Shown here piece after piece: positions 1 to 64,000 of a stretch of 64,000 nt of DNA. The notes under the pieces are model-generated. The model saw only the letters and a program-made list of their open reading frames with translations, had not been told where the DNA came from and ran no database searches. The position numbers and the translations under genes were made by a program. Location: the NCBI GenBank assembly GCA_965240325.2, contig OZ251223.1:1240001-1304000 (forward strand), written 5' to 3'. Numbering within the stretch: position 1 is the stretch's first letter; each line of letters begins with the position of its first letter. This DNA is from Rebecca billardiae RCC1528 (lineage: Eukaryota > Protista > Haptophyta).

Positions 1-1080
1 CGCCGCCGACGCGTCGCACGAGTGGAGCGCCACTGGCTGGTCGCGAAGCGACACCTCGGCTGGCGGAGGAACGTCCGCGCTGGGGGCGCTCCCATCAGCA
101 CCGTCGCCTGCAGCATGTACCGTCGCGCCAGGGTTCCGCAGCTCGCCATCACCTGCGGCGCCTCGCGGGCCGTTGGCATGGCCGTTTGCTGCAGCGCCCG
201 CTCCCCTCGTGATGCCGCTCGCGGCGTCGCACCCGTCACCCACGTCTGGCGGCAGCGCAGGCGCCACCTGGCTGGTGCCCGGTGCCTGAGAACCGTGCGC
301 AGGCACGGCTGCGGAGGGCAGCTCGGGCACGGGCACCGACGGCAGCTCAGGATCAGCGGCTTCTCGGTCGGTCGACGGCCGAGTCCTGTCAGCGGCCTCG
401 GGCGTTCTGAACTCGAGCTCGGTGGAGTCCGTGCTGGCTGCGCCCTCGCGACGGCCTCGGAAAGGGCTCGCAGTCTCATCTGTTGCGCCGGATATTCTCT
501 TCTCCTCCCCGACGACGGCATCGTAGTACTTGGCCTCCCCCTCGCCCTCCGTCTCATCGGCCCACTCGCCCTCGTCCTCGTCCTCGTCCTCGTCGATACC
601 CTCAAACTCAGAGCCTCGGTGCGGGACCTCGAACGGCTCGTATGGCATCCACGGGTCGTGCGACGTCGGCGTGTCGCTGCTGAACGCGGAAGTGGCCTCG
701 GCCAGGGTGCTCTCAAGGACTTGCATCAGCTCCATCATGCGCTCGATGTTCATATTGTGCATATCTGCCGCGCGTGGGGTCGTGCTGGAGAAGCCTGACG
801 ACTGCCTGGAGAAGGAGCCGCGCGCGGACAAAGGTCCGGAAAAAGCCGTCGACTCGGCGAGCATCCCCTGCAGGTCGTCATCCTCGAGCTCGCTCGTCCG
901 GGTGACCTCCTCGACACCCATTGCTGTCGAAGGCGAGGGCGTGGACACCTGCAGCTGGGTTTGCAGCCGCTGGTGGACATCCATGGACTCGGCGACAAGC
1001 TTCTCGAGCTCTTGCATCGTGCGCGGCGATGTGTGCGTGGCTTCGGTCGCCTCCCTGATGGGCTCCAGCTCGTCGGCCAT
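1..1080 (-). CDS. Hypothetical acidic low-complexity protein, 3' end runs off the left edge of the window
   Basis: Stop-free minus-strand frame from ATG at 1080 (MADELEPIREATEA...) to base 1. It is absent from the ORF track because no stop is in the window. Contains the acidic tract EDEDEDEGEWADETEGEGEAKYYDAV. Confidence 0.6.
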   Translation of the reverse strand, partial: MADELEPIREATEATHTSPRTMQELEKLVAESMDVHQRLQTQLQVSTPSPSTAMGVEEVTRTSELEDDDLQGMLAESTAFSGPLSARGSFSRQSSGFSSTTPRAADMHNMNIERMMELMQVLESTLAEATSAFSSDTPTSHDPWMPYEPFEVPHRGSEFEGIDEDEDEDEGEWADETEGEGEAKYYDAVVGEEKRISGATDETASPFRGRREGAASTDSTELEFRTPEAADRTRPSTDREAADPELPSVPVPELPSAAVPAHGSQAPGTSQVAPALPPDVGDGCDAASGITRGAGAAANGHANGPRGAAGDGELRNPGATVHAAGDGADGSAPSADVPPPAEVSLRDQPVALHSCDASAA

Positions 1081-2099
1081 CGCCCCCCGGCGCGCCCGCA
1101 GTTGGGGCGTGGGGCGATAACCCGCAGCAGCAGCCAAAGGCCGCCTGATGGCTGGAGAGCTGTCCGGAAAACAGCCGCTGGGCAGGCGCTGGCTGCCCGG
1201 CTTTATTCGTTGCCGATTGAACTCACATAGGATTCAGGCTACTCGTGGCCGCTCAGATTGCTTTCAAGGAAAGCATCAGAACGCGCAGTCCGGAGCAGAC
1301 ATCCACTTGCCGACTTGCGGACTTGCCGGACCTCCGCCCTTGGCTTTTCGCCGCGCCCGGCGTCGCCGTCGGTACTGCTGTGCCGTCGAGTTGCCCGGTA
1401 GAGGCGCCACGGTGTACGCGCGGCTGCCTGAATGGGTGTGTCCGTGTGTAGCTCCATTCTATGCCATGTGCTCGGTTGGTCATCGAATGCGCCGCTCCTG
1501 CAACCAGCAGGCACGCATGCGGACGGCGCCTGAGATTGAGTGAGATCGTCTCAAGGAGAGCGAGGCTGCAGCTCATCAAGACGAGGGCCAAATCGCAGGC
1601 GTTCAATCCCGCCCGACCCTGCGCTCGTGATCATGCATTGCCCCTGCTACACGCGAGTCTTCTACGATTGCCATCACACAAGAAGGCGCGGCTCATGTCA
1701 GTCAGCGCAGGGGACACTTCCACGGGAGAGCTTGCACAGGGCTGCCGGTGCGCGCTGGTGGCAGACACAGGCCAGCGGGCACGGCGGATTCAGCGTGGAA
1801 GTGTCAAAACAGACCAAACGTGCTGCGGTGCAGAATGGGGCATCGCACACTCCTCAGCCGCGCGCGCACCGCGCTGGTGGCGCGGCCGCCGTGTTGCGCC
1901 GCGGTGCCCGGCGACGGCCGGCGGCGCTTGCCCGGGTGGGGAGCTGAGATTCAAGCGAGCGCGCAATCTGTTGCGCTGCTAATAAATTGAGATGAACGGA
2001 GAGCTGTCCAGGACACATCTGAATAAGTAAGATCTGATTGGCGACGAATCACGAATTACACCATTTACACGGCGCGGCCTCCACGTTCACCACACCGCG

Positions 2100-3515
2100 A
2101 TGGTGCTGGTTGCGCTCCCTGCGGAATGTCTGACGGAGATTCTGGCCAACTTGCCTGCGCGCTCCATCTGCGCGGTCGGGCTTGCGTGCAAGGAGCTTGG
2201 TGCCGTCGTGCAGTCACCGCACGTCTGGAGGGTGCTGTGTGAGCGCCACTGGCTGGTCGACGCGTGCAGCGTCACGTGCGCGCGGCAGACATACGAGGAG
2301 CGCTTCTCACGCATGCGTGAGGTCTCTGGCGTGGAGGTCACGGCGCCCAACCCGTGGGCTGACCTGATCAGCCCGTTCCGTGCGACGTGGACTGGCTCAG
2401 CCGACGACTCGCACCTTGACACATCGGTCGGCGTCGCCCATATGTGCTCCACGCTCGCTCCGTGGCCCTTCGGAGGCGCACCTTGTGACGAGGAGCTGCT
2501 CCGCGTCGCGTACTTTGAGGTGCGGATCGTGAACGCCGGCGAGCACGGGTACATCGGGGTCGGCTGGTGCACCCCGTCGCTTGCGTCTGCCAGCAAGCAG
2601 CCTGGCTGGACGCAGGGCTCGTATGGATACCACGGCGACGATGGGCGCGCGTATCATGCAAGTGGCTGGGGCCGGCCCTTCGGCCCCCAGTTCAGCACTG
2701 GGGCCACCGTCGGCTCTGGCCTGGTACTCCCCGTGCGCAGGGACGGGGCTGCCGCGCTCCCGCCGCCCTTCATCTTCTACACACTCAACGGCGAGATCGT
2801 GGGCACGGCTTTTCGGAACGTGCGCTCGGTCTCCGCGCTCCGACCAGCGGTGGGGCTCCACTCGCACGGCGAGGAGGTGGAGCTGGTCTTCGGTGGCTGC
2901 GCGGAGATGCACTCGCACCCGCCGAGCCACGATGGCACCGAGCTCGTCTTCGACATCGCGGCACACCTCCGCCGCCTCCAGGCTGACATGCGCGCTCTCG
3001 TGGCCGGCGGGCCTGACGCGCCGGTCTCAAGTGTACCGCCGCCGCTGCATCCGTCGGTGGAAGGGGGTGCCGTGGGTGTTCCTCGGCTTGGGGTCGCCCA
3101 TCAGTCTTCCTCGCACGCAGACGATGACGGTGCGAGCGACTCAGACGATGGCATCGACGAGGGCTACGCCGACCTCATCCGCCGTATCACGGACACATCT
3201 GATGACAGCGACGAGACGCGGGCTGAGCTCGTCCACTTCCTGCAGGCGAGCTTCTTCAACCTGCAGCTGGGCGAGCGCACCCTGGCAGATCTCGACATAG
3301 ACGAGCTGAGGCAAATTTGCCAGCTGGTCATGGTGGAGATGGTTCCCCCGCCCGGCGCTCACTTGGCCGACGGCCAAGAGGCGAGCAGTGATGAGCACAG
3401 TGAGAGCACGTCAGGCTCGTCGGCGGCTGGCAGCGACGACAACAGAGCTGCATCACGGCCAAGCGACCACGATGACGTGTCGCGTTCGTCGTCGGATGAC
3501 GATGCAGATGATTAA
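2100..3515 (+). CDS. F-box + SPRY (RanBP9/10-like SPRY) domain protein
   Basis: N-terminal F-box LPAECLTEILANLPARSICAVGLACK; SPRY motifs YFEVRIV, IGVG, PGW..GSYGYHGDDG, FGPQF..G.TVGSG, FYTLNG, PAVGLHS; acidic tail. Confidence 0.9.
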   Translation: MVLVALPAECLTEILANLPARSICAVGLACKELGAVVQSPHVWRVLCERHWLVDACSVTCARQTYEERFSRMREVSGVEVTAPNPWADLISPFRATWTGSADDSHLDTSVGVAHMCSTLAPWPFGGAPCDEELLRVAYFEVRIVNAGEHGYIGVGWCTPSLASASKQPGWTQGSYGYHGDDGRAYHASGWGRPFGPQFSTGATVGSGLVLPVRRDGAAALPPPFIFYTLNGEIVGTAFRNVRSVSALRPAVGLHSHGEEVELVFGGCAEMHSHPPSHDGTELVFDIAAHLRRLQADMRALVAGGPDAPVSSVPPPLHPSVEGGAVGVPRLGVAHQSSSHADDDGASDSDDGIDEGYADLIRRITDTSDDSDETRAELVHFLQASFFNLQLGERTLADLDIDELRQICQLVMVEMVPPPGAHLADGQEASSDEHSESTSGSSAAGSDDNRAASRPSDHDDVSRSSSDDDADD

Positions 3516-4359
3516 TCCGGATGACGCGAGAATCATGTCGATTGTCATGACACTCTGCACTATGGGATGCTGCGCTGACGAGTAGTCAGTAGTGAGACTA
3601 TAAGTCTACTAGTCTGACGGGCAGGACTCTCTGACCCGGTTCGGGCAGCAGACTGAGTGTCAGACCCCGGCGGCAGTCATAATCTGGGCTCTGGCGATGA
3701 TGATATATAAGCTACGCGGATTCGAGTGACACTGATGACGACAGAACTCGTGAACAGTGAGTGTGACAGTGCACGACCAGACTAACCCGTCACCTTAGTA
3801 ACAGTGTGACAGTGCGGTCGTTCGACGGTATCACATCAGGCTTTCGAATAATCCTTTCGATCGAAGACATTCAGACGACGATCGGATGTACTGTATACGA
3901 CACTCTCGGTCGGCCAAGCGACCACGATGACGTGTCGCGTTCGTCGTCGGATGACGGTGCAGATGATTAATCCGGATGACGCGAGAATCATGTCGATTGT
4001 CATGACACTCTGCACTATGGGATGCTGCGCTGACGAGTAGTCAGTAGTGAGACTATAAGTCTACTAGTCTGACGGGCAGGACTCTCTGACCCGGTTCGGG
4101 CAGCAGACTGAGTGTCAGACCCCGGCGGCAGTCATAATCTGGGCTCTGGCGATGATGATATATAAGCTACGCGGATTCGAGTGACACTGATGACGACAGA
4201 ACTCGTGAACAGTGAGTGTGACAGTGCACGACCAGACTAACCCGTCACCTTAGTAACAGTGTGACAGTGCGGTCGTTCGACGGTATCACATCAGGCTTTC
4301 GAATAATCCTTTCGATCGAAGACATTCGACGACGATCGGATGTATACGACACTCTCGGT
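3456..4359 (+). repeat. ~450-bp direct tandem duplication (3456-3910 and 3911-4359) covering the F-box gene stop codon and 3' flank
   Basis: Both units start cggccaagcgaccacgatgac and end acactctcggt; only a few substitutions and small indels separate them. Confidence 0.95.
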
Positions 4360-4554
4360 AAGCTGCTACTTTTTATACATGCCACTGGTCGGCGTACTCG
4401 CTGAGACTTGGTGCGTCGACGCGTGCGATACGTAGCAGTCATTCTGTCAAGACGACCGCGCGTTCCGAAGCTTCATGACAGGCTGGCCGCCCTTGTCCAC
4501 GGGTATCAGCATGATACTGTGGAAGCTGATGCCGTAACAATGCTGTAACACAAA

Positions 4555-4615
4555 GGGCCCTGCGCCCTCAACTTCGTCGTTCACTACCCGAAGAAGACCG
4601 GCGTAGCCGATCATA
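4555..4615 (+). repeat. Short dispersed repeat, second copy at 33777-33834 (probable TE relic)
   Basis: gggccctgcgccctcaacttcgtcgttcactacccgaagaagaccggcgtagccgatcata versus gggccgtgcgccctcaacttcgttgtttactacccgaagatcggcgtagccgatcata. Confidence 0.75.
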
Positions 4616-5167
4616 CTGTAGAACCAGCATTTAATGGCGGCGGTCGACACGCGCAGGACGCAGGTGGCCGGGACAACGACACGCACAACCGTGTTTGCCA
4701 CTGCTGTGCGTGAGCATACGGCAACTCCAGCAAAAACGTAGTAAACACAACGCGTCACTGGCGTGCTGCCTCACCGTCGTGCCGGAGAGCTGCCGCCATG
4801 CGAAGGTATGTGAGTCCAATGAGCCGCCGTCCAGCACGTCATCGTGACTGACTGTTATCGTGCGGGACGGCATGAGCCCGAGACGTGGTTGCACAAGCGC
4901 TTCGCAGGGTTCGCTGGCTATGACTGCGCCCACGCGCGCCCACCTGGGCATCTGCGCGTCGACTCCTACCCGCGGTGCTATGTGAGGGCATCCAATCTAC
5001 CATCTGAGAACTCAAGCTTCTCCCACGTGGGAGCAGGGAAGCCGCCATCGTGCTAAGATTTGTCGGAAGGCGCGCATCGTGCATCCAGAGCTCCGGGCTG
5101 CGTGCGACGCGGGCAGGCGCCACGGAGCCCGCAGGCTCAGGCCCGTCATCCAGACGTCCACGGCAGC

Positions 5168-5980
5168 ATGGGCAAGAAAGGTGATGCACAGGAGAACGCG
5201 CGACGAAAGGCGCAGAAGCGCCTGCAGAAGCAGCAGAAGCAGATGCAGAAGCAGATGTACGCCGGCGCGTCGGCGAGCGTGCGCACACAGCTGAAGCGGC
5301 TCGGGCTGCGCGTCAAAGCGGTCGAGCCTGACGGCAACTGCCAGTTCAGGGCCGTGGCGGATCAGCTGTTCGGCGACCCCGAGCGCTATCGGGAAGTTCG
5401 TACCATGGCCATGAACGAGCTCGAGCGCAACGTCGAGCTGTACAAGGGCTTTGTGACGGATGATGAGCCCTTCGACGCGTACGTGGCGCGCATGCGCGAT
5501 GAGGCCGAGTGGGGGGACATGACGACGCTGATGGCACTGGCAGCCGCCTCGTCGCTGCGCGTGATTGTGCACCAGAACGACACGGAGCTGCCCCGGTACG
5601 AGCTCGTCCCGCACCACGGCACTGTCAAAAAAACCATACATGTCTTATTCGACGCGAGCGCAGAGCACTACGACAGCATCCGCGCAACGGGCGATGGCGA
5701 GATGGACGAGCCCCCACGCGAGATACCGTGGATGGAGGCGGATGGCCGGGTTAGGCCGACCGACGACGGCGACAACGAGCTCGCCGACGAGCTCGCTACT
5801 CGGGCACAGCTGGACGATGACGATGGCAAGGGGAAGGGGAAGAAGGTGAGCGCCAGGGAGAAGCGCGCGGCCAAGGGCGGCCCCAAGGCCAAGTCCAAGA
5901 AGCAGCTCCAGGCAGAGCTGCAGCTGGAGGCGGCTGAGCAGGCCAGGCGCGACGAGCTTGCAAAGACGCTCGTCGTATGA
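5168..5980 (+). CDS. OTU-domain deubiquitinase (OTUD3-like)
   Basis: Catalytic Cys loop VEPDGNCQFRAVADQL, WG motif (EWGDMTTL), His box EHYDS; basic N- and C-termini; ATG at 5168. Confidence 0.9.
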   Translation: MGKKGDAQENARRKAQKRLQKQQKQMQKQMYAGASASVRTQLKRLGLRVKAVEPDGNCQFRAVADQLFGDPERYREVRTMAMNELERNVELYKGFVTDDEPFDAYVARMRDEAEWGDMTTLMALAAASSLRVIVHQNDTELPRYELVPHHGTVKKTIHVLFDASAEHYDSIRATGDGEMDEPPREIPWMEADGRVRPTDDGDNELADELATRAQLDDDDGKGKGKKVSAREKRAAKGGPKAKSKKQLQAELQLEAAEQARRDELAKTLVV

Positions 5981-6515
5981 CGCGACGCGCCACTATCCGC
6001 GACCCACCTCACTTGGCCTTGCAAGGCCTCAGCAAGGCGTTCTGAACGCGGACTCTCCGAGCCATTGCGGGAAACAGAGTTATAGTGGCGCCGCCGTACG
6101 GCCGTACCTCAGAGCCCTCAGTAGTGTCGAAGGCTGTCAGCCTTCATAGAATTTATTCGAGCGACGCCTGCTGACTCGGATGACGACAGACGTGTCACGT
6201 GAGCCACGAGGTCAGTGGCCGCAGTGACGGAACGATATAACTTCTGCTGACTGCTCCGTCCTCCGCGCGGTTCACCCGGGGCACGACGGTCGACGGCGTA
6301 CAGTTTACTAAGAATTTAAGAGACGCACACAGCTCAGCCTCAGGCAGGCGAGTACGGAGATTGCGTAACCTACAGAGCACCACCATTAATACTCCAGAAA
6401 ACAATAAAATGACGACGACTGCGCACAACGAAGATTTCTGAATTTCCGACTCGACCCTTTCGCGGCGGCGGTCGCTCGGCTCGCGGCAGCGAACGCGCGC
6501 GACGACCGGGACGCC

Positions 6516-7328
6516 ATGCTCCTCGTCGCTTGGGCCGTGGCCGCGGCCACCGCGTACCTGGGCCCGGCCGCCCGGGGGGGCGTGGCATCGGGGTCGCGCG
6601 CGTCGGTGCGTATGATGCCTATCGGCGTGCCAAAGGTGGCGTACAAGATCCCGGGGGCAAACTCTGCGGAGTGGGTTGACATCTACAACAGGCTGTACCG
6701 CGAACGTATCATCTTCCTCGGGCAGGAGGTGGACGATGAGATCGCGAATCAGATCATCGCGGTCATGTTGTTCATGGAGTCCGAGGAGGCGGGGCGTCCC
6801 ATCCACCTCTACGTCAACAGCCCCGGTGGCAGCGTGATTGCGGGGCTGGCGATGTGCGATACAATGGGACACATCTCATCCGAGGTGGCCACGATCAACG
6901 TCGGCATGTCGGCGTCGATGGCGTCTTTCATTCTCGGGGCGGGCGAGCGGGGGAAACGGCTCGCGCTGCCACACTCTCGCGTCATGATCCACCAGCCCAT
7001 GGGCGGCAGCCAGGGGCAGGCGGAGGACATCAAGATGGAGGCGAAGCAGATCCTCAAGATCAAGGAGACGCTTGTGACCATGTACGCGCAGATGACGGGG
7101 CAGACGCGCGAGCGGATCATCAAGGACCTCAGCCGCGACAATTACATGTCCGCTCAGCAGGTCCGCGCCGCGCCGCCCCTCGCGACCCATGCGCTGCCAC
7201 CTCGTGCGCACAGCGCGCTCACTGGCCGATTCGCGTGCATGCGCTGCGTGCGCCGCCGTCGTGCCCGTGCGCAGGCCCTAGAGTACGGGCTGATTGACAA
7301 GATCGTCGACCTGCAACCAGGGCGCTGA
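6516..7328 (+). CDS. clpP: ATP-dependent Clp protease proteolytic subunit, plastid-targeted; exons 6516-7160 and 7275-7328
   Basis: MPIGVPKV start of the mature domain, [18 protein letters not shown], catalytic Ser in ASMAS, MIHQP, RDNYMSA. A 114-bp GT..AG intron (7161-7274) removes a non-homologous insert before [10 protein letters not shown]. Hydrophobic signal plus Arg/Ser/Ala transit peptide. Confidence 0.95.
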
Positions 7329-7885
7329 GCGAGGCGGGTACCTCGGGGCGCGTGCACTGGCGATCGGGGATCTGCTTCGCCACCAGTGGCCCCTGGTGGC
7401 GAGCCTGATCATGCGCGATGTCAAGTTGTCCGAACGTTCGACTTCGTGCCCATAATCGACATTCAGGCAGCCGCAAGCTGCCACTCGAGTGACAGTAGCA
7501 TCACTGAGATCAGCAGACGAGCGCAGCTGCCAGCAGGACAGCCCAGCTGACTCCTGCGCAGCCTTAGATTTCATTCGTCGTCATCATCGCGGTTATAGCT
7601 ATACTGCCGCCCTGGGCCCGTGGGGCCGTAACAATCACTAATTAATCAGTGGCAGCCGCCAATCAGTCAGCGTCCGAGGCGACGCCGGTGGCGCGTCACA
7701 GCCGTCACACTCACACTCTCTGACGGGCGCGAACCGTACTCTACTAGTACGGTAGTATTACTGCTGTTACGAGGCCTGCTGAATCCCTGCTGAATGCATG
7801 CTGTCTGCTGATGAGTGATGATACAGCTTGCTCCGCGGTCTGCGACTGCGGCCTCGCATCGCCATCGGACTAACCCGAACCGTTG

Positions 7886-8022
<137 letters not shown>

Positions 8023-8801
8023 CCTCCTGCATGAAGAGCGACGCGACGCCATTGAGTATGGACGAACATCACCCACAGTCTGCGTGATGTGCATGCGAGG
8101 GCAGGTATTGCAGCATATATGCGAGCATGCAGCAAATGCCGATACACACCATGCCGAAATGGTGATGTATAAATATATACTTGCGCGTGGTGGGGATTTG
8201 TCCCTGGCTGAACGGGAAGAGCGACTGAGCCGACGGTGCCAAAGCTGCGCGCAGACAACGAGCACAAGCAAAGAACGCAGAGGAGATGGCGGGACCTCGG
8301 GCTTTGCAGATGCGCAGGCCGAAGCAGGGGCTGCCGAGAGATGAGCAGCTCGGCCCGAAAGGTCGTGTAACCGATGATCGAGCGAGCTCTGCTAGGTGGG
8401 CTGCTTGATATGAACTTTGGTAAGTTGCCACGCCGACTTAAGATGACCTTGTATATGATCTCGAGCGCCGGATAGTGGAGAGGAGCGCGGGTACTTACAG
8501 AGGAGCCAGTGTGGTTGGCCGATATGAAAGGACCAGCGCCCGCCATGATGATGATAAAGGATAGCTCCGTGGCCGATGAGCTCCGGAAATCGACTGCAAC
8601 TACCTGCAGGACCTAGAAGACGATGGCGGCCCTTGTCCACCAGCTGCGCGTTGCCTTTCCAGCCTCCCGACACACTCGGTTATAACTCCGTTATAACGCC
8701 ACATATACATATATATATATATGTGTATAGTCGTGTATAATAATTCGCCTATAATATATATTGTAGCGTCTAAATCCGGTCTGTACGTGATGAGTGATGT
8801 G

Positions 8802-10940
8802 TCAAGTAAGACTCAAGTAACCCGTTTTACCGATCATCGCGTCCGTTACGACTGTCATCGTCCTACCGACCGCTGGCGGAGGAGACGGCGCTTCGCTCAT
8901 CCTCTCTGCGCGCACGGCGGTCGTCCTGGGGAGCATGCGGCTCGCCTCCTTGCGCAGCGCCTGCAAAAACGTGGGGAACCCGCCCGCTCCGCCGGCGACC
9001 ACATGCTGCGAAAAGGTGTAGAAGCAGAGGTCGCGGTCAGAGTCGGGCTCCGAGCGCACGCTCACGCGTAGGCCTCGCGCCTGGCAATGCGCGGCCACGG
9101 TGTCGACCGCGCGGACGGAGAGCGCGTCCTGCTGGACGGTGCGCGCGTACATCGGCTGCGCGCCTCGCCACTCGAGCGGGTTCGTCGCGTAGTTGAGCAC
9201 GCCCGACACGACCGCGCGCCGCGCGCGCACGCCGCGCGCGCGCAGTCGCTCCAGCTCGTCGTCCAGCCGCTCGAGCAGCGGCTCGACCGGGTTGAGGCCG
9301 ATGGCGTCGCCCAGGCGGAGGTACACGACGATGGCGTCGCGCGGGGCGACGTCGCACCGGCCCTCGTCCAGGCGCGCGCGCATCGCGCGCACGAGCACGC
9401 GCCCGGTCTTCTGCAGGCGCAGCTCGAGGCCGCTGGGACCCGTGCGCCCGAGCAGGCGCGCGTGGCCGGGCGCCCCGGACGCGGCCTCCGAGCGCGAGGC
9501 GAGCGTGGCCTCGAGCGCGTCGTCGCTGAGGTCGATGACGGGCGAGCCGTCGAGGAGCGACCACCGCGCGATCGCCTCGCGCAGCAGCGTGCCGCGGTAC
9601 CGCGCCTCACACAGCACCGTCGCCGAGTCGAGCCGCCACCGCACGCCGCGCGCGCGCGCCAGGTCGCTTACTCGGTACACCGTGTTCCAATCGAGAACGG
9701 CCAGCGAGTAGTTGGGCACGGCGGCGGCGCGGCGCGTGGGCGAGGGGACGAGCCGACGCACGCTCGGCACGCACACGGCGATCGGGTCGAAGCAGCGCGA
9801 CGGGTCCAGCGTGGCCGTCGGCGTGCACGCGCGCGAGCACGCGCACGCCGCAGAGTCGACGACCGCTGAGCGGTTGGCCCCGGCCGGCCGGCGCGCGGGC
9901 ACGCCGCGCTGCCCGCCCTCGGCGGTGGCGCTGAGTGTGCCGTCGGGCAGCACGAGCTGGGCGGCGGGCACGCGCCTGCGCAGCGCCTTGGACTGCCTGC
10001 GCAGCAGCACGAGCACGGACCACTCCTCGTCCCGCTCCCAGCTCTCCACATGCCTCGAGTGCACGTGGTAGCATAGCTCTGCGTCTGCGTCCGGCTCGGA
10101 GTGCACGCTCACGCGCAGCCCGAGCGCGCGGCAAGCCGACGCGAGCGCGTCGATGAGGCGCGCGGCGTGCGCGCCGAGCTCGGGCTGGCGCAGCACGCCG
10201 CTGAGCACCGCGCGCTCGATGCGCTTCCCGCTGCCGAGCAGCGGCCCGAGCGTCGCGTTCAGCCGACCGAGCAGGGTGGCGGGCGTGTGAGCGCGCAGCT
10301 CGGCCCCGAGGCCGAGTCGCAGGACGACGGCGGTGCGCGGCGCCGTGTCGCACTCGCCCGCTCGGAAGCGGGCGTGGATCGCGCGCGCGAGGCACTCCGG
10401 CACAGAGCTGTTCAGCACGACGATCTCCTCCGCGGCCGTCGCGAGCGCCGAGCGCGCGGGCCGTGCAAGCCGCGCGGCGCGCTCAGCAAGCATGCGCTCG
10501 AGCTCCTCTGCTGAGCCGCGCGCGTCCAGCCGGCTCCCGTCAAGCTCGGACGCGCACGCGAGCGCCTCGCGCAGGAGTGTGCCGCGGTACCGCGCCTCGC
10601 ACAGCACGACCGTGGCGAAGAGGCGCCAGAGCTCGCCACGCGCGCGAATGATGTCCGCGAGGCGATAGACTGAGTGCGTGCTGTCGCGAACGGCGAGCGA
10701 GAAGTGCAGCGCGCCGGCCGGCCGGCCCTCGCGCGGGGGCGTGTGCCAGCGCGCGCTGGATGCGCACGCGGCGATAGGTTCGGAGCAGCTCGGCGCATCC
10801 CGCGGCGTCCTCGCCGGCAGGCTGCACCCCGGCGCGCACGCGCACGCGTGCGCTGTCGTCAGCCAGCGTGTGAGTGTCGCCTCCTGACTCAGCCGAGGCT
10901 GAGCTGCGCAGAGCGCGGCCACCGAGGCTACGACGTGCAC
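8802..10940 (-). CDS. Hypothetical protein with two tandem copies of an uncharacterised domain (possibly glycosyltransferase-like); start uncertain
   Basis: 712-codon ORF. Repeated motifs YR..D..RARG..WR...TV(V)LCEARYRGTLLREA, LRLG, SGVL, LGLRVSV.SEPD.D..LC occur twice; hydrophobic N-terminus. Called start is GTG. Confidence 0.65.
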   Translation of the reverse strand: MHVVASVAALCAAQPRLSQEATLTRWLTTAHACACAPGCSLPARTPRDAPSCSEPIAACASSARWHTPPREGRPAGALHFSLAVRDSTHSVYRLADIIRARGELWRLFATVVLCEARYRGTLLREALACASELDGSRLDARGSAEELERMLAERAARLARPARSALATAAEEIVVLNSSVPECLARAIHARFRAGECDTAPRTAVVLRLGLGAELRAHTPATLLGRLNATLGPLLGSGKRIERAVLSGVLRQPELGAHAARLIDALASACRALGLRVSVHSEPDADAELCYHVHSRHVESWERDEEWSVLVLLRRQSKALRRRVPAAQLVLPDGTLSATAEGGQRGVPARRPAGANRSAVVDSAACACSRACTPTATLDPSRCFDPIAVCVPSVRRLVPSPTRRAAAVPNYSLAVLDWNTVYRVSDLARARGVRWRLDSATVLCEARYRGTLLREAIARWSLLDGSPVIDLSDDALEATLASRSEAASGAPGHARLLGRTGPSGLELRLQKTGRVLVRAMRARLDEGRCDVAPRDAIVVYLRLGDAIGLNPVEPLLERLDDELERLRARGVRARRAVVSGVLNYATNPLEWRGAQPMYARTVQQDALSVRAVDTVAAHCQARGLRVSVRSEPDSDRDLCFYTFSQHVVAGGAGGFPTFLQALRKEASRMLPRTTAVRAERMSEAPSPPPAVGRTMTVVTDAMIGKTGYLSLT

Positions 10941-11106
10941 CAGCCGGGATGCGATGCTGCCCCGACGGCGGGCCGCGCCAGCGTAGCGCTCTGACGCGCG
11001 CGTGGCCGTCGGCCCGCGCGGCGCCCGGCGGTGGCCGCCAGGGGGCGTCCGGCCAAGGGAGGCCTCCTCTACCGCTGCGGCCTCGGCCTGCGACGATGAG
11101 TTTATT

Positions 11107-12284
11107 CAGGGGCTGGTGCTCGCAGCGAGGCACTCGCGGTGCGAGTGCGAGCAGGGCGCGAGCGCGAGTGCGAGCAGGGCACTCGCACTCGCGCTCGCAA
11201 GGCGCCGATCCGGCCCAGCGGGCTTGCGAGTCAACTCGCAAAGGTACTCGCAAGGTGCGGTCTAGCGCGAGCATGCGAGTTGGCGCGAGCAGAAGTGCGA
11301 GTCCCTGGGCGGCCTCGTGACCGCCTGCACGGCAGGCGAGTCACAAAGCGTCAAAGCCTCGCTGCCCCCCGCCCAGGGCGGCAAATGGCGAGCTCATCGG
11401 CGGCGCCGGTCGCTTCGGCGCCTGCGTCGGCGCCGGCTGCCGAGATCACCGTCTGGTCGCTGTCGAACCAGCGCGGGGTGATCGACCCGGCCTGGCTCGA
11501 TCTGCCCCCCAACGGCAAAGGTGTCTCGCTCTTGTGGACGCACGTCCACCCCATCTCGCAAGCGGCGCCGACCGACTTCTCGTACGTTCAGGTGGGCAGT
11601 CAGTCGAGCAACCCGAAGCTGTACACGCACGTGTGCGTCATGCCGGGATGCGGCCAGCGCTTCACGCTCCCCCTCGACAAGGTGCGCTCGAAGGGGGGCA
11701 AGTCGGTCTTCACGATCACAAACGCGGGCAACCACCTGAAGACGATGCACCCGCTGACCGAGTACAGCAAGAAGGCCTCCATCAAGGCGGACGAGGCAGC
11801 GCTGGGGGCGAAGCGGACCATGCAGCAGGTGGGCATGTCGGTGAGTATGCCCGTCGAGAAGCAGCTCAAGCAATCGGGCCTCCTCGCTGCGGGCTTCAAG
11901 AAGGTGTCGCGCGCCGACAAACAGCTGGCGACGCAGGCGCGGTGGCAGGGTGGTCAGGGCGGCGGGTCGGGTGTAAGGCATGCTCTAATAGGGCCAAATA
12001 GGGCCAAAAATTTTCTTCGCCTCAGGCCGGCGGGGCCCCGGGGGAGGCCCCCCGGACCCCCCGCTGGGCGTGTCCGGGGGCTGCGCCCCCGGACACGTTG
12101 CGAGTTGGGACTCGCACTTTGCGAGTTGGGACTCGCACTTTACTCGCACTCGCACTCGCAGCCACCCATTCCGCCCAGTGGGGCCTGCGAGTTCAACTCG
12201 CAGTGCACTCGCAAAGTCCCCTCAAAAGTGCGAGTGCGAGTTCACTCTACTCGCAGCCGCGGAAAGTGCGAGCGACGGTCCCTG
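11107..12284 (+). mobile_element. hAT-family non-autonomous element with truncated BED-finger transposase
   Basis: Exact 8-bp TSD AGTTTATT (11099-11106, 12285-12292); imperfect TIRs CAGGGGCTGGTGCTCGCA / CAGGGACCGTCGCTCGCA; many CTCGCA/TGCGAG subterminal repeats. ORF from ATG 11385 has a BED-like W...C.MPGC...TNAGNHLKTMH motif and breaks off near 11945. Confidence 0.9.
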
Positions 12285-12293
12285 AGTTTATTA

Positions 12294-14789
12294 CCGATTT
12301 GGGGCAACTGAAAACATGCATTTCGTTTTTGCAAGTTTTGTTTTGTTTTTTGAACTTTTTTCCTTTTTTGAAACATGTTTTGGACAAAACATCTTTTTGA
12401 AAAAATGTTTTCGAAAAACTTGTTTTGTTTTGTTTTTTGAAAAACGTTTTCAAAAACAAGTTTTCAAAACGTGTTTCGAAAAAACAAAACAAAACTTAAG
12501 TTTTCAAAACGTGTTTTGACAAAACAAGTTTTGTTTTGAAAAAGTTTTCTTGGAGAGGAAAGAAAGACCGTTGTCCACCGCGTCGCGCGGCGGGGCAATC
12601 GGCGGCGACAGGAGATGCCGCGCGAGCCACGGCCGCGGATCGCAGTCAACGCGCACAACGGCGTGTACCGACAGGGTAGGAGCTACGACGTGGTTCTTCG
12701 GCAGCGCGTCGTGGGGACTGCCCTCCGACTGCGCGCGGGCAACTCGTCGTGCACGTACGACGAGATCGCTCATCGACCGTGTTCAAGTGGGTGCGGGAGT
12801 ACCTCGCGACGCAGCAGATCGTGAGCACGCAGTCGGGCGGCGTCGCGTCCTCTGGCCCGCCGATCTTCGACCTGCCCCAGCTCTTCCTGCTGAAAGCACT
12901 CGTCAAGATGTACCCGCGAGACACGCTGGCGCAAACGTGTGCACGCCTTGCGCTGTGGTATGGCCTGAGCGTCAGCGAGCCGACCGTCTGCAGGGCAATG
13001 CAGGTCATCCGCATGACGCGCAAGAAGACCGTTGAGGTTCCGGTGGTGCGCGCGAGTGCGCCGCGGCGACCGCGCATGCGTGCGCGCTTGATGCTTGGTC
13101 TCGCCCGGCCATCAGCGGGTGTGACCCTCAGCCGTGCCCTGCTGCGACAGGGCCAGGGGCGGGAGCTGATGGAGGATCCTGTCGCCGACGCAGTAAGCGC
13201 GCCGCTGAGCACATCGGCCTGCAGGAGTCCGTGCTTCGTTCGTCATCATGGCGAGCAGCGGAATCTGGGCGCGACGAGCAGCGTGATGATGCGCGCGTCC
13301 GGACGAGCCGATCATGTCTTTCGACTTTCATCCGCCTCCGCGGGCCCGCGTGCGCTTCGGGCAGGAGCCCTCGTCATCAGTCGTCTGATGCCGTGCATGA
13401 CGCTGCCATACTACTACGACACAAGTACGCGTGAGTCGCTGTGAGTCATATCGATGCGATCGTCGCACGACAGCAGTGACGCTGCACGGCCGCGGAGCCC
13501 AGGGCTGACGATCAGTGGACCGAGCCGTCGGCAGACGCAAAGTCGGCGGACACGACGAGTCGTAGTGCGCGCCGCGTGCGGCCAGGTACCGCCAGGGCCA
13601 GGGCCACGCCGGTGACGGCGGGCAGCAGAGGATGCAGCACGCGCGTGACGCCAACGTGCCGTGCGAGGGCTACGCCAACGCTGCTCAGGCACCGCAGCAG
13701 CCGCAGCTCACGTGTGAGGACTTCTGCCGACTGTGGTTGGTGGCGGTGCGCGAACTCGTCGGCGGCGTCCGACGACCGCCGCGGAGGTGAAGGTGATGGT
13801 GCTTGCTGCGCTCAACGCCAGGTGCGCGTATGTGCGTGAGCTCAAGCGGTGGACGAGCACGGTCGCGTGCCACCCGCACGTGGTCGTCGCCATCGCCCTT
13901 CGCGCCATCGTGCGACTCGGCGGCGAGCTGCACCGCGCGAGCACACAAGCGTCGGAGCACGACGGCAAGATCATCGGCAACACGTTCCGCGACCGCACGT
14001 GCCGGGCGGGCGGGCTGAGCTCGAACAGACGCGGCACGAGCATGCCGCGAGCTGGCCGCGTCGAGCAGGCCGCCAAGCAGGTGATCGTGGGCAAGATGAA
14101 GATCATGAAGAAGCGCACCAACACCGTCGACAAGAACGGCCGGCTGCGACTGCGCGCAGCAAACGGACGGTGCAGCCGGGCGCATCCAGTGGCAGCGGGC
14201 CTGCGAGCGAGGTGCGTCTGCGCGAGATCGTCCATGCGCGTCGCACCGCATCACCACCTCCGCCATCTGACGCCTGCGCACCGCATGCGCGCGCGGCCGC
14301 GCGGTCGCGCGACGCCAGGGCGATTGAGATGACATTCGCGCGTGTCGCGGGCAGTAATAGACGAGGAGACGAAGTGGCAGGGGCTGGTGAGCGGTGCCTG
14401 GAGCATGTGTTGGGTGGTTGCGCACCTGCCAGTGCCCGTCCGCGCCGGCTCAGGGTTCTTACTAGGCCGCCGGCCCGCGTCGCGCGGCGGCACCCTAAAG
14501 TGAACATTTGGCCGCCATTCTGTTCCCGTGTGTTTTCGAGCGTCACTTTTTGGAAAAAGACAAAAAGTGAAAACGTTTTTGAAAAAGGGAAAACAGGTTT
14601 GCACTTTTTGAAAACACGTTTTGAAAACAGGTTTTGAAAAACGTTTTCGGTTTTTGTTTCGTTTTGGCAAAACTTCTTTTCCAAAAACAAAACAAAACAT
14701 GTTTTAAATCCGGTTTTCAAAAGTTGAAACTTTTTGAAGTGCGTTTTTCAAAAAAGTGCAGAATCATGTTTTCAGTTGCCCAAAATCGG
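12294..14789 (+). mobile_element. IS630/Tc1-mariner-like TIR element, degenerate
   Basis: TIR CCGATTT(G/T)GGGCAACTGAAAACATG flanked by TA on both sides; long AT-rich GTTTT/AAAAC subterminal arrays. Internal HTH YPRDTLAQTCARLALWYGLSVSEPTVCRAMQVIRMTRKK (about 12910-13030) is typical of IS630/Tc1 DNA-binding domains. Confidence 0.85.
13690..14160 (+). pseudogene. Frameshifted C-terminal fragment of a Transib/RAG1/CMC-type DDE transposase inside the TIR element
   Basis: HPHVVVAIALRAIVRLGGELHRASTQASEHDGKIIGNTFR resembles the H...G.(L/I)...S.(Q/E)..E...K..R block carrying the catalytic Glu of RAG1/Transib-like transposases. Recognised by eye only. Confidence 0.4.
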
Positions 14790-14865
14790 TAATATTTCGG
14801 CGCCCTCACTCTATTTTCTTTGGCACAACCGCACTCAGCCTGCCCGCGCACTTGCTCCTGCGACG

Positions 14866-16245
14866 ATGGCCGAGGTGGCGGTGCGCCGGTACCGGCTGGC
14901 GGCCGAGCAGGGCAATGCAGGTGAGCAGTTCAGGCTGGGCGTGTGCTACGCACAAGGCGAGGGCATGCCACAGGACTGGGCCGAGGCGGTGCGCTGGTAC
15001 CGGCTGGCGGCCGAGCAGGGCAATGCAGCTGCGCAGACCAACCTGGGCGTGTGCTACAACCGAGGCGAGGGCGTGCCACAGGACTGGGCCGAGGCAGTGC
15101 GCTGGTTCCGGCTGGCGGCCGAGCAGGGCACTGCAGCTGCGCAGACCAACCTGGGCTTGTGCTACGCACGAGGCCGGGGCGTCCCACAGGACTGGGCCCA
15201 GGCGGTGCGCTGGTACCGGCTGGCGGCCGAGCAGGGCAATGCAGATGCACAGTGCAACCTGGGCGTGTGCTACGAAGAAGGCGAGGGCGTGCCGCAGGAC
15301 ATGGCCGAGGCGGTGCGCTGGTACCGGCTGGCGGCCGAGCAGGGCACTGCAGCTGCGCAGCACAACCTGGGCGTGTGCTACCAACAAGGCAAGGGCGTGC
15401 CGCAGGATACAGCCGAGGCGGTGCGCTGGTTCCGGCTGGCGGCCGAGCAGGGCGATGCAGGTGCGCAGTTTGCCCTGGGCGTGTGCTACCAACAAGGCGA
15501 GGGCGTGCCGCAGGATATGACCGAGGCGGTGCGCTGGTACCGGCTGGCGGCCGAGCAGGGCTACGCAGCTGCGCAGAACAGCCTGGGCGTGTGCTACGAA
15601 CGAGGCGAGGGCGTGCCGCAGGATATGGCCGAGGCGGTGCGCTTGTACCGGCTGGCGGCCGAGCAGGGCGATGCAGGTGGGCAGACCAACCTGGGCGTAT
15701 GCTACAACCGAGGCGAGGGCGTGCCACAGGACTGGGCCGAGGCAGTGCGCTGGTTCCGGCTGGCTGCCGAGCAGGGCGATGCAGATGCGCAGTTTGCCCT
15801 GGGCGTGTGCTGCCAACGAGGCGAGGGCGTGCCGCAGGATATGGCTCAAGCGGTGCGCTGGTACCGGCTGGCCATCGACGGCGGCGCGCCAGAAGCCCAC
15901 TTGGCATTGGCGCGCCTGCTGCTTGCAGGCGCGGCCGTGCAGCGCGACGTGGCGGAGGGAGTGCGGCTGCTGCGCCGCGGGCACGAGCTTGACGGCTCCG
16001 TGGTGGATCCGAGCAAGGTGCTCGGCGACTATGCCGGAGATCGCGAAGTGGCCGCTGCGTGCTGCATGGTGTGCGTCAAGTCAGGCCGTGGCGTGAAGAA
16101 GTGCGAGCGGTGCCTCGTGGCGGTGTTCTGCTGCCGCGAGCACCTGCGGAGCGCGTGGAAAATGCACAAGCCGCACTGCACGGAGTGGCGTGCCGCGGCG
16201 GCGATGGTACGTGCTCGAACTGAGACTGCCAATCAATCAGGCTGA
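14866..16245 (+). CDS. Sel1-like repeat + C-terminal MYND zinc finger protein, copy A (9 canonical 36-aa modules)
   Basis: Nine AQ..LG.C...G.G.PQD...AVR..RLA repeats of 108 bp, a capping repeat, then CMVC-x8-CERC-x5-CCREH-x7-HKPHC (MYND). Confidence 0.92.
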   Translation: MAEVAVRRYRLAAEQGNAGEQFRLGVCYAQGEGMPQDWAEAVRWYRLAAEQGNAAAQTNLGVCYNRGEGVPQDWAEAVRWFRLAAEQGTAAAQTNLGLCYARGRGVPQDWAQAVRWYRLAAEQGNADAQCNLGVCYEEGEGVPQDMAEAVRWYRLAAEQGTAAAQHNLGVCYQQGKGVPQDTAEAVRWFRLAAEQGDAGAQFALGVCYQQGEGVPQDMTEAVRWYRLAAEQGYAAAQNSLGVCYERGEGVPQDMAEAVRLYRLAAEQGDAGGQTNLGVCYNRGEGVPQDWAEAVRWFRLAAEQGDADAQFALGVCCQRGEGVPQDMAQAVRWYRLAIDGGAPEAHLALARLLLAGAAVQRDVAEGVRLLRRGHELDGSVVDPSKVLGDYAGDREVAAACCMVCVKSGRGVKKCERCLVAVFCCREHLRSAWKMHKPHCTEWRAAAAMVRARTETANQSG

Positions 16246-16333
16246 TGAGACTGATGCACTGCTGTCTGCTGCCGACCGACGAACAGACTCGACGAAGAGT
16301 CGAAGACGACTGCTAGTACCGCCGTATTTATAT

Positions 16334-17333
16334 GGCCCGCGCGGTGCATTGGGCGCGGAATCTGATCAATCTGAACAGAATCTGAACTCGCGCAGCTCGT
16401 GCCTCGTGGAGCCCGCGACCGCGGGCACGCACTGCTAACCACGTCTTTTATTATTCATGCAAAATATAATAATAAGATCTTTGCATGAATTATAAGGCAT
16501 GATCAGCAAAGAAAAAGGGACGGGGTGGTAGTGTTTTCCAGGGCTGGAGGAGACCGAGCGTCCGATTTTTTGAGACCCCCTCAGTACACATGGATTAGCG
16601 TCGAAAAAGGTCGCGTCCGCCGTCTCGAATAGTGACGAACAGATGATTTATGATGAATCAACGAAACCCACGCCCAAGTGTGCGAGGCTGGGTAATTGTG
16701 GGTAGACTCTCGTTCATGTAGTGTGACCGTAGTAAAATAAATATGGCCTCGCCGCCGCAACGACTCTCGTCGTATCTATCTTGCAGTAATGTATCGTACC
16801 CGCGTACTTGCCGAAAGCTGGGCCGTGGCTATCTCCCTACTTAGTACTTTGGACGTTCTCACGAGCTCGCGCCCATCCACGAGTTCATACCGCATACGAA
16901 AGCGCCGGGCGCGACCTTTTCGGCACGAATCAATGTCTATAGGAGGTCTCAAAAATCGAAACTCGGCCTGAACCAGCCCTCTGAGAAAACCGTCCCCGCA
17001 TGGCCCGTCTTTTTTTCTTTGATCAATAAAGATTTTTTGAAACGTGGTTAGTGCCCGCGGGCGGGCTCCACGCTGCGCGCTCCGCCCTGCGGCACAGGGG
17101 CGTTGCGCCAGCTCGGGACAAACACGGTTCCGGTCTTCTTATTCTGATCTGCTCGCTCTTCAAAACGACGAAATGTTCCGTGCCGGCGGTCCGTGCCCTA
17201 CCCCCTTGACCCTTGTAACTCAAAGTTCGATCTGTACATGTAATTTACCCACCACTGACCACAGGGCTGTCCAAGGATCCTGGGTCTTGGGTCCTTCGCG
17301 TTTGTCCAGCTGGCGCAACGCTCCGCGCGGGCC
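16334..17333. mobile_element. Non-autonomous TIR element (ISL2EU/PIF-Harbinger-like), degenerate relative of 40069-41116; right TIR interrupted by a MITE
   Basis: Left end AT|GGCCCGCGCGGTGCA; right end aaacgtggttagtgcccgcgggcgggctccacgctgcgcgctccgccctgc[insert]cgcgggcc; long imperfect inverted subterminal arms shared with the 40-kb copy. Confidence 0.7.
17095..17325. mobile_element. ~230-bp MITE nested in the right TIR of the element above
   Basis: Imperfect inverted termini CAGGGGCGTTGCGCCAGCTCGGGACAAAC / GTTTGTCCAGCTGGCGCAACGCTCCG; no clear TSD. Confidence 0.65.
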
Positions 17334-17634
17334 GCCATCATCGTCGTCTGTCGAGTGTCGTCCCGGCGGACTCCGGTAATTACGCCGGAACTTACGTCTT
17401 ATTACTACCGGCCGGTCAATATTATTATAATAATCCGCGGTCCGTGACAATTGATATCCAGGGGCGGGCGGCACTACTCATCGGCCTCCGAAGCCGCTCA
17501 CTCCCCATCAGGCCGTCATCACGGTGACGGTCATGCCTCATGGCGTGGATAAGTGATGCCGCCGCAGTGACACTGAGTGTGACAGTGGCGCTTTGGACTC
17601 CGAGGATTCAGCCTTGGCTGTGTTTGCGTCTCAA

Positions 17635-18729
17635 TCAAGGCCCGTGCAGGCGCCGGCGGCGTTTGGCGTGGACGCCGCGCGACGACGCGTTGGCGCCGCC
17701 GAATCCGTCGGGCAGCGCCAACGCCGGCCTCGGCGCCGGACGCGCGTACCACGCGTAGAACGCGGCGTAGTGCGGGCGCACGTACGGCCGGAGCCGCAGG
17801 AGCGGGTGGCGGGGCTTGAACGCCGTCTTCGCCATCAGGTACTTGCCCAGCCGGGACTTGAGGCCTGCCCACACCTCCGCCTTGCCTCGGTGCCCCGCGT
17901 ACGCCTTGTGCTGCTTCGCCTCGAAGTCGTGCATCGTGCGGAAGCGGAAGTGGAGGAAGTACGCCTCCTTGGGCTTGACGATGTGCTCGCGGAACGGCTC
18001 GCGCGGCTTCATGTGGTGGATGCCCTTGTGGTCAAAGTTGGCGATGGATGTGGGCCTCGCAAAGTTCTTGTGCAGCGGCACGCGGTCGACGTTCTCCAGG
18101 CGCTGCAGCGGGGTGAACGTGCGCGCCTCGTCCAGCAGCATCAGCTCGCGCGGCAGCGGCTCGGCGCGGCTCACGTTGGGCAGCATCAGCTTGCCCTGAA
18201 TGCGCAGCACGCCCTGCGACGCCGACGCCTTGCCCAGGAACTGCGTGATGCACCACGCGTCGTCGGCGTTGGGCAACACGAACTCGTCCACGTCGAAGAA
18301 GCCGAGCCAGTCCGCCTCCGCGCCGTGCACCCGCGCCGCGTGCTGCACGATCACGAATTGTGGCGTGAAGCGAATGTGCTGCGGCACTACAATGCCAAGC
18401 TGTTGTTGAATGCCCGCCACGTCTGTGTGCAAGGTGGCCAGACCGACGGACGCAAAGCCGCGAACGACCGCGACGGTGTCGTCCGTCGACTTGTCGTCGT
18501 ACACGTAGAAGTGGTCGAAACCGATCAGGCGGTGAAAGAGGATCCACTCGGCGATCCAGCGGCCCTCGTTGTTCACAATCGTCGCCATGGCGACGCGGTA
18601 CTTTGCGCCAGAAGACGGGCGGCTCGTGGCGGCGCACGAGCGCGGCGGCGGGGCGATCGGCGGGGGCCGATAGCGCGCGAGCACGCACGACCATAGCAGC
18701 AGGAAGCCGCAGGCCCACCTCCAGCCCAT
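17635..18729 (-). CDS. Glycosyltransferase family 92 / GT2-like protein, copy 1
   Basis: Signal/anchor peptide; NEGRWIAEWILFHRLIGFDHFYVYDDKSTDDT and WLGFFDVDEFV (DxD) motifs; ATG at 18729. Confidence 0.88.
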   Translation of the reverse strand: MGWRWACGFLLLWSCVLARYRPPPIAPPPRSCAATSRPSSGAKYRVAMATIVNNEGRWIAEWILFHRLIGFDHFYVYDDKSTDDTVAVVRGFASVGLATLHTDVAGIQQQLGIVVPQHIRFTPQFVIVQHAARVHGAEADWLGFFDVDEFVLPNADDAWCITQFLGKASASQGVLRIQGKLMLPNVSRAEPLPRELMLLDEARTFTPLQRLENVDRVPLHKNFARPTSIANFDHKGIHHMKPREPFREHIVKPKEAYFLHFRFRTMHDFEAKQHKAYAGHRGKAEVWAGLKSRLGKYLMAKTAFKPRHPLLRLRPYVRPHYAAFYAWYARPAPRPALALPDGFGGANASSRGVHAKRRRRLHGP

Positions 18730-18848
18730 CCTCACGAGCGATCACCTCTCGTGCATGCCCTAGCTACAGAGCACGGCGCGAGGTGAACGGCTCCATCGTC
18801 GTTGCCTGGCCGCCGAGGCGCCGACCCGTCCGGAGTTCCGGACCGAAT

Positions 18849-19062
18849 CAAGGCGAGGGCGTGCCGCACTGCCGCAGGACTGGGCAGAGGCAGTGCGCTG
18901 GTGCCGGCTGGCGGCCGAGCAGGGAGCCTACGCAGCTGCGCAGAGCAAGTGAGCAACCTGGGCGTGTGCTACAAACAAGGCAAGGGCGTGCCGCAGGATA
19001 TCGCCGAGGCAGTGCGCTTGTTCCGGCTGGCGGCCGAGCAGGGCTACGCAACTGCGCAGACC
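18849..19062 (+). pseudogene. Orphan Sel1 module cassette (about 2 modules, frameshifted)
   Basis: Encodes SNLGVCYKQGKGVPQDIAEAVRLFRLAAEQGYATAQT; no start codon or MYND domain; disrupted by 8-bp duplications. Confidence 0.85.
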
Positions 19063-19194
19063 TCGATATGCACTGTACGACGATATGAGTCTGTCTGTCT
19101 GATCATGATTCATGACGGTACTCATCATCGATGCCGATCAGACCGAATCGTGATGATAATGCTGCCAGCCTCAGTGCCTCTGCTAAGATAAAGA

Positions 19195-20271
19195 CTAAGA
19201 GTGGCGGCTACAGTGGACGCCGCACGACGACGCGTTGGCGCCGCCGAATCCGTCGGGCAGCGCCAACGCCGGCCTCGGCGCCGGACGCGCGTACCACGCG
19301 TAGAACGCGGCGTAGTGCGGGCACACGTACGGCCGGAGCCGCAGGAGCGGGTGGCGGGGCTTGAACTCCGTCTTCGCCATCAGGTACTTGCCCAGCCGGG
19401 ACTTGAGGCCTGCCCACACCTCCGCCTTGCCTCGGTGCCCCGCGTACGCCTTGTGCTGCTTCGCCTCGAAGTCGTGCATCGTGCGGAAGCGGAAGTGGAG
19501 GAAGTACGCCTCCTTGGGATTGACGATGTGCTCGCGGAACGGCTCGCGCGGCTTCATGTAGTGGATGCTCCTGTGGTCCAAGTTGGCGATGGATGTGGGC
19601 CTCGCAAAGTTCTTGTGCAGCGGCCCGCGGTCGACGTTCTCCAGGCGCTGCAGCGGGGTGAACGTGCGCGCCTCGTCCAGCAGCATCAGCTCGCGCGGCA
19701 GCGGCTCGGCGCGGCTCACGTTGGGCAGCATCAGCTCGCCCTGAATGCGCAGCACGCCCTGCGACGCCGACGCCTTGCCCAGGAACTGCGTGATGCACCA
19801 CGCGTCGTCGGCGTTGGGCAGCACGAACTCGTCCACGTCGAAGAAGCCGAGCCAGTCCGCCTCCGCGCCGTGCACCCGCGCCGCGTGCTGCACGATCACG
19901 AATTGCGGCGTGAAGCGATTCTGCGGCACGACAATGCCAAGCTGTTGTTGAATGCCCGCCACGTCTGTGTGCAAGGTGGCCAGACCGACGGACGCAAAGC
20001 CGCGAACGACCGCGACGGTGTCGTCCGTCGACTTGTCGTCGTACACGTAGAAGTGGTCGAAACCGATCAGGCGGTGAAAGAGGATCCACTCGGCGATCCA
20101 GCGGCCCTCGTCGTTCACAATCGTCGCCATGGCGACGCGGTACTTTGCGCCAGAAGACGGGCGGCTCGTGGCGGCGCACGAGCGCGGCGGCGGGGCGATC
20201 GGCGGGGGCCGACAGCGCGCGAGCACGCACGACCATAGCAGCAGGAAGCCGCGGGCCCACCTCCAGCCCAT
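19195..20271 (-). CDS. Glycosyltransferase family 92 / GT2-like protein, copy 2
   Basis: Near-identical paralog of 17635-18729 with a different last few codons; ATG at 20271. Confidence 0.88.
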   Translation of the reverse strand: MGWRWARGFLLLWSCVLARCRPPPIAPPPRSCAATSRPSSGAKYRVAMATIVNDEGRWIAEWILFHRLIGFDHFYVYDDKSTDDTVAVVRGFASVGLATLHTDVAGIQQQLGIVVPQNRFTPQFVIVQHAARVHGAEADWLGFFDVDEFVLPNADDAWCITQFLGKASASQGVLRIQGELMLPNVSRAEPLPRELMLLDEARTFTPLQRLENVDRGPLHKNFARPTSIANLDHRSIHYMKPREPFREHIVNPKEAYFLHFRFRTMHDFEAKQHKAYAGHRGKAEVWAGLKSRLGKYLMAKTEFKPRHPLLRLRPYVCPHYAAFYAWYARPAPRPALALPDGFGGANASSCGVHCSRHS

Positions 20272-20395
20272 CCTCACGAGCGATCACCTCTCGTGCATGC
20301 CCTAGCTACAGAGCACGGCGCGAGGTGAACGGCTCCATCGTCGTTGCCTGGCCGCCGACCCGTCCGGACCGAGTGCGAAGTACGTGTCCACCATC

Positions 20396-21052
20396 ATGGT
20401 GGGCGATGCCGGGGTCCGCATGCTCCGGCGCAGGGCGGGGCGGGGCGACGCACGTGCGACCTTCCTGCTGGCGAGGCGCACTGAATCGGGCGACGGCGTC
20501 ACGCGGGACGTCGGCGAGGCGCGTCGTCTCTATGCCCTCGCTGCGAATCGCGGGTTTGCGCAAGCGCAGCGACGGTTGGGCGAGATCGCGGGCGGTCACG
20601 GGTCAGCCACGCCGAATTGGGCGGAGGCTGCGCGCTGGTACCGGCTGGCGGCTGAGCAGGGCGATTCGACTGCTCAAGCCCGCATGGGCGTGCTGTATGC
20701 AGGAGGCAAGGGCGTGCCACAGGACTGGGCCGAGGCTGTGCGCTGGTACCGGCTGGCGGCCGAGCAGGGTGATGCCGTTGGCGCAGTAGGCAAACTGGGC
20801 ATGCGATACGCACAAGGCGACGGCGTGCCGCAGGACACTGCTGAGGCGGTGCGCTGGTCCCGGCTGGCGGCCGAGCAGGGTCAACGGAATCAGTGCGACC
20901 CCCTAATCGTCGTCGCCGCGCTCTCCCGAGGCTCGCCCCTGGGCGGCGAGGCCGGCTCGGAGACATGGCCTTGGGCCACGGCGCTCCCACGCCTCCCCGA
21001 CCGCTCCGCGCCGGGTGGCGACGGCGGCTCGGACGAGTTTACCGCGGGCTGA
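20396..21052 (+). pseudogene. Truncated Sel1-repeat gene (divergent N-terminal repeats plus about 2.5 canonical modules, no MYND)
   Basis: GDARATFLLA..., AQRRLG..., AEAARWYRLAAEQG, GKGVPQDWAEAVRWYRLAAEQG. Homology ends about 20881 and the frame reads on antisense into the neighbouring gene. Confidence 0.65.
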
Positions 21053-24000
21053 GCGCTGCCGCGCCTCCCCGTCCGCAGGCTCTTCCGCGGCGCGCGCAGC
21101 ACGAAGCTCGCCGTGGCGCGTCCGCTGGCCGTGGTGTGCATGCCGCCGTCCTCCGAGTGGGGCGTGAGCACGCCGCGCAGGATCTCGTCGAAGCGCTCTT
21201 GCTCGCGCGCGGTGAGCGCCGCCGCGTGCGATGGCGTGACGGGCACCATCGCCTCGCCCGGCTCCGCCGCGCGCTGCCGGAGGAACGTGAAGCGCGACTG
21301 GATGTCCGACGAGGACATGCTGCCGCCCATCTGGCCGAGCGTGCGCGCGCCCGCCTGCGGCGGCGGCGGCGCGCGGCCCCGCGACGACGAGCCGCTTGAG
21401 ATGGCCGACGGCTCGCCCTCGGTGGAGACGGCGGGCGAGGTCTCGTTGACGGGCGTGAGCACGCGCCCCTCCGAGTCGACGCGGCCGAAGCGCTTCGACG
21501 GCGAGCGCCGCCGGTACAGCGGGGACGGCGGCCCGGCGGCGGGCTCGTCCTCGGCGCCGGCGCGCGCGCCCACGCCGCCCGCGGAAGGCACGCGGACGGC
21601 GTCTCCGTCCGCGTGGTGCAGCATCCACTCGGGCAGCGCGTCGGTGAGCTTGAGCTCGCCGATGCCGCGCACGAGCACGGGCTTGGCGTGCTTCGTGATG
21701 TCCGCCGTGCCCTCCGAGAACTCGGACGCGTCGAGCGTCGCCGCCTTGGCCAGCATCATGCTCGTGAAGCGGCGCAACTCCAAGTCGCCGTCAGCCAGTC
21801 GGCCGTCGGCCGCCGCGACGCCCAGCCTGGGCGCTAGCTGCCTGTGCACGGTGCCCTTGCGGTGGCAGAGGCGCTCGGGGACGAAGAAGTGGCGCGCGGT
21901 GCGCGAGGCGGACGCGACGAGCACCGCGCAGCCCGGCAGCGCGATCGCCTCCGCCAGCGGCCACACCGACGCGTCCGTCATCCCCTTGGGCGCCGGAGCG
22001 CCCGCGCAATAAGTGCGGCTGAACCATTCGGGCGTGAGCGCGGCCGGCCAGCCCGCGCCGCGCGCGATCGGCGGCGGCATGCGCGTGTGCGCGTGGAGCA
22101 TCTGCACGGCCGCGCGCACGTGGTCGCGCGTCGCCTCGCCGAGCACGCCCGCCGCCGTGGCCACCTGCTCGAACAGGTCGGACGGCAGCGAGATCATCGC
22201 CGACTCTGCGACGAAGCGCAGAGGCACGCCCAGCGCCTCACACTGCGCCGCGAGCGTGATCGCCGCCTCGCCCGCGTGCGGCAGGCACGCCTCGACGAGC
22301 GGCACGATGCGCAGGTCGCGCCGGGCGGCGGGCGGGCTGGGCGACGCGCCGTCCCCTGGCGGGCTGTCGACCGACACGCCCAGCGTCGAGCCCATCGTCG
22401 CGGACATGGAGACGGAGAGCGGGTCTGGGCGCGTGCCGCCCGCGCCCGCCGCGCCGGAACCGCGCCGCTGCGGCGCGCCGCGGCGGCCGCCGCTCGCTCC
22501 GCCCTCGTCGTCCTCCGTGTCGGTGGTGCTGCGCCCGTCGTCATCGAGCGCGGCGCCGTCCGCGTACTGCGCCGCGCTCGCGTCAGCGTCGCTCTCAGCC
22601 ACAGCAGCCGCCTCCGCCCTCGGCGCGTCCGGCGCGCGCGCCCGCTCGCGCGCGGCGGCCGCCGCCGCATCGGCCTGTCGCCCCGCCGGCCCCATTGGGG
22701 ATCCGAACTGCGCCTCCTCGTCGTCGTCGAGGCTCTCGTGCTCGTGCTCAAAGTCGTCGATGGTGCGCGCGCCGCTGCTGCGCGCCGCGTCCATCGCATC
22801 CAGGCTCCCGCGCCCGCTGCGGCTGTCCTCCGCCGCGCCGACGCCGAACGACACGGACGTGGCTGAGCGCTCCGCCTGCCGCCTGCGCGGAGGCGCGGTT
22901 TGCGGCAGGTCGTCTGTCGCAGCGTGCGCGGCGATGTCGCCGATCGCGACGAGGGCCTCGGTGTGCTCGCGGAAGAGGAGCGGGCGCTGGCGCGCGAGCT
23001 GCGCGAGCAGCAGCGGGCACGTCGCGCACACGAGCCGCGTGCCCTGCGGCAGCGTCGCGTACGTCTCCGCCAGCCGCTCCAAGTCGCCGTTCTGCCCGTT
23101 GGAGCCTTCGTCAAACCGGAGGACTCGTGTCGTGTTGTCGAGTCCCAGCTGGGAGATGAGCTCGCGCGCTGAGACGCGCGGGATCATGGAGCCGATCGTG
23201 CCGCCCGCGCCGAGCGCGTTGTGGCTGCCTTGCCGCCGCGCGGGCTGCATCAGCGGCACCGCCGCGCCGAACGGCCCCGCGGGCGGCGAGCCCGCGCCGC
23301 CGCTGCCCGAGCCGGCCGCCTCGGCCGAGCGCTCAAAGATCAGAATGGCCGCGCACGCAATCACGTTGAACTCGACGAGCGCGCGGAGGAGCAGGAGCGT
23401 GGGCGCGGAGGCGATGGTGGGCGAGTCGTGGATCGCGAGCACCACCGTCTGCCGCTCCGCCGGCCGCGCGTTCACGCCGATCGCCCGCGCGATCCCCTGG
23501 AACACGAAGAGCGACAGATCCTTGCCCTCCCGCACGCCCGGCGCGTCAGCGGAGACGCCGATCACCTCGTGCCGCGCGCCGCGCGCGCCCGTGAAGGCGA
23601 CAGGGGTGAAGAAGGCGGCGGCGAGCGGCGGCGAGCATGCGATCAGCGCGAGCACTACGACGGCGCGCGCGGCGCGGCGCGGCGCGGCGCGGCGGCCACG
23701 AGCGTCAGTGCCAGCCACCCTCGCGTCGCGCGCGCGCGCGTCTCCAGCCACGCGGGGCGCGCGGGGCGCGCGGAGCGCGCGCGCGCGCGCGCCGCGACTC
23801 ACCGTCATACATGTTGAACGAGGCGACGAGGTCCCAGATCGGGTCGTCTCGCCCTCGGTTCTTCGCGTGCCCCTTGCAGAACGTGTTCGAGAACCACTCG
23901 CGGTCGCACCGCGCCGGCAGCCCCTCGCGCGCCGCGTCGCCGTCGGGCGCGCACGCGCGGCGCCACAGCCGCTCAATCGAATCTCTCTGAACCTTCCGGA

Positions 24001-25275
24001 GCCGCCAGCCGATCGGCGAGCCGGACTGGGCGAGGTGGTCGTAGATCTCTCGGCGGACGGGCGCCGCGTACGCCGCGTAGCGCGCCACCACCGTGAGGGG
24101 CACGCCGGACACCTGGCACGCCTCGTACAGGTACGATGCCGCCTTGGCGTCGAACGCCTGCGGCGCGGCGCGGTGCGGTGCGGTGCGGTGCGCGCGCGGC
24201 AGCGCGCCGCGCGCGTCAGAAACGGGGGTCGCGACCGGAGGCGCGGTGCGCGTGCGCGCGGCGGCCCGGCGCGGCCGCGAGCGCACACGTTGTTGTGCGC
24301 CGTATCCGGCACCAGCCGCGCCACCTCCGCGTCGGCGGAGGCCGGCGGCAGCGCGGGCAGCACTGAGGCAGAGCGCTTGCCCGCGCCAATCATGGCCGCC
24401 GAGCTGGCCGAGTCTCGGCTGTCCGCCATGGTGGGCGGCATGTCGGACGCCCGGCGGCGGACGTTGCCGGCCTCGGACGCGGCGGCGCTCATCACGGCGG
24501 CCGCCGACGCGACGGACAGCCGGCCCCGCGGCGTGCTGCCGCGAGACGGTTCGGTCGCGGCGCTCACGCACGCCGCGACCGACTCGGCCGTGCACCCGCC
24601 CATCACCACGACGCGCTTGAGCCGGTCTGCACACAGCGGGCCGTTGTCGCGCATGAAGAGCGCCGCGTCCTTGAAGGATGAGATGCAGCAGAGCGTGATC
24701 GACTTTGGCGCCGCGTCGAGCAGCGTGCGGTGCAGCAGCGCACGCCCCGGCTCGATGTCCTGCGCGCGCTCCGAGTCCACAGGCGGGAGATAGGTCGCGG
24801 TCGCCGCAAACTGGTTCTTCGTGTGCGGCGCTCCGCCGTCCGTGCCTGAGCCGACGGGCACGGCCTGGAGCCGCAAGATGTCGAGCGTGCCACGCACCAG
24901 CCTCGCGCGCTCGTACGCCGGCTGCAGGTTCGCAATCACCGCCTTGATCTCGATCAGCTGCTCATCGATCAGGAACCGCGCCATGATCAGCGCCATCTCG
25001 TCATCCAGGTCCTCGCCGGCGTCGGAGATGATGACGACGGCCTCGGCGGGTGGGCGGTCATCGTCAAGCGAGCGTGACAGCAGCACGTACCGCGTGCGGT
25101 AGACGCAGAGGGCCACGCACAGCGAGCAGATGATCAGGCCGAACAACACAAGCAGCGCGATGAACCATGTCTCCTGAAAAGGCAAGCCGACTCGCTGGGC
25201 GGCCGCGGGCGATGTGCGCGAGGCGAGTGCCATGATGGACAGCCACGTCACAGCGCATCCTTTGGGTGCGCGCAT
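20890..25275 (-). CDS. Membrane-anchored nucleoside-hydrolase-like protein; exons 25275-24289, 24157-23803, 23654-20890
   Basis: N-terminal signal and TM (WFIALLVLFGLIICSLCVALCV), then VVIISDAGEDLDDEMAL (IU-NH DxGxDxDD-type motif), VVVMGG, PDTAHNN|AFD, FNMYD|VLALIA. GT..AG introns 24288-24158 and 23802-23655 restore a continuous frame. Confidence 0.75.
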   Translation of the reverse strand: MRAPKGCAVTWLSIMALASRTSPAAAQRVGLPFQETWFIALLVLFGLIICSLCVALCVYRTRYVLLSRSLDDDRPPAEAVVIISDAGEDLDDEMALIMARFLIDEQLIEIKAVIANLQPAYERARLVRGTLDILRLQAVPVGSGTDGGAPHTKNQFAATATYLPPVDSERAQDIEPGRALLHRTLLDAAPKSITLCCISSFKDAALFMRDNGPLCADRLKRVVVMGGCTAESVAACVSAATEPSRGSTPRGRLSVASAAAVMSAAASEAGNVRRRASDMPPTMADSRDSASSAAMIGAGKRSASVLPALPPASADAEVARLVPDTAHNNVCARGRAGPPRARAPRLRSRPPFLTRAARCRARTAPHRTAPRRRRSTPRRHRTCTRRARCPACPSRWWRATRRTRRPSAERSTTTSPSPARRSAGGSGRFREIRLSGCGAARARPTATRRARGCRRGATASGSRTRSARGTRRTEGETTRSGTSSPRSTCMTVSRGARARALRAPRAPRVAGDARARDARVAGTDARGRRAAPRRAARAVVVLALIACSPPLAAAFFTPVAFTGARGARHEVIGVSADAPGVREGKDLSLFVFQGIARAIGVNARPAERQTVVLAIHDSPTIASAPTLLLLRALVEFNVIACAAILIFERSAEAAGSGSGGAGSPPAGPFGAAVPLMQPARRQGSHNALGAGGTIGSMIPRVSARELISQLGLDNTTRVLRFDEGSNGQNGDLERLAETYATLPQGTRLVCATCPLLLAQLARQRPLLFREHTEALVAIGDIAAHAATDDLPQTAPPRRRQAERSATSVSFGVGAAEDSRSGRGSLDAMDAARSSGARTIDDFEHEHESLDDDEEAQFGSPMGPAGRQADAAAAAARERARAPDAPRAEAAAVAESDADASAAQYADGAALDDDGRSTTDTEDDEGGASGGRRGAPQRRGSGAAGAGGTRPDPLSVSMSATMGSTLGVSVDSPPGDGASPSPPAARRDLRIVPLVEACLPHAGEAAITLAAQCEALGVPLRFVAESAMISLPSDLFEQVATAAGVLGEATRDHVRAAVQMLHAHTRMPPPIARGAGWPAALTPEWFSRTYCAGAPAPKGMTDASVWPLAEAIALPGCAVLVASASRTARHFFVPERLCHRKGTVHRQLAPRLGVAAADGRLADGDLELRRFTSMMLAKAATLDASEFSEGTADITKHAKPVLVRGIGELKLTDALPEWMLHHADGDAVRVPSAGGVGARAGAEDEPAAGPPSPLYRRRSPSKRFGRVDSEGRVLTPVNETSPAVSTEGEPSAISSGSSSRGRAPPPPQAGARTLGQMGGSMSSSDIQSRFTFLRQRAAEPGEAMVPVTPSHAAALTAREQERFDEILRGVLTPHSEDGGMHTTASGRATASFVLRAPRKSLRTGRRGSAQPAVNSSEPPSPPGAERSGRRGSAVAQGHVSEPASPPRGEPRESAATTIRGSH

Positions 25276-25507
25276 CGTGCGCCGTCCCCGGGGCACGCGG
25301 CTGCCCCGCCCAGGTGGAGAAGACGTTGCCAAGCTGGAGAGGCAGCCCTCCCCTCAAGTGGGCACCCGCTGAGATACAACGCGAGATTTGAGATTACATA
25401 CATCGGTGGCCAGCCGGGGGGGGCCGCTCGCCACTGGGCAGGGGGGGCGAAATCATATTCTCCGCGCTGTTTCAACAGCATTACCCCTATAGATACGTTA
25501 TGGAACC

Positions 25508-26627
25508 AAATTCCCCTTTATAACGGGCTCCGGGTGATCAGACTGGCGGCCGAAGCCTCCAGCCCTACCCTGGCCAGCCCCCAACCAACCACCACCCTCG
25601 AGAAACCACTGACCGGCGCCCCCAGTCACTCTCGCAGGCGTGGCCCCTTCAGCGTGCTCGCCCCCTCCCTATGGTGATTGCGTGGCCTCTGCAGCCTGCC
25701 ACACCTCTTGTGGCATGGCCGCTCCAATATGCCACCCCGCTGGCTCGCAGCAATGTGGGTCCGCCGGACAATATGTTGACACATGGGGGCCCTGAGATGG
25801 AGGCAGACCCGGCTGCTGGCAGTCACACTGGTAACGGAGCTCACAGCGACCTTACACAGTCAGACACTGGACAGCAGGCCGCACAGCCGCCTGCTGGCTC
25901 TGCCAGGCCACCGGCAGCCCCCAGGCGTGGGCTGCCTCCTCCTAGTCAAGCGCAGCAGGACAGCCCCCCGCCCAAACGACACTGCCCACCCCGCCAGGCA
26001 AATGTGCCGCAGCGGAGCACGCTACCCCCTGCACAGCGCAGCAGGAAGAGGCGAGCGAACGACACCTCCCCAGGCGTATTAGCCATCGCCACCACTTTGC
26101 TTGCTTCCTACAGCGGCCCACGCCCGGACTTGATGCCCGATGTAGCACACATGTCTGACATGACCCCCTCTGCCTCCATAGCTGCACGAGTGAAATACAG
26201 GCGCCTCGCTGCCAGGGCCAGTGGCCCAGACCCCTGCCCAGCTACTGGGCTCGATGACAGTCCCCTCAGCTCCCTTCCCCGCGCAGGGATCGGCTAGTGG
26301 CTGGCCCTCTGCCCACACTGGGGCACCCTAGGGGGTGCCCCTGCTGCCGACTCGGCTCAAACTCGATGATCTTGAATTGCAAGGCCGTACACTGCTTGTA
26401 CCTGGGACCACCCCACAGTGTTGGGCTCGTATGCTGTTGGCAATGGCATACCCCCGCCCCCTCTGGAGGCGGGCTGTCCACAGTGGAGTGGTGTCAAGAC
26501 ACTAGGTGTCTCGGTCAGTGGTTTGAGGTTGGGTGAGGGTGGTGGTTGGTTGGGGGCTGGCCAGGGTAGGGCTGGAGGCTTCGGCCGCCAGCCTGATCAC
26601 CCGGAGCCCGTTATAAAGGGGAATTTA
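25508..26627 (+). mobile_element. ~1.1-kb element bounded by ~90-110-bp inverted repeats; possible 5'-truncated Penelope-like retroelement
   Basis: aaattcccctttataacgggctccgggtgatcag...accaccctc (25508-25599) is inverted at 26536-26627. Internal ORF 25671-26297 is low-complexity and ends RAGIG*; composition is CpG-poorer than host genes; no TSD found. Confidence 0.6.
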
Positions 26628-26809
26628 AAAACACCAAGTGCCTTGACAATGGGTATCGGGCGAATGGGCGTAGGCCGCTTGTTCGGCATGCGTGAACCGC
26701 ACCAACCGTCGTCGTCGGAAAGCTCGGCGCTCACTCCTCGCCCGCGCACTCCTCGCACGTTGCAAGCCGCCATCGCCACGGGGCGGGCACACTTTGGGAG
26801 GGCGGGGTG

Positions 26810-27862
26810 ATGACTTCCGGGGGCGAGTCGCAGCAGCGGCAGCTGCTGGACGCGAAGCGACGCGTGGGCGTCGCTGAGAAGGACAAGGAGAAGGCACAGG
26901 CCGAACTGCTCCGCGCGCTCGAGCGCAACGAGAAGCTAGAGAGCCTCTGCCGACAAATGCAGAAGCAGCGCGAGGTTCTCGTCGAGGAGAGCAAGCGAGC
27001 GCTGGAGGAGGAGGCTCAAAAGCGCGTCGAACTCTCCGACAAGTTCCAGTCGATGCTCAAGGACATCCAGACGAAGATGGATGCTTCTGAGAAGCACTCC
27101 AAAGAGCAGCACACACTTCTCGAGGCCAACGACAAGCTGCGCGAGTCGCTGCTCGTGGCCGCCGACCGCGAGGAGAAGCGTGCTCAGCACCACGCAGCCG
27201 AGTTGAAGGCCAAGGAGCTCGAGGCGCAGCTCGCCGATGCGCGCCTGCGGCAATCCGAGGAGCTCCTCGCCGTGGAGAAGCAGCGTGCTGCCCTCGTGGA
27301 GCAGGCTTCGGCAAAGACGGAGCGCGAGCTCCGCGAGGAGCTGAAGGAGTACTCGTCAAAGTTCGGGACGTTCAACGAGACGCTCACGCAGACGACCGAG
27401 GCACTCAGCCGCCTGCGCGCCGACCTGAGCAAGAGCGCCAAGCGCAACAAGAAGCTCGAGATCGAGAACAACGAGCTGCGCGCACGCAACGCGCGCACGG
27501 AGGCGCAGAAGGCGCGGCTCGAGCAGCTGTGCCGCAGCATGCAGGAGGAGCGACGGCGCGAGCGCATTGCTGCCGGCCGGGCACCGCTCGGCGCGTCCAG
27601 CGCAGATGCGACCAGCCCAGCCGCGGACGCTGTGGAGGCGAGCGGTGCTGACGCACCGGGTGCGACCAACGGCTGCCCGGCGGCAGCTTCAGCGACCAGT
27701 GGCGAGCTCAGCCCAGAAGCACCCTCGACTACTACCGCGGCGGCTGCCTCCGGCCCTCCTGCTTGCGAGGCACCAGCAGGCGTTGAGCCGACAACCGTGG
27801 CCTCGGGTGCGAGCGCCTCGTCTGACGAGCAGGGCGCGCAGGGCGCCCGGCACGAATCTTGA
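26810..27862 (+). CDS. Taxilin-family coiled-coil protein
   Basis: KLESLCRQMQKQ, EEEAQKRVELSDKFQ, YSSKFGTFNETL, LEQLCRSMQEER motifs in a long coiled coil. Confidence 0.85.
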   Translation: MTSGGESQQRQLLDAKRRVGVAEKDKEKAQAELLRALERNEKLESLCRQMQKQREVLVEESKRALEEEAQKRVELSDKFQSMLKDIQTKMDASEKHSKEQHTLLEANDKLRESLLVAADREEKRAQHHAAELKAKELEAQLADARLRQSEELLAVEKQRAALVEQASAKTERELREELKEYSSKFGTFNETLTQTTEALSRLRADLSKSAKRNKKLEIENNELRARNARTEAQKARLEQLCRSMQEERRRERIAAGRAPLGASSADATSPAADAVEASGADAPGATNGCPAAASATSGELSPEAPSTTTAAAASGPPACEAPAGVEPTTVASGASASSDEQGAQGARHES

Positions 27863-28256
27863 GTAAGCTTCGGATCACTGATCAGTGTCCGACTGTCCGC
27901 CAACAGTGAGACTGAGAGAGTGACTAGTCATCATAGTTGAGAGTCAGGCGGCCAGATCACTCACTGGCAGCAGATAGATGCCTGCGGAGTGCGGACAGAC
28001 GCGCGGACGGCCCCGGAGCCGGTGCCAACGGTCCGAGCCGACTCACTGCGAACGTTTACGTTGCAGGACTTGGCTGTGAATCTGTGTCTGTGATGACGAC
28101 CGCGAGTCCGAGAACCCGCGAATTTATTATTAAGCGCATCATAAATTATTGACTGCTAATATAATATTGACGATAATGGCGCACGCCCCCCCCCCCCGAA
28201 AGGTCTGAGCGTGAGCGAAAGCCGGGGGGGGGGGCGGCGCACGTGCTCCGCAAAAT

Positions 28257-29976
28257 TAGGGGGGCCAAAGTGGCACTGTGACGTGACTGACGGCTACGAG
28301 CGCTGGTCCTAGCGAGTGTTTAGCGCTGATTTCGGGCTGGATCATTTGCCCTCTGGAGGGGTCTGGGCCAGCCAAGTAAAAAAAGCAGATGCACATACCC
28401 TGAATATAGGGCGTAACGGCTAGCATATTTACTTATTAGAACGAGCCTGAACTTATTGGAAACGGTATGTAACGGCCGTCCTATGTGTGACATATAGAGC
28501 ATGTCGACCTCACTTTGATAGAGCATCTCGGCAAGATCGTTCTGAGTCCCCAGCAGCAGCAGGTCCCAACATGCGATATAGGCTGTGTACTGGCAGGCTG
28601 TCAAACACGTAGTTTCCCGGAAGCCACTGGTCGTTACATATCCACCGTGTATATAGGCGCCATGCTGATGAATACAGTCTCGTAAGATCTCGAGCTGCGA
28701 GATACGTTTTCAGACTGTGTATACGGCCACGCGTATGGCGTATTGCAGACATGATGGACCCAAAGCACCGGCCCCATGTCCTCAGCCCGGGAGTACTCTC
28801 GATCATAGTCAAGGTTTGAAGTCACTCGAGCCAACCGTCACCGCTCCATGGCCGATACATACGAGGCAGGTCAAATCTGTCGTCGTCGCAGTGCGGCACA
28901 GTGCCGAGGCATGCGATTCGGCAGCAGACACCTGCTCCAGGCGGTGGCTGGCGTCTCTGCGCCAAACCAGGCTGGATGGGATCGGTCCATATAGGCACGC
29001 TCTACCCTGTTCCGCGCTAATTATGGGCTTTGGGGCGGGTATTCGGCCTACAGAGGCTGATCCGGCGCTGTTCGGCGCTCCTGGCTGACTGCGCGGAGCC
29101 CAACGGCACGCGCCGGCGTGTGCGAGATGTCAAGATTGAGACGGTCTCTGACGCTCCCGCCGGTCGTGGGCGCACCAGGGTGCATGGGGGCCCATCTGCA
29201 TCTGCTTCTGCAGGCATGCGCGTCCCAGGGGCGCGCTTGCAGGCACGGTCGAGTGCACGTCGAACCCGTGTCGAATGAGCCATCCGCAGCCTGCGAGCAC
29301 GTCCGCGACGTCCTGAGAGGCGAATGGGAGGCGCCCCGACGCCATCTGGGGGCACGCATGACCCATACCCAACGTGCTGACCATCGCAAGTGCCACGGCA
29401 GGTGCAAAAACGGGCCCTACAAGCGGAACATGACAGTTGCGAGCTCCGCGGAGGTGTTGCGCGCGAGCTCGCGCCGGTCTGCTGACGGCGATTCCGGCGC
29501 AGCAGGGCAGGTTAGGCGAGCTGGGCATCCACATACATACATGGGCACTTGGTGCGAGCATCGATCTCAACTGTGCGAGTTGATCATGAGCCACACCGTG
29601 CGGTAGCGTGATGAGCGAACGCAGCGCGCCAATTCAAGCCGGCCGACGCGCGCCGCGCGCGGCGCGAGGTGGCCAAGAAGCGGGTGGTGAGCCGCTGGTG
29701 GCACAAAGACAAAAGTCAGTAGCGCCCACCAGCGTCACGCGCGCGCGCTCCCGAGACCATCTCGGCGTCTAATAGGTCGCGAGCGCGCGGCGGTCCACTG
29801 CCTCCGGCCGCTCGTGCTCGAGCGGAACCGAGCTCTGAGCGCCCGAACGCGTCGGAGCTCGATTTTCGAGCGGGGTCCGAGAAAAAGGCTCCGCGCCACC
29901 CTAAAAGGCCGAGGGAGGAGCGAAAATGCGCCGCGGCTTGGATTTTGTTTTTTAAATGGGCGGTTTGGCCCCCCTA
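28257..29976. mobile_element. Non-autonomous TIR element with 7-bp TSD (hAT-like termini)
   Basis: TIR TAGGGGGGCCAAA at both ends; direct repeat GCAAAAT at 28250-28256 and 29977-29983. Confidence 0.75.
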
Positions 29977-30526
29977 GCAAAATCAAAAAGAGGATGCGCG
30001 CAGGATTTTGGGGATTTTTCGGTAGGTGGCCACCGCGTATGAGTGGATATCGCTGCCGCAATGATTGCGTTTGTACTGCCCCTTAATTTTAACGATAGTA
30101 ACACTTAGGGGAATGCAGGGTGGAATAGCACATAACACCAGCCGTGTGTTAGAACATTCCGTCATAGTAAGATGCCTGAATTGTAAGAGCCTGAAACAGC
30201 TCGCCAACCATAGAAACGATAGGTTGGGTCGTCAGCTTTGATTCACGCGCTTCTGAAAAACAGCGTTTTAGATTAGACGCATCCCTCTTCTCTTATAAGA
30301 GAACTGCGCTTCAAAAACACCGTTTCAACGAAAGACGATCGCCCGCCATTCAACTGAAACGAGAGCTGTTCACTCATCAGATTCATCAAAGCGACGCGAT
30401 ATGGTATTGCGCGGGTAGCTTGAATCGACCTTCCCGCGCGCCCTGGTATCATACGGTTAGGACCACCCTTGCGGTTAGCAAGCTACTGTTGTTGATATAC
30501 TTTTGGTCATCTGTTGATACGACGTC

Positions 30527-30579
30527 AATGCGGGTGGCAATCCATTCTTGGATTGCAAGAATGGATTGCCACCCGCATT
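30527..30579. repeat. Perfect 24-bp-stem hairpin with 5-nt loop
   Basis: aatgcgggtggcaatccattcttg-gattg-caagaatggattgccacccgcatt. Confidence 0.95.
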
Positions 30580-30581
30580 TA

Positions 30582-32530
30582 CCAGGTCGTTCCCCGTGCA
30601 CTGGGAATCCGCGGTTTCGCCCTATTCAGAGCGCGAGGCCGCGGCATAGCAACGCAGATTTAGTCTTCCGCTTCGTCTATCAGACCACTTGAACGATCTA
30701 ATCGAGCTTTCCAATTGAAAATGACGAAACTAGATCCATCCATTGGAGAAGCCAAATCCCGAGCGCGGCAAAGCCGTGGAACGCAGTAATCAGCCTCGTC
30801 AGCGATAGTCCGCTCACGAAATCGATGCGCTGGAAATGAGTTCTTCGTGTGCAACCTGGAGGCGGGAGCCCTCCGCCGCGGGTGCGGAGCACCGATTCTG
30901 ACCCGCCCCCTGCGGCTGCGGCCGGGCACGAGTGCGATGCCGCTGGCCCCGGCTGGGGGGCGCGCCCGGGCCAGGGCACTGCGGGCGCGGATGTGCTCGC
31001 GGAGCCGGCGTGCGTGGACGGGCTGTTGCGGGAGAGTATCTGCCGCCCTCCTGCGCCGTGCGACTTGCGCCACGCCTCTTTCGCCTCGGCTCAGGGCAGC
31101 GCACACGCGCGCGCCGCCTCCGAAGGCCAGCCTTGCCTGCGCCGCAGCCGGTCGCGCGCGCGCCGTGCGCGGCGTGGTCGGGAAGGAACGGGGGGTGCTG
31201 CCGGGCGAGATGGCGACATCATGTGCGCACGCCATGCCGCCGCGCCACGCCTTGCCGAGCGTGTCGCCGGTCCGTTTGCACGCCTCTTCCAGTTGTCACA
31301 AATGGTGTCAGGTGTGCCGCACGGCCTCGCGGTCGTGACCGCTGGGGGGCGCGCCCGGGCCAGGGCGCTGCGGGCGCGGATGTGCTTGCGGAGCCGGCGT
31401 GCGTGGACGGGCTGTTGCGGGAGAGTATCTGCCGCCCTCCTGCGCCGCGCGACTTGCGCCACGCCTCTTTCGCCTCGGCTCAGGGCAGCGCGCACGCGCG
31501 CGCGCCGCCTCAAGGCCAGCCTTGCCTGCGCTGCAGCCGACCGCGCGCGCGCCGTGCGCGGCGTGGTCGGGAAGGAACGGGCGCGGCTGCCGGGCGAGAT
31601 GGCGATATCATGTGCGCACGCCATGCCGCCCCGCCACGCCTTGCCGAGCGTGTCGCCGGTCCGTTTGCACGCCTCTTCGAGTTGTCACAAATGGTGTGCA
31701 CGCGGCCTCGCGGTCGTGACCGCCTTGTCGGGACGATCATTGAGACACAGAACAGTGCCAGACGGGCACGCGGGAAACTCTTACATGAATGTTCATCACT
31801 GCGTGGTCATGTAGAAGTGCTGGGTGCGACGCTTTCCTCGCGCGGATGCACTTTCATCATCTTCTTCGAGCTCAGGTCTGGCTTCAGGCACGACAAGAAA
31901 GCAGCACTCGTCAACAGCTGTGCGGATCCGTTATCGTGCCCTTTCGCGGCGCCGCGGGGCGGCATGGCGTGCGCACATGATGTCGTCATCTCGCCCGGCA
32001 GCACCCCCCGTTCCTTCCCGACCACGCCGCGCACGGCGCGCGCGCGGTTGGCTGCGGCGCGGCAGTGCTCGGGCCTCGAGGCGGCGCGCGCGTGCGCGCT
32101 GCCCTGAGCCGCGGCGAAAAGAGGCGTGGCGCGAGACGCGCGGCGCAGGAGGGCGCCAGATACTCTCCCGCGACAGCCTGTCCACGCAAGCCGGCTCCGC
32201 GAGCACATCCGCGCCCGCAGCGCCGTGCGGCGTGCCCCGGGCGCGCCCCGCCAACGGCGCTCGGCCGCCTTGCCGCTGCCCGCCTGCCGCCGAGGGCAAA
32301 AGGTCAAGATTTGGTCGGCCCTCGCCTGCCGAGCCGCCACCGGGGGCTCCGCCCTGCCTTCTATCTCGTTGCGGCTCAATTTTGGGATTGCGAGACCAGC
32401 TCATCGATTGACGCACATCCGCACCCGCGAGACCTGAAAATCTTATTCGCGGGTAGCGACGGGTGCGTCCTGCGGCTGTTTTTCTCGTATGTCCAAACCG
32501 CGGATTCCCAGTGCAGGGGGAACGACCTGG
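30582..32530. mobile_element. TA-flanked foldback / Tc1-mariner-like non-autonomous element with internal tandem and inverted repeats
   Basis: TIR CCAGGTCGTTCCCC(G/C)TGCACTGGGAATCCGCGGTTT, TA on both sides; ~390-bp tandem units at about 30951-31340 and 31341-31722, with an inverted copy at about 31950-32250. Confidence 0.85.
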
Positions 32531-34182
32531 TAGACGAGCCTAAAATCTCATGAGCATAAGAATTTCTACCGCTTCAAGTACGACGAATTGATTCAAAGCC
32601 AAATGCGGGTGTGATTCGACGTTATGATCCATCTGCAATCATTATAGGAGCTCTCTGAAAATAAGACTACCAGTAGTGTCCTGACGCGTGACGATTCAGA
32701 TCGCGAGGCGTCACGTTGCGCCGGCCGGCTCGCGCAAAACACGACGAGTACGAGCCGATCGTCGCGCGCGGCCTCTGCGCGCGCGCGGCGGCGCGGCGCG
32801 CGGCCGGGCGCGGGAGCCTGGGCGGCGGCGGGCGCGCGGTGGGGCGTGTGCTGCCCGAGAGGCTGGCGCACTCGCCCAGCGCCGCCGCGCACACCGCCGC
32901 CGACCTCGCGCGCACGCCCTCCGTCGCGGCGACGACGGCGACGACGGCGGCGCGCGCGGGCGGCAGACGCTGTGCGAGCGCGCCACCGCCGACGCCGTCG
33001 CGCCGCCGCTGCCCCCGCCGCACCGTGCCGCCGTCGCAGAGGCCGCGCCGCCGTTGGTCGACGCGCGCGCACGCGTCGCCACGGCCGCCGCCGTCGAGAT
33101 TCATCAATTATCAAGATCGGCGCGGGCGTAGACGCTGCGGCTCGCGCAACGCGCCGCCGCCGCCGCCGCCGCTCCCCCCGCCCCCGTCCGCCCTCCCGCC
33201 CGTCCCGCGCCTCGACGGCGCGCGCCTCCAAAATGTGTGCACCACCGTGCACCGCGCCTCGTGGCGGACGGCGCGGCGCACTGGGCCGCGGCCGTGTGGG
33301 CGATGGCGCGCGGCGCGCGACCCGACGTACGCGGCGGCGCTCGGCCGCACGCTCGAGGGGCCGCTGTGCGCGCTCGCCGCGCCGCCGCTGCCCGCCGCCG
33401 CCGCAAGCCGCAAGTCGCTCGCGCGCCGCGGCCGCGGCCGAGGCGGGACGGGCGGGAGGCGGCGGCTCGGCGCGCGCTGCGGAGGCGCCGCTGCTGCCGC
33501 TGCGCGCGGCGCAGCGGCTTCTCGCGTAGTGGTCGGGCGCGGCGCTGAGTGGCTGCTCTGCGCGCAGCGCGGCTGCGCACACAACGCGCGTGCGAGCTCG
33601 CGTGCACCCCCGGCGCCGCCGCCCGGCTGTCGGACTCGCCAGTGACTCGGCTGCATTCGGCGCATGCACCCGTCCGACCGTCCGACCGTGTCGTCACAAG
33701 CCGGCGGCTGCTGCTCACAAGCTGCGTGATTCGTGACGAAGAAAGAACGTCAACGCGACAACTAGCAGCCACTATCGGGCCGTGCGCCCTCAACTTCGTT
33801 GTTTACTACCCGAAGATCGGCGTAGCCGATCATATCATATCATATCATATCATATTCTGGTGAACACAGCTTTAAACAATTTTAATTCGTGACAAAGCCC
33901 TGGGAGTGGGAGACCCAGCTCCGACCCCCTTTAATTGGGTGTCACCTACTGCTGTCCAAAGTAATACCGGAGTAGGAATACGAACAATGGGGCCTCAAAC
34001 GTTTTTTGATTAGGCACGCCTCGGGAATCGAGAACGCATGTCGTTACCTTTTTGAGCGCGCGCTATAGGGATGTCGTTGCGATTCCCACAAATCTGGTGG
34101 CGATCTTACCGGTACCCCCTTACCCGGTACCGCCTTACGCCCTTCCCCAAACTCCCGCCTCGAGAAGCGCCGAGGGGTTGTC

Positions 34183-35425
34183 TTGACCGTGCTCGACATG
34201 GCCGCGTCGGCTGGCGATGTCGTGCACGAGATCGATTTGTTCGTGCTGTACGCGGCGTGTGTCGTGCAGATGAGGAAGCGGAGCGCGGCGGCGTGCGCGC
34301 AGTTCGCCAACGTGCGTGCAGCCCTGGCCATTCTCATCCGCCGGTACCGCGGCGTGGGCGACGCGGGCGGCGCGCGCATTTCGGACGCGCTGTCCAAACA
34401 CGTCGCGCGCTGGGACGAGCGCGTCGCCGGGCTGCGCGCGTCCGAACTGCGCGACGAGCCGTTTGTCGAGCTGGCGCGTCTCGCCGTGCAGCCGCACGAC
34501 GCCACGCGTTCGGGCGCGCGCGCGCCCGCAGCCTCGCACCCAAGCTGCGAGACGCCGGCGGCGCTCGACGCGTGCCTCGCGCAGCTGCGCGCGCGGCTGG
34601 CGAGCACGCTGAACGACGTGGACGAGGCGCGCAACGCGGAGCGTCGCGACACACGCCGCGCGCAACGAGCCGCCCCGCGCGTGGCGCGCGACCCCGCCGC
34701 GACCGACGCGGTCGCGCGCCAACACGGCGCGCGGGTTACGCGCGGGCAACCCCACGCGCCGGCCAGAGCTGCAGCTGCTGCACGACTACCACGCGTCGAC
34801 GGGCGGCTTCCGCGTGGCGAACAGCATGCGCCTCGCCGCGCGCCCGCCCGACGCGCCGGATCACGCCGCCACGGTCGTGGAGGTCAAGGCGGACATTCGC
34901 GCGTGCGCCGAGCTCACCGACGCGGACGTGGCGCGCGTCACGGGGGCGTTCGCGCGCGCGGACGGCGCGGTCACGATGCACGTGTGCGGCGCGTGCGGCA
35001 TTCGCGACCCGACGATCGCGTACACGCGCAGCGTGCCGCTCGCCGACCTGCCCGACTCGCACTGGCTCGTCATAACCCCCGCGGGCCTCGCCGACCTCGA
35101 CGCGTTGCCGCACATCCATCTGCTCGCCGAGCGGCCGCCCGCGCCGCGCGCGCCGCCGCCGCCGTCCGACGACGCGCAGCCGCCGCCGCTCGAGCCGCGG
35201 TACGAGGAGGTGCGCGTGCGCCGGCGCGAGCTGCACAACATGTACACCGACGCGAGCCGCTCGTACCACGTCGTGCCGGCTCGCCCCGCACCCGTGCAGA
35301 CCCGAGACCGGTGGGCCATCCGCTGTGCGTGCCGTTGCCGCGCCGTCGTGCCCGAGCGGCCGTGCGCAGCGACGACTGCATCGACGCGCGCCTCGCCGTG
35401 CGCCTCGGTGGGCTGCGTGCAATGA
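34183..35425 (+). pseudogene. Frameshifted coding remnant, possibly N-terminal part of a Helitron Rep/Hel protein
   Basis: Host-like codon usage in two consecutive frames; VCGACGIRDP ... SYHVVP motif. Family assignment is by recollection only. Confidence 0.3.
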
Positions 35426-35581
35426 ACCGCGGTGGCGGTGCGGTACCGTGCTGTGGCGCCGCGCGCGCGCGCCTGCGGCGCGCCACCGGATGATACCGTT
35501 ATAGTCAGCGCTGAACGGCCAACTCGTCCCATCGTCGTCGGGTCTGCCGGCCCTAACCAGCTTCTCCGTCGCGTCCTACAC

Positions 35582-36159
35582 GCGCTGTGTTCGACCAGCC
35601 CCACCGGGACAAGGCCGCCAGGCCCCCGCACGGTGTGACGGCACGCACACGCACGGCGCACATCAGCCTGCATGCAGTCGCTGTAGATTGGCGCACCGGG
35701 ACAATGTGATCGTCCGATCCCCGGCACACCGTCGCGGCGCTCACAGAATACGCACTCACTCGCTCCCATCACATCCAACCCATTCCTCATCAGGCGACAA
35801 ATAATGGCGCAAATCCTGAATATCGGCATCCATATATTTCACAGCACGTATGCATTCCGCGACGCAGCGGCTCCGTTGCAGGAAATAGCCGCTAGCCACA
35901 GATGTGCGATGCCACCCCCTCATCGTCAGTCACGGCCCGGCTCGCGTAACTGTCGTACCACAACTTACCACAAGACGATCGGAACTTCACACAACACATT
36001 GCGGCCGCCCCCTGAATATATTATAAGATTATATTAAAGATTAATACGCCATATTATAGCACTTTTAGCAGCGCGCAGAATCTAATAGTCTCAATCGGCG
36101 CCCGTCGCCGCGCTGTGTGTTCGACCAGCCCCACCGGGACAAGGCCGCTAGGCCCCCGC
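35582..36159 (+). repeat. ~50-bp direct repeat (about 35582-35629 and 36110-36159)
   Basis: gcgctgtg(tg)ttcgaccagccccaccgggacaaggccgc(c/t)aggcccccgc occurs twice. Confidence 0.85.
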
Positions 36160-36383
36160 TGTTTATATGCCAATTCCGATTAATACTACTCGGCCGAGTC
36201 AAAGAGTGAGTCAGCCGTGAGCAAGTACTGTGATCCGCCAGAATCCGGGCAGTGCTGCCCGGAGCTGGTACCGGGTAGAATAAGGCCAGAGCAGACCGCG
36301 GAAACGCCCTGTTGGCCTGTCGTCTGCTGCTTCATGAGGTCCTAGTTCTCTTTGGCGCGCGGCCGATGATTGCGACGGTATCA

Positions 36384-37175
36384 TCACTGAGACGATGCCA
36401 TGAAAAGGCGGATCATCTTTGGATAGGACGACGTCTGCACGAACACGTCGCCTGGGCCGGTGAGCACCGTGTTGAAGAGGCCCTCGCCCCCGCAGCAACA
36501 GACGGCAAAAGAGCCAGTCTGGCGCACATCGAACTTGACGCTTTCGGAGAACGCCAGGAGGGAGCCCGTCTCCACGAGCATCTCCTCGCCTGCCGCGAGC
36601 TTCTTCTTGATCACCGTGCCTCCGCCAGAGAGAAGGGCGACCGAGTCTTCGCCTGCGCCGTTGATCTGCTGGACGATGGGCGGCAGTCCACCGCAGCAGC
36701 ATGCCGTAAGAGAGCGCGCAGGCACCAAGCCGGCGGTGACTGTCACGTCGGGCGTGCTCGCCATCCACGCGCCCTGGGCCGCAATCAGCCGGCCATTGTA
36801 ATCGCGCATGTGAATTGGGATGACGCCTGCCATGGGCGCATTTGTCGAGAGGCCGAGGTAGGCGGGCTCAGAGGTCATGTTGGTGAACATGATCTTGAAT
36901 ACATTCTCACCGCCAACCATACCGCCCAGGTTGAGTGCCGCGTCCATTTTCACGCCCGGTGACATGAAGTTCAGGGCGCCGCGCTCGGCCGCAAACTGCT
37001 CGCCAGGTGCGAGTGTCTTCGTGACGATGCAGTAGCGCTCGCCCTTGACCTCGTACCCCGGCGGCCAGTCGCGCGTGCCCGTGCGGCCAAGCGCCGTTGG
37101 CTTCGTCCAGTACGCCGGCGGCCCCTCGGCCGACATCCCTTCGGGCCGCCCCCCCGGCCGTCCAGCGTTGTCCAT
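36384..37175 (-). CDS. AIM24 / TIGR00266-family protein 1 (intronless)
   Basis: LAPGEQFAAERGALNFM, GGENVFK, GGGTVIKKKLAAGEEMLVETGSLLAF, GGEGLFNTVLTGPGDVFVQT. Confidence 0.88.
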   Translation of the reverse strand: MDNAGRPGGRPEGMSAEGPPAYWTKPTALGRTGTRDWPPGYEVKGERYCIVTKTLAPGEQFAAERGALNFMSPGVKMDAALNLGGMVGGENVFKIMFTNMTSEPAYLGLSTNAPMAGVIPIHMRDYNGRLIAAQGAWMASTPDVTVTAGLVPARSLTACCCGGLPPIVQQINGAGEDSVALLSGGGTVIKKKLAAGEEMLVETGSLLAFSESVKFDVRQTGSFAVCCCGGEGLFNTVLTGPGDVFVQTSSYPKMIRLFMASSQ

Positions 37176-37492
37176 TGGCCCCTTGCGCACCCGGCTGCAG
37201 CTGGGAGGCCTTTGCCGGGCCGCCGCCGCCGCCGCCGGCGATGCATCATGATCAGTCCGGTGACGATTTCATCAATAATAATATGTTCGCAGCCTCTCTG
37301 ATCAAGGCAGCGGCGAAAAGCGAGCGCGTTCCGAACGCGGGGTAACTGGCGGCGGTAGTTTTGGGCGGCGGAGCAGTCGTCCTTGGCACTCATATGACAG
37401 TCGTCACATGAACACTCACGGCGCCATCGCGCGCGCCCGACCGGGGCGGGGGCCGGGTGGACACGAGGAGACGGAGTACTCAGGCTGGGCGC

Positions 37493-38519
37493 TCACCCAA
37501 GCCCCCCGTCAAACGCCACGCCACCCATCATCCCACGCGCTGGCCTGAACCGCACGTACCACTGGAGCGCCTTGACCATCTTGCCCTTGGTGTACGACTG
37601 GAAGTAGACATTGCCCGGACCGGTCACCGTCGTGTTGAACAAGCCCTCGCCGCCGCAGCACGCGGTACACATGTTCCCGGTCATCTGGATGTCGAGCTCG
37701 ACGCCCTCTTCCCACGCGATCAGCGCCGTCGTCTCGAGCACCAGCTGCTCGCCCTCCGCCAGCTCCTTGTGCATCACCGTGCCGAACGACCAGACGAACG
37801 CCAGGTCGTCGCCCTCGATCGTCTGCCGGATGCAGCCCTGCCCGGCGCAGCACGCGGTGCGCGGGTTGCAGTCGCAGTCAAAGCTCACGTCGGTGCCCTC
37901 CGTGCCGACAAAGAACGTGCCGTTCTTCGTGCGGTACTTCCGCTCTCCCGTCGTCCCGTCGTCCCGCTGCAGCTCGAGCGGCACCACTGCGGCGCGACAG
38001 AAGGTCGCCAGTGGGAGCGCGTGCTGTGTGAGGGCGCGCCTCGAGTGCGCGCGCACGCGTGCGCAGTCGGGCGTGGCGCGACGAACGTAGCTGCGCACGC
38101 GTACCCTTGCCCGGGAACTTTGGCGTGAGCGCAATCACCGCCTTCTCCTCGGCCGTATTCGTGAACGTCGTCAGGCAGCAAGCCTCCCCCGAGAAGCAGC
38201 GGCCGCAGCACTTCAGCGGATTACAGCTCACGCCCGGATAGATCACGATATCCATGGCCATCATCGAGCCGGGCTCGGCGAGGATCTTCTCGCCGGGCTT
38301 GAGCACGAAGTTGAGCACCTGCATGTCCGCGCCCGAGATCTCGTACCGCCCCGACGCCGCCGTGCCCGGGAGCACTTCGGAGATGCCCTTTGCGTCGGGA
38401 GGCGCCATCACCGCGTCATCGGCGTCTACGCCGGTGGACGCCTCGACGCCATCGGGGAGAAGACTCTCCTTTGGAGGCGGCTCCTCCGCGACGTTTGGCT
38501 TGCCACCGCAGCAGAGCAT
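37493..38519 (-). CDS. AIM24-family protein 2; exons 38519-38105 and 37986-37493
   Basis: LKPGEKILAEPGSMM, SGEACC, TPKFPGK|VVPL, GTVMHKELAEGEQLVL, GGEGLFNTTVTGPGNVYFQS; 118-bp GT..AG intron 38104-37987. Confidence 0.88.
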
Positions 38520-38859
38520 CGCGCCTGACCGCGCGAGGCCCTGCCTCTCGGCAGCCGTCCGCGGACTCGCGGATCGACCCGTCCGCGATGCTGAGGTTGG
38601 AAGGAGCCGAAGACAGTCGGCTGCAGAACAGTTGACGAAGCTTCTATTCAGATACCCACCTGCTCGATGTGTCTCAATATGCCCAATTATCAACAGCCAG
38701 CTGCGCTCGTTCTTGTTGTCTCACTTTTCGACGTGAACGCAAGAACGAGAAGTATAATAATCAAGTCGAGCTTCGGCATTGTCAGGGCTTTCTGAGCTTT
38801 GGACGGCTGTGCGGTGATCTCGCGTCGCAGGCGGGTGCCCGGCCACGGCGGCGGCTGCG

Positions 38860-39814
38860 ATGGTCGAGCCGGAGGGCGCACTCCTCCCTGGCAAGGCGCG
38901 AAGCGACGACCGCCCGACCTTTGCCGCGCGGCTGCTCCCAGCAAAGACCTCCGGCCAGTCCGGCCAATACGAGGTGAGCGGCGGCGCTGACCAGTATGTT
39001 TACATCGAACTCAAGAAGGGTGACCGGGCGGTCGCCGCGCCCGGCGCGATGCTCTTCATGGCACCAACGCTCGAGATGAGCCTTGACTGTTCGAGCATGC
39101 TCGGGCGCTGCTGCTCCGGCGAAGCATGCTGCCTCACCGCCTTCGAGCCCGTCGCCTCCGATGGCTCGCGCCCAGCCTATGTCGCCTTCACGCCTTATGC
39201 GCCTGCGATTGGTGCGCGCGTGCGCATGCCACAGCGCGCCCGGGGCGGGAGTGCGGTGGCGCACACGCGGCTCGCGCACGCGATCGGCCATGTCTCACTC
39301 GCCCCATGCAATTCCCTGCGCACACGCGCCGCCAGTCGTGCCACTCGAGCTCGAGCGCGTCGGGCACATGCACGTGAAGCGGGGCGCGTTCATGGCCGGC
39401 GTGAACGACGTGACGGTCGACTTCACCTGCGACTGCAACCCGGCGACGTGCTGCTGCTCGGGAATGGGGTGCGTGCGGCAGCGGCTCGAGGGCACAGGCG
39501 TTGCGTTCGTCCAGGGCACCGGCACCGTGATGACCAAGACGCTCGCCGAGGGCGAGAAGTTTGTGCTCGATACGAACACGCTCCTGGCCTGGGAGCCGAG
39601 CACCAAGCTGGGCGTGCGGCCGGCGTCGCTCAACCCGTGTGTGTGCTGCATGTGGCAGCAGGGGTGCTGCAACACGACGCTCGAGGGCCCGGGCACGATC
39701 TACATGCAGAGCAAGACGGTCGGGCAGATGCAGGCATACCTGCGTGTCCCTGCCCCGTCGCGAGAGAACGGAAATCGGTCATCGGCAGAGACGATCGACA
39801 CCGCTTTCGAGTGA
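38860..39814 (+). CDS. AIM24-family protein 3; exons 38860-39211 and 39336-39814
   Basis: LKKGDRAVAAPGAMLFM, SGEACC, TPYAPAI|VVPL, GTVMTKTLAEGEKFVLD, LEGPGTIYMQS; 124-bp GT..AG intron 39212-39335. Confidence 0.88.
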
Positions 39815-39927
39815 GCGCCTGGCCCCGCGTCGCGTCAACGGTCGCCGCTGAGCGCCGCTGCCATCAGTGACGATTCCAGTCTTTAACTACTCGGCACTCT
39901 GGCAGCACTTGAGGCTGCTCGCTCTTT

Positions 39928-39947
39928 AGAGAGAGAGAGAGAGAGAC

Positions 39948-40006
<59 letters not shown>
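39928..40006. repeat. (GA)n microsatellite
   Basis: Direct reading, one short interruption. Confidence 0.97.
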
Positions 40007-40009
<3 letters not shown>

Positions 40010-40068
40010 TACTTTCTCTTTGGCTTATTAAAACAGCATAATTTGTAATAATAAATTATTTATTATAT

Positions 40069-41116
40069 GGCCCGCGGTGCAGGGTGGAGCCCGCAGCGTG
40101 GAGCCCGCTCCGCGGGCACTAATCTCGCCTGCCTGAGCTGTGTGCGTCTCTTATTCTTAGTAAACTGTAACCATCGGCACGTTTCAAAAATTGATCACTT
40201 GATCGAGTTTCGAATTTTGAGACCTCCGCCTTAACACATGCATTCGGGCACGAAAAGGACGCGCCCGGGTTCAGTATTCCGAACATGCGCGCCGGAGTGA
40301 CGCCGGTCCGTCCAAAAAAACTCGCGTCCAAACGTTATTTAGGACGTGTAACGTAACGAACCGTTACGACGAGCGATTTTTGGCCGGCCAATGAGATATT
40401 CAAGGAGCGACGACGACGTTTGATGATGATCAAAGGTTGATCGCGCATAAGAGTTCCAGCAGGCTCCCAGCCGCGTTTCGCGCGCGCCGGCGCACCGATT
40501 GGTCCGGGTTATTTTGGTTTGATGACCAATTGACCATTGGTCATAAAACCACCAAATATGCTGTACGACTCCAAATTCTGAGCAAGCCGTTCGGCGAAGA
40601 GCGTGCGCCGGTGCGCGCCACGACTCGGCCCTGCGACGAGCGAGTTCGGCGAAGCAGTCAGTGGCAAGTGGCGCAAGTAGGCGAGTGCGCGCGGCTGCGG
40701 CGGGTCCCGACGACGGTTGTAGTCGGCGTCGCTTTCGTGAGTGCCCCGCGCTCACCCCGCGCGCCCCGCCCTGCCGATCCCTCTTCGGCCCAGTCAGTGC
40801 GGTAGTTTCTAGCCGAGCACGACCGGACTGGCGGACACGAATCGATGTCGACGCCCGCGCGCGGATGGAGAGCAGTCGGCGACGGTACGAGGAGGAGACC
40901 GCGGGGCATCCTAAGTAATGGCCTAACTAAAGCCGCCACTTTACTAAAGGCGGGGGTGTCCGACTCATAAATTCGAAACTCGGTCTCCTCCGCCAGCAGC
41001 CGCCCTGAAATTCGTCCCCCGTCCCTTTTTTCTTGCTGATCAAAGATCTTTTTGAAACGTGGTTAGGGCCCGCACTGCGGGCTCCACGCTGCGCGCTCCG
41101 CCCTGCACCGCGGGCC
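40069..41116. mobile_element. Non-autonomous TIR element with AT flanks (ISL2EU-like)
   Basis: ~54-bp imperfect TIR GGCCCGCGGTGCAGGG(T/C)GGAGC(C/G)CGCAGCGTGGAGCCCGC...; AT dinucleotide on both sides; no intact ORF. Confidence 0.8.
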
Positions 41117-41137
41117 ATCATGATCAATCATTATTCA

Positions 41138-42236
41138 TCATCCGCTGAGCATGCGTGTCCAGTCGTAGGGCTCCCAGCGCTTGGAGAAGGCGAGCACGCG
41201 CTCTTTCTGCTCGGCGAAGGAGAGCTTCGGCCGCGAGCGCATGGGTATGCCGGCGTCGTCGCTCTCCAGCAGCCCTTCCAGCACCTGCCGGCCAAAGTCG
41301 AGTGGGAACGCATCCTGCCGCGGCCGCGCAGAGGGCGCGCGTGGGTGTGGGCGGTCGAGCGCGCATGAGCCGCGGCGGCGCGCACGCGCACGGCGGCGGC
41401 GCGCTTGGCGTATCGAGCGCGGGCGCACCTCGTCCTCCACGTGATGCGCGAAGCCGCGGTCCAGCCCGAACTGCACGTGGAAGTAGGCAAAGTTGGGCGG
41501 CACGCTGCGCCGGATGCCCTTGCCGCTCGTGTCGATGAGCGGCTTGTGCTGCGCCCACTCGCCGCCCGCCTCCAGAATCGCCTTCCGGAAGAATGCCGGC
41601 GCCGCGTCGGCGTCGGCGTCGGGCAGCGGGATCGCCTCGATGCTCAGGTGGCGGCGCTGCTTCGGCAGCCCCACCGCGAGCTCGAGGAAGCACGCGCGCT
41701 TCCCCTCCGCCGCGTACATCTGTATCAGACACTTCTGGAAGTTTCGCAGCTCGTCGCACACCTCGTCGGACGCCATCGTCGTCGCAAGCTCGTGCCCAAG
41801 AGGCTCGAGCACGCAGTGGCCCGGGGCGACGCCCGCGACCTCGGGGAGGCGGAGGTAGGTGTGGTTGCCGATCGCGACGATGAGCGGCTTGAGCCGCGCC
41901 ACGCGCTGCTCGGCGCGCTCCGCCAGGATCGAGAGCTGAGGGCCGGCGCCGCTGCCCGCGCCCTCGCCCAGCGCCGCACCGGCCGCGCCGCGCCGCATCC
42001 CGCGCCGCGCTTCGAGCATGCCCGCGCCGTCGTCGTGGTCATACTCGTCGTCGGCGGAGAGGCCCTTGAAGCGCTTGCTCGTCGTGATGGCGCTCGCGAG
42101 CTGCTCGTCCACGCCGCTGCGCGACGTGCGCTTCTCCGCGCCGTACAGCGCGCCGAGGTCGTGCTCGTCGTCGTCCGCAAAATAGCGCTGCCTCTCGCCT
42201 CCCTCATACAGCTGAGTGCGCCCGCCGCTGCGCCGC

Positions 42237-42285
<49 letters not shown>

Positions 42286-44845
42286 GTCCGGCGGTGCTGC
42301 CGCCGCCGCCGCGCGCGGCGCCGCCGTACGGGTCATCGTCGCCGTGCGCGCGCCGCCCGCCGCCGCCGCCCTTGCCGCCCTTGCCGCCAGACTTGCGCCC
42401 TTGCTTCCGCGAGCGGCCGCCGCCGCCGCCGTCGTCGTCGTCGTTGCGCTTGAGCTCTCGCGTCGTCAGCACGAGCTGGCCGTCTGCGTCGAACTCGGGG
42501 ACGGTCTCGGTGCGCTGGGCGCGGCCGGCGGGTGCGCGCCCGCCGCCGCCGCCGCGCGAGCTGCCGCCGCCCCCTTCGATCTTCTCCTTGATCATCCGCA
42601 CCGCCGTGGCAACAGCGGCCGCCGAGCCGGTGACTACCACTTCACGCTCTGAGCCCGCGGCGCCGGCGGCGCTGCTCCCGCCGGCGGCGCCGGCGGCGGA
42701 GGGCTTGGCGCCGACGGTGATGTTCGCACGGGACGCGGCGCGCAGGGCGCTGATCGTCGCGCCTGCCTTGCCGATGAGCAGCCCCACCGCGTCCTCCGGG
42801 ATCGCGAGCTCGGCCGAGCTCTCGGCCGCCGCCTCCGCGCGGCCCGCCGCCGCGCCCGCGCCCGCACCTGCGGTGCCGCCACTGCCCGCCCCTTCTCCTG
42901 CGTCGAGCGCGGCGCGCGCGGCCTCGAGCTCGGCGGTCAGGCGCGCGTGCGTGTCCGCGTCCCCGGCCAGCTTCGCGCGCATCGCGCGCGAGGCGAGCTT
43001 GTTGATGTCCACCTCTGTGCGAGCCGGCGGCGCGGCCGGCGCCGGCGCAGCGGCCGGCACCGGCGCGGCGGCCGGTGCGGCCGCGCCGCTCGACCCCGCG
43101 GCGGTGTCCGGCGCCCGTGCGGCGCAGGGCTCGGCGGAGGCGGCCTCCAGCCCGTCCGCGCGCCCTGCGGGCGCGGCGCGCGCTCGGCTGCCGTCCGCGC
43201 TCCCGCCGGCCACGTCCGCACGGCGCGGCGACGCAGGCCGCGCCGGGCGCGACGGCGGCGCGTCCCGCTCGGCGGCGCCGCGCCGCGCATCCGCGTGTGG
43301 CCCAGCGTGCCGCCCGCGGCCCTCGCGCCCGTCTGGCCTGTACTCGCGGCCGTCCGCGCGGCGTGGGGCCTCGGCGGCGGCGTCGGCACGCCCGGCGCCC
43401 GGCGTCGCGCGCGCAGGCGCGGGCCGCCCGCGCCGCTCCTCCGTCCCACGCCGCTCGTGCGCCGGCTGCGGCGCGCGCGCGCCTGTCGCCGGCTCCGATT
43501 TTCCCTCGAGGCAGCGCAAAAGAAAATCGCCATCGTTGGCGAACTGGTTGGGGTTGGCTGCGCGCGCGGCGTGCTCGGCCGCGCCGCGCCCGCCGTCAGC
43601 GCCGCGCCCGGCGCCGCGGCCCCGCCCGCCCTCCTCGCGAGGGTCGAGCATGCCGCCACGGCCGATCCCGCGCGGGCCGCCGTTGTCGCCGGAGAGCGCG
43701 CGCGCCGCGCGCTCGCGCTCGCGCGACGCCTGCTTGTGCGCGTAGGCAGACGCGGCGGCGCGCCGCTGGCTGTGGCCGCCCGCCGCGAGCGCGCGCATCT
43801 CGTCCGCCACCTGCGCCGAGCCGAACCGATCCTCCGCGACCTCCTCGAACGAGCGGCCGGACTGCTGCGCCTCCTCCACCGCTCGCTGGAGGCGCTTCAG
43901 CCGCCAGCTGAGCCCGCCGTCGCCAAAAGCGCTGCCGCCGCTGTTGGCCGCGGGCCGAGCGACGGCCGGCGGCGGGTTCGCGGCGGACGCGCCGGCACCG
44001 GCGTGCTCGGCCGCGGCGGGCGCGTGCGCCGCGGCGCCCGCCTTCGTCCACTCGTTCACCGCGACGCCGGCGCGCGCGTACGGGTTCAGCTCGCGAGCCA
44101 GGGCGGCGCCCGTGACAGCGCCATCGGTGGGCGGCGCGCGCGCTCGCTGCGCCGCGGCCACGGCCGCCGGCTCGGCGGCAGGCGCGCCATGGCGCGGCGG
44201 CGGCGGACGCGTCATCCAGCTCAGCCCGGCATCGGCGCGCGCGCTTGCACCCGCGTCCACGCGGGCCGAGCGCGAGGCCGCCGTTGGCCCCTCGCCCCCG
44301 CCGCCCACCCCGGGCCCAGCCTCCGCATCCGGCGCGCGACGGCGCGCGCCTTCGCCGCCGCCGTCGTCAGACTCGCTCGAGCTCGACGAGGCGCTGGCGT
44401 GCGCGTGCGACTTGGAGCGCTTCTTGCTGCCCTCGCGCTTCGAGTCCTTGCGCGAGCGGTGGTGCTTCTCGCGCTTCCCCTCGCGCTTGCCCTCCTTGTG
44501 ACGCTTGCGCTCCTTCTCCTTGCCGCCAGCCACGCGCGCCTCCACCGACGGCGCGAGGAAGGTGAGCTGCGGGCGTGGGCGCGGGCGCGGCCGGGGGAGG
44601 CGTGCGCGTATGAGGCCACGCGCACGAATCAATCCCTTCGCGCCGGCGCAAAGGGTGCCCGCCCATGGAGGCGAGCGCGCACGCGGCGCGCGCACCTCGC
44701 CGCTCGCCACCTTCCGCCTGTGCTCCTCGCGCTGCTCCTCGCGGCTGCGCTCTGCGGCGACCTCGCGCGCCTGCGCGGCCTCTTTGCTCTCAGCGCGCTG
44801 CTTGGCGAGCTCCTCCTTGGAGACGAACTTGATTCCGCTGAGCAT
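41138..44845 (-). CDS. CWF19L2: CWF19-like protein 2 (CwfJ C-terminal domains) with an inserted KH domain; exons 44845-44696, 44566-41429, 41314-41138
   Basis: MLSGIKF start, ELNPY, FGDGGLSWRLK.L.RA.E.A, RYFADDD, LIVAIGNHTYL, GHCVLEP, ELRNFQKCL, FFRKAILEA..EWAQH, PPNFAYFHVQF, W..YDWT end; introns 44695-44567 and 41428-41315. Confidence 0.9.
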
Positions 44846-45029
44846 GCGGGCCCCTCGACAGGCGCGGGCGGCGGTGCGCGTGGGCGGCTGGGCGGCGTGC
44901 TTGCGCACGCCCTCCTTGACGTGTGGGCTGTCGGCGACACGATGGCGGCCTGAGTGCCGACCGATGTTGACGTCAGTGTTGTGCGCTTGTCTCGGTGCAC
45001 GCATCGCCGCAGGTCGTGGCATCGCTCGC

Positions 45030-45917
45030 ATGGCGGCTGACGGTGCCGTCATCCCGGGCGCGCTGCCACCTGGGCGCCTCGAGCGCGACGCGGAGTGGGG
45101 CGCAGTGCTGCGAGAGGCGTGGGCTGCGGACGCTCAGATTGGCGCGTTGCCGCAGCGTGGCGCCGAGCTCGCGTCCGAGCCGCTCGAGTACGAGCACGAC
45201 GGCGTGCGCTTGCACGGGTGGCTGACGTACGACTCGACCGCCTCGAGCCCCCGCCCTGGCGTGCTCGTCCTGCACACCGCCGCCGGACCGCGCGACCTGT
45301 ACTTGCTGTGGCGCGCGGCCGCGCTCGCCAGCCAAGGGTACGTGGCGCTGGTCGCCGACCTCTACGGCGACAGGGACGGGCAAGGCTGGGAGGCCGAGTT
45401 CGCGCGCCCGCGGATGGAGGCGCTGAAGGCCGACCGGAGGCTGCTGCAGGCGCGCACGCGCGCCGGGCTCACCGCCCTCCGCGCGCACGCGCGCGCGGAC
45501 GGCGCCCGGTGCGCCGCGCTCGGCTACTGCCTCGGGGGGCGCGCCGCGCTCGACCTGGCGCGCGCGGGCGACGCGGAGCTGCGCGCCGCCGTGTCGTTCC
45601 ACGGCATACTGGACGCGCTCCCGCCGGAGGCGCTCGGCGAGCGCGTGCACGCGCGCGTCCTCGTCTGCGACGGCGCGCTCGACCCGTTCAACTCGCACGA
45701 GGCGCGCTCGGCGTGCTGCGCGCAGCTGGGCGCGCTCGGCGCCGAGTGGGAGATGCAGGCGTTCGGGCGCGCGCGCCACGGCTTCACGTGCCCCGCGCAG
45801 CGGCTGAACGCCGCCGAGGCGTTCGACTACGAGCCGATGGCGGCGAAGCGCTCGTGGGCCTCCGCACTGGCGTTCCTCGCCGATTCGCTTGATGGCACAT
45901 CTTATTGCGCTTCTTGA
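45030..45917 (+). CDS. Dienelactone hydrolase family protein, copy 1
   Basis: PGVLVLH, GYVALVADLYG, nucleophile elbow GYCLGG, VSFHG, GALDP, HGF (Cys-Asp-His triad). Confidence 0.92.
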   Translation: MAADGAVIPGALPPGRLERDAEWGAVLREAWAADAQIGALPQRGAELASEPLEYEHDGVRLHGWLTYDSTASSPRPGVLVLHTAAGPRDLYLLWRAAALASQGYVALVADLYGDRDGQGWEAEFARPRMEALKADRRLLQARTRAGLTALRAHARADGARCAALGYCLGGRAALDLARAGDAELRAAVSFHGILDALPPEALGERVHARVLVCDGALDPFNSHEARSACCAQLGALGAEWEMQAFGRARHGFTCPAQRLNAAEAFDYEPMAAKRSWASALAFLADSLDGTSYCAS

Positions 45918-46195
45918 GGCTGCCCAACAGACAGCTGTACACGGTACTCTGCGTCGTAGCTAGCAGCGGTCTCAGCAGATCGACTGTGAATATACGTCGT
46001 GTGATCGATCCGGGGGGCGGGGGTGCCGCGGGGTTAATACTACCGCCGCCTACATCGGTCAGTAACTATGGCGCGTAGCGCCAAGTTTGAACATCAGCAG
46101 CAGCATGCTGAGGATCATCGTCAGCAGCCGACGTCCGGTCGCGGCGGTAGCAGAATCGATTCCAGCAAACTCAGCCTGCTGATTGATGGACAGCC

Positions 46196-47557
46196 TCACT
46201 GATCGCTCTCAGTCTGAGTCATCGCCGCCGCGGCGCGCCATGCCGTGCAGTGCGGCTTGTGCAATGTCCACGCGCTCCGCAGGTGCTCGCGGCAGCAGAA
46301 GACCGCCACAAGGCACCGCTCGCACTTCTTCACGCCACGGCCCGACTTGGCGCACACCATGCAGCATGCAGCGGCCACCTCCCGATCTCCGGCATAGTCG
46401 CCGAGCACCTTGCTCGGATCCACCACGGAGCCGTCAAGCTCGTGCCCGCGGCGCAGCAGCCGCACTCCCTCCGCCACGTCGCGCTGCACGGCCCCGCCTG
46501 CAAGCAGCAGGCGCGCCAATGCCAGGTGGGCACGTGGCTGGTCGCCGTCGATAGCCAGCCGGTACCAGCGCATCGCCTCAGCCATATCCTGCGGCACACC
46601 CTCACCTAGATGGTGGCACATGCCCAGGAATTGCTGCGCATCTGCATCGCCCTGCTCGGCCGCCAGCCGGTACAAGCGCACCGCCTCGGCCGTATCCTGC
46701 TGCACGCCCTCGCCTTTTTCATAGAACACGCCCAGGCTTAACTGCGCATCTGCATTGCCCTGCTCGGCCGCCAGCCGGAAGCAGCGCGCAGCCTCGGCCA
46801 CATGCTGCTGCACGCCCTCGCCTCGCTTGTAGCACACGCCCAGGCTGTACTGCGCAACTGCATTGCCCTGCTCGGCCGCCAGCCGGAACCAGCGCACTGC
46901 CTCGGCCGAGTCCTGTGGCATGCCCTGGCCATGTTTGTAGCACACGCCCAGGTCGCTCTGCGCAACTGCATTGCCCTGCTCGGCCGCCAGCCGGAACCAG
47001 CGCACTGCCTCGGCCATATCCTGCTGTACGCCCTTGCCGTGTTTGTAGCACAGACCCAGGTTGCTCTGCGCAGCTGCAGAGCCCTGCTCGGCAGCCAGCC
47101 GGAACAAGCGCACTGCCTCGGCGATATCCTGCGGCACGCCCTTGCCTTGTTTGTAGCACACGCCCAGGTTGCTCTGCGCAGTTGCGTAGCCCTGCTCGGC
47201 CGCCAGCCGGAACCAGCGCACCGCCTCGGCCGAGTCCTGTGGCATGCCCTGGCCATGTTTGTAGCACACGCCCAGGTCGCTCTGCGCATCTGCATCGCCC
47301 TGATCGGCCGCCAGCCGGAACCAGCGCACTGCCTCGGCCATATCCTGCTGTACGCCCTTGCCGTGTTTGTAGCACACGCCCAGGTTGCTCTGCGCAGCTG
47401 CGTAGCCCTGCTCGGCCGCCAGCCGGTACCAGCGCACCGCCTCGGCCATATCCTGCTGCACGCCTTCGCCTCGTGCGTAGCACCAGCCCAGGTTGTACTG
47501 CGCAGCTGCATGGCCCAGCTCAGCCGCCAGGCGGTACAAGCGCGCCGCCTCGGCCAT
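46196..47557 (-). CDS. Sel1-like repeat + MYND protein, copy B (9 modules)
   Basis: MAEAARLYRLAAELG cap, nine 36-aa modules, capping repeat and MYND nearly identical to copy A. Confidence 0.92.
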   Translation of the reverse strand: MAEAARLYRLAAELGHAAAQYNLGWCYARGEGVQQDMAEAVRWYRLAAEQGYAAAQSNLGVCYKHGKGVQQDMAEAVRWFRLAADQGDADAQSDLGVCYKHGQGMPQDSAEAVRWFRLAAEQGYATAQSNLGVCYKQGKGVPQDIAEAVRLFRLAAEQGSAAAQSNLGLCYKHGKGVQQDMAEAVRWFRLAAEQGNAVAQSDLGVCYKHGQGMPQDSAEAVRWFRLAAEQGNAVAQYSLGVCYKRGEGVQQHVAEAARCFRLAAEQGNADAQLSLGVFYEKGEGVQQDTAEAVRLYRLAAEQGDADAQQFLGMCHHLGEGVPQDMAEAMRWYRLAIDGDQPRAHLALARLLLAGGAVQRDVAEGVRLLRRGHELDGSVVDPSKVLGDYAGDREVAAACCMVCAKSGRGVKKCERCLVAVFCCREHLRSAWTLHKPHCTAWRAAAAMTQTESDQ

Positions 47558-47816
47558 GAGTGCACGCAGGCACCGTGCAGCTCGCCAGTGCCAATAATGC
47601 GCGCGCGGGCACACCTCCCTTCACGTCCTTCAGCCGCGGAGCGGGCCGAAAACTCATCGCGCGCCGTACGTACTTGTACGCCGAAACCTGGTCCGGACTT
47701 CGGCACGATGGATCGGACTTCGTTCAGTGCCGACCGATGTTGACGTCCAGCAGTGTTGTGCGCTTGTCTCGGTGCACGCATCGCCGCAGGTCGTGGCATC
47801 GCTCGCGTGGCAGCTG

Positions 47817-48674
47817 ATGGTGCCGTCGTCATCCCGGGCGCGCTGCCAGCTGGGCGCCTCGAGCGCGAAGCGGAGTGGGGCGCAGTGCTGCGAGAGGCGT
47901 GGGCTGCGGACGCTCAGATTGGCGCGTTGCCGCAGCGTGGCGCCGAGCTCGCACGACGGCGTGCGCTTGCACGGGTGGCTGACGTACGACTCGACCGCCA
48001 CGAGCTCCCGCCCTGGCGTGCTCGTCCTGCACACCGCCGCCGGACCGCGCGATCTCTACTTGCTGTGGCGCGCGGCCGCGCTCGCCAGCCAAGGGTACGT
48101 GGCCCTGGTCGCCGACCTCTACGGCGACAGGGACGGGCAAGGCTGGGAGGTCGAGTTCGCGCGCCCGCGGATGGAGGCGCTGAAGGCCGACCGGAGGCTG
48201 CTGCAGGCGCGCACGCGCGCCGGGCTCACCGCCCTCCGCGCGCACGCGCGCGCGGACGGCGCCCGGTGCGCCGCGCTCGGCTACTGCCTCGGGGGGCGCG
48301 CCGCGCTCGACCTGGCGCGCGCGGGCGACGCGGAGCTGCGCGCCGCCGTGTCGTTCCACGGCATACTGGACGCGCTCCCGCCGGAGGCGCTCGGCGAGCG
48401 CGTGCACGCGCGCGTCCTCGTCTGCGACGGCGCGCTCGACCCGTTCAACTCGCACGAGGCGCGCTCGGCGTGCTGCGCGCAGCTGGGCGCGCTCGGCGCC
48501 GAGTGGGAGATGCAGGCGTTCGGGCGCGCGCGCCACGGCTTCACGTGCCCCGCGCAGCGGCTGAACGCCGCCGAGGCGTTCGACTACGAGCCGATGGCGG
48601 CGAAGCGCTCGTGGGCCTCCGCACTGGCGTTCCTCGCCGATTCGCTTGATGGCACATCTTATTGCGCTTCTTGA
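47817..48674 (+). CDS. Dienelactone hydrolase copy 2 with altered N-terminus (or pseudogene)
   Basis: Ancestral ATG is now GTG (47807) and 23 nt are deleted near 47952. A new ATG at 47817 is in frame with the intact catalytic domain. Confidence 0.7.
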   Translation: MVPSSSRARCQLGASSAKRSGAQCCERRGLRTLRLARCRSVAPSSHDGVRLHGWLTYDSTATSSRPGVLVLHTAAGPRDLYLLWRAAALASQGYVALVADLYGDRDGQGWEVEFARPRMEALKADRRLLQARTRAGLTALRAHARADGARCAALGYCLGGRAALDLARAGDAELRAAVSFHGILDALPPEALGERVHARVLVCDGALDPFNSHEARSACCAQLGALGAEWEMQAFGRARHGFTCPAQRLNAAEAFDYEPMAAKRSWASALAFLADSLDGTSYCAS

Positions 48675-48940
48675 GGCTGCCCTGCAACAGACAGCAGTAC
48701 ACGGTACTCTGTAGCTAGCAGCGGTCTCAGCAGATCGACTGTGAATACGTCGTGTGATCGATCCGGGGCGGGCGGGTTACCGCCTGCATCGGTCGTAACT
48801 ATGGCGCGTAGCGAAGTTCATCAGCAGCAGCATGCTGAGCATCATCAGCACCGTCGAAGCAGCCGACGTCCGGTCCGGCGGTAGCAGAATGAGTGCAGAA
48901 TCGATTCCAGCAAACTCAGCCTGCTGATTGATGGACAGCC

Positions 48941-49978
48941 TCACTGATCGCTCTCAGTCTGAGTCATCGCCGCCGCGGCGCGCCATGCCGTGCAGTGCGG
49001 CTTGTGCAATGTCCACGCGCTCCGCAGGTGCTCGCGGCAGCAGAAGACCGCCACGAGGCACCGCTCGCACTTCTTCACGCCACGGCCTGACTTGGCGCAC
49101 ACCATGCAGCACGCAGCGGCCACCTCGCGATCTCCGGCATGGTCGCCGAGCACCTTGCTCGGATCCACCACGGAGCCGTCAAGCTCGTGCCCACGGCGCA
49201 GTAGCCGCACTCCCTCCGCCACGTCGCGCTGCACGGCCCCGCCTGCAAGCAGCAGGCGCGCCAATGCCGAGTGGGCATGTGGCTGGCCACCGTCGATGGC
49301 CAGCCGGTACCAGCGCACAGCGTCGGCCATATCCTGCGGCACGCCCTCGCCTTGTTCGTAGAGCTCACCCATGTTGTGCTGCGCATCTGCATCGCCCTGC
49401 TCGGCCGCCAGCCGGTACCAGCGCACCGCCTCGGCCAAGTCCTGCTGCACGCCCTCGCCTTCATAGTAGCACGTGCCCAGGTTGGTCTGCGCAGCTGCGT
49501 AGCCATGCTCGGCTGCCAGCCGGTACAAGCGCACCGCCTCTGCCATATCCTGCATCACGCCCTCGCCTCCTTCGTAGCACTCGCCCAGGTTGGTCTGCGC
49601 ACCTGCGTAGCCCTGCTCGGCCGCCAGCCGGAACCAGCGCACTGCCTCGGCCGAGTCCTGTGGCATGCCCTCGCCTCCTGCATAGCACGCGCCCAGGCAG
49701 TTCTGCGCAGCTGCGTAGCCCTGCTCGGCCGCCAGCCGGTACAAGCGCACCGCCTCGGCCATATCTGGCGGCACGCCCTTGCCATCATTGTAGCACACGC
49801 CCAGGTTGGTCTGCGCAGCTGCATCGCCTTGTTCGGCCGCCAGCCGGTACCAGCGCACCGCCTCGGCCATATCCCGCTGCACGCCCTCGCCTCGTGCGTA
49901 GCACCTACCCAGGTTGTACTGCGAAGCTGCATGGCCCAGCTCAGCCGCCAGCCGGTACACGCGCGCCGCCTCGGCCAT
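48941..49978 (-). CDS. Sel1-like repeat + MYND protein, copy C (6 modules)
   Basis: Same caps and MYND; exactly 108 aa (3 modules) shorter than copy B. An upstream in-frame Met (MSFRPAPR) is possible. Confidence 0.92.
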   Translation of the reverse strand: MAEAARVYRLAAELGHAASQYNLGRCYARGEGVQRDMAEAVRWYRLAAEQGDAAAQTNLGVCYNDGKGVPPDMAEAVRLYRLAAEQGYAAAQNCLGACYAGGEGMPQDSAEAVRWFRLAAEQGYAGAQTNLGECYEGGEGVMQDMAEAVRLYRLAAEHGYAAAQTNLGTCYYEGEGVQQDLAEAVRWYRLAAEQGDADAQHNMGELYEQGEGVPQDMADAVRWYRLAIDGGQPHAHSALARLLLAGGAVQRDVAEGVRLLRRGHELDGSVVDPSKVLGDHAGDREVAAACCMVCAKSGRGVKKCERCLVAVFCCREHLRSAWTLHKPHCTAWRAAAAMTQTESDQ

Positions 49979-50221
49979 GAGTGTGCGCGCAGGCACCGTG
50001 CAGCTCGCCAGTGCCAATGCGCGCGCGGGCACACCTCCCTTCACGTCCTTCAGTCTTAGTCGTGGAGCGGGCCGAAAACTCATCGCGCGCCCCCACCCGG
50101 TCCGGACTTCGGCACCTTCGTTCGGCACGATGGCGGCCTGAGTGCCGAACCGATGTGACGTCCAGCAGTGTTGTGCGCTTGTCTCGGTGCACGCATCGCC
50201 GCAGGTCGTGGCATCGCTCGC

Positions 50222-51142
50222 ATGGCGGCTGACGGTGCCGTCATCCCAGGCGCGCTGCCACTTGGGCGCCTCGAGCGCGACGCGGAGTGGGGCGCAGTGC
50301 TGCGAGAGGCGTGGGCTGCGGACGCTCAGATTGGCGCGTTGCCGCAGCGTGGCGCCGAGCTCGCGTCCGAGCCTCTCGAGTACGAGCACGACGGCGTGCG
50401 CTTGCACGGGTGGCTGGCGTACGACTCGACCGCCTCGAGCCCCCGCCCTGGCGTGCTCGTCCTGCACACCGCCGCCGGACCGCGCGATCTCTACTTGCTG
50501 TGGCGCGCGGCCGCGCTCGCCAGCCAAGGGTACGTGGCCCTGGTCGCCGACCTCTACGGCGACAGGGACGGGCAAGGCTGGGAGGTCGAGTTCGCGCGCC
50601 CGCGGATGGAGGCGCTGAAGGCCGACCGGAGGCTGCTGCAGGCGCGCACGCGCGCCGGGCTCACCGCCCTCCGCGCGCACGCGCGCGCGGACGGCGCCCG
50701 GTGCGCCGCGCTCGGCTACTGCCTCGGGGGGCGCGCCGCGCTCGACCTGGCGCGCGCGGGCGACGCGGAGCTGCGCGCCGCCGTGTCGTTCCACGGCATA
50801 CTGGACGCGCTCCCGCCGGAGGCGCTCGGCGAGCGCGTGCACGCGCGCGTCCTCGTCTGCGACGGCGCGCTCGACCCGTTCAACTCGCACGAGGCGCGCT
50901 CGGCGTGCTGCGCGCAGCTGGGCGCGCTCGGCGCCGACTGGGAGATGCAGGCGTTCGGGCGCGCGCGCCACGGCTTCACGTGCCCCGCGCAGCGCCTGAA
51001 CGCCGCCGAGGCGTTCGACTACGAGCCGATGGCGGCGAAGCGCTCGTGGGCCTCCGCACTCGCGTTCCTCGCTGATTCGCTTTCGGCACATGTGCCACAT
51101 GTTGAGCTTCTTGAGGCCCAGCAGACAGCAGTAGCTAGCTAG
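50222..51142 (+). CDS. Dienelactone hydrolase copy 3 (different C-terminal tail)
   Basis: Near-identical to copy 1 up to FLADSL, then reads SAHVPHVELLEAQQTAVAS*. Confidence 0.9.
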   Translation: MAADGAVIPGALPLGRLERDAEWGAVLREAWAADAQIGALPQRGAELASEPLEYEHDGVRLHGWLAYDSTASSPRPGVLVLHTAAGPRDLYLLWRAAALASQGYVALVADLYGDRDGQGWEVEFARPRMEALKADRRLLQARTRAGLTALRAHARADGARCAALGYCLGGRAALDLARAGDAELRAAVSFHGILDALPPEALGERVHARVLVCDGALDPFNSHEARSACCAQLGALGADWEMQAFGRARHGFTCPAQRLNAAEAFDYEPMAAKRSWASALAFLADSLSAHVPHVELLEAQQTAVAS

Positions 51143-51391
51143 CAGCGGTCTGCTGACTCTCAGCTGATCGATCGACTCTGCGAATATAAGTGTGATATCG
51201 ATCCGGGTGCTGCGGCGTTACCGCCTGCATCGGGCCCGGTCGTAACTCAGATCAGGCGCGTAGCGAACGGTTCATCGTCAGCGGCATGATGATGCTGAGC
51301 CGATTCGGATAATATTATGAGCAGCCGACGTCCGGTCGGCCGGCAGCAGATCGATTATTCCACTATATATGGGGGTATATTTCCAGCAGTC

Positions 51392-52669
51392 TCAGCCTGA
51401 TTGATGGACAGCCTCGTGCTGCTCGCTCTCAGTCCGAGTCATCGCCGCCGCGGCGCGCCACTCCGTGCAGTGCGGCTTGTGCATTTTCCACGCGCTCCGC
51501 AGGTGCTCGCGGCAGCAGAACACCGCCACGAGGCACCGCTCGCACTTCTTCACGCCACGGCCCGACTTGGCGCACACCATGCAGCACGCCGCGGCCACCT
51601 CGCGATCTCCTGCAAAGTGGCAGAGCACCTTGCTCGGATCCACCACGGAGCCGTCAAGCTCGTGCCCGCGGCGCAGCAGCCGAACTCCCTCCGCCACGTC
51701 GCGCTGCACGGCCCCGCCTGCAAGCAGCAGGCGCGCCAATGCCAAGTGGGCTTCTGGCTGGTCGCCGTCGATGGCCAGCCGGTACCAGCGCGCAGCCTCG
51801 GCCATATCCTGCTGCACGCCCTCGCCTCGTTCGTAGCACTCGCCCAGGCTGGACTGTGCAACTGCATTGCCCTGCTCGGCAGCCAGCCGGAACAAGCGCA
51901 CCGCCTCGGCCATATCCTGCTGCACGCCCTCGCCTAGTGCATAGCACCAGCCCAGGCTGGTCTGTGCAGCTGCATTGCCCTGCTCGGCAGCCAGCCGGTA
52001 CCAGCGCACTGCCTCGGCCACATCCTGCGGCACGCCCTCGCCTCGTGCGTAGCACCAGCCCAGGTTGCTCTGCGCACCTGCATTGCCCTGCTCGGCCGCC
52101 AGCCGGTACAAGCGCACTGCCTCGGCCCAGTCCTGCATCACGCCTTTGGCTTGTTCGTAGCACACGCCCAGGTTGCTCTGCGCAACTGCATTGCCCTGCT
52201 CGGCCGCCAGCCGGTACCATCGCACTGCCTCTGCCCAGTCCTGCAGCACGCCCTTGCCTTGTGCGTAGCACACGCCCAGGTTGGTCTGCGCAGCTGCGTA
52301 GCCCTGCTCGGCCGCCAGCCGGTACCAGCGCACTGCCTCGGCCCTGTCCTGGTGCACGCCCTTGCCTTCTTCGTGGCACACGCCCAGGTTGTTCTGCGCA
52401 AGTGCGTGGCCCTGCTCGGCCGCCAGCCGGTACAAGCGCACCGCCTCGGCCATATCTTGCGGCACGCCCTTGCCATCATTGTAGCACACGCCCAGGTTGG
52501 TCTGCGCAGCTGCATCGCCCTGCTCGGCCGCCAGCCGGTACCAGCGCACCGCCTCGGCCATATCCTGCGGCACGCCCTCGCCTCGTGTGTAGCACCAGCC
52601 CAGGTGGTACTGCGCAGCTGCATGGCCCAGCTCAGCCGCCAGGCGGTACAAGCGCGCCGCCTCTGCCAT
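51392..52669 (-). CDS. Sel1-like repeat + MYND protein, copy D (8 modules)
   Basis: Same caps and MYND; the MYND tail WKMHKPHCTEW matches copy A rather than B/C. Confidence 0.92.
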   Translation of the reverse strand: MAEAARLYRLAAELGHAAAQYHLGWCYTRGEGVPQDMAEAVRWYRLAAEQGDAAAQTNLGVCYNDGKGVPQDMAEAVRLYRLAAEQGHALAQNNLGVCHEEGKGVHQDRAEAVRWYRLAAEQGYAAAQTNLGVCYAQGKGVLQDWAEAVRWYRLAAEQGNAVAQSNLGVCYEQAKGVMQDWAEAVRLYRLAAEQGNAGAQSNLGWCYARGEGVPQDVAEAVRWYRLAAEQGNAAAQTSLGWCYALGEGVQQDMAEAVRLFRLAAEQGNAVAQSSLGECYERGEGVQQDMAEAARWYRLAIDGDQPEAHLALARLLLAGGAVQRDVAEGVRLLRRGHELDGSVVDPSKVLCHFAGDREVAAACCMVCAKSGRGVKKCERCLVAVFCCREHLRSAWKMHKPHCTEWRAAAAMTRTESEQHEAVHQSG

Positions 52670-52957
52670 GAGTGTGCGCGCAGGCACCGAGCAGCTCGCC
52701 AGTGCCAAGGGGCGCGCGGGCACACCTCCCTTCACGTCCTTCAGCCGTGGAGCGGGCCGAAAACTCATCGCGCGCCGTACGTACTTGTACGCCGAAACCT
52801 GGTCCGGATTGATTGAACCCCTTGGTCCGGACTTCGGCACGATGGATCGGACTTCGTTCGGCACGATGGCGGCCTGAGTGCCGACCGATGTAGACGTGCT
52901 GCAGTGTTGTGCGCTTGTCTCGGTGCATGCATCGCCGCAGGCCGTGGCATCGCTCGC

Positions 52958-53158
52958 ATGGCAGCTGACGGTGCCGTCATCATCCCGGGCGCGCTGCCAG
53001 CTGGGCGCCTCGAGCGCGACGCGGACTGGGGCGCAGTGCTCACGGCGAGAGGCCCATTCAGGGCTGCGCCGCCGGCGACCGCGCCGCCGGCGCCCGACAT
53101 GAACTTCGCCTTCGGTCAAGGCGTAGCCTCGTCAGCATCATCATCATCGTCGTCATGA
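52958..53158 (+). pseudogene. Dienelactone hydrolase copy 4, 5' fragment only
   Basis: MAADGAVIIPGALPAGRLERDADWGAVL, then homology is lost at about 53041. Confidence 0.85.
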
Positions 53159-53169
53159 CGATATGCTCA

Positions 53170-53301
<132 letters not shown>

Positions 53302-53907
53302 AATCTCTGATTCGATCGTCATCATTAATATCGACGACATCGTAATAACTAGTGATTAGACTGATTGTGATGCATTTAGCTTAAGCTAGCTAGTCGTATA
53401 TACTGTAAAGTGTAATAAAACTACTCGATACGACCGCGCGAGTCTTTATTATAATAAAGTAAACTTTCTAAGATGATGATCACAGATCATCCGAGATCAT
53501 TCAGATGCTGTAGTATAACTATATAGGTATTGATCAGCAGATTGATGAGACTCATGATCACTACGTACACTCCACAGACGATGAGTTTATTTATTATATA
53601 TATATAATATATTGTTTTAACTACGTGCGTAAGGCTCACGGTGGCAGGTTGCCGCGCCATCCTTCATCGCACGCTCTCCGAAGAGAGACCTGCAAACTGG
53701 TAGTCATGATGCGCGGGTCAGAAATCAGCAGAATGCTGATGACGCTCATGTATTACATCATGAGTCATGATGAGTGATGTATCAGTCGTCGGGGCGACGT
53801 CGAGTACGGTAGACTCAGTACGTCGACGATCGCTGCCCGTGCTCGGCATCGGACTCAGCAGCACCAACTCGACGGGCGGACGCGAAGGGCCGCCGCCCGC
53901 GGCCTCA

Positions 53908-56900
53908 TCAGCGCAGCGCGCTCCAACCGCGGCGGCACGCCGCCGCCAGCGCGGCGTGCAGCGGCTCCCCCGCGCCGTGCGCGAGGCCCAGGCTGAGCGC
54001 CCACGCGATCAGCGCCGCCCACAGCTGCTCGGCCTCGAGCGACCCCGCGGAGACGACGGCGAGGAGGCACATCGCGGCGAAGGCGGCGAGCGAGGTGACC
54101 CACGCGAGCGGCGCGCGGTGCGGCGGCGTGGGTAGCCAGCGCGCGCACAGCGCCTCCGCGCCCTCGACGAGCGCCGCGCGCACGTACCACCGCTGCAGCG
54201 CGAGCGCGTGCGCGCCCGGCCGCGCCGCGCCGCGTGGCACGCCGATCGCGCGCAGCAGCCGCCGCTCCTCCGCCTGCGTGATCGGGTCGTGCACGTCGGC
54301 CATGAGCGCGCGGAGCGAGCCGGCGCGCAGCTCGCCGTCCCCCGTGCCGCCCGCGCCGTACAGCCGCACGACGTGCCGCAGCCCCAGCAGCTGCGCGCCG
54401 CGCGCCCCCGGCGGCACGGCCGTGATGCGCAGCGGAGAAGAGCCGGCGGCCTCCTGTGCGGAGGGCGCGCGGCGCGCGGCGCGCAGCAGGCGCGTGGCGC
54501 CGAGCACCGCGCCGCGCGCGCCGCGCCCGCTGCTCGAGCCGCTCTCCGCCGACGGGCGCGGCGGGCGCGGCGTCGGCCGCGCCATCGGCGGCGTGCACCG
54601 CGCGCGGCCGGGCGACGCCGCGCCGGCGGTCGCAAAGCCAGGCGCGCCGCGGCCGGGCGAGGGCGCGCCGCGGCCAGGCGAGACCGCGCCGCCCGACGCA
54701 AAGCCAGGGCCGCGCCGGCCGGGCGAGCGCGCGCCCGCGACCGCCACGGGCGGCGGCGGCCCGCGCGGCACGGGCGAGACCTGGCCAAGGCCGGCGGCGC
54801 GCGGCGGCGGCGGCGGCGCGGCGGCGGCGGCGGCTGCGGCGGGCGGCGGCGGCGTGGTGCTCGGCGCAAAGCGCACCGTGGGCGCGGCAGCGGGCCCGCG
54901 CTCGCCGCGCGACTGCCGCCCGCTGGCGTTGCTGCCGCCGCTGCCGCGGCGCGAGCCGCGCCCGCCGCCGCCCCGCCGCCCGCCGCCGCCCTCCTCCGCG
55001 GAGCCCGAGTCAAACTCCTCGTGCACCGCGGCGGTCGCGGCCGCGTCGGCGGCGTCGCTGTCCGAGTCGTCGCTGGACGACAGAGTGGCGGACGCGCGCC
55101 GCCCGCCGCCGCCGCGGAGCTCGGTGGTGTCGGTGGTGGCCTCCGAGATGCTGGAGCGGAGTGTCGCGGAGCGGCGCACGGGCGGATGCGTGCCTTCGCC
55201 GTCGGAGCCGTCGCCGCCACCGTCGGCCGGAACGGCGACGGCGGGCGGCGGCGGCGGCGCGACGCGCGAGCGCGCGGGCTGCGACGGCGCGAACGGCGCC
55301 GGCCCGGCGCTGCCCTCGGCCGCGGGCTGCGCGCCGCCCGGCGGCGCAGCCGCGGGCAGCGGCGGCAGCACCGCGTCCGCGACGGCGGAGATGGGCGGCA
55401 GCTGCGCGCGGCCCGCCCGCACAGGCGCGTCGAGCGGCGCGAGCGCCGTGGGCGGCGCGGGCGGCGTGGCGCGCGGCGGCGGGCGCGCGGCGGGCGGCGA
55501 GGGCGGCGGCGAGGCTGGTACGCCCTCGCCGTCCGCATCGGCGGCGTCGTGGTCGTCGTTGCTCCACGCGGCGTGGCGGCCGTGGCGCGGCGGCGGGTGC
55601 GGCGGCGGCGTCAGGCTCGCCGCCGCGCCGGGCAAGAGCAGAGGCGGCCGCTCGCCGTCCGCCGCCTCCGCAAAGAGCGCGAGCGCGCCGCGCGGCGGCG
55701 CGGCCGAGCGCGAGCGCGAGGCGGTCGCGGGGCGCGGCTGCACGGCAGATGCGGAGCCCGAGGCGCGCGCGGCGGCGGCTGCGCCGACTGCGCCCGGCGG
55801 CAGGCGCGGCGGCGGCGAGAGGCTCGCCGCCGCGCTGGGCGATAGCAGCGGCGGCTGCTCGACGCCGACGCCGCCTGCCGTCTCAACCAGCAGACTGCGG
55901 GTGCCGCGCGGCGGTGCGGCGGAGCGCGGCCGCGCCGGCCGCATCGCGGCCGACGAGATCGGACCGGCGGCGCGCGGCGGCGCGGCGCCGGGCTGCGCGG
56001 CGGCAGCGGCGGCGGCTGTCATCTCGCGCTCGGCGGCGGCGAGCCCGCGCGCGCGCGCCAGCCGGTCGGCCTTGGCCTCGGGCGAGGGCGGCGGCGGGCC
56101 GTCGTCGCGCGGGCTCACGGCGGGCCGCGCCGAGCCGGGGCGAAGCCAGCCCAGCTCGAGGCGCCCGGCGCGCTCGACGGCACGCTCCGCGCCCGCGCCG
56201 CGGCGCAGCGTGTGGTCGTCGCCGCCAAGGCCGGCGCTGCCGCTCTGCGGCACCGGCCGCTCGGCCGTGCCCTCGAGCGGCTCGGGGGTCCAGCTGTGCG
56301 CGTCGGGGGGGCGGGGGGCGGGCGGGCGGGAGCGGCGTTGCTTCCGCGCGCCGCCCGGCGCGGCGCTCGGCGCGCCCTCCGCGCCGGCTGCCGCTGTCGT
56401 CGCCGCCGCCGAGTGCTCCTGCGGCTGCGCCCTCGTCTTCGGCTGCTGCCGCTTCTTCTTGTTGGGCCTCTTCTGCGGCGAGGGCAGGCGCTGCGGCTGC
56501 GGCTGCGCCGGCTCCGTCGGCTGCGGCTGCGCCGGCTCGGGCTGCGGCTTCACCCGCGTGCGCTCAGCGGACGTCGAGCCCGCGCTGCGCTCCGCGGCCT
56601 GCGGCGGCGCCCAACCGCTGCGGCCGGGCGCCGCCGGCGCAGGCGGTGGCAGCGCGGGCTCGGCGGCGCGCGGCGGCGGCGGCGGCGGCGGCAGCGATGG
56701 CGGGAGCTCCAGCGTCGGCCGGGGCATGTGCTCACGCCCGGAGCTGCTGCTACGGCCGAAGCTGCTGCCGCGGCCGACGCTCCTCGCCCGATCGGCGCCG
56801 GCGCCGCCGCCTACGTCCTCGTCACACGCGCCTGTGGTGCGGCGGGATCGCGAGGCGGCCGGCACCGGCGGCAGCGAGGACGGCAGCTCCGGCGTCGGCA

Positions 56901-59900
56901 GGGGCATGCGCTCGCGCCCGAAGCTGCTGCCGCGCCCAAAGCTGCTGCCGCGGCCGACGCTGCTCGCGCGATCAGCACCGCCGCCGCCGCCGTCGCCCAC
57001 GCCGCCGCCGCCGCCGCCGTCGTCTGCAAACGCAGTGCGGCGCGAGCGCGCCGGCGACGCGGCCGTCTGCGCCAGCGCCGAGGGCGCGGCCGCCCCGCCG
57101 CCCGCGCCGCCGCCCTTCTCAATCGGCTCGTCCGCAAACGCGGTGCGGCGCGGCTTGCGTGCCTCCGACAAGCGCGGCGCACTGCCGCCGCTGCTGCGCG
57201 GCGCAGGGCACTCGCCGGTGCGCGGCGGCAGCGCGGCGCTCGCGGGCTGCGAGCTCTGCGGCCGGTCTGGCAGCAGGCACGCATCGGCGCACTGGGCCGG
57301 CTGATGGCTGGCAAAGGAGCTGCCGGCCGTGCGGCACGCGGCCAGGGAGGCGGCGCGCGCGGCGGCGCGTCGGGAGAAGGAGGAGGGCGCCGTGGCGGCG
57401 CACGCGCCGCCGCAAGGCGTTGGCCTCGGCGGCGCGCCCGCCGCGGCGCCCACGCCGCCCTGCTGGTCGAAGGTGTCGTCCTCAGCCTCCTCCTCCTCCG
57501 CCGCCTCCTCTGCGGCATCGTGCGCGCCCGCGCCGCGACCGTCCACGCCGCCGTCGGCGCGCGCGCGTGCGTCGTCGCCGACACGGAACTCGTCGTCCTC
57601 GGAGGAGGAGGCCGCCTCGGCGTGCGCACGCGCGGACGCGACGAGCGCGGCCGCGGCCGCCGCGGCCGCCGCGGCCGCGTGGTGGTGATGGTGGGGCATG
57701 GCGCCGCCGCCCGCCTCCGCGCTCGGCCGCGCGCGCCGCCAGCCGTCTCGCGGCATCCCCATGTCCTCCGCCGAGGGGCGCCGCCGCCGCCACCCGCCGT
57801 CGGGCGGCGCGGCGCCGGGCTCCTCGGTGCCGCGAAGCGCGCAGCTCCCGCCGCGGCCGGCGGCAGTCGCGGAGCGAGGCCTGCAGCAAGGCGAGGGCTC
57901 AGCGGAGGGCTGGGCCCAGGGCGAGGCGAAGGGCGGCGTGCGGCGCAGCGCGGCCAGCACACCGCCGCCCTCCGAGCCAGAGCCAACCGCGCCCGCCTCG
58001 TCCGCCTCGTCCTCGTCGCTGCACCGCTCGGGCAGCGCCAGCCGCCGCTGCTGCATCGGAGGCACGATGCCGCGCCCGCCGAGCGCCGTGGCGGGCGCGT
58101 GGGGCGCGCACCCCGCGCGGTGGTGGTGCGCAGTGCCGGCGGCGGGCGCGGCGGGCGGCTCGGCGGGCGGCGGCGGCGGCGCGTGTGGCGGGCGTGCGTG
58201 CGCCGCGCGCGCCGCCGCCACGGCCGCCGCGACCGTGGGCGCCTGCAGCGGCGCCGCGGCGGGCGCGGGCCGCGCGACGGTCGGCGGCGCGGGCGCGGGC
58301 TCGACAAGCCCGAACGGAGCGGTGCGCACGGCCGAGGCGCGCGTGGGGCGGGTCTTGGAGGTGCGCACTCGCATCGAGACGCTGCCGTCGTGGCGCATGC
58401 TGCCGCCGTCGGCGTCGGAGGCGCGCGCCGCGCTGAGCAGCGCGGCCACCGTGCACGCGGCCGCCTCCTTGCGCTCCGCCGTCCACGCGCCGGCGCCGCT
58501 GCCGCGCCGCGCGCCCGCGGCCGCGTCGGGCGCGGCGTCGGGCGCGAAGCGCGGCTCCGTCGGCCCCGCCGCCGCCTCCGACTGCGCACCACTGTCCGCA
58601 AGCATCGAGGCGACGCGCTGCGCCCGCTCCGCGCCCGGGCTGGGCGTCCACGGCGCCATCAGCATGCCGCGCGGCGAGGGCGCGAGCGCGCCGCCGCGCT
58701 CCGACGGCTCGGTGGACGACGACGACGCTCGCAGCCGAAGCGCCTCGCCGAGCGACGGCGCCGCCGCACCGTCCGCGGCGCCGGCGGGCGGGCCGGGCCT
58801 GCTCGGCTTGCGCGCGCGCGTCGGCGCCACCCGGCCCGCGCCGCGCGAGCCGCGCCGCTCGAGCACGCCGCGCGCATCCGCCCCCTTCCCCCACGCGGCG
58901 GCGGCGGCCGCGGCCTCGGCCGCATCCAAGTCTGATCCCCCCGAGGAATCGGAGCCGCGCCCACCGCAGTACCGGTTGGGCGCTCCGCCGCCGAGTGGCG
59001 CGACGCGCCCGGCGCTGCCCGGCGCGCGCGGCGAGAGCAGCCGCTCGGGGCTGGCGACGACCAGCGGCCCGCCCGGCGCGGGGCCGCCGCCCGCGGGCGA
59101 GTCGCGCGCCGAGGGCGCTCGAAGCTCCTCGCGGATGCGCGACATGCGAGCGGCGCGCGCGGCGGCCGAGTGGCTCTGGCTGCCGCGCTGCAGCAGCTGC
59201 GGCGGGTGCGCGGCGGCGGCGTCGGGCTCGGCGCGCAGCTGCGCGTCGAGCAGCGCGCGCAGCGCGCGCTGCAGCCGCGCGCCAGTCGAGCGGCGCGTGC
59301 CCGCGGCGGCCAGCGCCCACACTCGTCCGAGCGCCGCGCGCGCGGGCGCGCCGGGCGCGGCGCACAGCGCGGCGCGCAGCAGCAGCGGCGCGGCCGCGAC
59401 GGCGGCCGCGCCGCCGCGCAGCCCGAGAAGCCGCGCCGCCGCGCCGCCGCCGTGCAGCGCGCAGCTCGCCGCGAGCTGCAGCGCGGCCGCGCCGAACGCC
59501 TCGTGCACGAGCTGCGCGCACGGCGGCACCGGCCGTGCGAGCTGCCATCGGAGCAGCAGCGCGAGCGGGTGCTCGTCACGCCACCAACCCGTCCAGCGCG
59601 GGCCGCGGGCATCGGCGGCGGCGTGCTCGGCGGCGCGGGCCGCGCCGCCGCCGCCCTCCGCGTCCGCCGACTCGTCCGCGTCGCCCCAGTCGCGCTCAGC
59701 GGATGCGGGCGAGGCGGCGGCCGCGCGCCGCGCGCGGCGCGCGAGCGCGGCCGCCACGAGTCCGGCCGGCGGCGGCTTGGCCCACGACCAGCCTTGCTCG
59801 TTGGAGAAGGAGGAGGCGGTGGTCTCGGAGGGCGAGGAGCGCTCGGAGGCGGCGGTGGACGAGCAGCGGAACGACGCCGGGCCCTTCTTGCCCACCACGC

Positions 59901-62900
59901 CGCCGCCGTCGACGCCGCCGCCCGCCGCCGCCGCCGCGCGCGCGGCGGACGGCCTGGGCGCGGCGCGGCGGACGCCGAGCACGCGCCCGGTGCCGCCTCC
60001 AAGCTTTGCGCCCGCGCCGCCCGCGGCCGCCGTCGGCTCGGGCGGCGAGCGGCGCTCGGCGTCGGCGGGCGAGACGGCGCCGAGCGCCGCGCGGCGCCAC
60101 CGCTCCCACTCGCGCCGCCGCCGCCGCTCCGCGCCGAGCGCGAGCAGCAGCGCGAGCGCGTACGCACCCCCGAGTGAGTAGACCGCGGGTAGGATGTGAG
60201 TACGGCCGGAGGGCCGGCTGGGCGTGAGGCGCACGGACGACAGCGCACCCGCGCCGACGGCAAAGGCGGCGCCGCCCTGCGCGCCGGGGGCCGCGCCGCC
60301 CGCGCCGGGCTCGGTGCCGTTCGCCCCGCCGCCGCCGTCCGCGCCGCCGCCGAGCGGCGGCGCGAGCCCTGCGAAGCGCGTGAGGTGCGTACTGCTGCAG
60401 AAGAGATAGACCGACGGCGGCGCCGACGCCGACGCGGAGGCGGTGAGCTCGAGCGCGGAGAGCACCGGCGGGGATGCGGTGGCGGCCACGCCGTCGGTGC
60501 GCCACGCGCCCGAGCGCTCGTCGAGGAAGTGGCACTGCGCGGCGGACGCGTTCGACCCCGGCAGCGGCCCCTCGGGCAGCGGCGGCAGGCCGAGCACGAT
60601 CGGCTCTGGCAGCGCGCTCACGTTGAGCGCCGCGCCCGCGCTCGCCGGCGCCGCGCCCTCGAGCGCAGACGCGTCGAGCGAGACCGCGGCCGTGCCACCG
60701 GCGCCGTCGTACAGGCTGACGCTGAAGACGGCGGTGGCGAGCGGCCGCTGCACCAGCGAGCCCGCCGAGCCGTTGGCGAAGGCGAGCGCGCCGCCGCCGC
60801 CCTCCTCCACGCCGTCGGCCGCGCCGCCGCCGCCCGCGCCGCCGCCGCCCGCGCCGCCGCCGGCCAGCGCGGCCGCGAGCGCTCCGCTCGCGCTCGCAGA
60901 CGAAAGCATGACCACGTCCACGGCGAGCAGCGCGCCGCTCGCCGAGAGCGCGGCGGCGAGCGCGGGCGGCGTGAGCATCCCGCCCACGCCGCCCGCGCCG
61001 GGCAGCCACAGCGGCAGCGCGAGCTGCGTGGGCGCGTGCAGCCGCGCGGCCGTGAGGTTGAGCGGCGCAGACACGAGCAACAGTGGAGGCTCGGACGGCG
61101 CCGCGCGCGCGAGCAGCGCGCGCGCGAGCGCCGAGGCGCCGTCCGCGCCCGCCGCCTCGAGCAGCGCGGAGCCCTCGACGCCGCACGCCGCGGGCGCGCC
61201 GCCGAGCGCCGCGCCGAGCACGGAGAAGGCGACGCGTCCGGTGGGCTCGTCGAGTCCGGACCCGTCGGCCGCGGCGGCGTCGACGAGACGCGTCGCCTGC
61301 GCCAGCGCGGACGCGCGCGCGGCACACGGCAGCGCGGCGCCGCCGAGCCCGCCGAGCGCGGCGACGAGCGCCGCGGCCCACTGCGCGCGCGCCTCCGCGG
61401 TGGGCGGCGCGACCGCCGCCGCGCCCGCCGTCACGTTCAGCAGCGCCACTACCAGCTCGCCCACGTCCGACACAGAGCCGCCCGCGCGCGCGAGCGCGCC
61501 GAGCGCGCCCGCGTACTGCAGCAGCCAGCCCAGGAGGCCGACGAGGCGCTTCGCGTCGGGCGCGTCCGCGCGCGAGACGGCCGCACGCGCCTCGTCGAGC
61601 AGCGCGGCGTACGCCTCGAGCAGCTCGGCGGCGGTGCTCGCGTTGGCGACGGCGGCGGCGCCATCCGGCAGCGGCAGCGCGCCGCCGCCATCTCCTCCGC
61701 CCGGCCGCGCAAGCTCCAGCAGAGCGATCCCGAGCTCTGCGCTCGGCGGCGGCGGGCGCACGAGCACGGGCGCGCTCGCCGAGGCCGCGCCGCCCCACGC
61801 GTCCGAGACGACGACCGTGGCGGTGCGGTTGCCGCCCGGCAGACGCACGCCGCGCAGCACCGCCACGCCCGCGCCGCCGCGGCCGAGCGACTGAGGAGCC
61901 GCGCCGCCGCCGCCCGCGTCATCGGCGGCGGCGCCGTCCGCGAGCGCGTGCGAGTACGCGTAGCTGAGGGGCAGCGCGTCCGCGCCGTCCTCCACGTCGT
62001 CGAGCCAGCCCGCCGCGACGCACTCGAACTGCGTGCTCAGCGCCTCGCCCGCCGCCGGCCGCACCGCGAGCCCGCCCCCGTACGGCGGTAGGTTCACACG
62101 CACGCGCACGGCCGCGCGCGCCTCGCGCGAGGCAGAGCCTCGCACCGTGAGCTCGAAGACGTACGTCTCGCCGCCAGAGAGCGCGCCCGGGCGGAAGGCG
62201 AGCGTGGGCAGGGCCGCGCCCGTCGTCGTCACACCGCCCGCGTCTTCCAGCTCGAGCCCGGCCGCACGCCGCACGCCGCCCGCGCCGAGCGTGTACGCAC
62301 GCCATTCGAACGAAAACGCTTCATCGCCGCGCGCGGCGCGCGCGCGCGAGGCGGTGTCCAGTCTCGCCTGTAGGACGACTCGTCCCGAGCTGGGCGCGAG
62401 CGCGTCCCAGTCCGGGTTGGAGACGGCGCCGCCGAGGGGCGCGAGCGAGAGCCTGGGCAGCGGCAGCCCGCCCGTCCCGTTCACCACCTCCACCGCCACC
62501 GAGGTGCGCGCGTTCGGCAGGTCCGGCGCGCTCAGCGTGGCACCGACCATGTACCAGCCTGCGCCGAGCGCGCCGGCCGGGAGGCGGAGCACGGCCGACG
62601 CGGCGAGCGAGCCGTTGGGCAGCGCGAGCGGCGGCCCCACCGCCGCGGGCGCGCCGCCGCCGCCCGCGGGCGCGCTCGCGACCCGCACGTCCCACGCCCA
62701 GCGCAGGTGCGAGCCTGCCGGCACCGACGCGGCGGGCGGCATGTTCGGGTCGTGCGAGGCCGAGGCATCGAGCTCGAGCGGCGCGGACGCGTCGACGCGG
62801 CGGTCGCCGCCGGCGAGGAGGAGGACGAGCGGCAGCGTGCGCACGACGAGCACGCACCGCGCCTCCGCCGCCGCCGCGCCCGCCGCCGCCTCCGCCATCG

Positions 62901-64000
62901 CCGCGGCCACGCCCAGCTCGTACCGGCGGCCGGCGCGCAGCGCGTGCGCAGGCAGCGACAGCGCCGCGCCGCGCGCGCTCGGCGCCGGCAGCTCGGGCCA
63001 CGGCTCCGCGGCGGTGTCGTTGAGCGGCGCGCCCGCCGCGTCGAAGACGCCGCGCAGGGTCCACGCGAACGCCACGCGCGCGCCCCCCGCCCAGCACGGC
63101 GCGAGGCTCGCGCGCGCCAGCAGCGTCGTGCGCGCGTCCGGCCTCACCGCGCGCTCGGCCGGGCCGTCGATGTCGACGGTCGGCGGCGCGCCCGGCGCGC
63201 GCGCGACGGTGACAAAGGCGGGTGCGGACCAAGCGGACGCGCCGAGCGGCGCGGCGGCGGGGTCGGCGCCCGGCTCGGCCAGCGCGTCGAAGCTCGCGCG
63301 CACGCGCATCGCAAACGTGTACCCGGCCGAGCCCGCGGGCGACGCGGCGGGCAGCCCTCGCACCGTGGGCGCGGCGGTTGTCAGCGGCAGCGATCGCAGC
63401 GCGGCGTCGATCTGCGCAGCGCCCTCTGCGTCCGAGAGTGCGCGCGCGAGACGCCACTCGTACTGCAGGCCGAACGCGCCGCCGCCGCCACTCGAGCCGC
63501 TGCCGTCGAGCGCGACGCTCTCACCCGGGCACGACGACACCGTGCGCGGCGCGCGCAGCTCAGGCACGAGCTCCGGGCACGCGCCGAGCGCGCCGCACGG
63601 CGCGTCTGCGTCGATGGCCACTGTGGAGCTGTTGAGACGGAGCGTGGCGCAGAGGGCGGGGGCGGAGGCGCACTCCGCGGGGCGCACCGCGCCCGCGCGC
63701 ACGCCGACCACGTCGCCAGGCCGCACCGCCGCGCCCGCGCCCAGCCGCACCGCGAGCGTCGACGCGTCCGGCCAGTAGCACGCGGCCGAGGCGGCGGCGC
63801 CCGCGCGCGCGGGGTCGGCGTCGGCGTCGGCAGCGACGAGCGCGAGAGTGCGCGCGTCAAGCACCGCGGCGCAGTCGCCCACGCCGCCGCCCATGCCGGC
63901 GCGGTCGGTCTCGCGCCCCGCGTCGAAGCGGAGCAGCAGCAGCTCCACGCCCGCCGCGCGCAGCCCGCCGCCGTCCCCCGAGCTGCCCGCGACGAAACTC
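53908..64000 (-). CDS. Giant polycystin-1/REJ-like membrane protein with GPS motif; 5' end outside the window
   Basis: Uninterrupted >3340-codon ORF. PKD/REJ-type beta segments (LDASASHDP, VNLPPYGGGLAVRPAAGEALSTQF..VAAGW.D...LPLSY.Y); GPS-like CHFLDE..GAWRTDG...CSSTHLTRFA; a TM after the GPS; long Ala/Pro-rich region; C-terminal hydrophobic helices. Confidence 0.75.
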   Translation of the reverse strand, partial: SFVAGSSGDGGGLRAAGVELLLLRFDAGRETDRAGMGGGVGDCAAVLDARTLALVAADADADPARAGAAASAACYWPDASTLAVRLGAGAAVRPGDVVGVRAGAVRPAECASAPALCATLRLNSSTVAIDADAPCGALGACPELVPELRAPRTVSSCPGESVALDGSGSSGGGGAFGLQYEWRLARALSDAEGAAQIDAALRSLPLTTAAPTVRGLPAASPAGSAGYTFAMRVRASFDALAEPGADPAAAPLGASAWSAPAFVTVARAPGAPPTVDIDGPAERAVRPDARTTLLARASLAPCWAGGARVAFAWTLRGVFDAAGAPLNDTAAEPWPELPAPSARGAALSLPAHALRAGRRYELGVAAAMAEAAAGAAAAEARCVLVVRTLPLVLLLAGGDRRVDASAPLELDASASHDPNMPPAASVPAGSHLRWAWDVRVASAPAGGGGAPAAVGPPLALPNGSLAASAVLRLPAGALGAGWYMVGATLSAPDLPNARTSVAVEVVNGTGGLPLPRLSLAPLGGAVSNPDWDALAPSSGRVVLQARLDTASRARAARGDEAFSFEWRAYTLGAGGVRRAAGLELEDAGGVTTTGAALPTLAFRPGALSGGETYVFELTVRGSASREARAAVRVRVNLPPYGGGLAVRPAAGEALSTQFECVAAGWLDDVEDGADALPLSYAYSHALADGAAADDAGGGGAAPQSLGRGGAGVAVLRGVRLPGGNRTATVVVSDAWGGAASASAPVLVRPPPPSAELGIALLELARPGGGDGGGALPLPDGAAAVANASTAAELLEAYAALLDEARAAVSRADAPDAKRLVGLLGWLLQYAGALGALARAGGSVSDVGELVVALLNVTAGAAAVAPPTAEARAQWAAALVAALGGLGGAALPCAARASALAQATRLVDAAAADGSGLDEPTGRVAFSVLGAALGGAPAACGVEGSALLEAAGADGASALARALLARAAPSEPPLLLVSAPLNLTAARLHAPTQLALPLWLPGAGGVGGMLTPPALAAALSASGALLAVDVVMLSSASASGALAAALAGGGAGGGGAGGGGAADGVEEGGGGALAFANGSAGSLVQRPLATAVFSVSLYDGAGGTAAVSLDASALEGAAPASAGAALNVSALPEPIVLGLPPLPEGPLPGSNASAAQCHFLDERSGAWRTDGVAATASPPVLSALELTASASASAPPSVYLFCSSTHLTRFAGLAPPLGGGADGGGGANGTEPGAGGAAPGAQGGAAFAVGAGALSSVRLTPSRPSGRTHILPAVYSLGGAYALALLLALGAERRRRREWERWRRAALGAVSPADAERRSPPEPTAAAGGAGAKLGGGTGRVLGVRRAAPRPSAARAAAAAGGGVDGGGVVGKKGPASFRCSSTAASERSSPSETTASSFSNEQGWSWAKPPPAGLVAAALARRARRAAAASPASAERDWGDADESADAEGGGGAARAAEHAAADARGPRWTGWWRDEHPLALLLRWQLARPVPPCAQLVHEAFGAAALQLAASCALHGGGAAARLLGLRGGAAAVAAAPLLLRAALCAAPGAPARAALGRVWALAAAGTRRSTGARLQRALRALLDAQLRAEPDAAAAHPPQLLQRGSQSHSAAARAARMSRIREELRAPSARDSPAGGGPAPGGPLVVASPERLLSPRAPGSAGRVAPLGGGAPNRYCGGRGSDSSGGSDLDAAEAAAAAAAWGKGADARGVLERRGSRGAGRVAPTRARKPSRPGPPAGAADGAAAPSLGEALRLRASSSSTEPSERGGALAPSPRGMLMAPWTPSPGAERAQRVASMLADSGAQSEAAAGPTEPRFAPDAAPDAAAGARRGSGAGAWTAERKEAAACTVAALLSAARASDADGGSMRHDGSVSMRVRTSKTRPTRASAVRTAPFGLVEPAPAPPTVARPAPAAAPLQAPTVAAAVAAARAAHARPPHAPPPPPAEPPAAPAAGTAHHHRAGCAPHAPATALGGRGIVPPMQQRRLALPERCSDEDEADEAGAVGSGSEGGGVLAALRRTPPFASPWAQPSAEPSPCCRPRSATAAGRGGSCALRGTEEPGAAPPDGGWRRRRPSAEDMGMPRDGWRRARPSAEAGGGAMPHHHHHAAAAAAAAAAALVASARAHAEAASSSEDDEFRVGDDARARADGGVDGRGAGAHDAAEEAAEEEEAEDDTFDQQGGVGAAAGAPPRPTPCGGACAATAPSSFSRRAAARAASLAACRTAGSSFASHQPAQCADACLLPDRPQSSQPASAALPPRTGECPAPRSSGGSAPRLSEARKPRRTAFADEPIEKGGGAGGGAAAPSALAQTAASPARSRRTAFADDGGGGGGVGDGGGGGADRASSVGRGSSFGRGSSFGRERMPLPTPELPSSLPPVPAASRSRRTTGACDEDVGGGAGADRARSVGRGSSFGRSSSSGREHMPRPTLELPPSLPPPPPPPRAAEPALPPPAPAAPGRSGWAPPQAAERSAGSTSAERTRVKPQPEPAQPQPTEPAQPQPQRLPSPQKRPNKKKRQQPKTRAQPQEHSAAATTAAAGAEGAPSAAPGGARKQRRSRPPAPRPPDAHSWTPEPLEGTAERPVPQSGSAGLGGDDHTLRRGAGAERAVERAGRLELGWLRPGSARPAVSPRDDGPPPPSPEAKADRLARARGLAAAEREMTAAAAAAAQPGAAPPRAAGPISSAAMRPARPRSAAPPRGTRSLLVETAGGVGVEQPPLLSPSAAASLSPPPRLPPGAVGAAAAARASGSASAVQPRPATASRSRSAAPPRGALALFAEAADGERPPLLLPGAAASLTPPPHPPPRHGRHAAWSNDDHDAADADGEGVPASPPPSPPAARPPPRATPPAPPTALAPLDAPVRAGRAQLPPISAVADAVLPPLPAAAPPGGAQPAAEGSAGPAPFAPSQPARSRVAPPPPPAVAVPADGGGDGSDGEGTHPPVRRSATLRSSISEATTDTTELRGGGGRRASATLSSSDDSDSDAADAAATAAVHEEFDSGSAEEGGGGRRGGGGRGSRRGSGGSNASGRQSRGERGPAAAPTVRFAPSTTPPPPAAAAAAAAPPPPPRAAGLGQVSPVPRGPPPPVAVAGARSPGRRGPGFASGGAVSPGRGAPSPGRGAPGFATAGAASPGRARCTPPMARPTPRPPRPSAESGSSSGRGARGAVLGATRLLRAARRAPSAQEAAGSSPLRITAVPPGARGAQLLGLRHVVRLYGAGGTGDGELRAGSLRALMADVHDPITQAEERRLLRAIGVPRGAARPGAHALALQRWYVRAALVEGAEALCARWLPTPPHRAPLAWVTSLAAFAAMCLLAVVSAGSLEAEQLWAALIAWALSLGLAHGAGEPLHAALAAACRRGWSALR

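Follow-up and report, generated by a model that had tools for sequence, protein, structure and literature searches.

Sel1-repeat/MYND genes with rapidly evolving predicted groove positions in a haptophyte-like alga

Gene architecture and tandem organization

The analyzed window is a 64-kb stretch of DNA from a haptophyte-like alga. From the ORF listing and translation, we found four ORFs which run uninterrupted from ATG to stop and all carry Sel1 modules and a MYND finger (Table 1). The initial annotation had described four intact, intronless genes with 9, 9, 6 and 8 modules. It turned out that the ORFs are open and that the Pfam and register counts agree with these numbers, and the uninterrupted frames suggest that the genes lack introns. 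Sel1 was matched with E-values from 1e-107 to 3e-65, in 9, 9, 6 and 8 stretches of genes 1-4 (gene 1: 1.4e-107, 9 stretches), while zf-MYND scored 26-27 bits in each gene (cut-off 22.7). The MYND finger has His, not Cys, as the sixth zinc ligand. No NTPase (NACHT/NB-ARC), TIR, death or nuclease domain was found by Pfam in the four proteins, which we propose to be soluble two-part adaptors without signal peptide or membrane segment.

Table 1. Features of the Sel1-MYND family and its surroundings in the window (TRF, Tandem Repeats Finder, 108-bp arrays unless stated; DLH, dienelactone hydrolase)
Feature	Position	Strand	Evidence or remark
Gene 1, 459 aa	14866..16245	+	ORF/translation, Pfam, TRF, AlphaFold
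Gene 1 N-cap	14866-14913	+	
Gene 1 Sel1 modules, n=9, 108 bp each	14914-15885	+	TRF 14877-15872, 9.2 copies, 87% matches
Gene 1 C-cap and linker	15886-16062	+	
Gene 1 MYND finger	16063-16179	+	
Gene 1 tail and stop	up to 16245	+	
Decayed fragment, ~2 modules	18849..19062	+	frame-breaking insertions; scaffold pattern matches
Divergent Sel1-repeat ORF	20384..20880	+	TRF period 111 bp, 79% matches
DLH copy 1 (conserved core)	45195..45917	+	Pfam PF01738, E 2e-28; tail-to-tail with gene 2
Gene 2, 453 aa	46196..47557	-	ORF, Pfam, TRF
Gene 2 N-cap	47513-47557	-	
Gene 2 modules, n=9	46541-47512	-	TRF 46554-47557, 9.3 copies
Gene 2 C-cap, linker, MYND, tail	46196-46540	-	MYND ~46247-46363
DLH copy 2	47727..48674	+	head-to-head with gene 2
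Gene 3, 345 aa	48941..49978	-	ORF, Pfam, TRF
Gene 3 N-cap	49934-49978	-	
Gene 3 modules, n=6	49286-49933	-	TRF 49299-49978, 6.3 copies
Gene 3 C-terminal part	48941-49285	-	MYND ~48992-49108
DLH copy 3	50222..51142	+	head-to-head with gene 3
Gene 4, 425 aa	51392..52669	-	ORF, Pfam, TRF
Gene 4 N-cap	52625-52669	-	
Gene 4 modules, n=8	51761-52624	-	TRF 51774-52669, 8.3 copies
Gene 4 C-terminal part	51392-51760	-	MYND ~51467-51583

DLH copies 1-3 define a tandem unit of 2.4-2.75 kb, which consists of a Sel1-MYND gene and a DLH gene. The three DLH copies share 98-99% nucleotide identity, with a core dS of 0.016-0.033 between copy 1 and the others; the 5' part of copy 2 is unlike those of copies 1 and 3, and the best named relative of copy 3 is from Diacronema lutheri (63% identity). 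The neighboring genes are cellular (CwfJ/KH, DLH, AIM24), and the local GC content equals that of the surroundings. The stretch ahead of gene 1 is AT-rich and full of motifs. Besides, the decayed fragment best matches nucleotides 314-493 of gene 2 (89% over 191 nt, 2 gaps) and is a relic of a family member. The divergent ORF at 20384 carries the family scaffold in its final two or three repeats and resembles the foreign homologue P0124 in its N-terminal part; no MYND was found downstream of it in the same frame.

Variation, selection and turnover of the modules

Across the columns of all 32 modules, the positions with an entropy of 1.5 bits or more are precisely 1, 3, 6, 7, 10, 13, 14, 19 and 22, the nine that the initial annotation had named hypervariable. 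Positions 16 (1.3 bits), 28 (1.0) and 29 (0.9) come next, and the 27 positions outside the nine are mostly conserved. All residue pairs it had listed for positions 6-7 and 13-14 were recovered, and position 7 is mostly a conserved Asn. The near-invariance claimed for the scaffold stands with a qualification: the quoted 21-nt sequence occurs 37 times with at most 3 mismatches (0.04 expected by chance), but mean identity between modules is 83% for DNA and 71% for protein. Codons are fixed per column, including A- and T-ending ones, despite the GC-rich genome, indicating that the modules are identical by descent rather than shaped by codon bias. In variable codons, which follow an NNY/NNA/NNG pattern, the third position is frozen (0.22) while positions 1 and 2 vary (0.44 and 0.52).

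Overall, piS and piN are both 0.17 across the 32 modules (36 codons each), and piN/piS is 1.9-3.3 at the nine named positions. In codon models that we wrote ourselves, M0 gave an omega of 1.05. M2a was favored over M1a (LRT 98.6, p 4e-22), with omega about 5.3 at about 19% of sites, and M8 over M7 (LRT 111) and M8a (LRT 93), statistics that are inflated by recombination, which these modules undergo, and that rest on a tree built from only 36 codons. A second topology gave an LRT of 102, and the module sets of single genes gave 21-39 each with mostly identical sites. NEB exceeded 0.95 at sites 1, 3, 6, 7, 13, 14 and 19, while the variable sites 10 and 22 received no call on the full tree; site 10 also passed 0.95 when gene 3 modules were analyzed by themselves. 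N, S, T, D, Y and H are frequent residues at the selected positions.

The tree-free comparison of the 12 closest module pairs gave a groove-codon pN of 0.226 versus a pooled pS of 0.090 (ratio 2.5; Fisher p 8e-6), with the excess seen in 11 of 12 pairs and a scaffold pN/pS of 0.35. At the named sites, non-synonymous change is faster than synonymous change (omega about 5 in the codon models). Synonymous change is 0.074 at variable codons versus 0.094 elsewhere, indicating that the mutation rate is not locally raised. Purifying selection acts on the scaffold (omega0 0.19 in the M2a/M1a analysis), from which it follows that the genes are functional. As a control, single-copy homologues elsewhere carry old repeats (pS 0.63-0.69).

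The caps are constant while the number and order of modules vary. As had been noticed for the C-terminal part, its 300 nt are 94-98% identical across the three tandem copies (genes 2-4), and that of gene 1 aligns to them at a similar level; the flanking DNA inside the tandem unit is 94-99% identical, whereas the arrays within it reach only 79-87%. For example, gene 2 has a 324-bp super-period of three modules, in which modules 2 and 5 differ by 5 nt and modules 3 and 6 by 3 nt. Module 2 of gene 3 differs by 1 nt from module 2 of gene 4, and no close counterparts were found for the later modules of gene 3; collinearity between genes is limited to modules 1-2.

Predicted fold and placement of the variable sites

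The AlphaFold model of gene 1 (71-sequence alignment) has a pLDDT of 91 overall and 97-99 across the array, and the MYND region is poor (52-67). It contains 13-residue helices linked by loops of 7 and 3 residues, and the best Foldseek matches are the SLR structures 6ok3, 4bwr and 8sxq (target TM-score up to 0.90, rmsd 1.7 A). In this model, positions 3, 6, 7, 10, 13 and 14 occupy the 20-140 degree sector of helix 1, opposite the conserved positions, which bears out the single helix face expected by the initial annotation. These tests support a placement of the variable sites on one face of helix 1, predicted to look into the concave groove, an assignment based on homology and helix geometry. 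In c5321 and LceB, the first helices make up the concave face (PMC3851747, PMC10868440). The tail-peptide contacts Y272, K280 and D304 of c5321 align with module positions 6, 14 and 1, and T306, N310 and R317 with positions 3, 7 and 14. For LceB, conservation was seen on the convex, not the concave, face (PMC10868440), indicating that groove binding is not universal among SLR proteins.

Generally, the solved SLR proteins c5321/EsiB (4bwr), LceB (8sxq), LpnE (6deh), HcpC (1ouv) and mammalian SEL1L have the same fold, the same 13-7-13-3 repeat geometry and a concave face formed by first helices, and where the groove binds peptide the anchoring Asn aligns with module position 7. They differ from the family in being secreted, periplasmic or ER-luminal, in their divergent repeats and in having no MYND, and diversifying selection is not reported for them in the cited literature.

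Possible function, alternative explanations and related systems

The best explanation as a whole, to which we give a probability of about 0.6, is that these genes encode diversifying Sel1-groove/MYND adaptors, probably engaged in a molecular arms race. The modules would stack into a right-handed superhelix whose first helices build a concave groove, and by analogy part of a partner protein probably lies in this groove in extended form. The Asn at position 7 may hold the backbone of the ligand, as is the case in c5321, HcpC and TPR proteins, and specificity would come from positions 1, 3, 6, 10, 13 and 14 together with the rim positions 19 and 22. Short motifs rich in proline (PxLxP-type) are the targets of MYND fingers, and the constant C-terminal block of C-cap, linker and MYND finger might therefore tether the complex to one fixed partner. 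Diversity probably arises by point substitutions at groove positions kept by positive selection, and by unequal crossing-over or ectopic conversion, which would alter module number and order and leave caps and flanks homogeneous. In the most likely setting, the adaptors would recognize foreign or selfish proteins that change quickly, for instance those of viruses, parasites or mobile elements; sensing of viruses or parasites in particular is a conjecture. The observation of the initial annotation is confirmed and its interpretation partly supported, an immune-like role being conceivable. The residues predicted to line the binding groove are the only ones that evolve faster than neutral, which recalls the fungal and brown-algal proteins regarded as candidate immune sensors.

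The same adaptors might instead serve internal cell biology, either as substrate adaptors with partitioned specificities for a MYND-bound machine (chaperone, co-repressor or ubiquitin system) or in mating and self-recognition. Animal MYND fingers recruit co-repressors and chaperone co-factors (PMC3555993), SLR proteins such as SEL1L in ERAD are general scaffolds, immune-type domains are absent, and homologues elsewhere are single-copy genes amid housekeeping genes. We nevertheless regard this as rather unlikely, for subfunctionalized housekeeping adaptors usually end under purifying selection, and sustained groove omega of about 5, conserved repeats, number variation and tandem clusters form the syndrome of non-self recognition (PMC4986451). 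It is improbable that the family is an ordinary, recently amplified one whose unconstrained Sel1 surface drifted neutrally after duplication. The same nine positions also vary elsewhere, with a pN of 0.56-0.62 in unrelated single-copy homologues and likewise among the repeats of bacterial Sel1 arrays, the scaffold is near the universal Sel1 consensus (55-65% gapless identity to bacterial proteins), and the LRTs can be inflated as stated. However, the synonymous rate is an upper limit for neutral sites, omega here is about 5, the tree-free ratio is 2.5 (p 8e-6), the result recurs in four separate genes, and third codon positions are frozen beside variable first and second ones.

Binding of nucleic acids, one module per base, in nuclear-organelle or transposon conflict like restorer-like PPR/OPR clusters, is decidedly improbable. 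The N/S/T/D/Y/H enrichment recalls PPR code residues, and an upstream in-frame ATG could add a basic extension of 33-35 aa to genes 3 and 4; green-algal MYND-type alpha-solenoid expansions have been flagged as possible organelle factors (PMC13126933). But ORF inspection leaves no room for such an extension in genes 1 and 2, the arrays have an acidic pI of 4.5-5.5 and a net charge of -9 to -16, with groove-variable residues that are neutral to negative on balance, and the nearest solved relatives bind peptides or proteins; we know of no RNA-binding Sel1 protein. It is very improbable that the genes result from faulty assembly, are decaying pseudogenes or travel as cargo of an integrated virus or mobile element. 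Repeat arrays are easily mis-assembled, this family has several tandem copies, and the AT-rich stretch could be read in this way, but four ORFs of 345-459 codons remain open at 13-21% array divergence, the scaffold omega is low, the neighbors are cellular genes, the GC content fits the surroundings, and a scan of viral contigs gave a single match, a short ordinary-repeat Sel1 ORF without MYND. Programmed diversification, by somatic assembly from donor cassettes or by targeted mutation such as a diversity-generating retroelement, is hardly credible, even with variable cassettes between constant caps, an orphan cassette fragment and the NNY/NNA/NNG pattern. Invariant scaffold adenines (GCA at position 2; CAG at 5, 20 and 35; GAG at 24 and 34) exclude adenine-directed mutagenesis, and synonymous change is not raised at variable codons. 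Agnathan VLRs, to which the family had been likened, share constant caps, variable cassette number and variable surface positions, but they have LRR cassettes and an incomplete germline gene that is completed in somatic cells with cassettes drawn from many flanking donors. The likeness fails in this defining part: each of the four germline genes is complete with an intact frame, the sole orphan fragment in the window is decayed and just 89% similar to its best match, and no sign of VLR-type somatic assembly was seen in the four genes or the 64-kb window.

For the diversifying adaptors that we favor, the comparison with fungal NLRs and brown-algal proteins holds for the repeat domain. The WD/ANK/TPR repeats of fungal NLRs (Podospora het-d/het-e/nwd) are likewise near-identical in tandem, variable in number, shuffled within and between paralogues and positively selected at few positions per repeat, and in their TPRs the selected positions fall on concave-face helices (Dyrka et al. 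2014, PMC4986451). Unlike them, the family has Sel1 repeats of lower internal protein identity (71% versus the 85% defining the fungal class), a C-terminal MYND finger as constant partner and an algal host, and it lacks both the NACHT/NB-ARC NTPase and a death or effector domain at the N-terminus, which rules out that these are NLRs. The brown-algal LRR-ROCO and NB-ARC-TPR families, put forward as recognition receptors but functionally unproven, are also algal, lineage-specific and fast in repeat turnover (Zambounis et al. 2012, PMC3341825). They diversify via one-repeat exon shuffling and contain GTPase or NB-ARC domains absent here, whereas our arrays, each inside one uninterrupted ORF, vary through unequal recombination and point substitution.

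Other protists already have the Sel1-MYND architecture itself, in single-copy genes whose repeats are ordinary. These uncharacterized relatives (P0124, P0130, P0134, P0154, P0168, P0208; clusters under that name exist in the ESM Atlas) share the C-cap, the C-terminal MYND, the conserved DR-[DE]-V...CC linker (alignment A3) and, at two examined loci, a single uninterrupted ORF. They differ in a C-terminal part just 31-47% identical to the family, in old repeats, and in housekeeping neighbors without DLH; among the library proteins no match had an E-value below 1e-30, and the best ones show 38-47% identity. Besides, metagenomic, mostly bacterial Sel1 arrays (such as P0024, P0088, P0039 and P0042) reach an internal repeat identity of 79-86% and are also fused to a separate constant domain, although these partners are others (peptidase, kinase, caspase or TIR), the proteins are apparently prokaryotic, and homology does not extend beyond the repeats. 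In the P0024 array, the differences cluster at module positions 1, 3, 6, 7, 14 and 16.

Architecture and relatives of the Sel1-MYND genes

The window contains four genes, numbered 1 to 4 along the sequence (see the table), in which an array of 108-bp Sel1 modules is followed by a MYND finger. The initial annotation had described them as four Sel1-MYND ORFs with 9, 9, 6 and 8 modules, and this was confirmed by Tandem Repeats Finder, by the ORFs and by Pfam. Matches within the four arrays amount to 82-87%, and two of the four additionally have a 324-bp super-period. With residue 1 placed directly after “EQG”, all modules are exactly 36 residues long, and the order in each protein is N-cap, modules, C-cap, linker and MYND, in which the N-cap (15-16 residues) corresponds to helix 2 of a half repeat. 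Pfam found Sel1 (PF08238; curated cut-off 30.7 bits) in 9, 9, 6 and 8 stretches and one MYND finger (PF01753; cut-off 22.7 bits) in each of the genes with 26.0-27.1 bits over the full-length profile (1-39). Sel1, caps and MYND span the full length of the proteins, and Pfam at E up to 0.01 gave no NACHT/NB-ARC or effector domain. The claim of a near-invariant DNA scaffold also held, as the 21-nt scaffold string quoted for it occurs 37 times at no more than 3 mismatches, against 0.04 expected by chance.

Positions of the Sel1-MYND genes and of other features in the window
Feature	Position	Strand	Details
Gene 1 ORF	14866-16245	+	ATG-to-stop open; array 14877-15872, 9.2 copies; Sel1 E 1.4e-107
Gene 2 ORF	46196-47557	-	ATG-to-stop open; array 46554-47557, 9.3 copies; Sel1 E 1e-99
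Gene 3 ORF	48941-49978	-	ATG-to-stop open; array 49299-49978, 6.3 copies; Sel1 E 2.7e-65
Gene 4 ORF	51392-52669	-	ATG-to-stop open; array 51774-52669, 8.3 copies; Sel1 E 3.4e-85
In-frame ATG upstream of gene 3	50081-50083	-	35 codons before N-cap
In-frame ATG upstream of gene 4	52766-52768	-	33 codons before N-cap
DLH copy 1	45195-45917	+	tail-to-tail with gene 2
DLH copy 2	47727-48674	+	head-to-head with gene 2
DLH copy 3	50222-51142	+	head-to-head with gene 3
CWF19L2-like ORF	41138-45052	-	1304 codons
Decayed Sel1-module fragment	18849-19062		89% similar to best match
Divergent Sel1-repeat ORF	20384-20880	+	
AT-rich stretch	14500-14790		just upstream of gene 1
AT-rich stretch	12365-12426		2 kb further up
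455-bp tandem unit	3456-4344		
389-bp tandem unit	30952-31697		
GC-rich stretch	54000-64000		
(AT)58	7889-8004		
(AG)39	39928-40006		
(CT)67	53166-53301		

Seven of the eight zinc ligands of the C4-C2HC set are canonical in the MYND finger of all four genes, and at the sixth His takes the place of Cys (“CCREH” at 16130-16150 and at the matching sites of genes 2-4); most homologues have Cys here, while the protist Sel1-MYND protein P0208 has His. The in-frame ATGs upstream of genes 3 and 4 are conserved, and the extension they would add is basic and rich in Ala, Arg and Pro, which might be a targeting peptide. Such an ATG is absent in genes 1 and 2, both of which begin directly within the first repeat helix. 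The two AT-rich stretches upstream of gene 1 carry GTTTTC/GAAAAC-type motifs and differ sharply from their GC-rich surroundings; they may act as a promoter element or belong to a small family of repeats.

To find relatives of the family, the C-terminal 119 residues were searched exhaustively with HMMER against 1.84 billion cluster representatives, which gave no match at E <1e-30 and 173 matches at E up to 1e-3, the best being 38-47% identical. Nothing was found by a word-indexed search with the C-terminal 135 residues, and the whole-protein homology search was dominated by bacterial Sel1 proteins and hence uninformative on this family. According to Pfam, 9 homologues have the Sel1 plus MYND architecture, one of them found in the transcriptome of a marine protist (MMETSP), the rest in metagenome or read-archive assemblies. 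What the aligned proteins have in common (alignment A3) is the C-cap, a DR-[DE]-V...CC linker and the MYND finger; the linker Arg and the zinc ligands are among the 11 invariant columns. In the ESM Atlas, 24 of the 30 nearest clusters are named “Sel1 repeat/MYND finger”, and for one of them Haptophyta is the commonest recorded phylum. Both homologue loci that we examined are single-copy amid housekeeping genes, and synteny with dienelactone hydrolase (DLH) was not found at these two foreign loci. Literature searches, which also covered haptophytes and E. huxleyi, gave no description of hypervariable Sel1-MYND families or of this family. In green algae, one paper reports that MYND-type alpha-solenoid proteins have expanded in a species-specific manner, without an analysis of their variability (PMC13126933). 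Judged from these homologues, the Sel1-MYND architecture is old, present in databases and uncharacterised, while its clustered, homogeneous and fast-evolving version is lineage-specific.

An exact-pattern scan of metagenome contigs retrieved one Sel1 module, in a compost-metagenome Sel1-repeat ORF with a signal-peptide-like start, and a scan of viral contigs likewise retrieved one module only, in a short Sel1 ORF; neither scan gave strain variants of the family. Besides, five metagenomic, mostly bacterial Sel1 proteins from the homology search (P0024, P0088, P0039, P0017 and P0042) have 79-86% identity among their own repeats, and such high-identity arrays are joined to other domains, among them peptidase and autotransporter domains. 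In P0024, the one array that was read, the differences lie mostly at module positions 1, 3, 6, 7, 14 and 16. Prokaryotes may thereby have a counterpart of this design. Within the window, the N-terminal part of the divergent Sel1-repeat ORF resembles P0124, a protist Sel1-MYND protein, its last 2-3 repeats have the family scaffold and no in-frame MYND follows; it may represent a paralogue of ancestral type, a truncated gene or one that continues beyond an intron.

Variable module positions, predicted groove and selection

The 32 modules have a mean identity of 83% in DNA and 71% in protein, with 11 invariant columns at the protein level. Nine hypervariable positions had been proposed, and column entropy reached 1.5 bits or more at exactly these (1, 3, 6, 7, 10, 13, 14, 19 and 22). 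At the nine variable codons, the pairwise difference per site at codon positions 1, 2 and 3 is 0.44, 0.52 and 0.22, compared with 0.07, 0.08 and 0.14 at the other 27. Codons are column-specific; for example, position 2 is GCA in all 32 modules, codons 1 and 3 end in T, and codons 13 and 14 end in A. The genome has 60-84% GC, yet these A- and T-ending codons persist, which shows identity by descent from one ancestral module; since one codon is kept per column, the amino-acid differences arose via the first two codon positions. For the same reason the low dS is not attributed to codon bias, because every column keeps its own codon, A- and T-ending ones included.

The AlphaFold model built with a 71-row alignment has a pLDDT of 91 overall and 97-99 over the array (53 for the single-sequence model), and the MYND part is of low confidence (52-67). 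In the modelled module, helix 1 covers positions 2-14 and helix 2 positions 22-34, separated by loops of 7 and 3 residues (13-7-13-3), and an identical repeat geometry was reported for c5321, a solved Sel1-like repeat (SLR) protein (PMC3851747). The best Foldseek matches are all SLR structures, namely 6ok3, 4bwr (c5321), 8sxq (LceB), LpnE, SEL1L and HcpC, with E values of 1e-25 to 1e-18 and target TM-scores up to 0.90 for the first three (0.89 for LceB, rmsd 1.7 A). The arrays are thus predicted to have the SLR fold, in which antiparallel helix pairs form a right-handed superhelix with the first helices on the concave side, a face assignment taken from the c5321 and LceB papers, both of which describe a concave inner surface made of first helices (PMC3851747, PMC10868440). 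The initial annotation had placed positions 3, 6, 7, 10, 13 and 14 on one helix face; predicted structure and helical wheel agree, as these positions fall in a 20-140 degree arc of helix 1 with the conserved 2, 4, 5, 8, 9, 11 and 12 opposite.

In crystals of c5321, the C-terminal tail of an adjacent molecule is bound in the groove via Y272, K280, D304, T306, N310 and R317, of which N310 is a peptide backbone anchor, likewise in HcpC and Hop (PMC3851747). By phmmer these residues align to module positions 6, 14, 1, 3, 7 and 14, and the selected positions thus match a pocket for which peptide binding is documented. The backbone anchor corresponds to position 7, which is Asn in 19 of the 32 modules. 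Judged from helix geometry and the alignment to c5321, on which the groove assignment rests, the arrays are likely to bind through the groove, although conservation in LceB sits on the convex face (PMC10868440), which counts against certainty.

In pairwise comparison of the 32 modules, pooled piS (0.173) and piN (0.169) are nearly equal, while piN/piS is 1.9-3.3 at the nine variable positions and at most 0.6 at most scaffold positions. The codon-site models suggested in the initial annotation were run on these modules with our own Goldman-Yang likelihood implementation (F3x4, IQ-TREE topology, free scale), and they gave omega of about 5 for 19% of sites. Omega is 1.05 under M0; M2a (lnL -1291.5) was strongly preferred to M1a (lnL -1340.8; LRT 98.6, p 4e-22), with 62% of sites at omega 0.19, 18% at omega 1 and 19% at omega 5.3, and sites 1, 3, 6, 7, 13, 14 and 19 had a posterior >0.95. 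M8 gave omega 5.4, with an LRT of 111 against M7 and 93 against M8a, and under the FastTree topology the LRT was 102. When the modules of each gene were analysed alone, the LRT was 39, 23, 21 and 30 for genes 1 to 4; sites 1, 3, 6, 13 and 14 recurred, and site 10 was called in gene 3. Neutral drift of the variable positions is rejected by these omega tests.

Because recombination can inflate such LRTs, a tree-free check was added. In the 12 closest module pairs, pN at the nine codons is 0.226 against a pooled pS of 0.090 (Fisher p 8e-6; 11 of 12 pairs agree), while the scaffold has a pN/pS of 0.35. Synonymous change is not raised at the variable codons (0.074, compared with 0.094 elsewhere), which argues against locally targeted mutation. 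As a control, the repeats of two single-copy protist homologues have saturated pS (0.63-0.69) and a scaffold pN of 0.26-0.27. Any Sel1 repeat is naturally free to vary at these positions, and the present family stands out by its young, homogeneous scaffold together with the replacement excess.

Turnover of the arrays and the tandem unit with DLH

Genes 2-4 belong to a tandem unit of 2.4-2.75 kb, in which a Sel1-MYND gene (-) and a DLH gene (+) are arranged head-to-head; gene 1 lies 30 kb off on the other strand. Across the units, identity is 98-99% for the DLH cores (dS 0.016-0.033), 94-98% for the C-terminal parts of genes 2-4 (dS 0.08-0.12, dN 0.015-0.048), and only 79-87% for their arrays in the best register. 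Module 1 is common to genes 2, 3 and 4 with 4-9 nt differences and module 2 to genes 3 and 4 with 1 nt difference, and from module 3 onward the closest counterpart in any gene is 10-14 nt away. Recent duplications within genes are seen for modules 2 and 8 of gene 1 and for modules 2/5 and 3/6 of gene 2. The C-terminal variants form a mosaic, with K-M...E in genes 1 and 4 and T-L...A in genes 2 and 3, which indicates exchange between non-adjacent copies.

Synonymous divergence is 0.17 for the modules versus about 0.02 for the flanks, so point substitution after the last duplication cannot explain the differences among the arrays. Either a larger pool supplied new array interiors through recombination, unequal or ectopic, or the flanks were homogenised with the arrays protected; both alternatives keep the arrays diverse.

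As for the partner gene, the best named relative of DLH is from Diacronema lutheri (63% identity), with dinoflagellates and a pelagophyte next, which makes a haptophyte-like alga a plausible host. The 5' part of DLH copy 2 (47727-47950, +) is unrelated to copies 1 and 3, while its 232-codon core is 3-4 residues from each, so this copy may be 5'-truncated or have a different first exon. Next to DLH copy 1 is a single ORF with KH and CwfJ C-terminal domains, similar to CWF19L2, whose start abuts or overlaps the DLH start, consistent with a shared bidirectional promoter.

Comparison with known recognition systems and possible roles

Interactions of algae with viruses and parasites govern bloom collapse and carbon flow, and to our knowledge the means by which haptophytes and other bloom-forming microalgae recognise viruses and parasites are almost entirely undescribed. 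With its clustered genes, constant caps, near-identical repeats and an omega of about 5 confined to the predicted groove, the family has the kind of pattern that flagged fungal non-self recognition genes; the same evolutionary pattern nominated candidate receptors in brown algae, and here it is found on a Sel1 repeat with a MYND partner domain. The analogy drawn in the initial annotation holds for fungal NLRs, whose repeat domains are described as having such a design (PMC4986451), and for the brown-algal candidates, for which it was proposed (PMC3341825). It fails in mechanism for agnathan VLRs, whose somatic assembly starts from an incomplete germline gene with many donor cassettes nearby, since complete germline ORFs are present for all four genes and the window has only one decayed fragment and one divergent Sel1 ORF besides. 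With NLR/STAND proteins the genes share an internally conserved repeat domain with selection on the predicted binding face, but their identity (83% DNA, 71% protein) is somewhat below the 85% internal identity used for fungal NLR repeats, and NLR identity is rejected as they contain neither an NTPase nor any effector domain. The NNY pattern of the variable codons led us to consider adenine-directed mutagenesis as by diversity-generating retroelements, whose targets vary only where a template repeat has adenines. This was rejected because the adenines of scaffold codons are invariant in 26-32 of the 32 modules, and because the variable codons 13 and 14 have for the most part kept their final A. 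RNA binding of the PPR/OPR kind is disfavoured by the acidic arrays (pI 4.5-5.5, net charge -9 to -16); restorer-like PPR/OPR proteins have a basic surface and a targeting peptide, whereas genes 1 and 2 have no extension and genes 3 and 4 alone have an optional upstream ATG.

The evidence supports the view that genes 1-4 encode soluble adaptors, in which a predicted groove under diversifying selection is coupled to a constant MYND finger. The MYND fingers of BS69 and DEAF-1 bind PxLxP-type motifs (PMC3555993). Sensing of viruses or parasites by the family is an attractive guess by analogy; its role may instead be internal client sorting, mating or genome conflict. In its widest form, the guess would be that haptophyte-type algae have a germline repertoire of intracellular recognition proteins on a chassis not recognised before, in which a fast-evolving, peptide-binding Sel1 groove detects viral or parasite proteins and MYND signals to a fixed host machine, while positive selection and the shuffling of modules diversify the groove. 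Such immune receptors would form a class separate from NLRs, VLRs and LRR receptors, with the similar, highly conserved bacterial Sel1 arrays fused to protease, caspase, kinase or TIR domains as prokaryotic counterparts, and we give this whole proposal a probability of about one in four. If this role is true, the family would be an independent solution to receptor diversity and offer a concrete gene set for infection tests. Whatever the role, it is a natural library of Sel1 grooves on a near-invariant scaffold, of use for the binding code and for binder design.

Other repeats are also present in the window. The 455-bp unit occurs twice in tandem with 99% identity and the 389-bp unit in 1.9 copies with 95% identity, three dinucleotide microsatellites are scattered along the sequence, and the last 10 kb has 80-84% GC with many short GC-rich tandem repeats.
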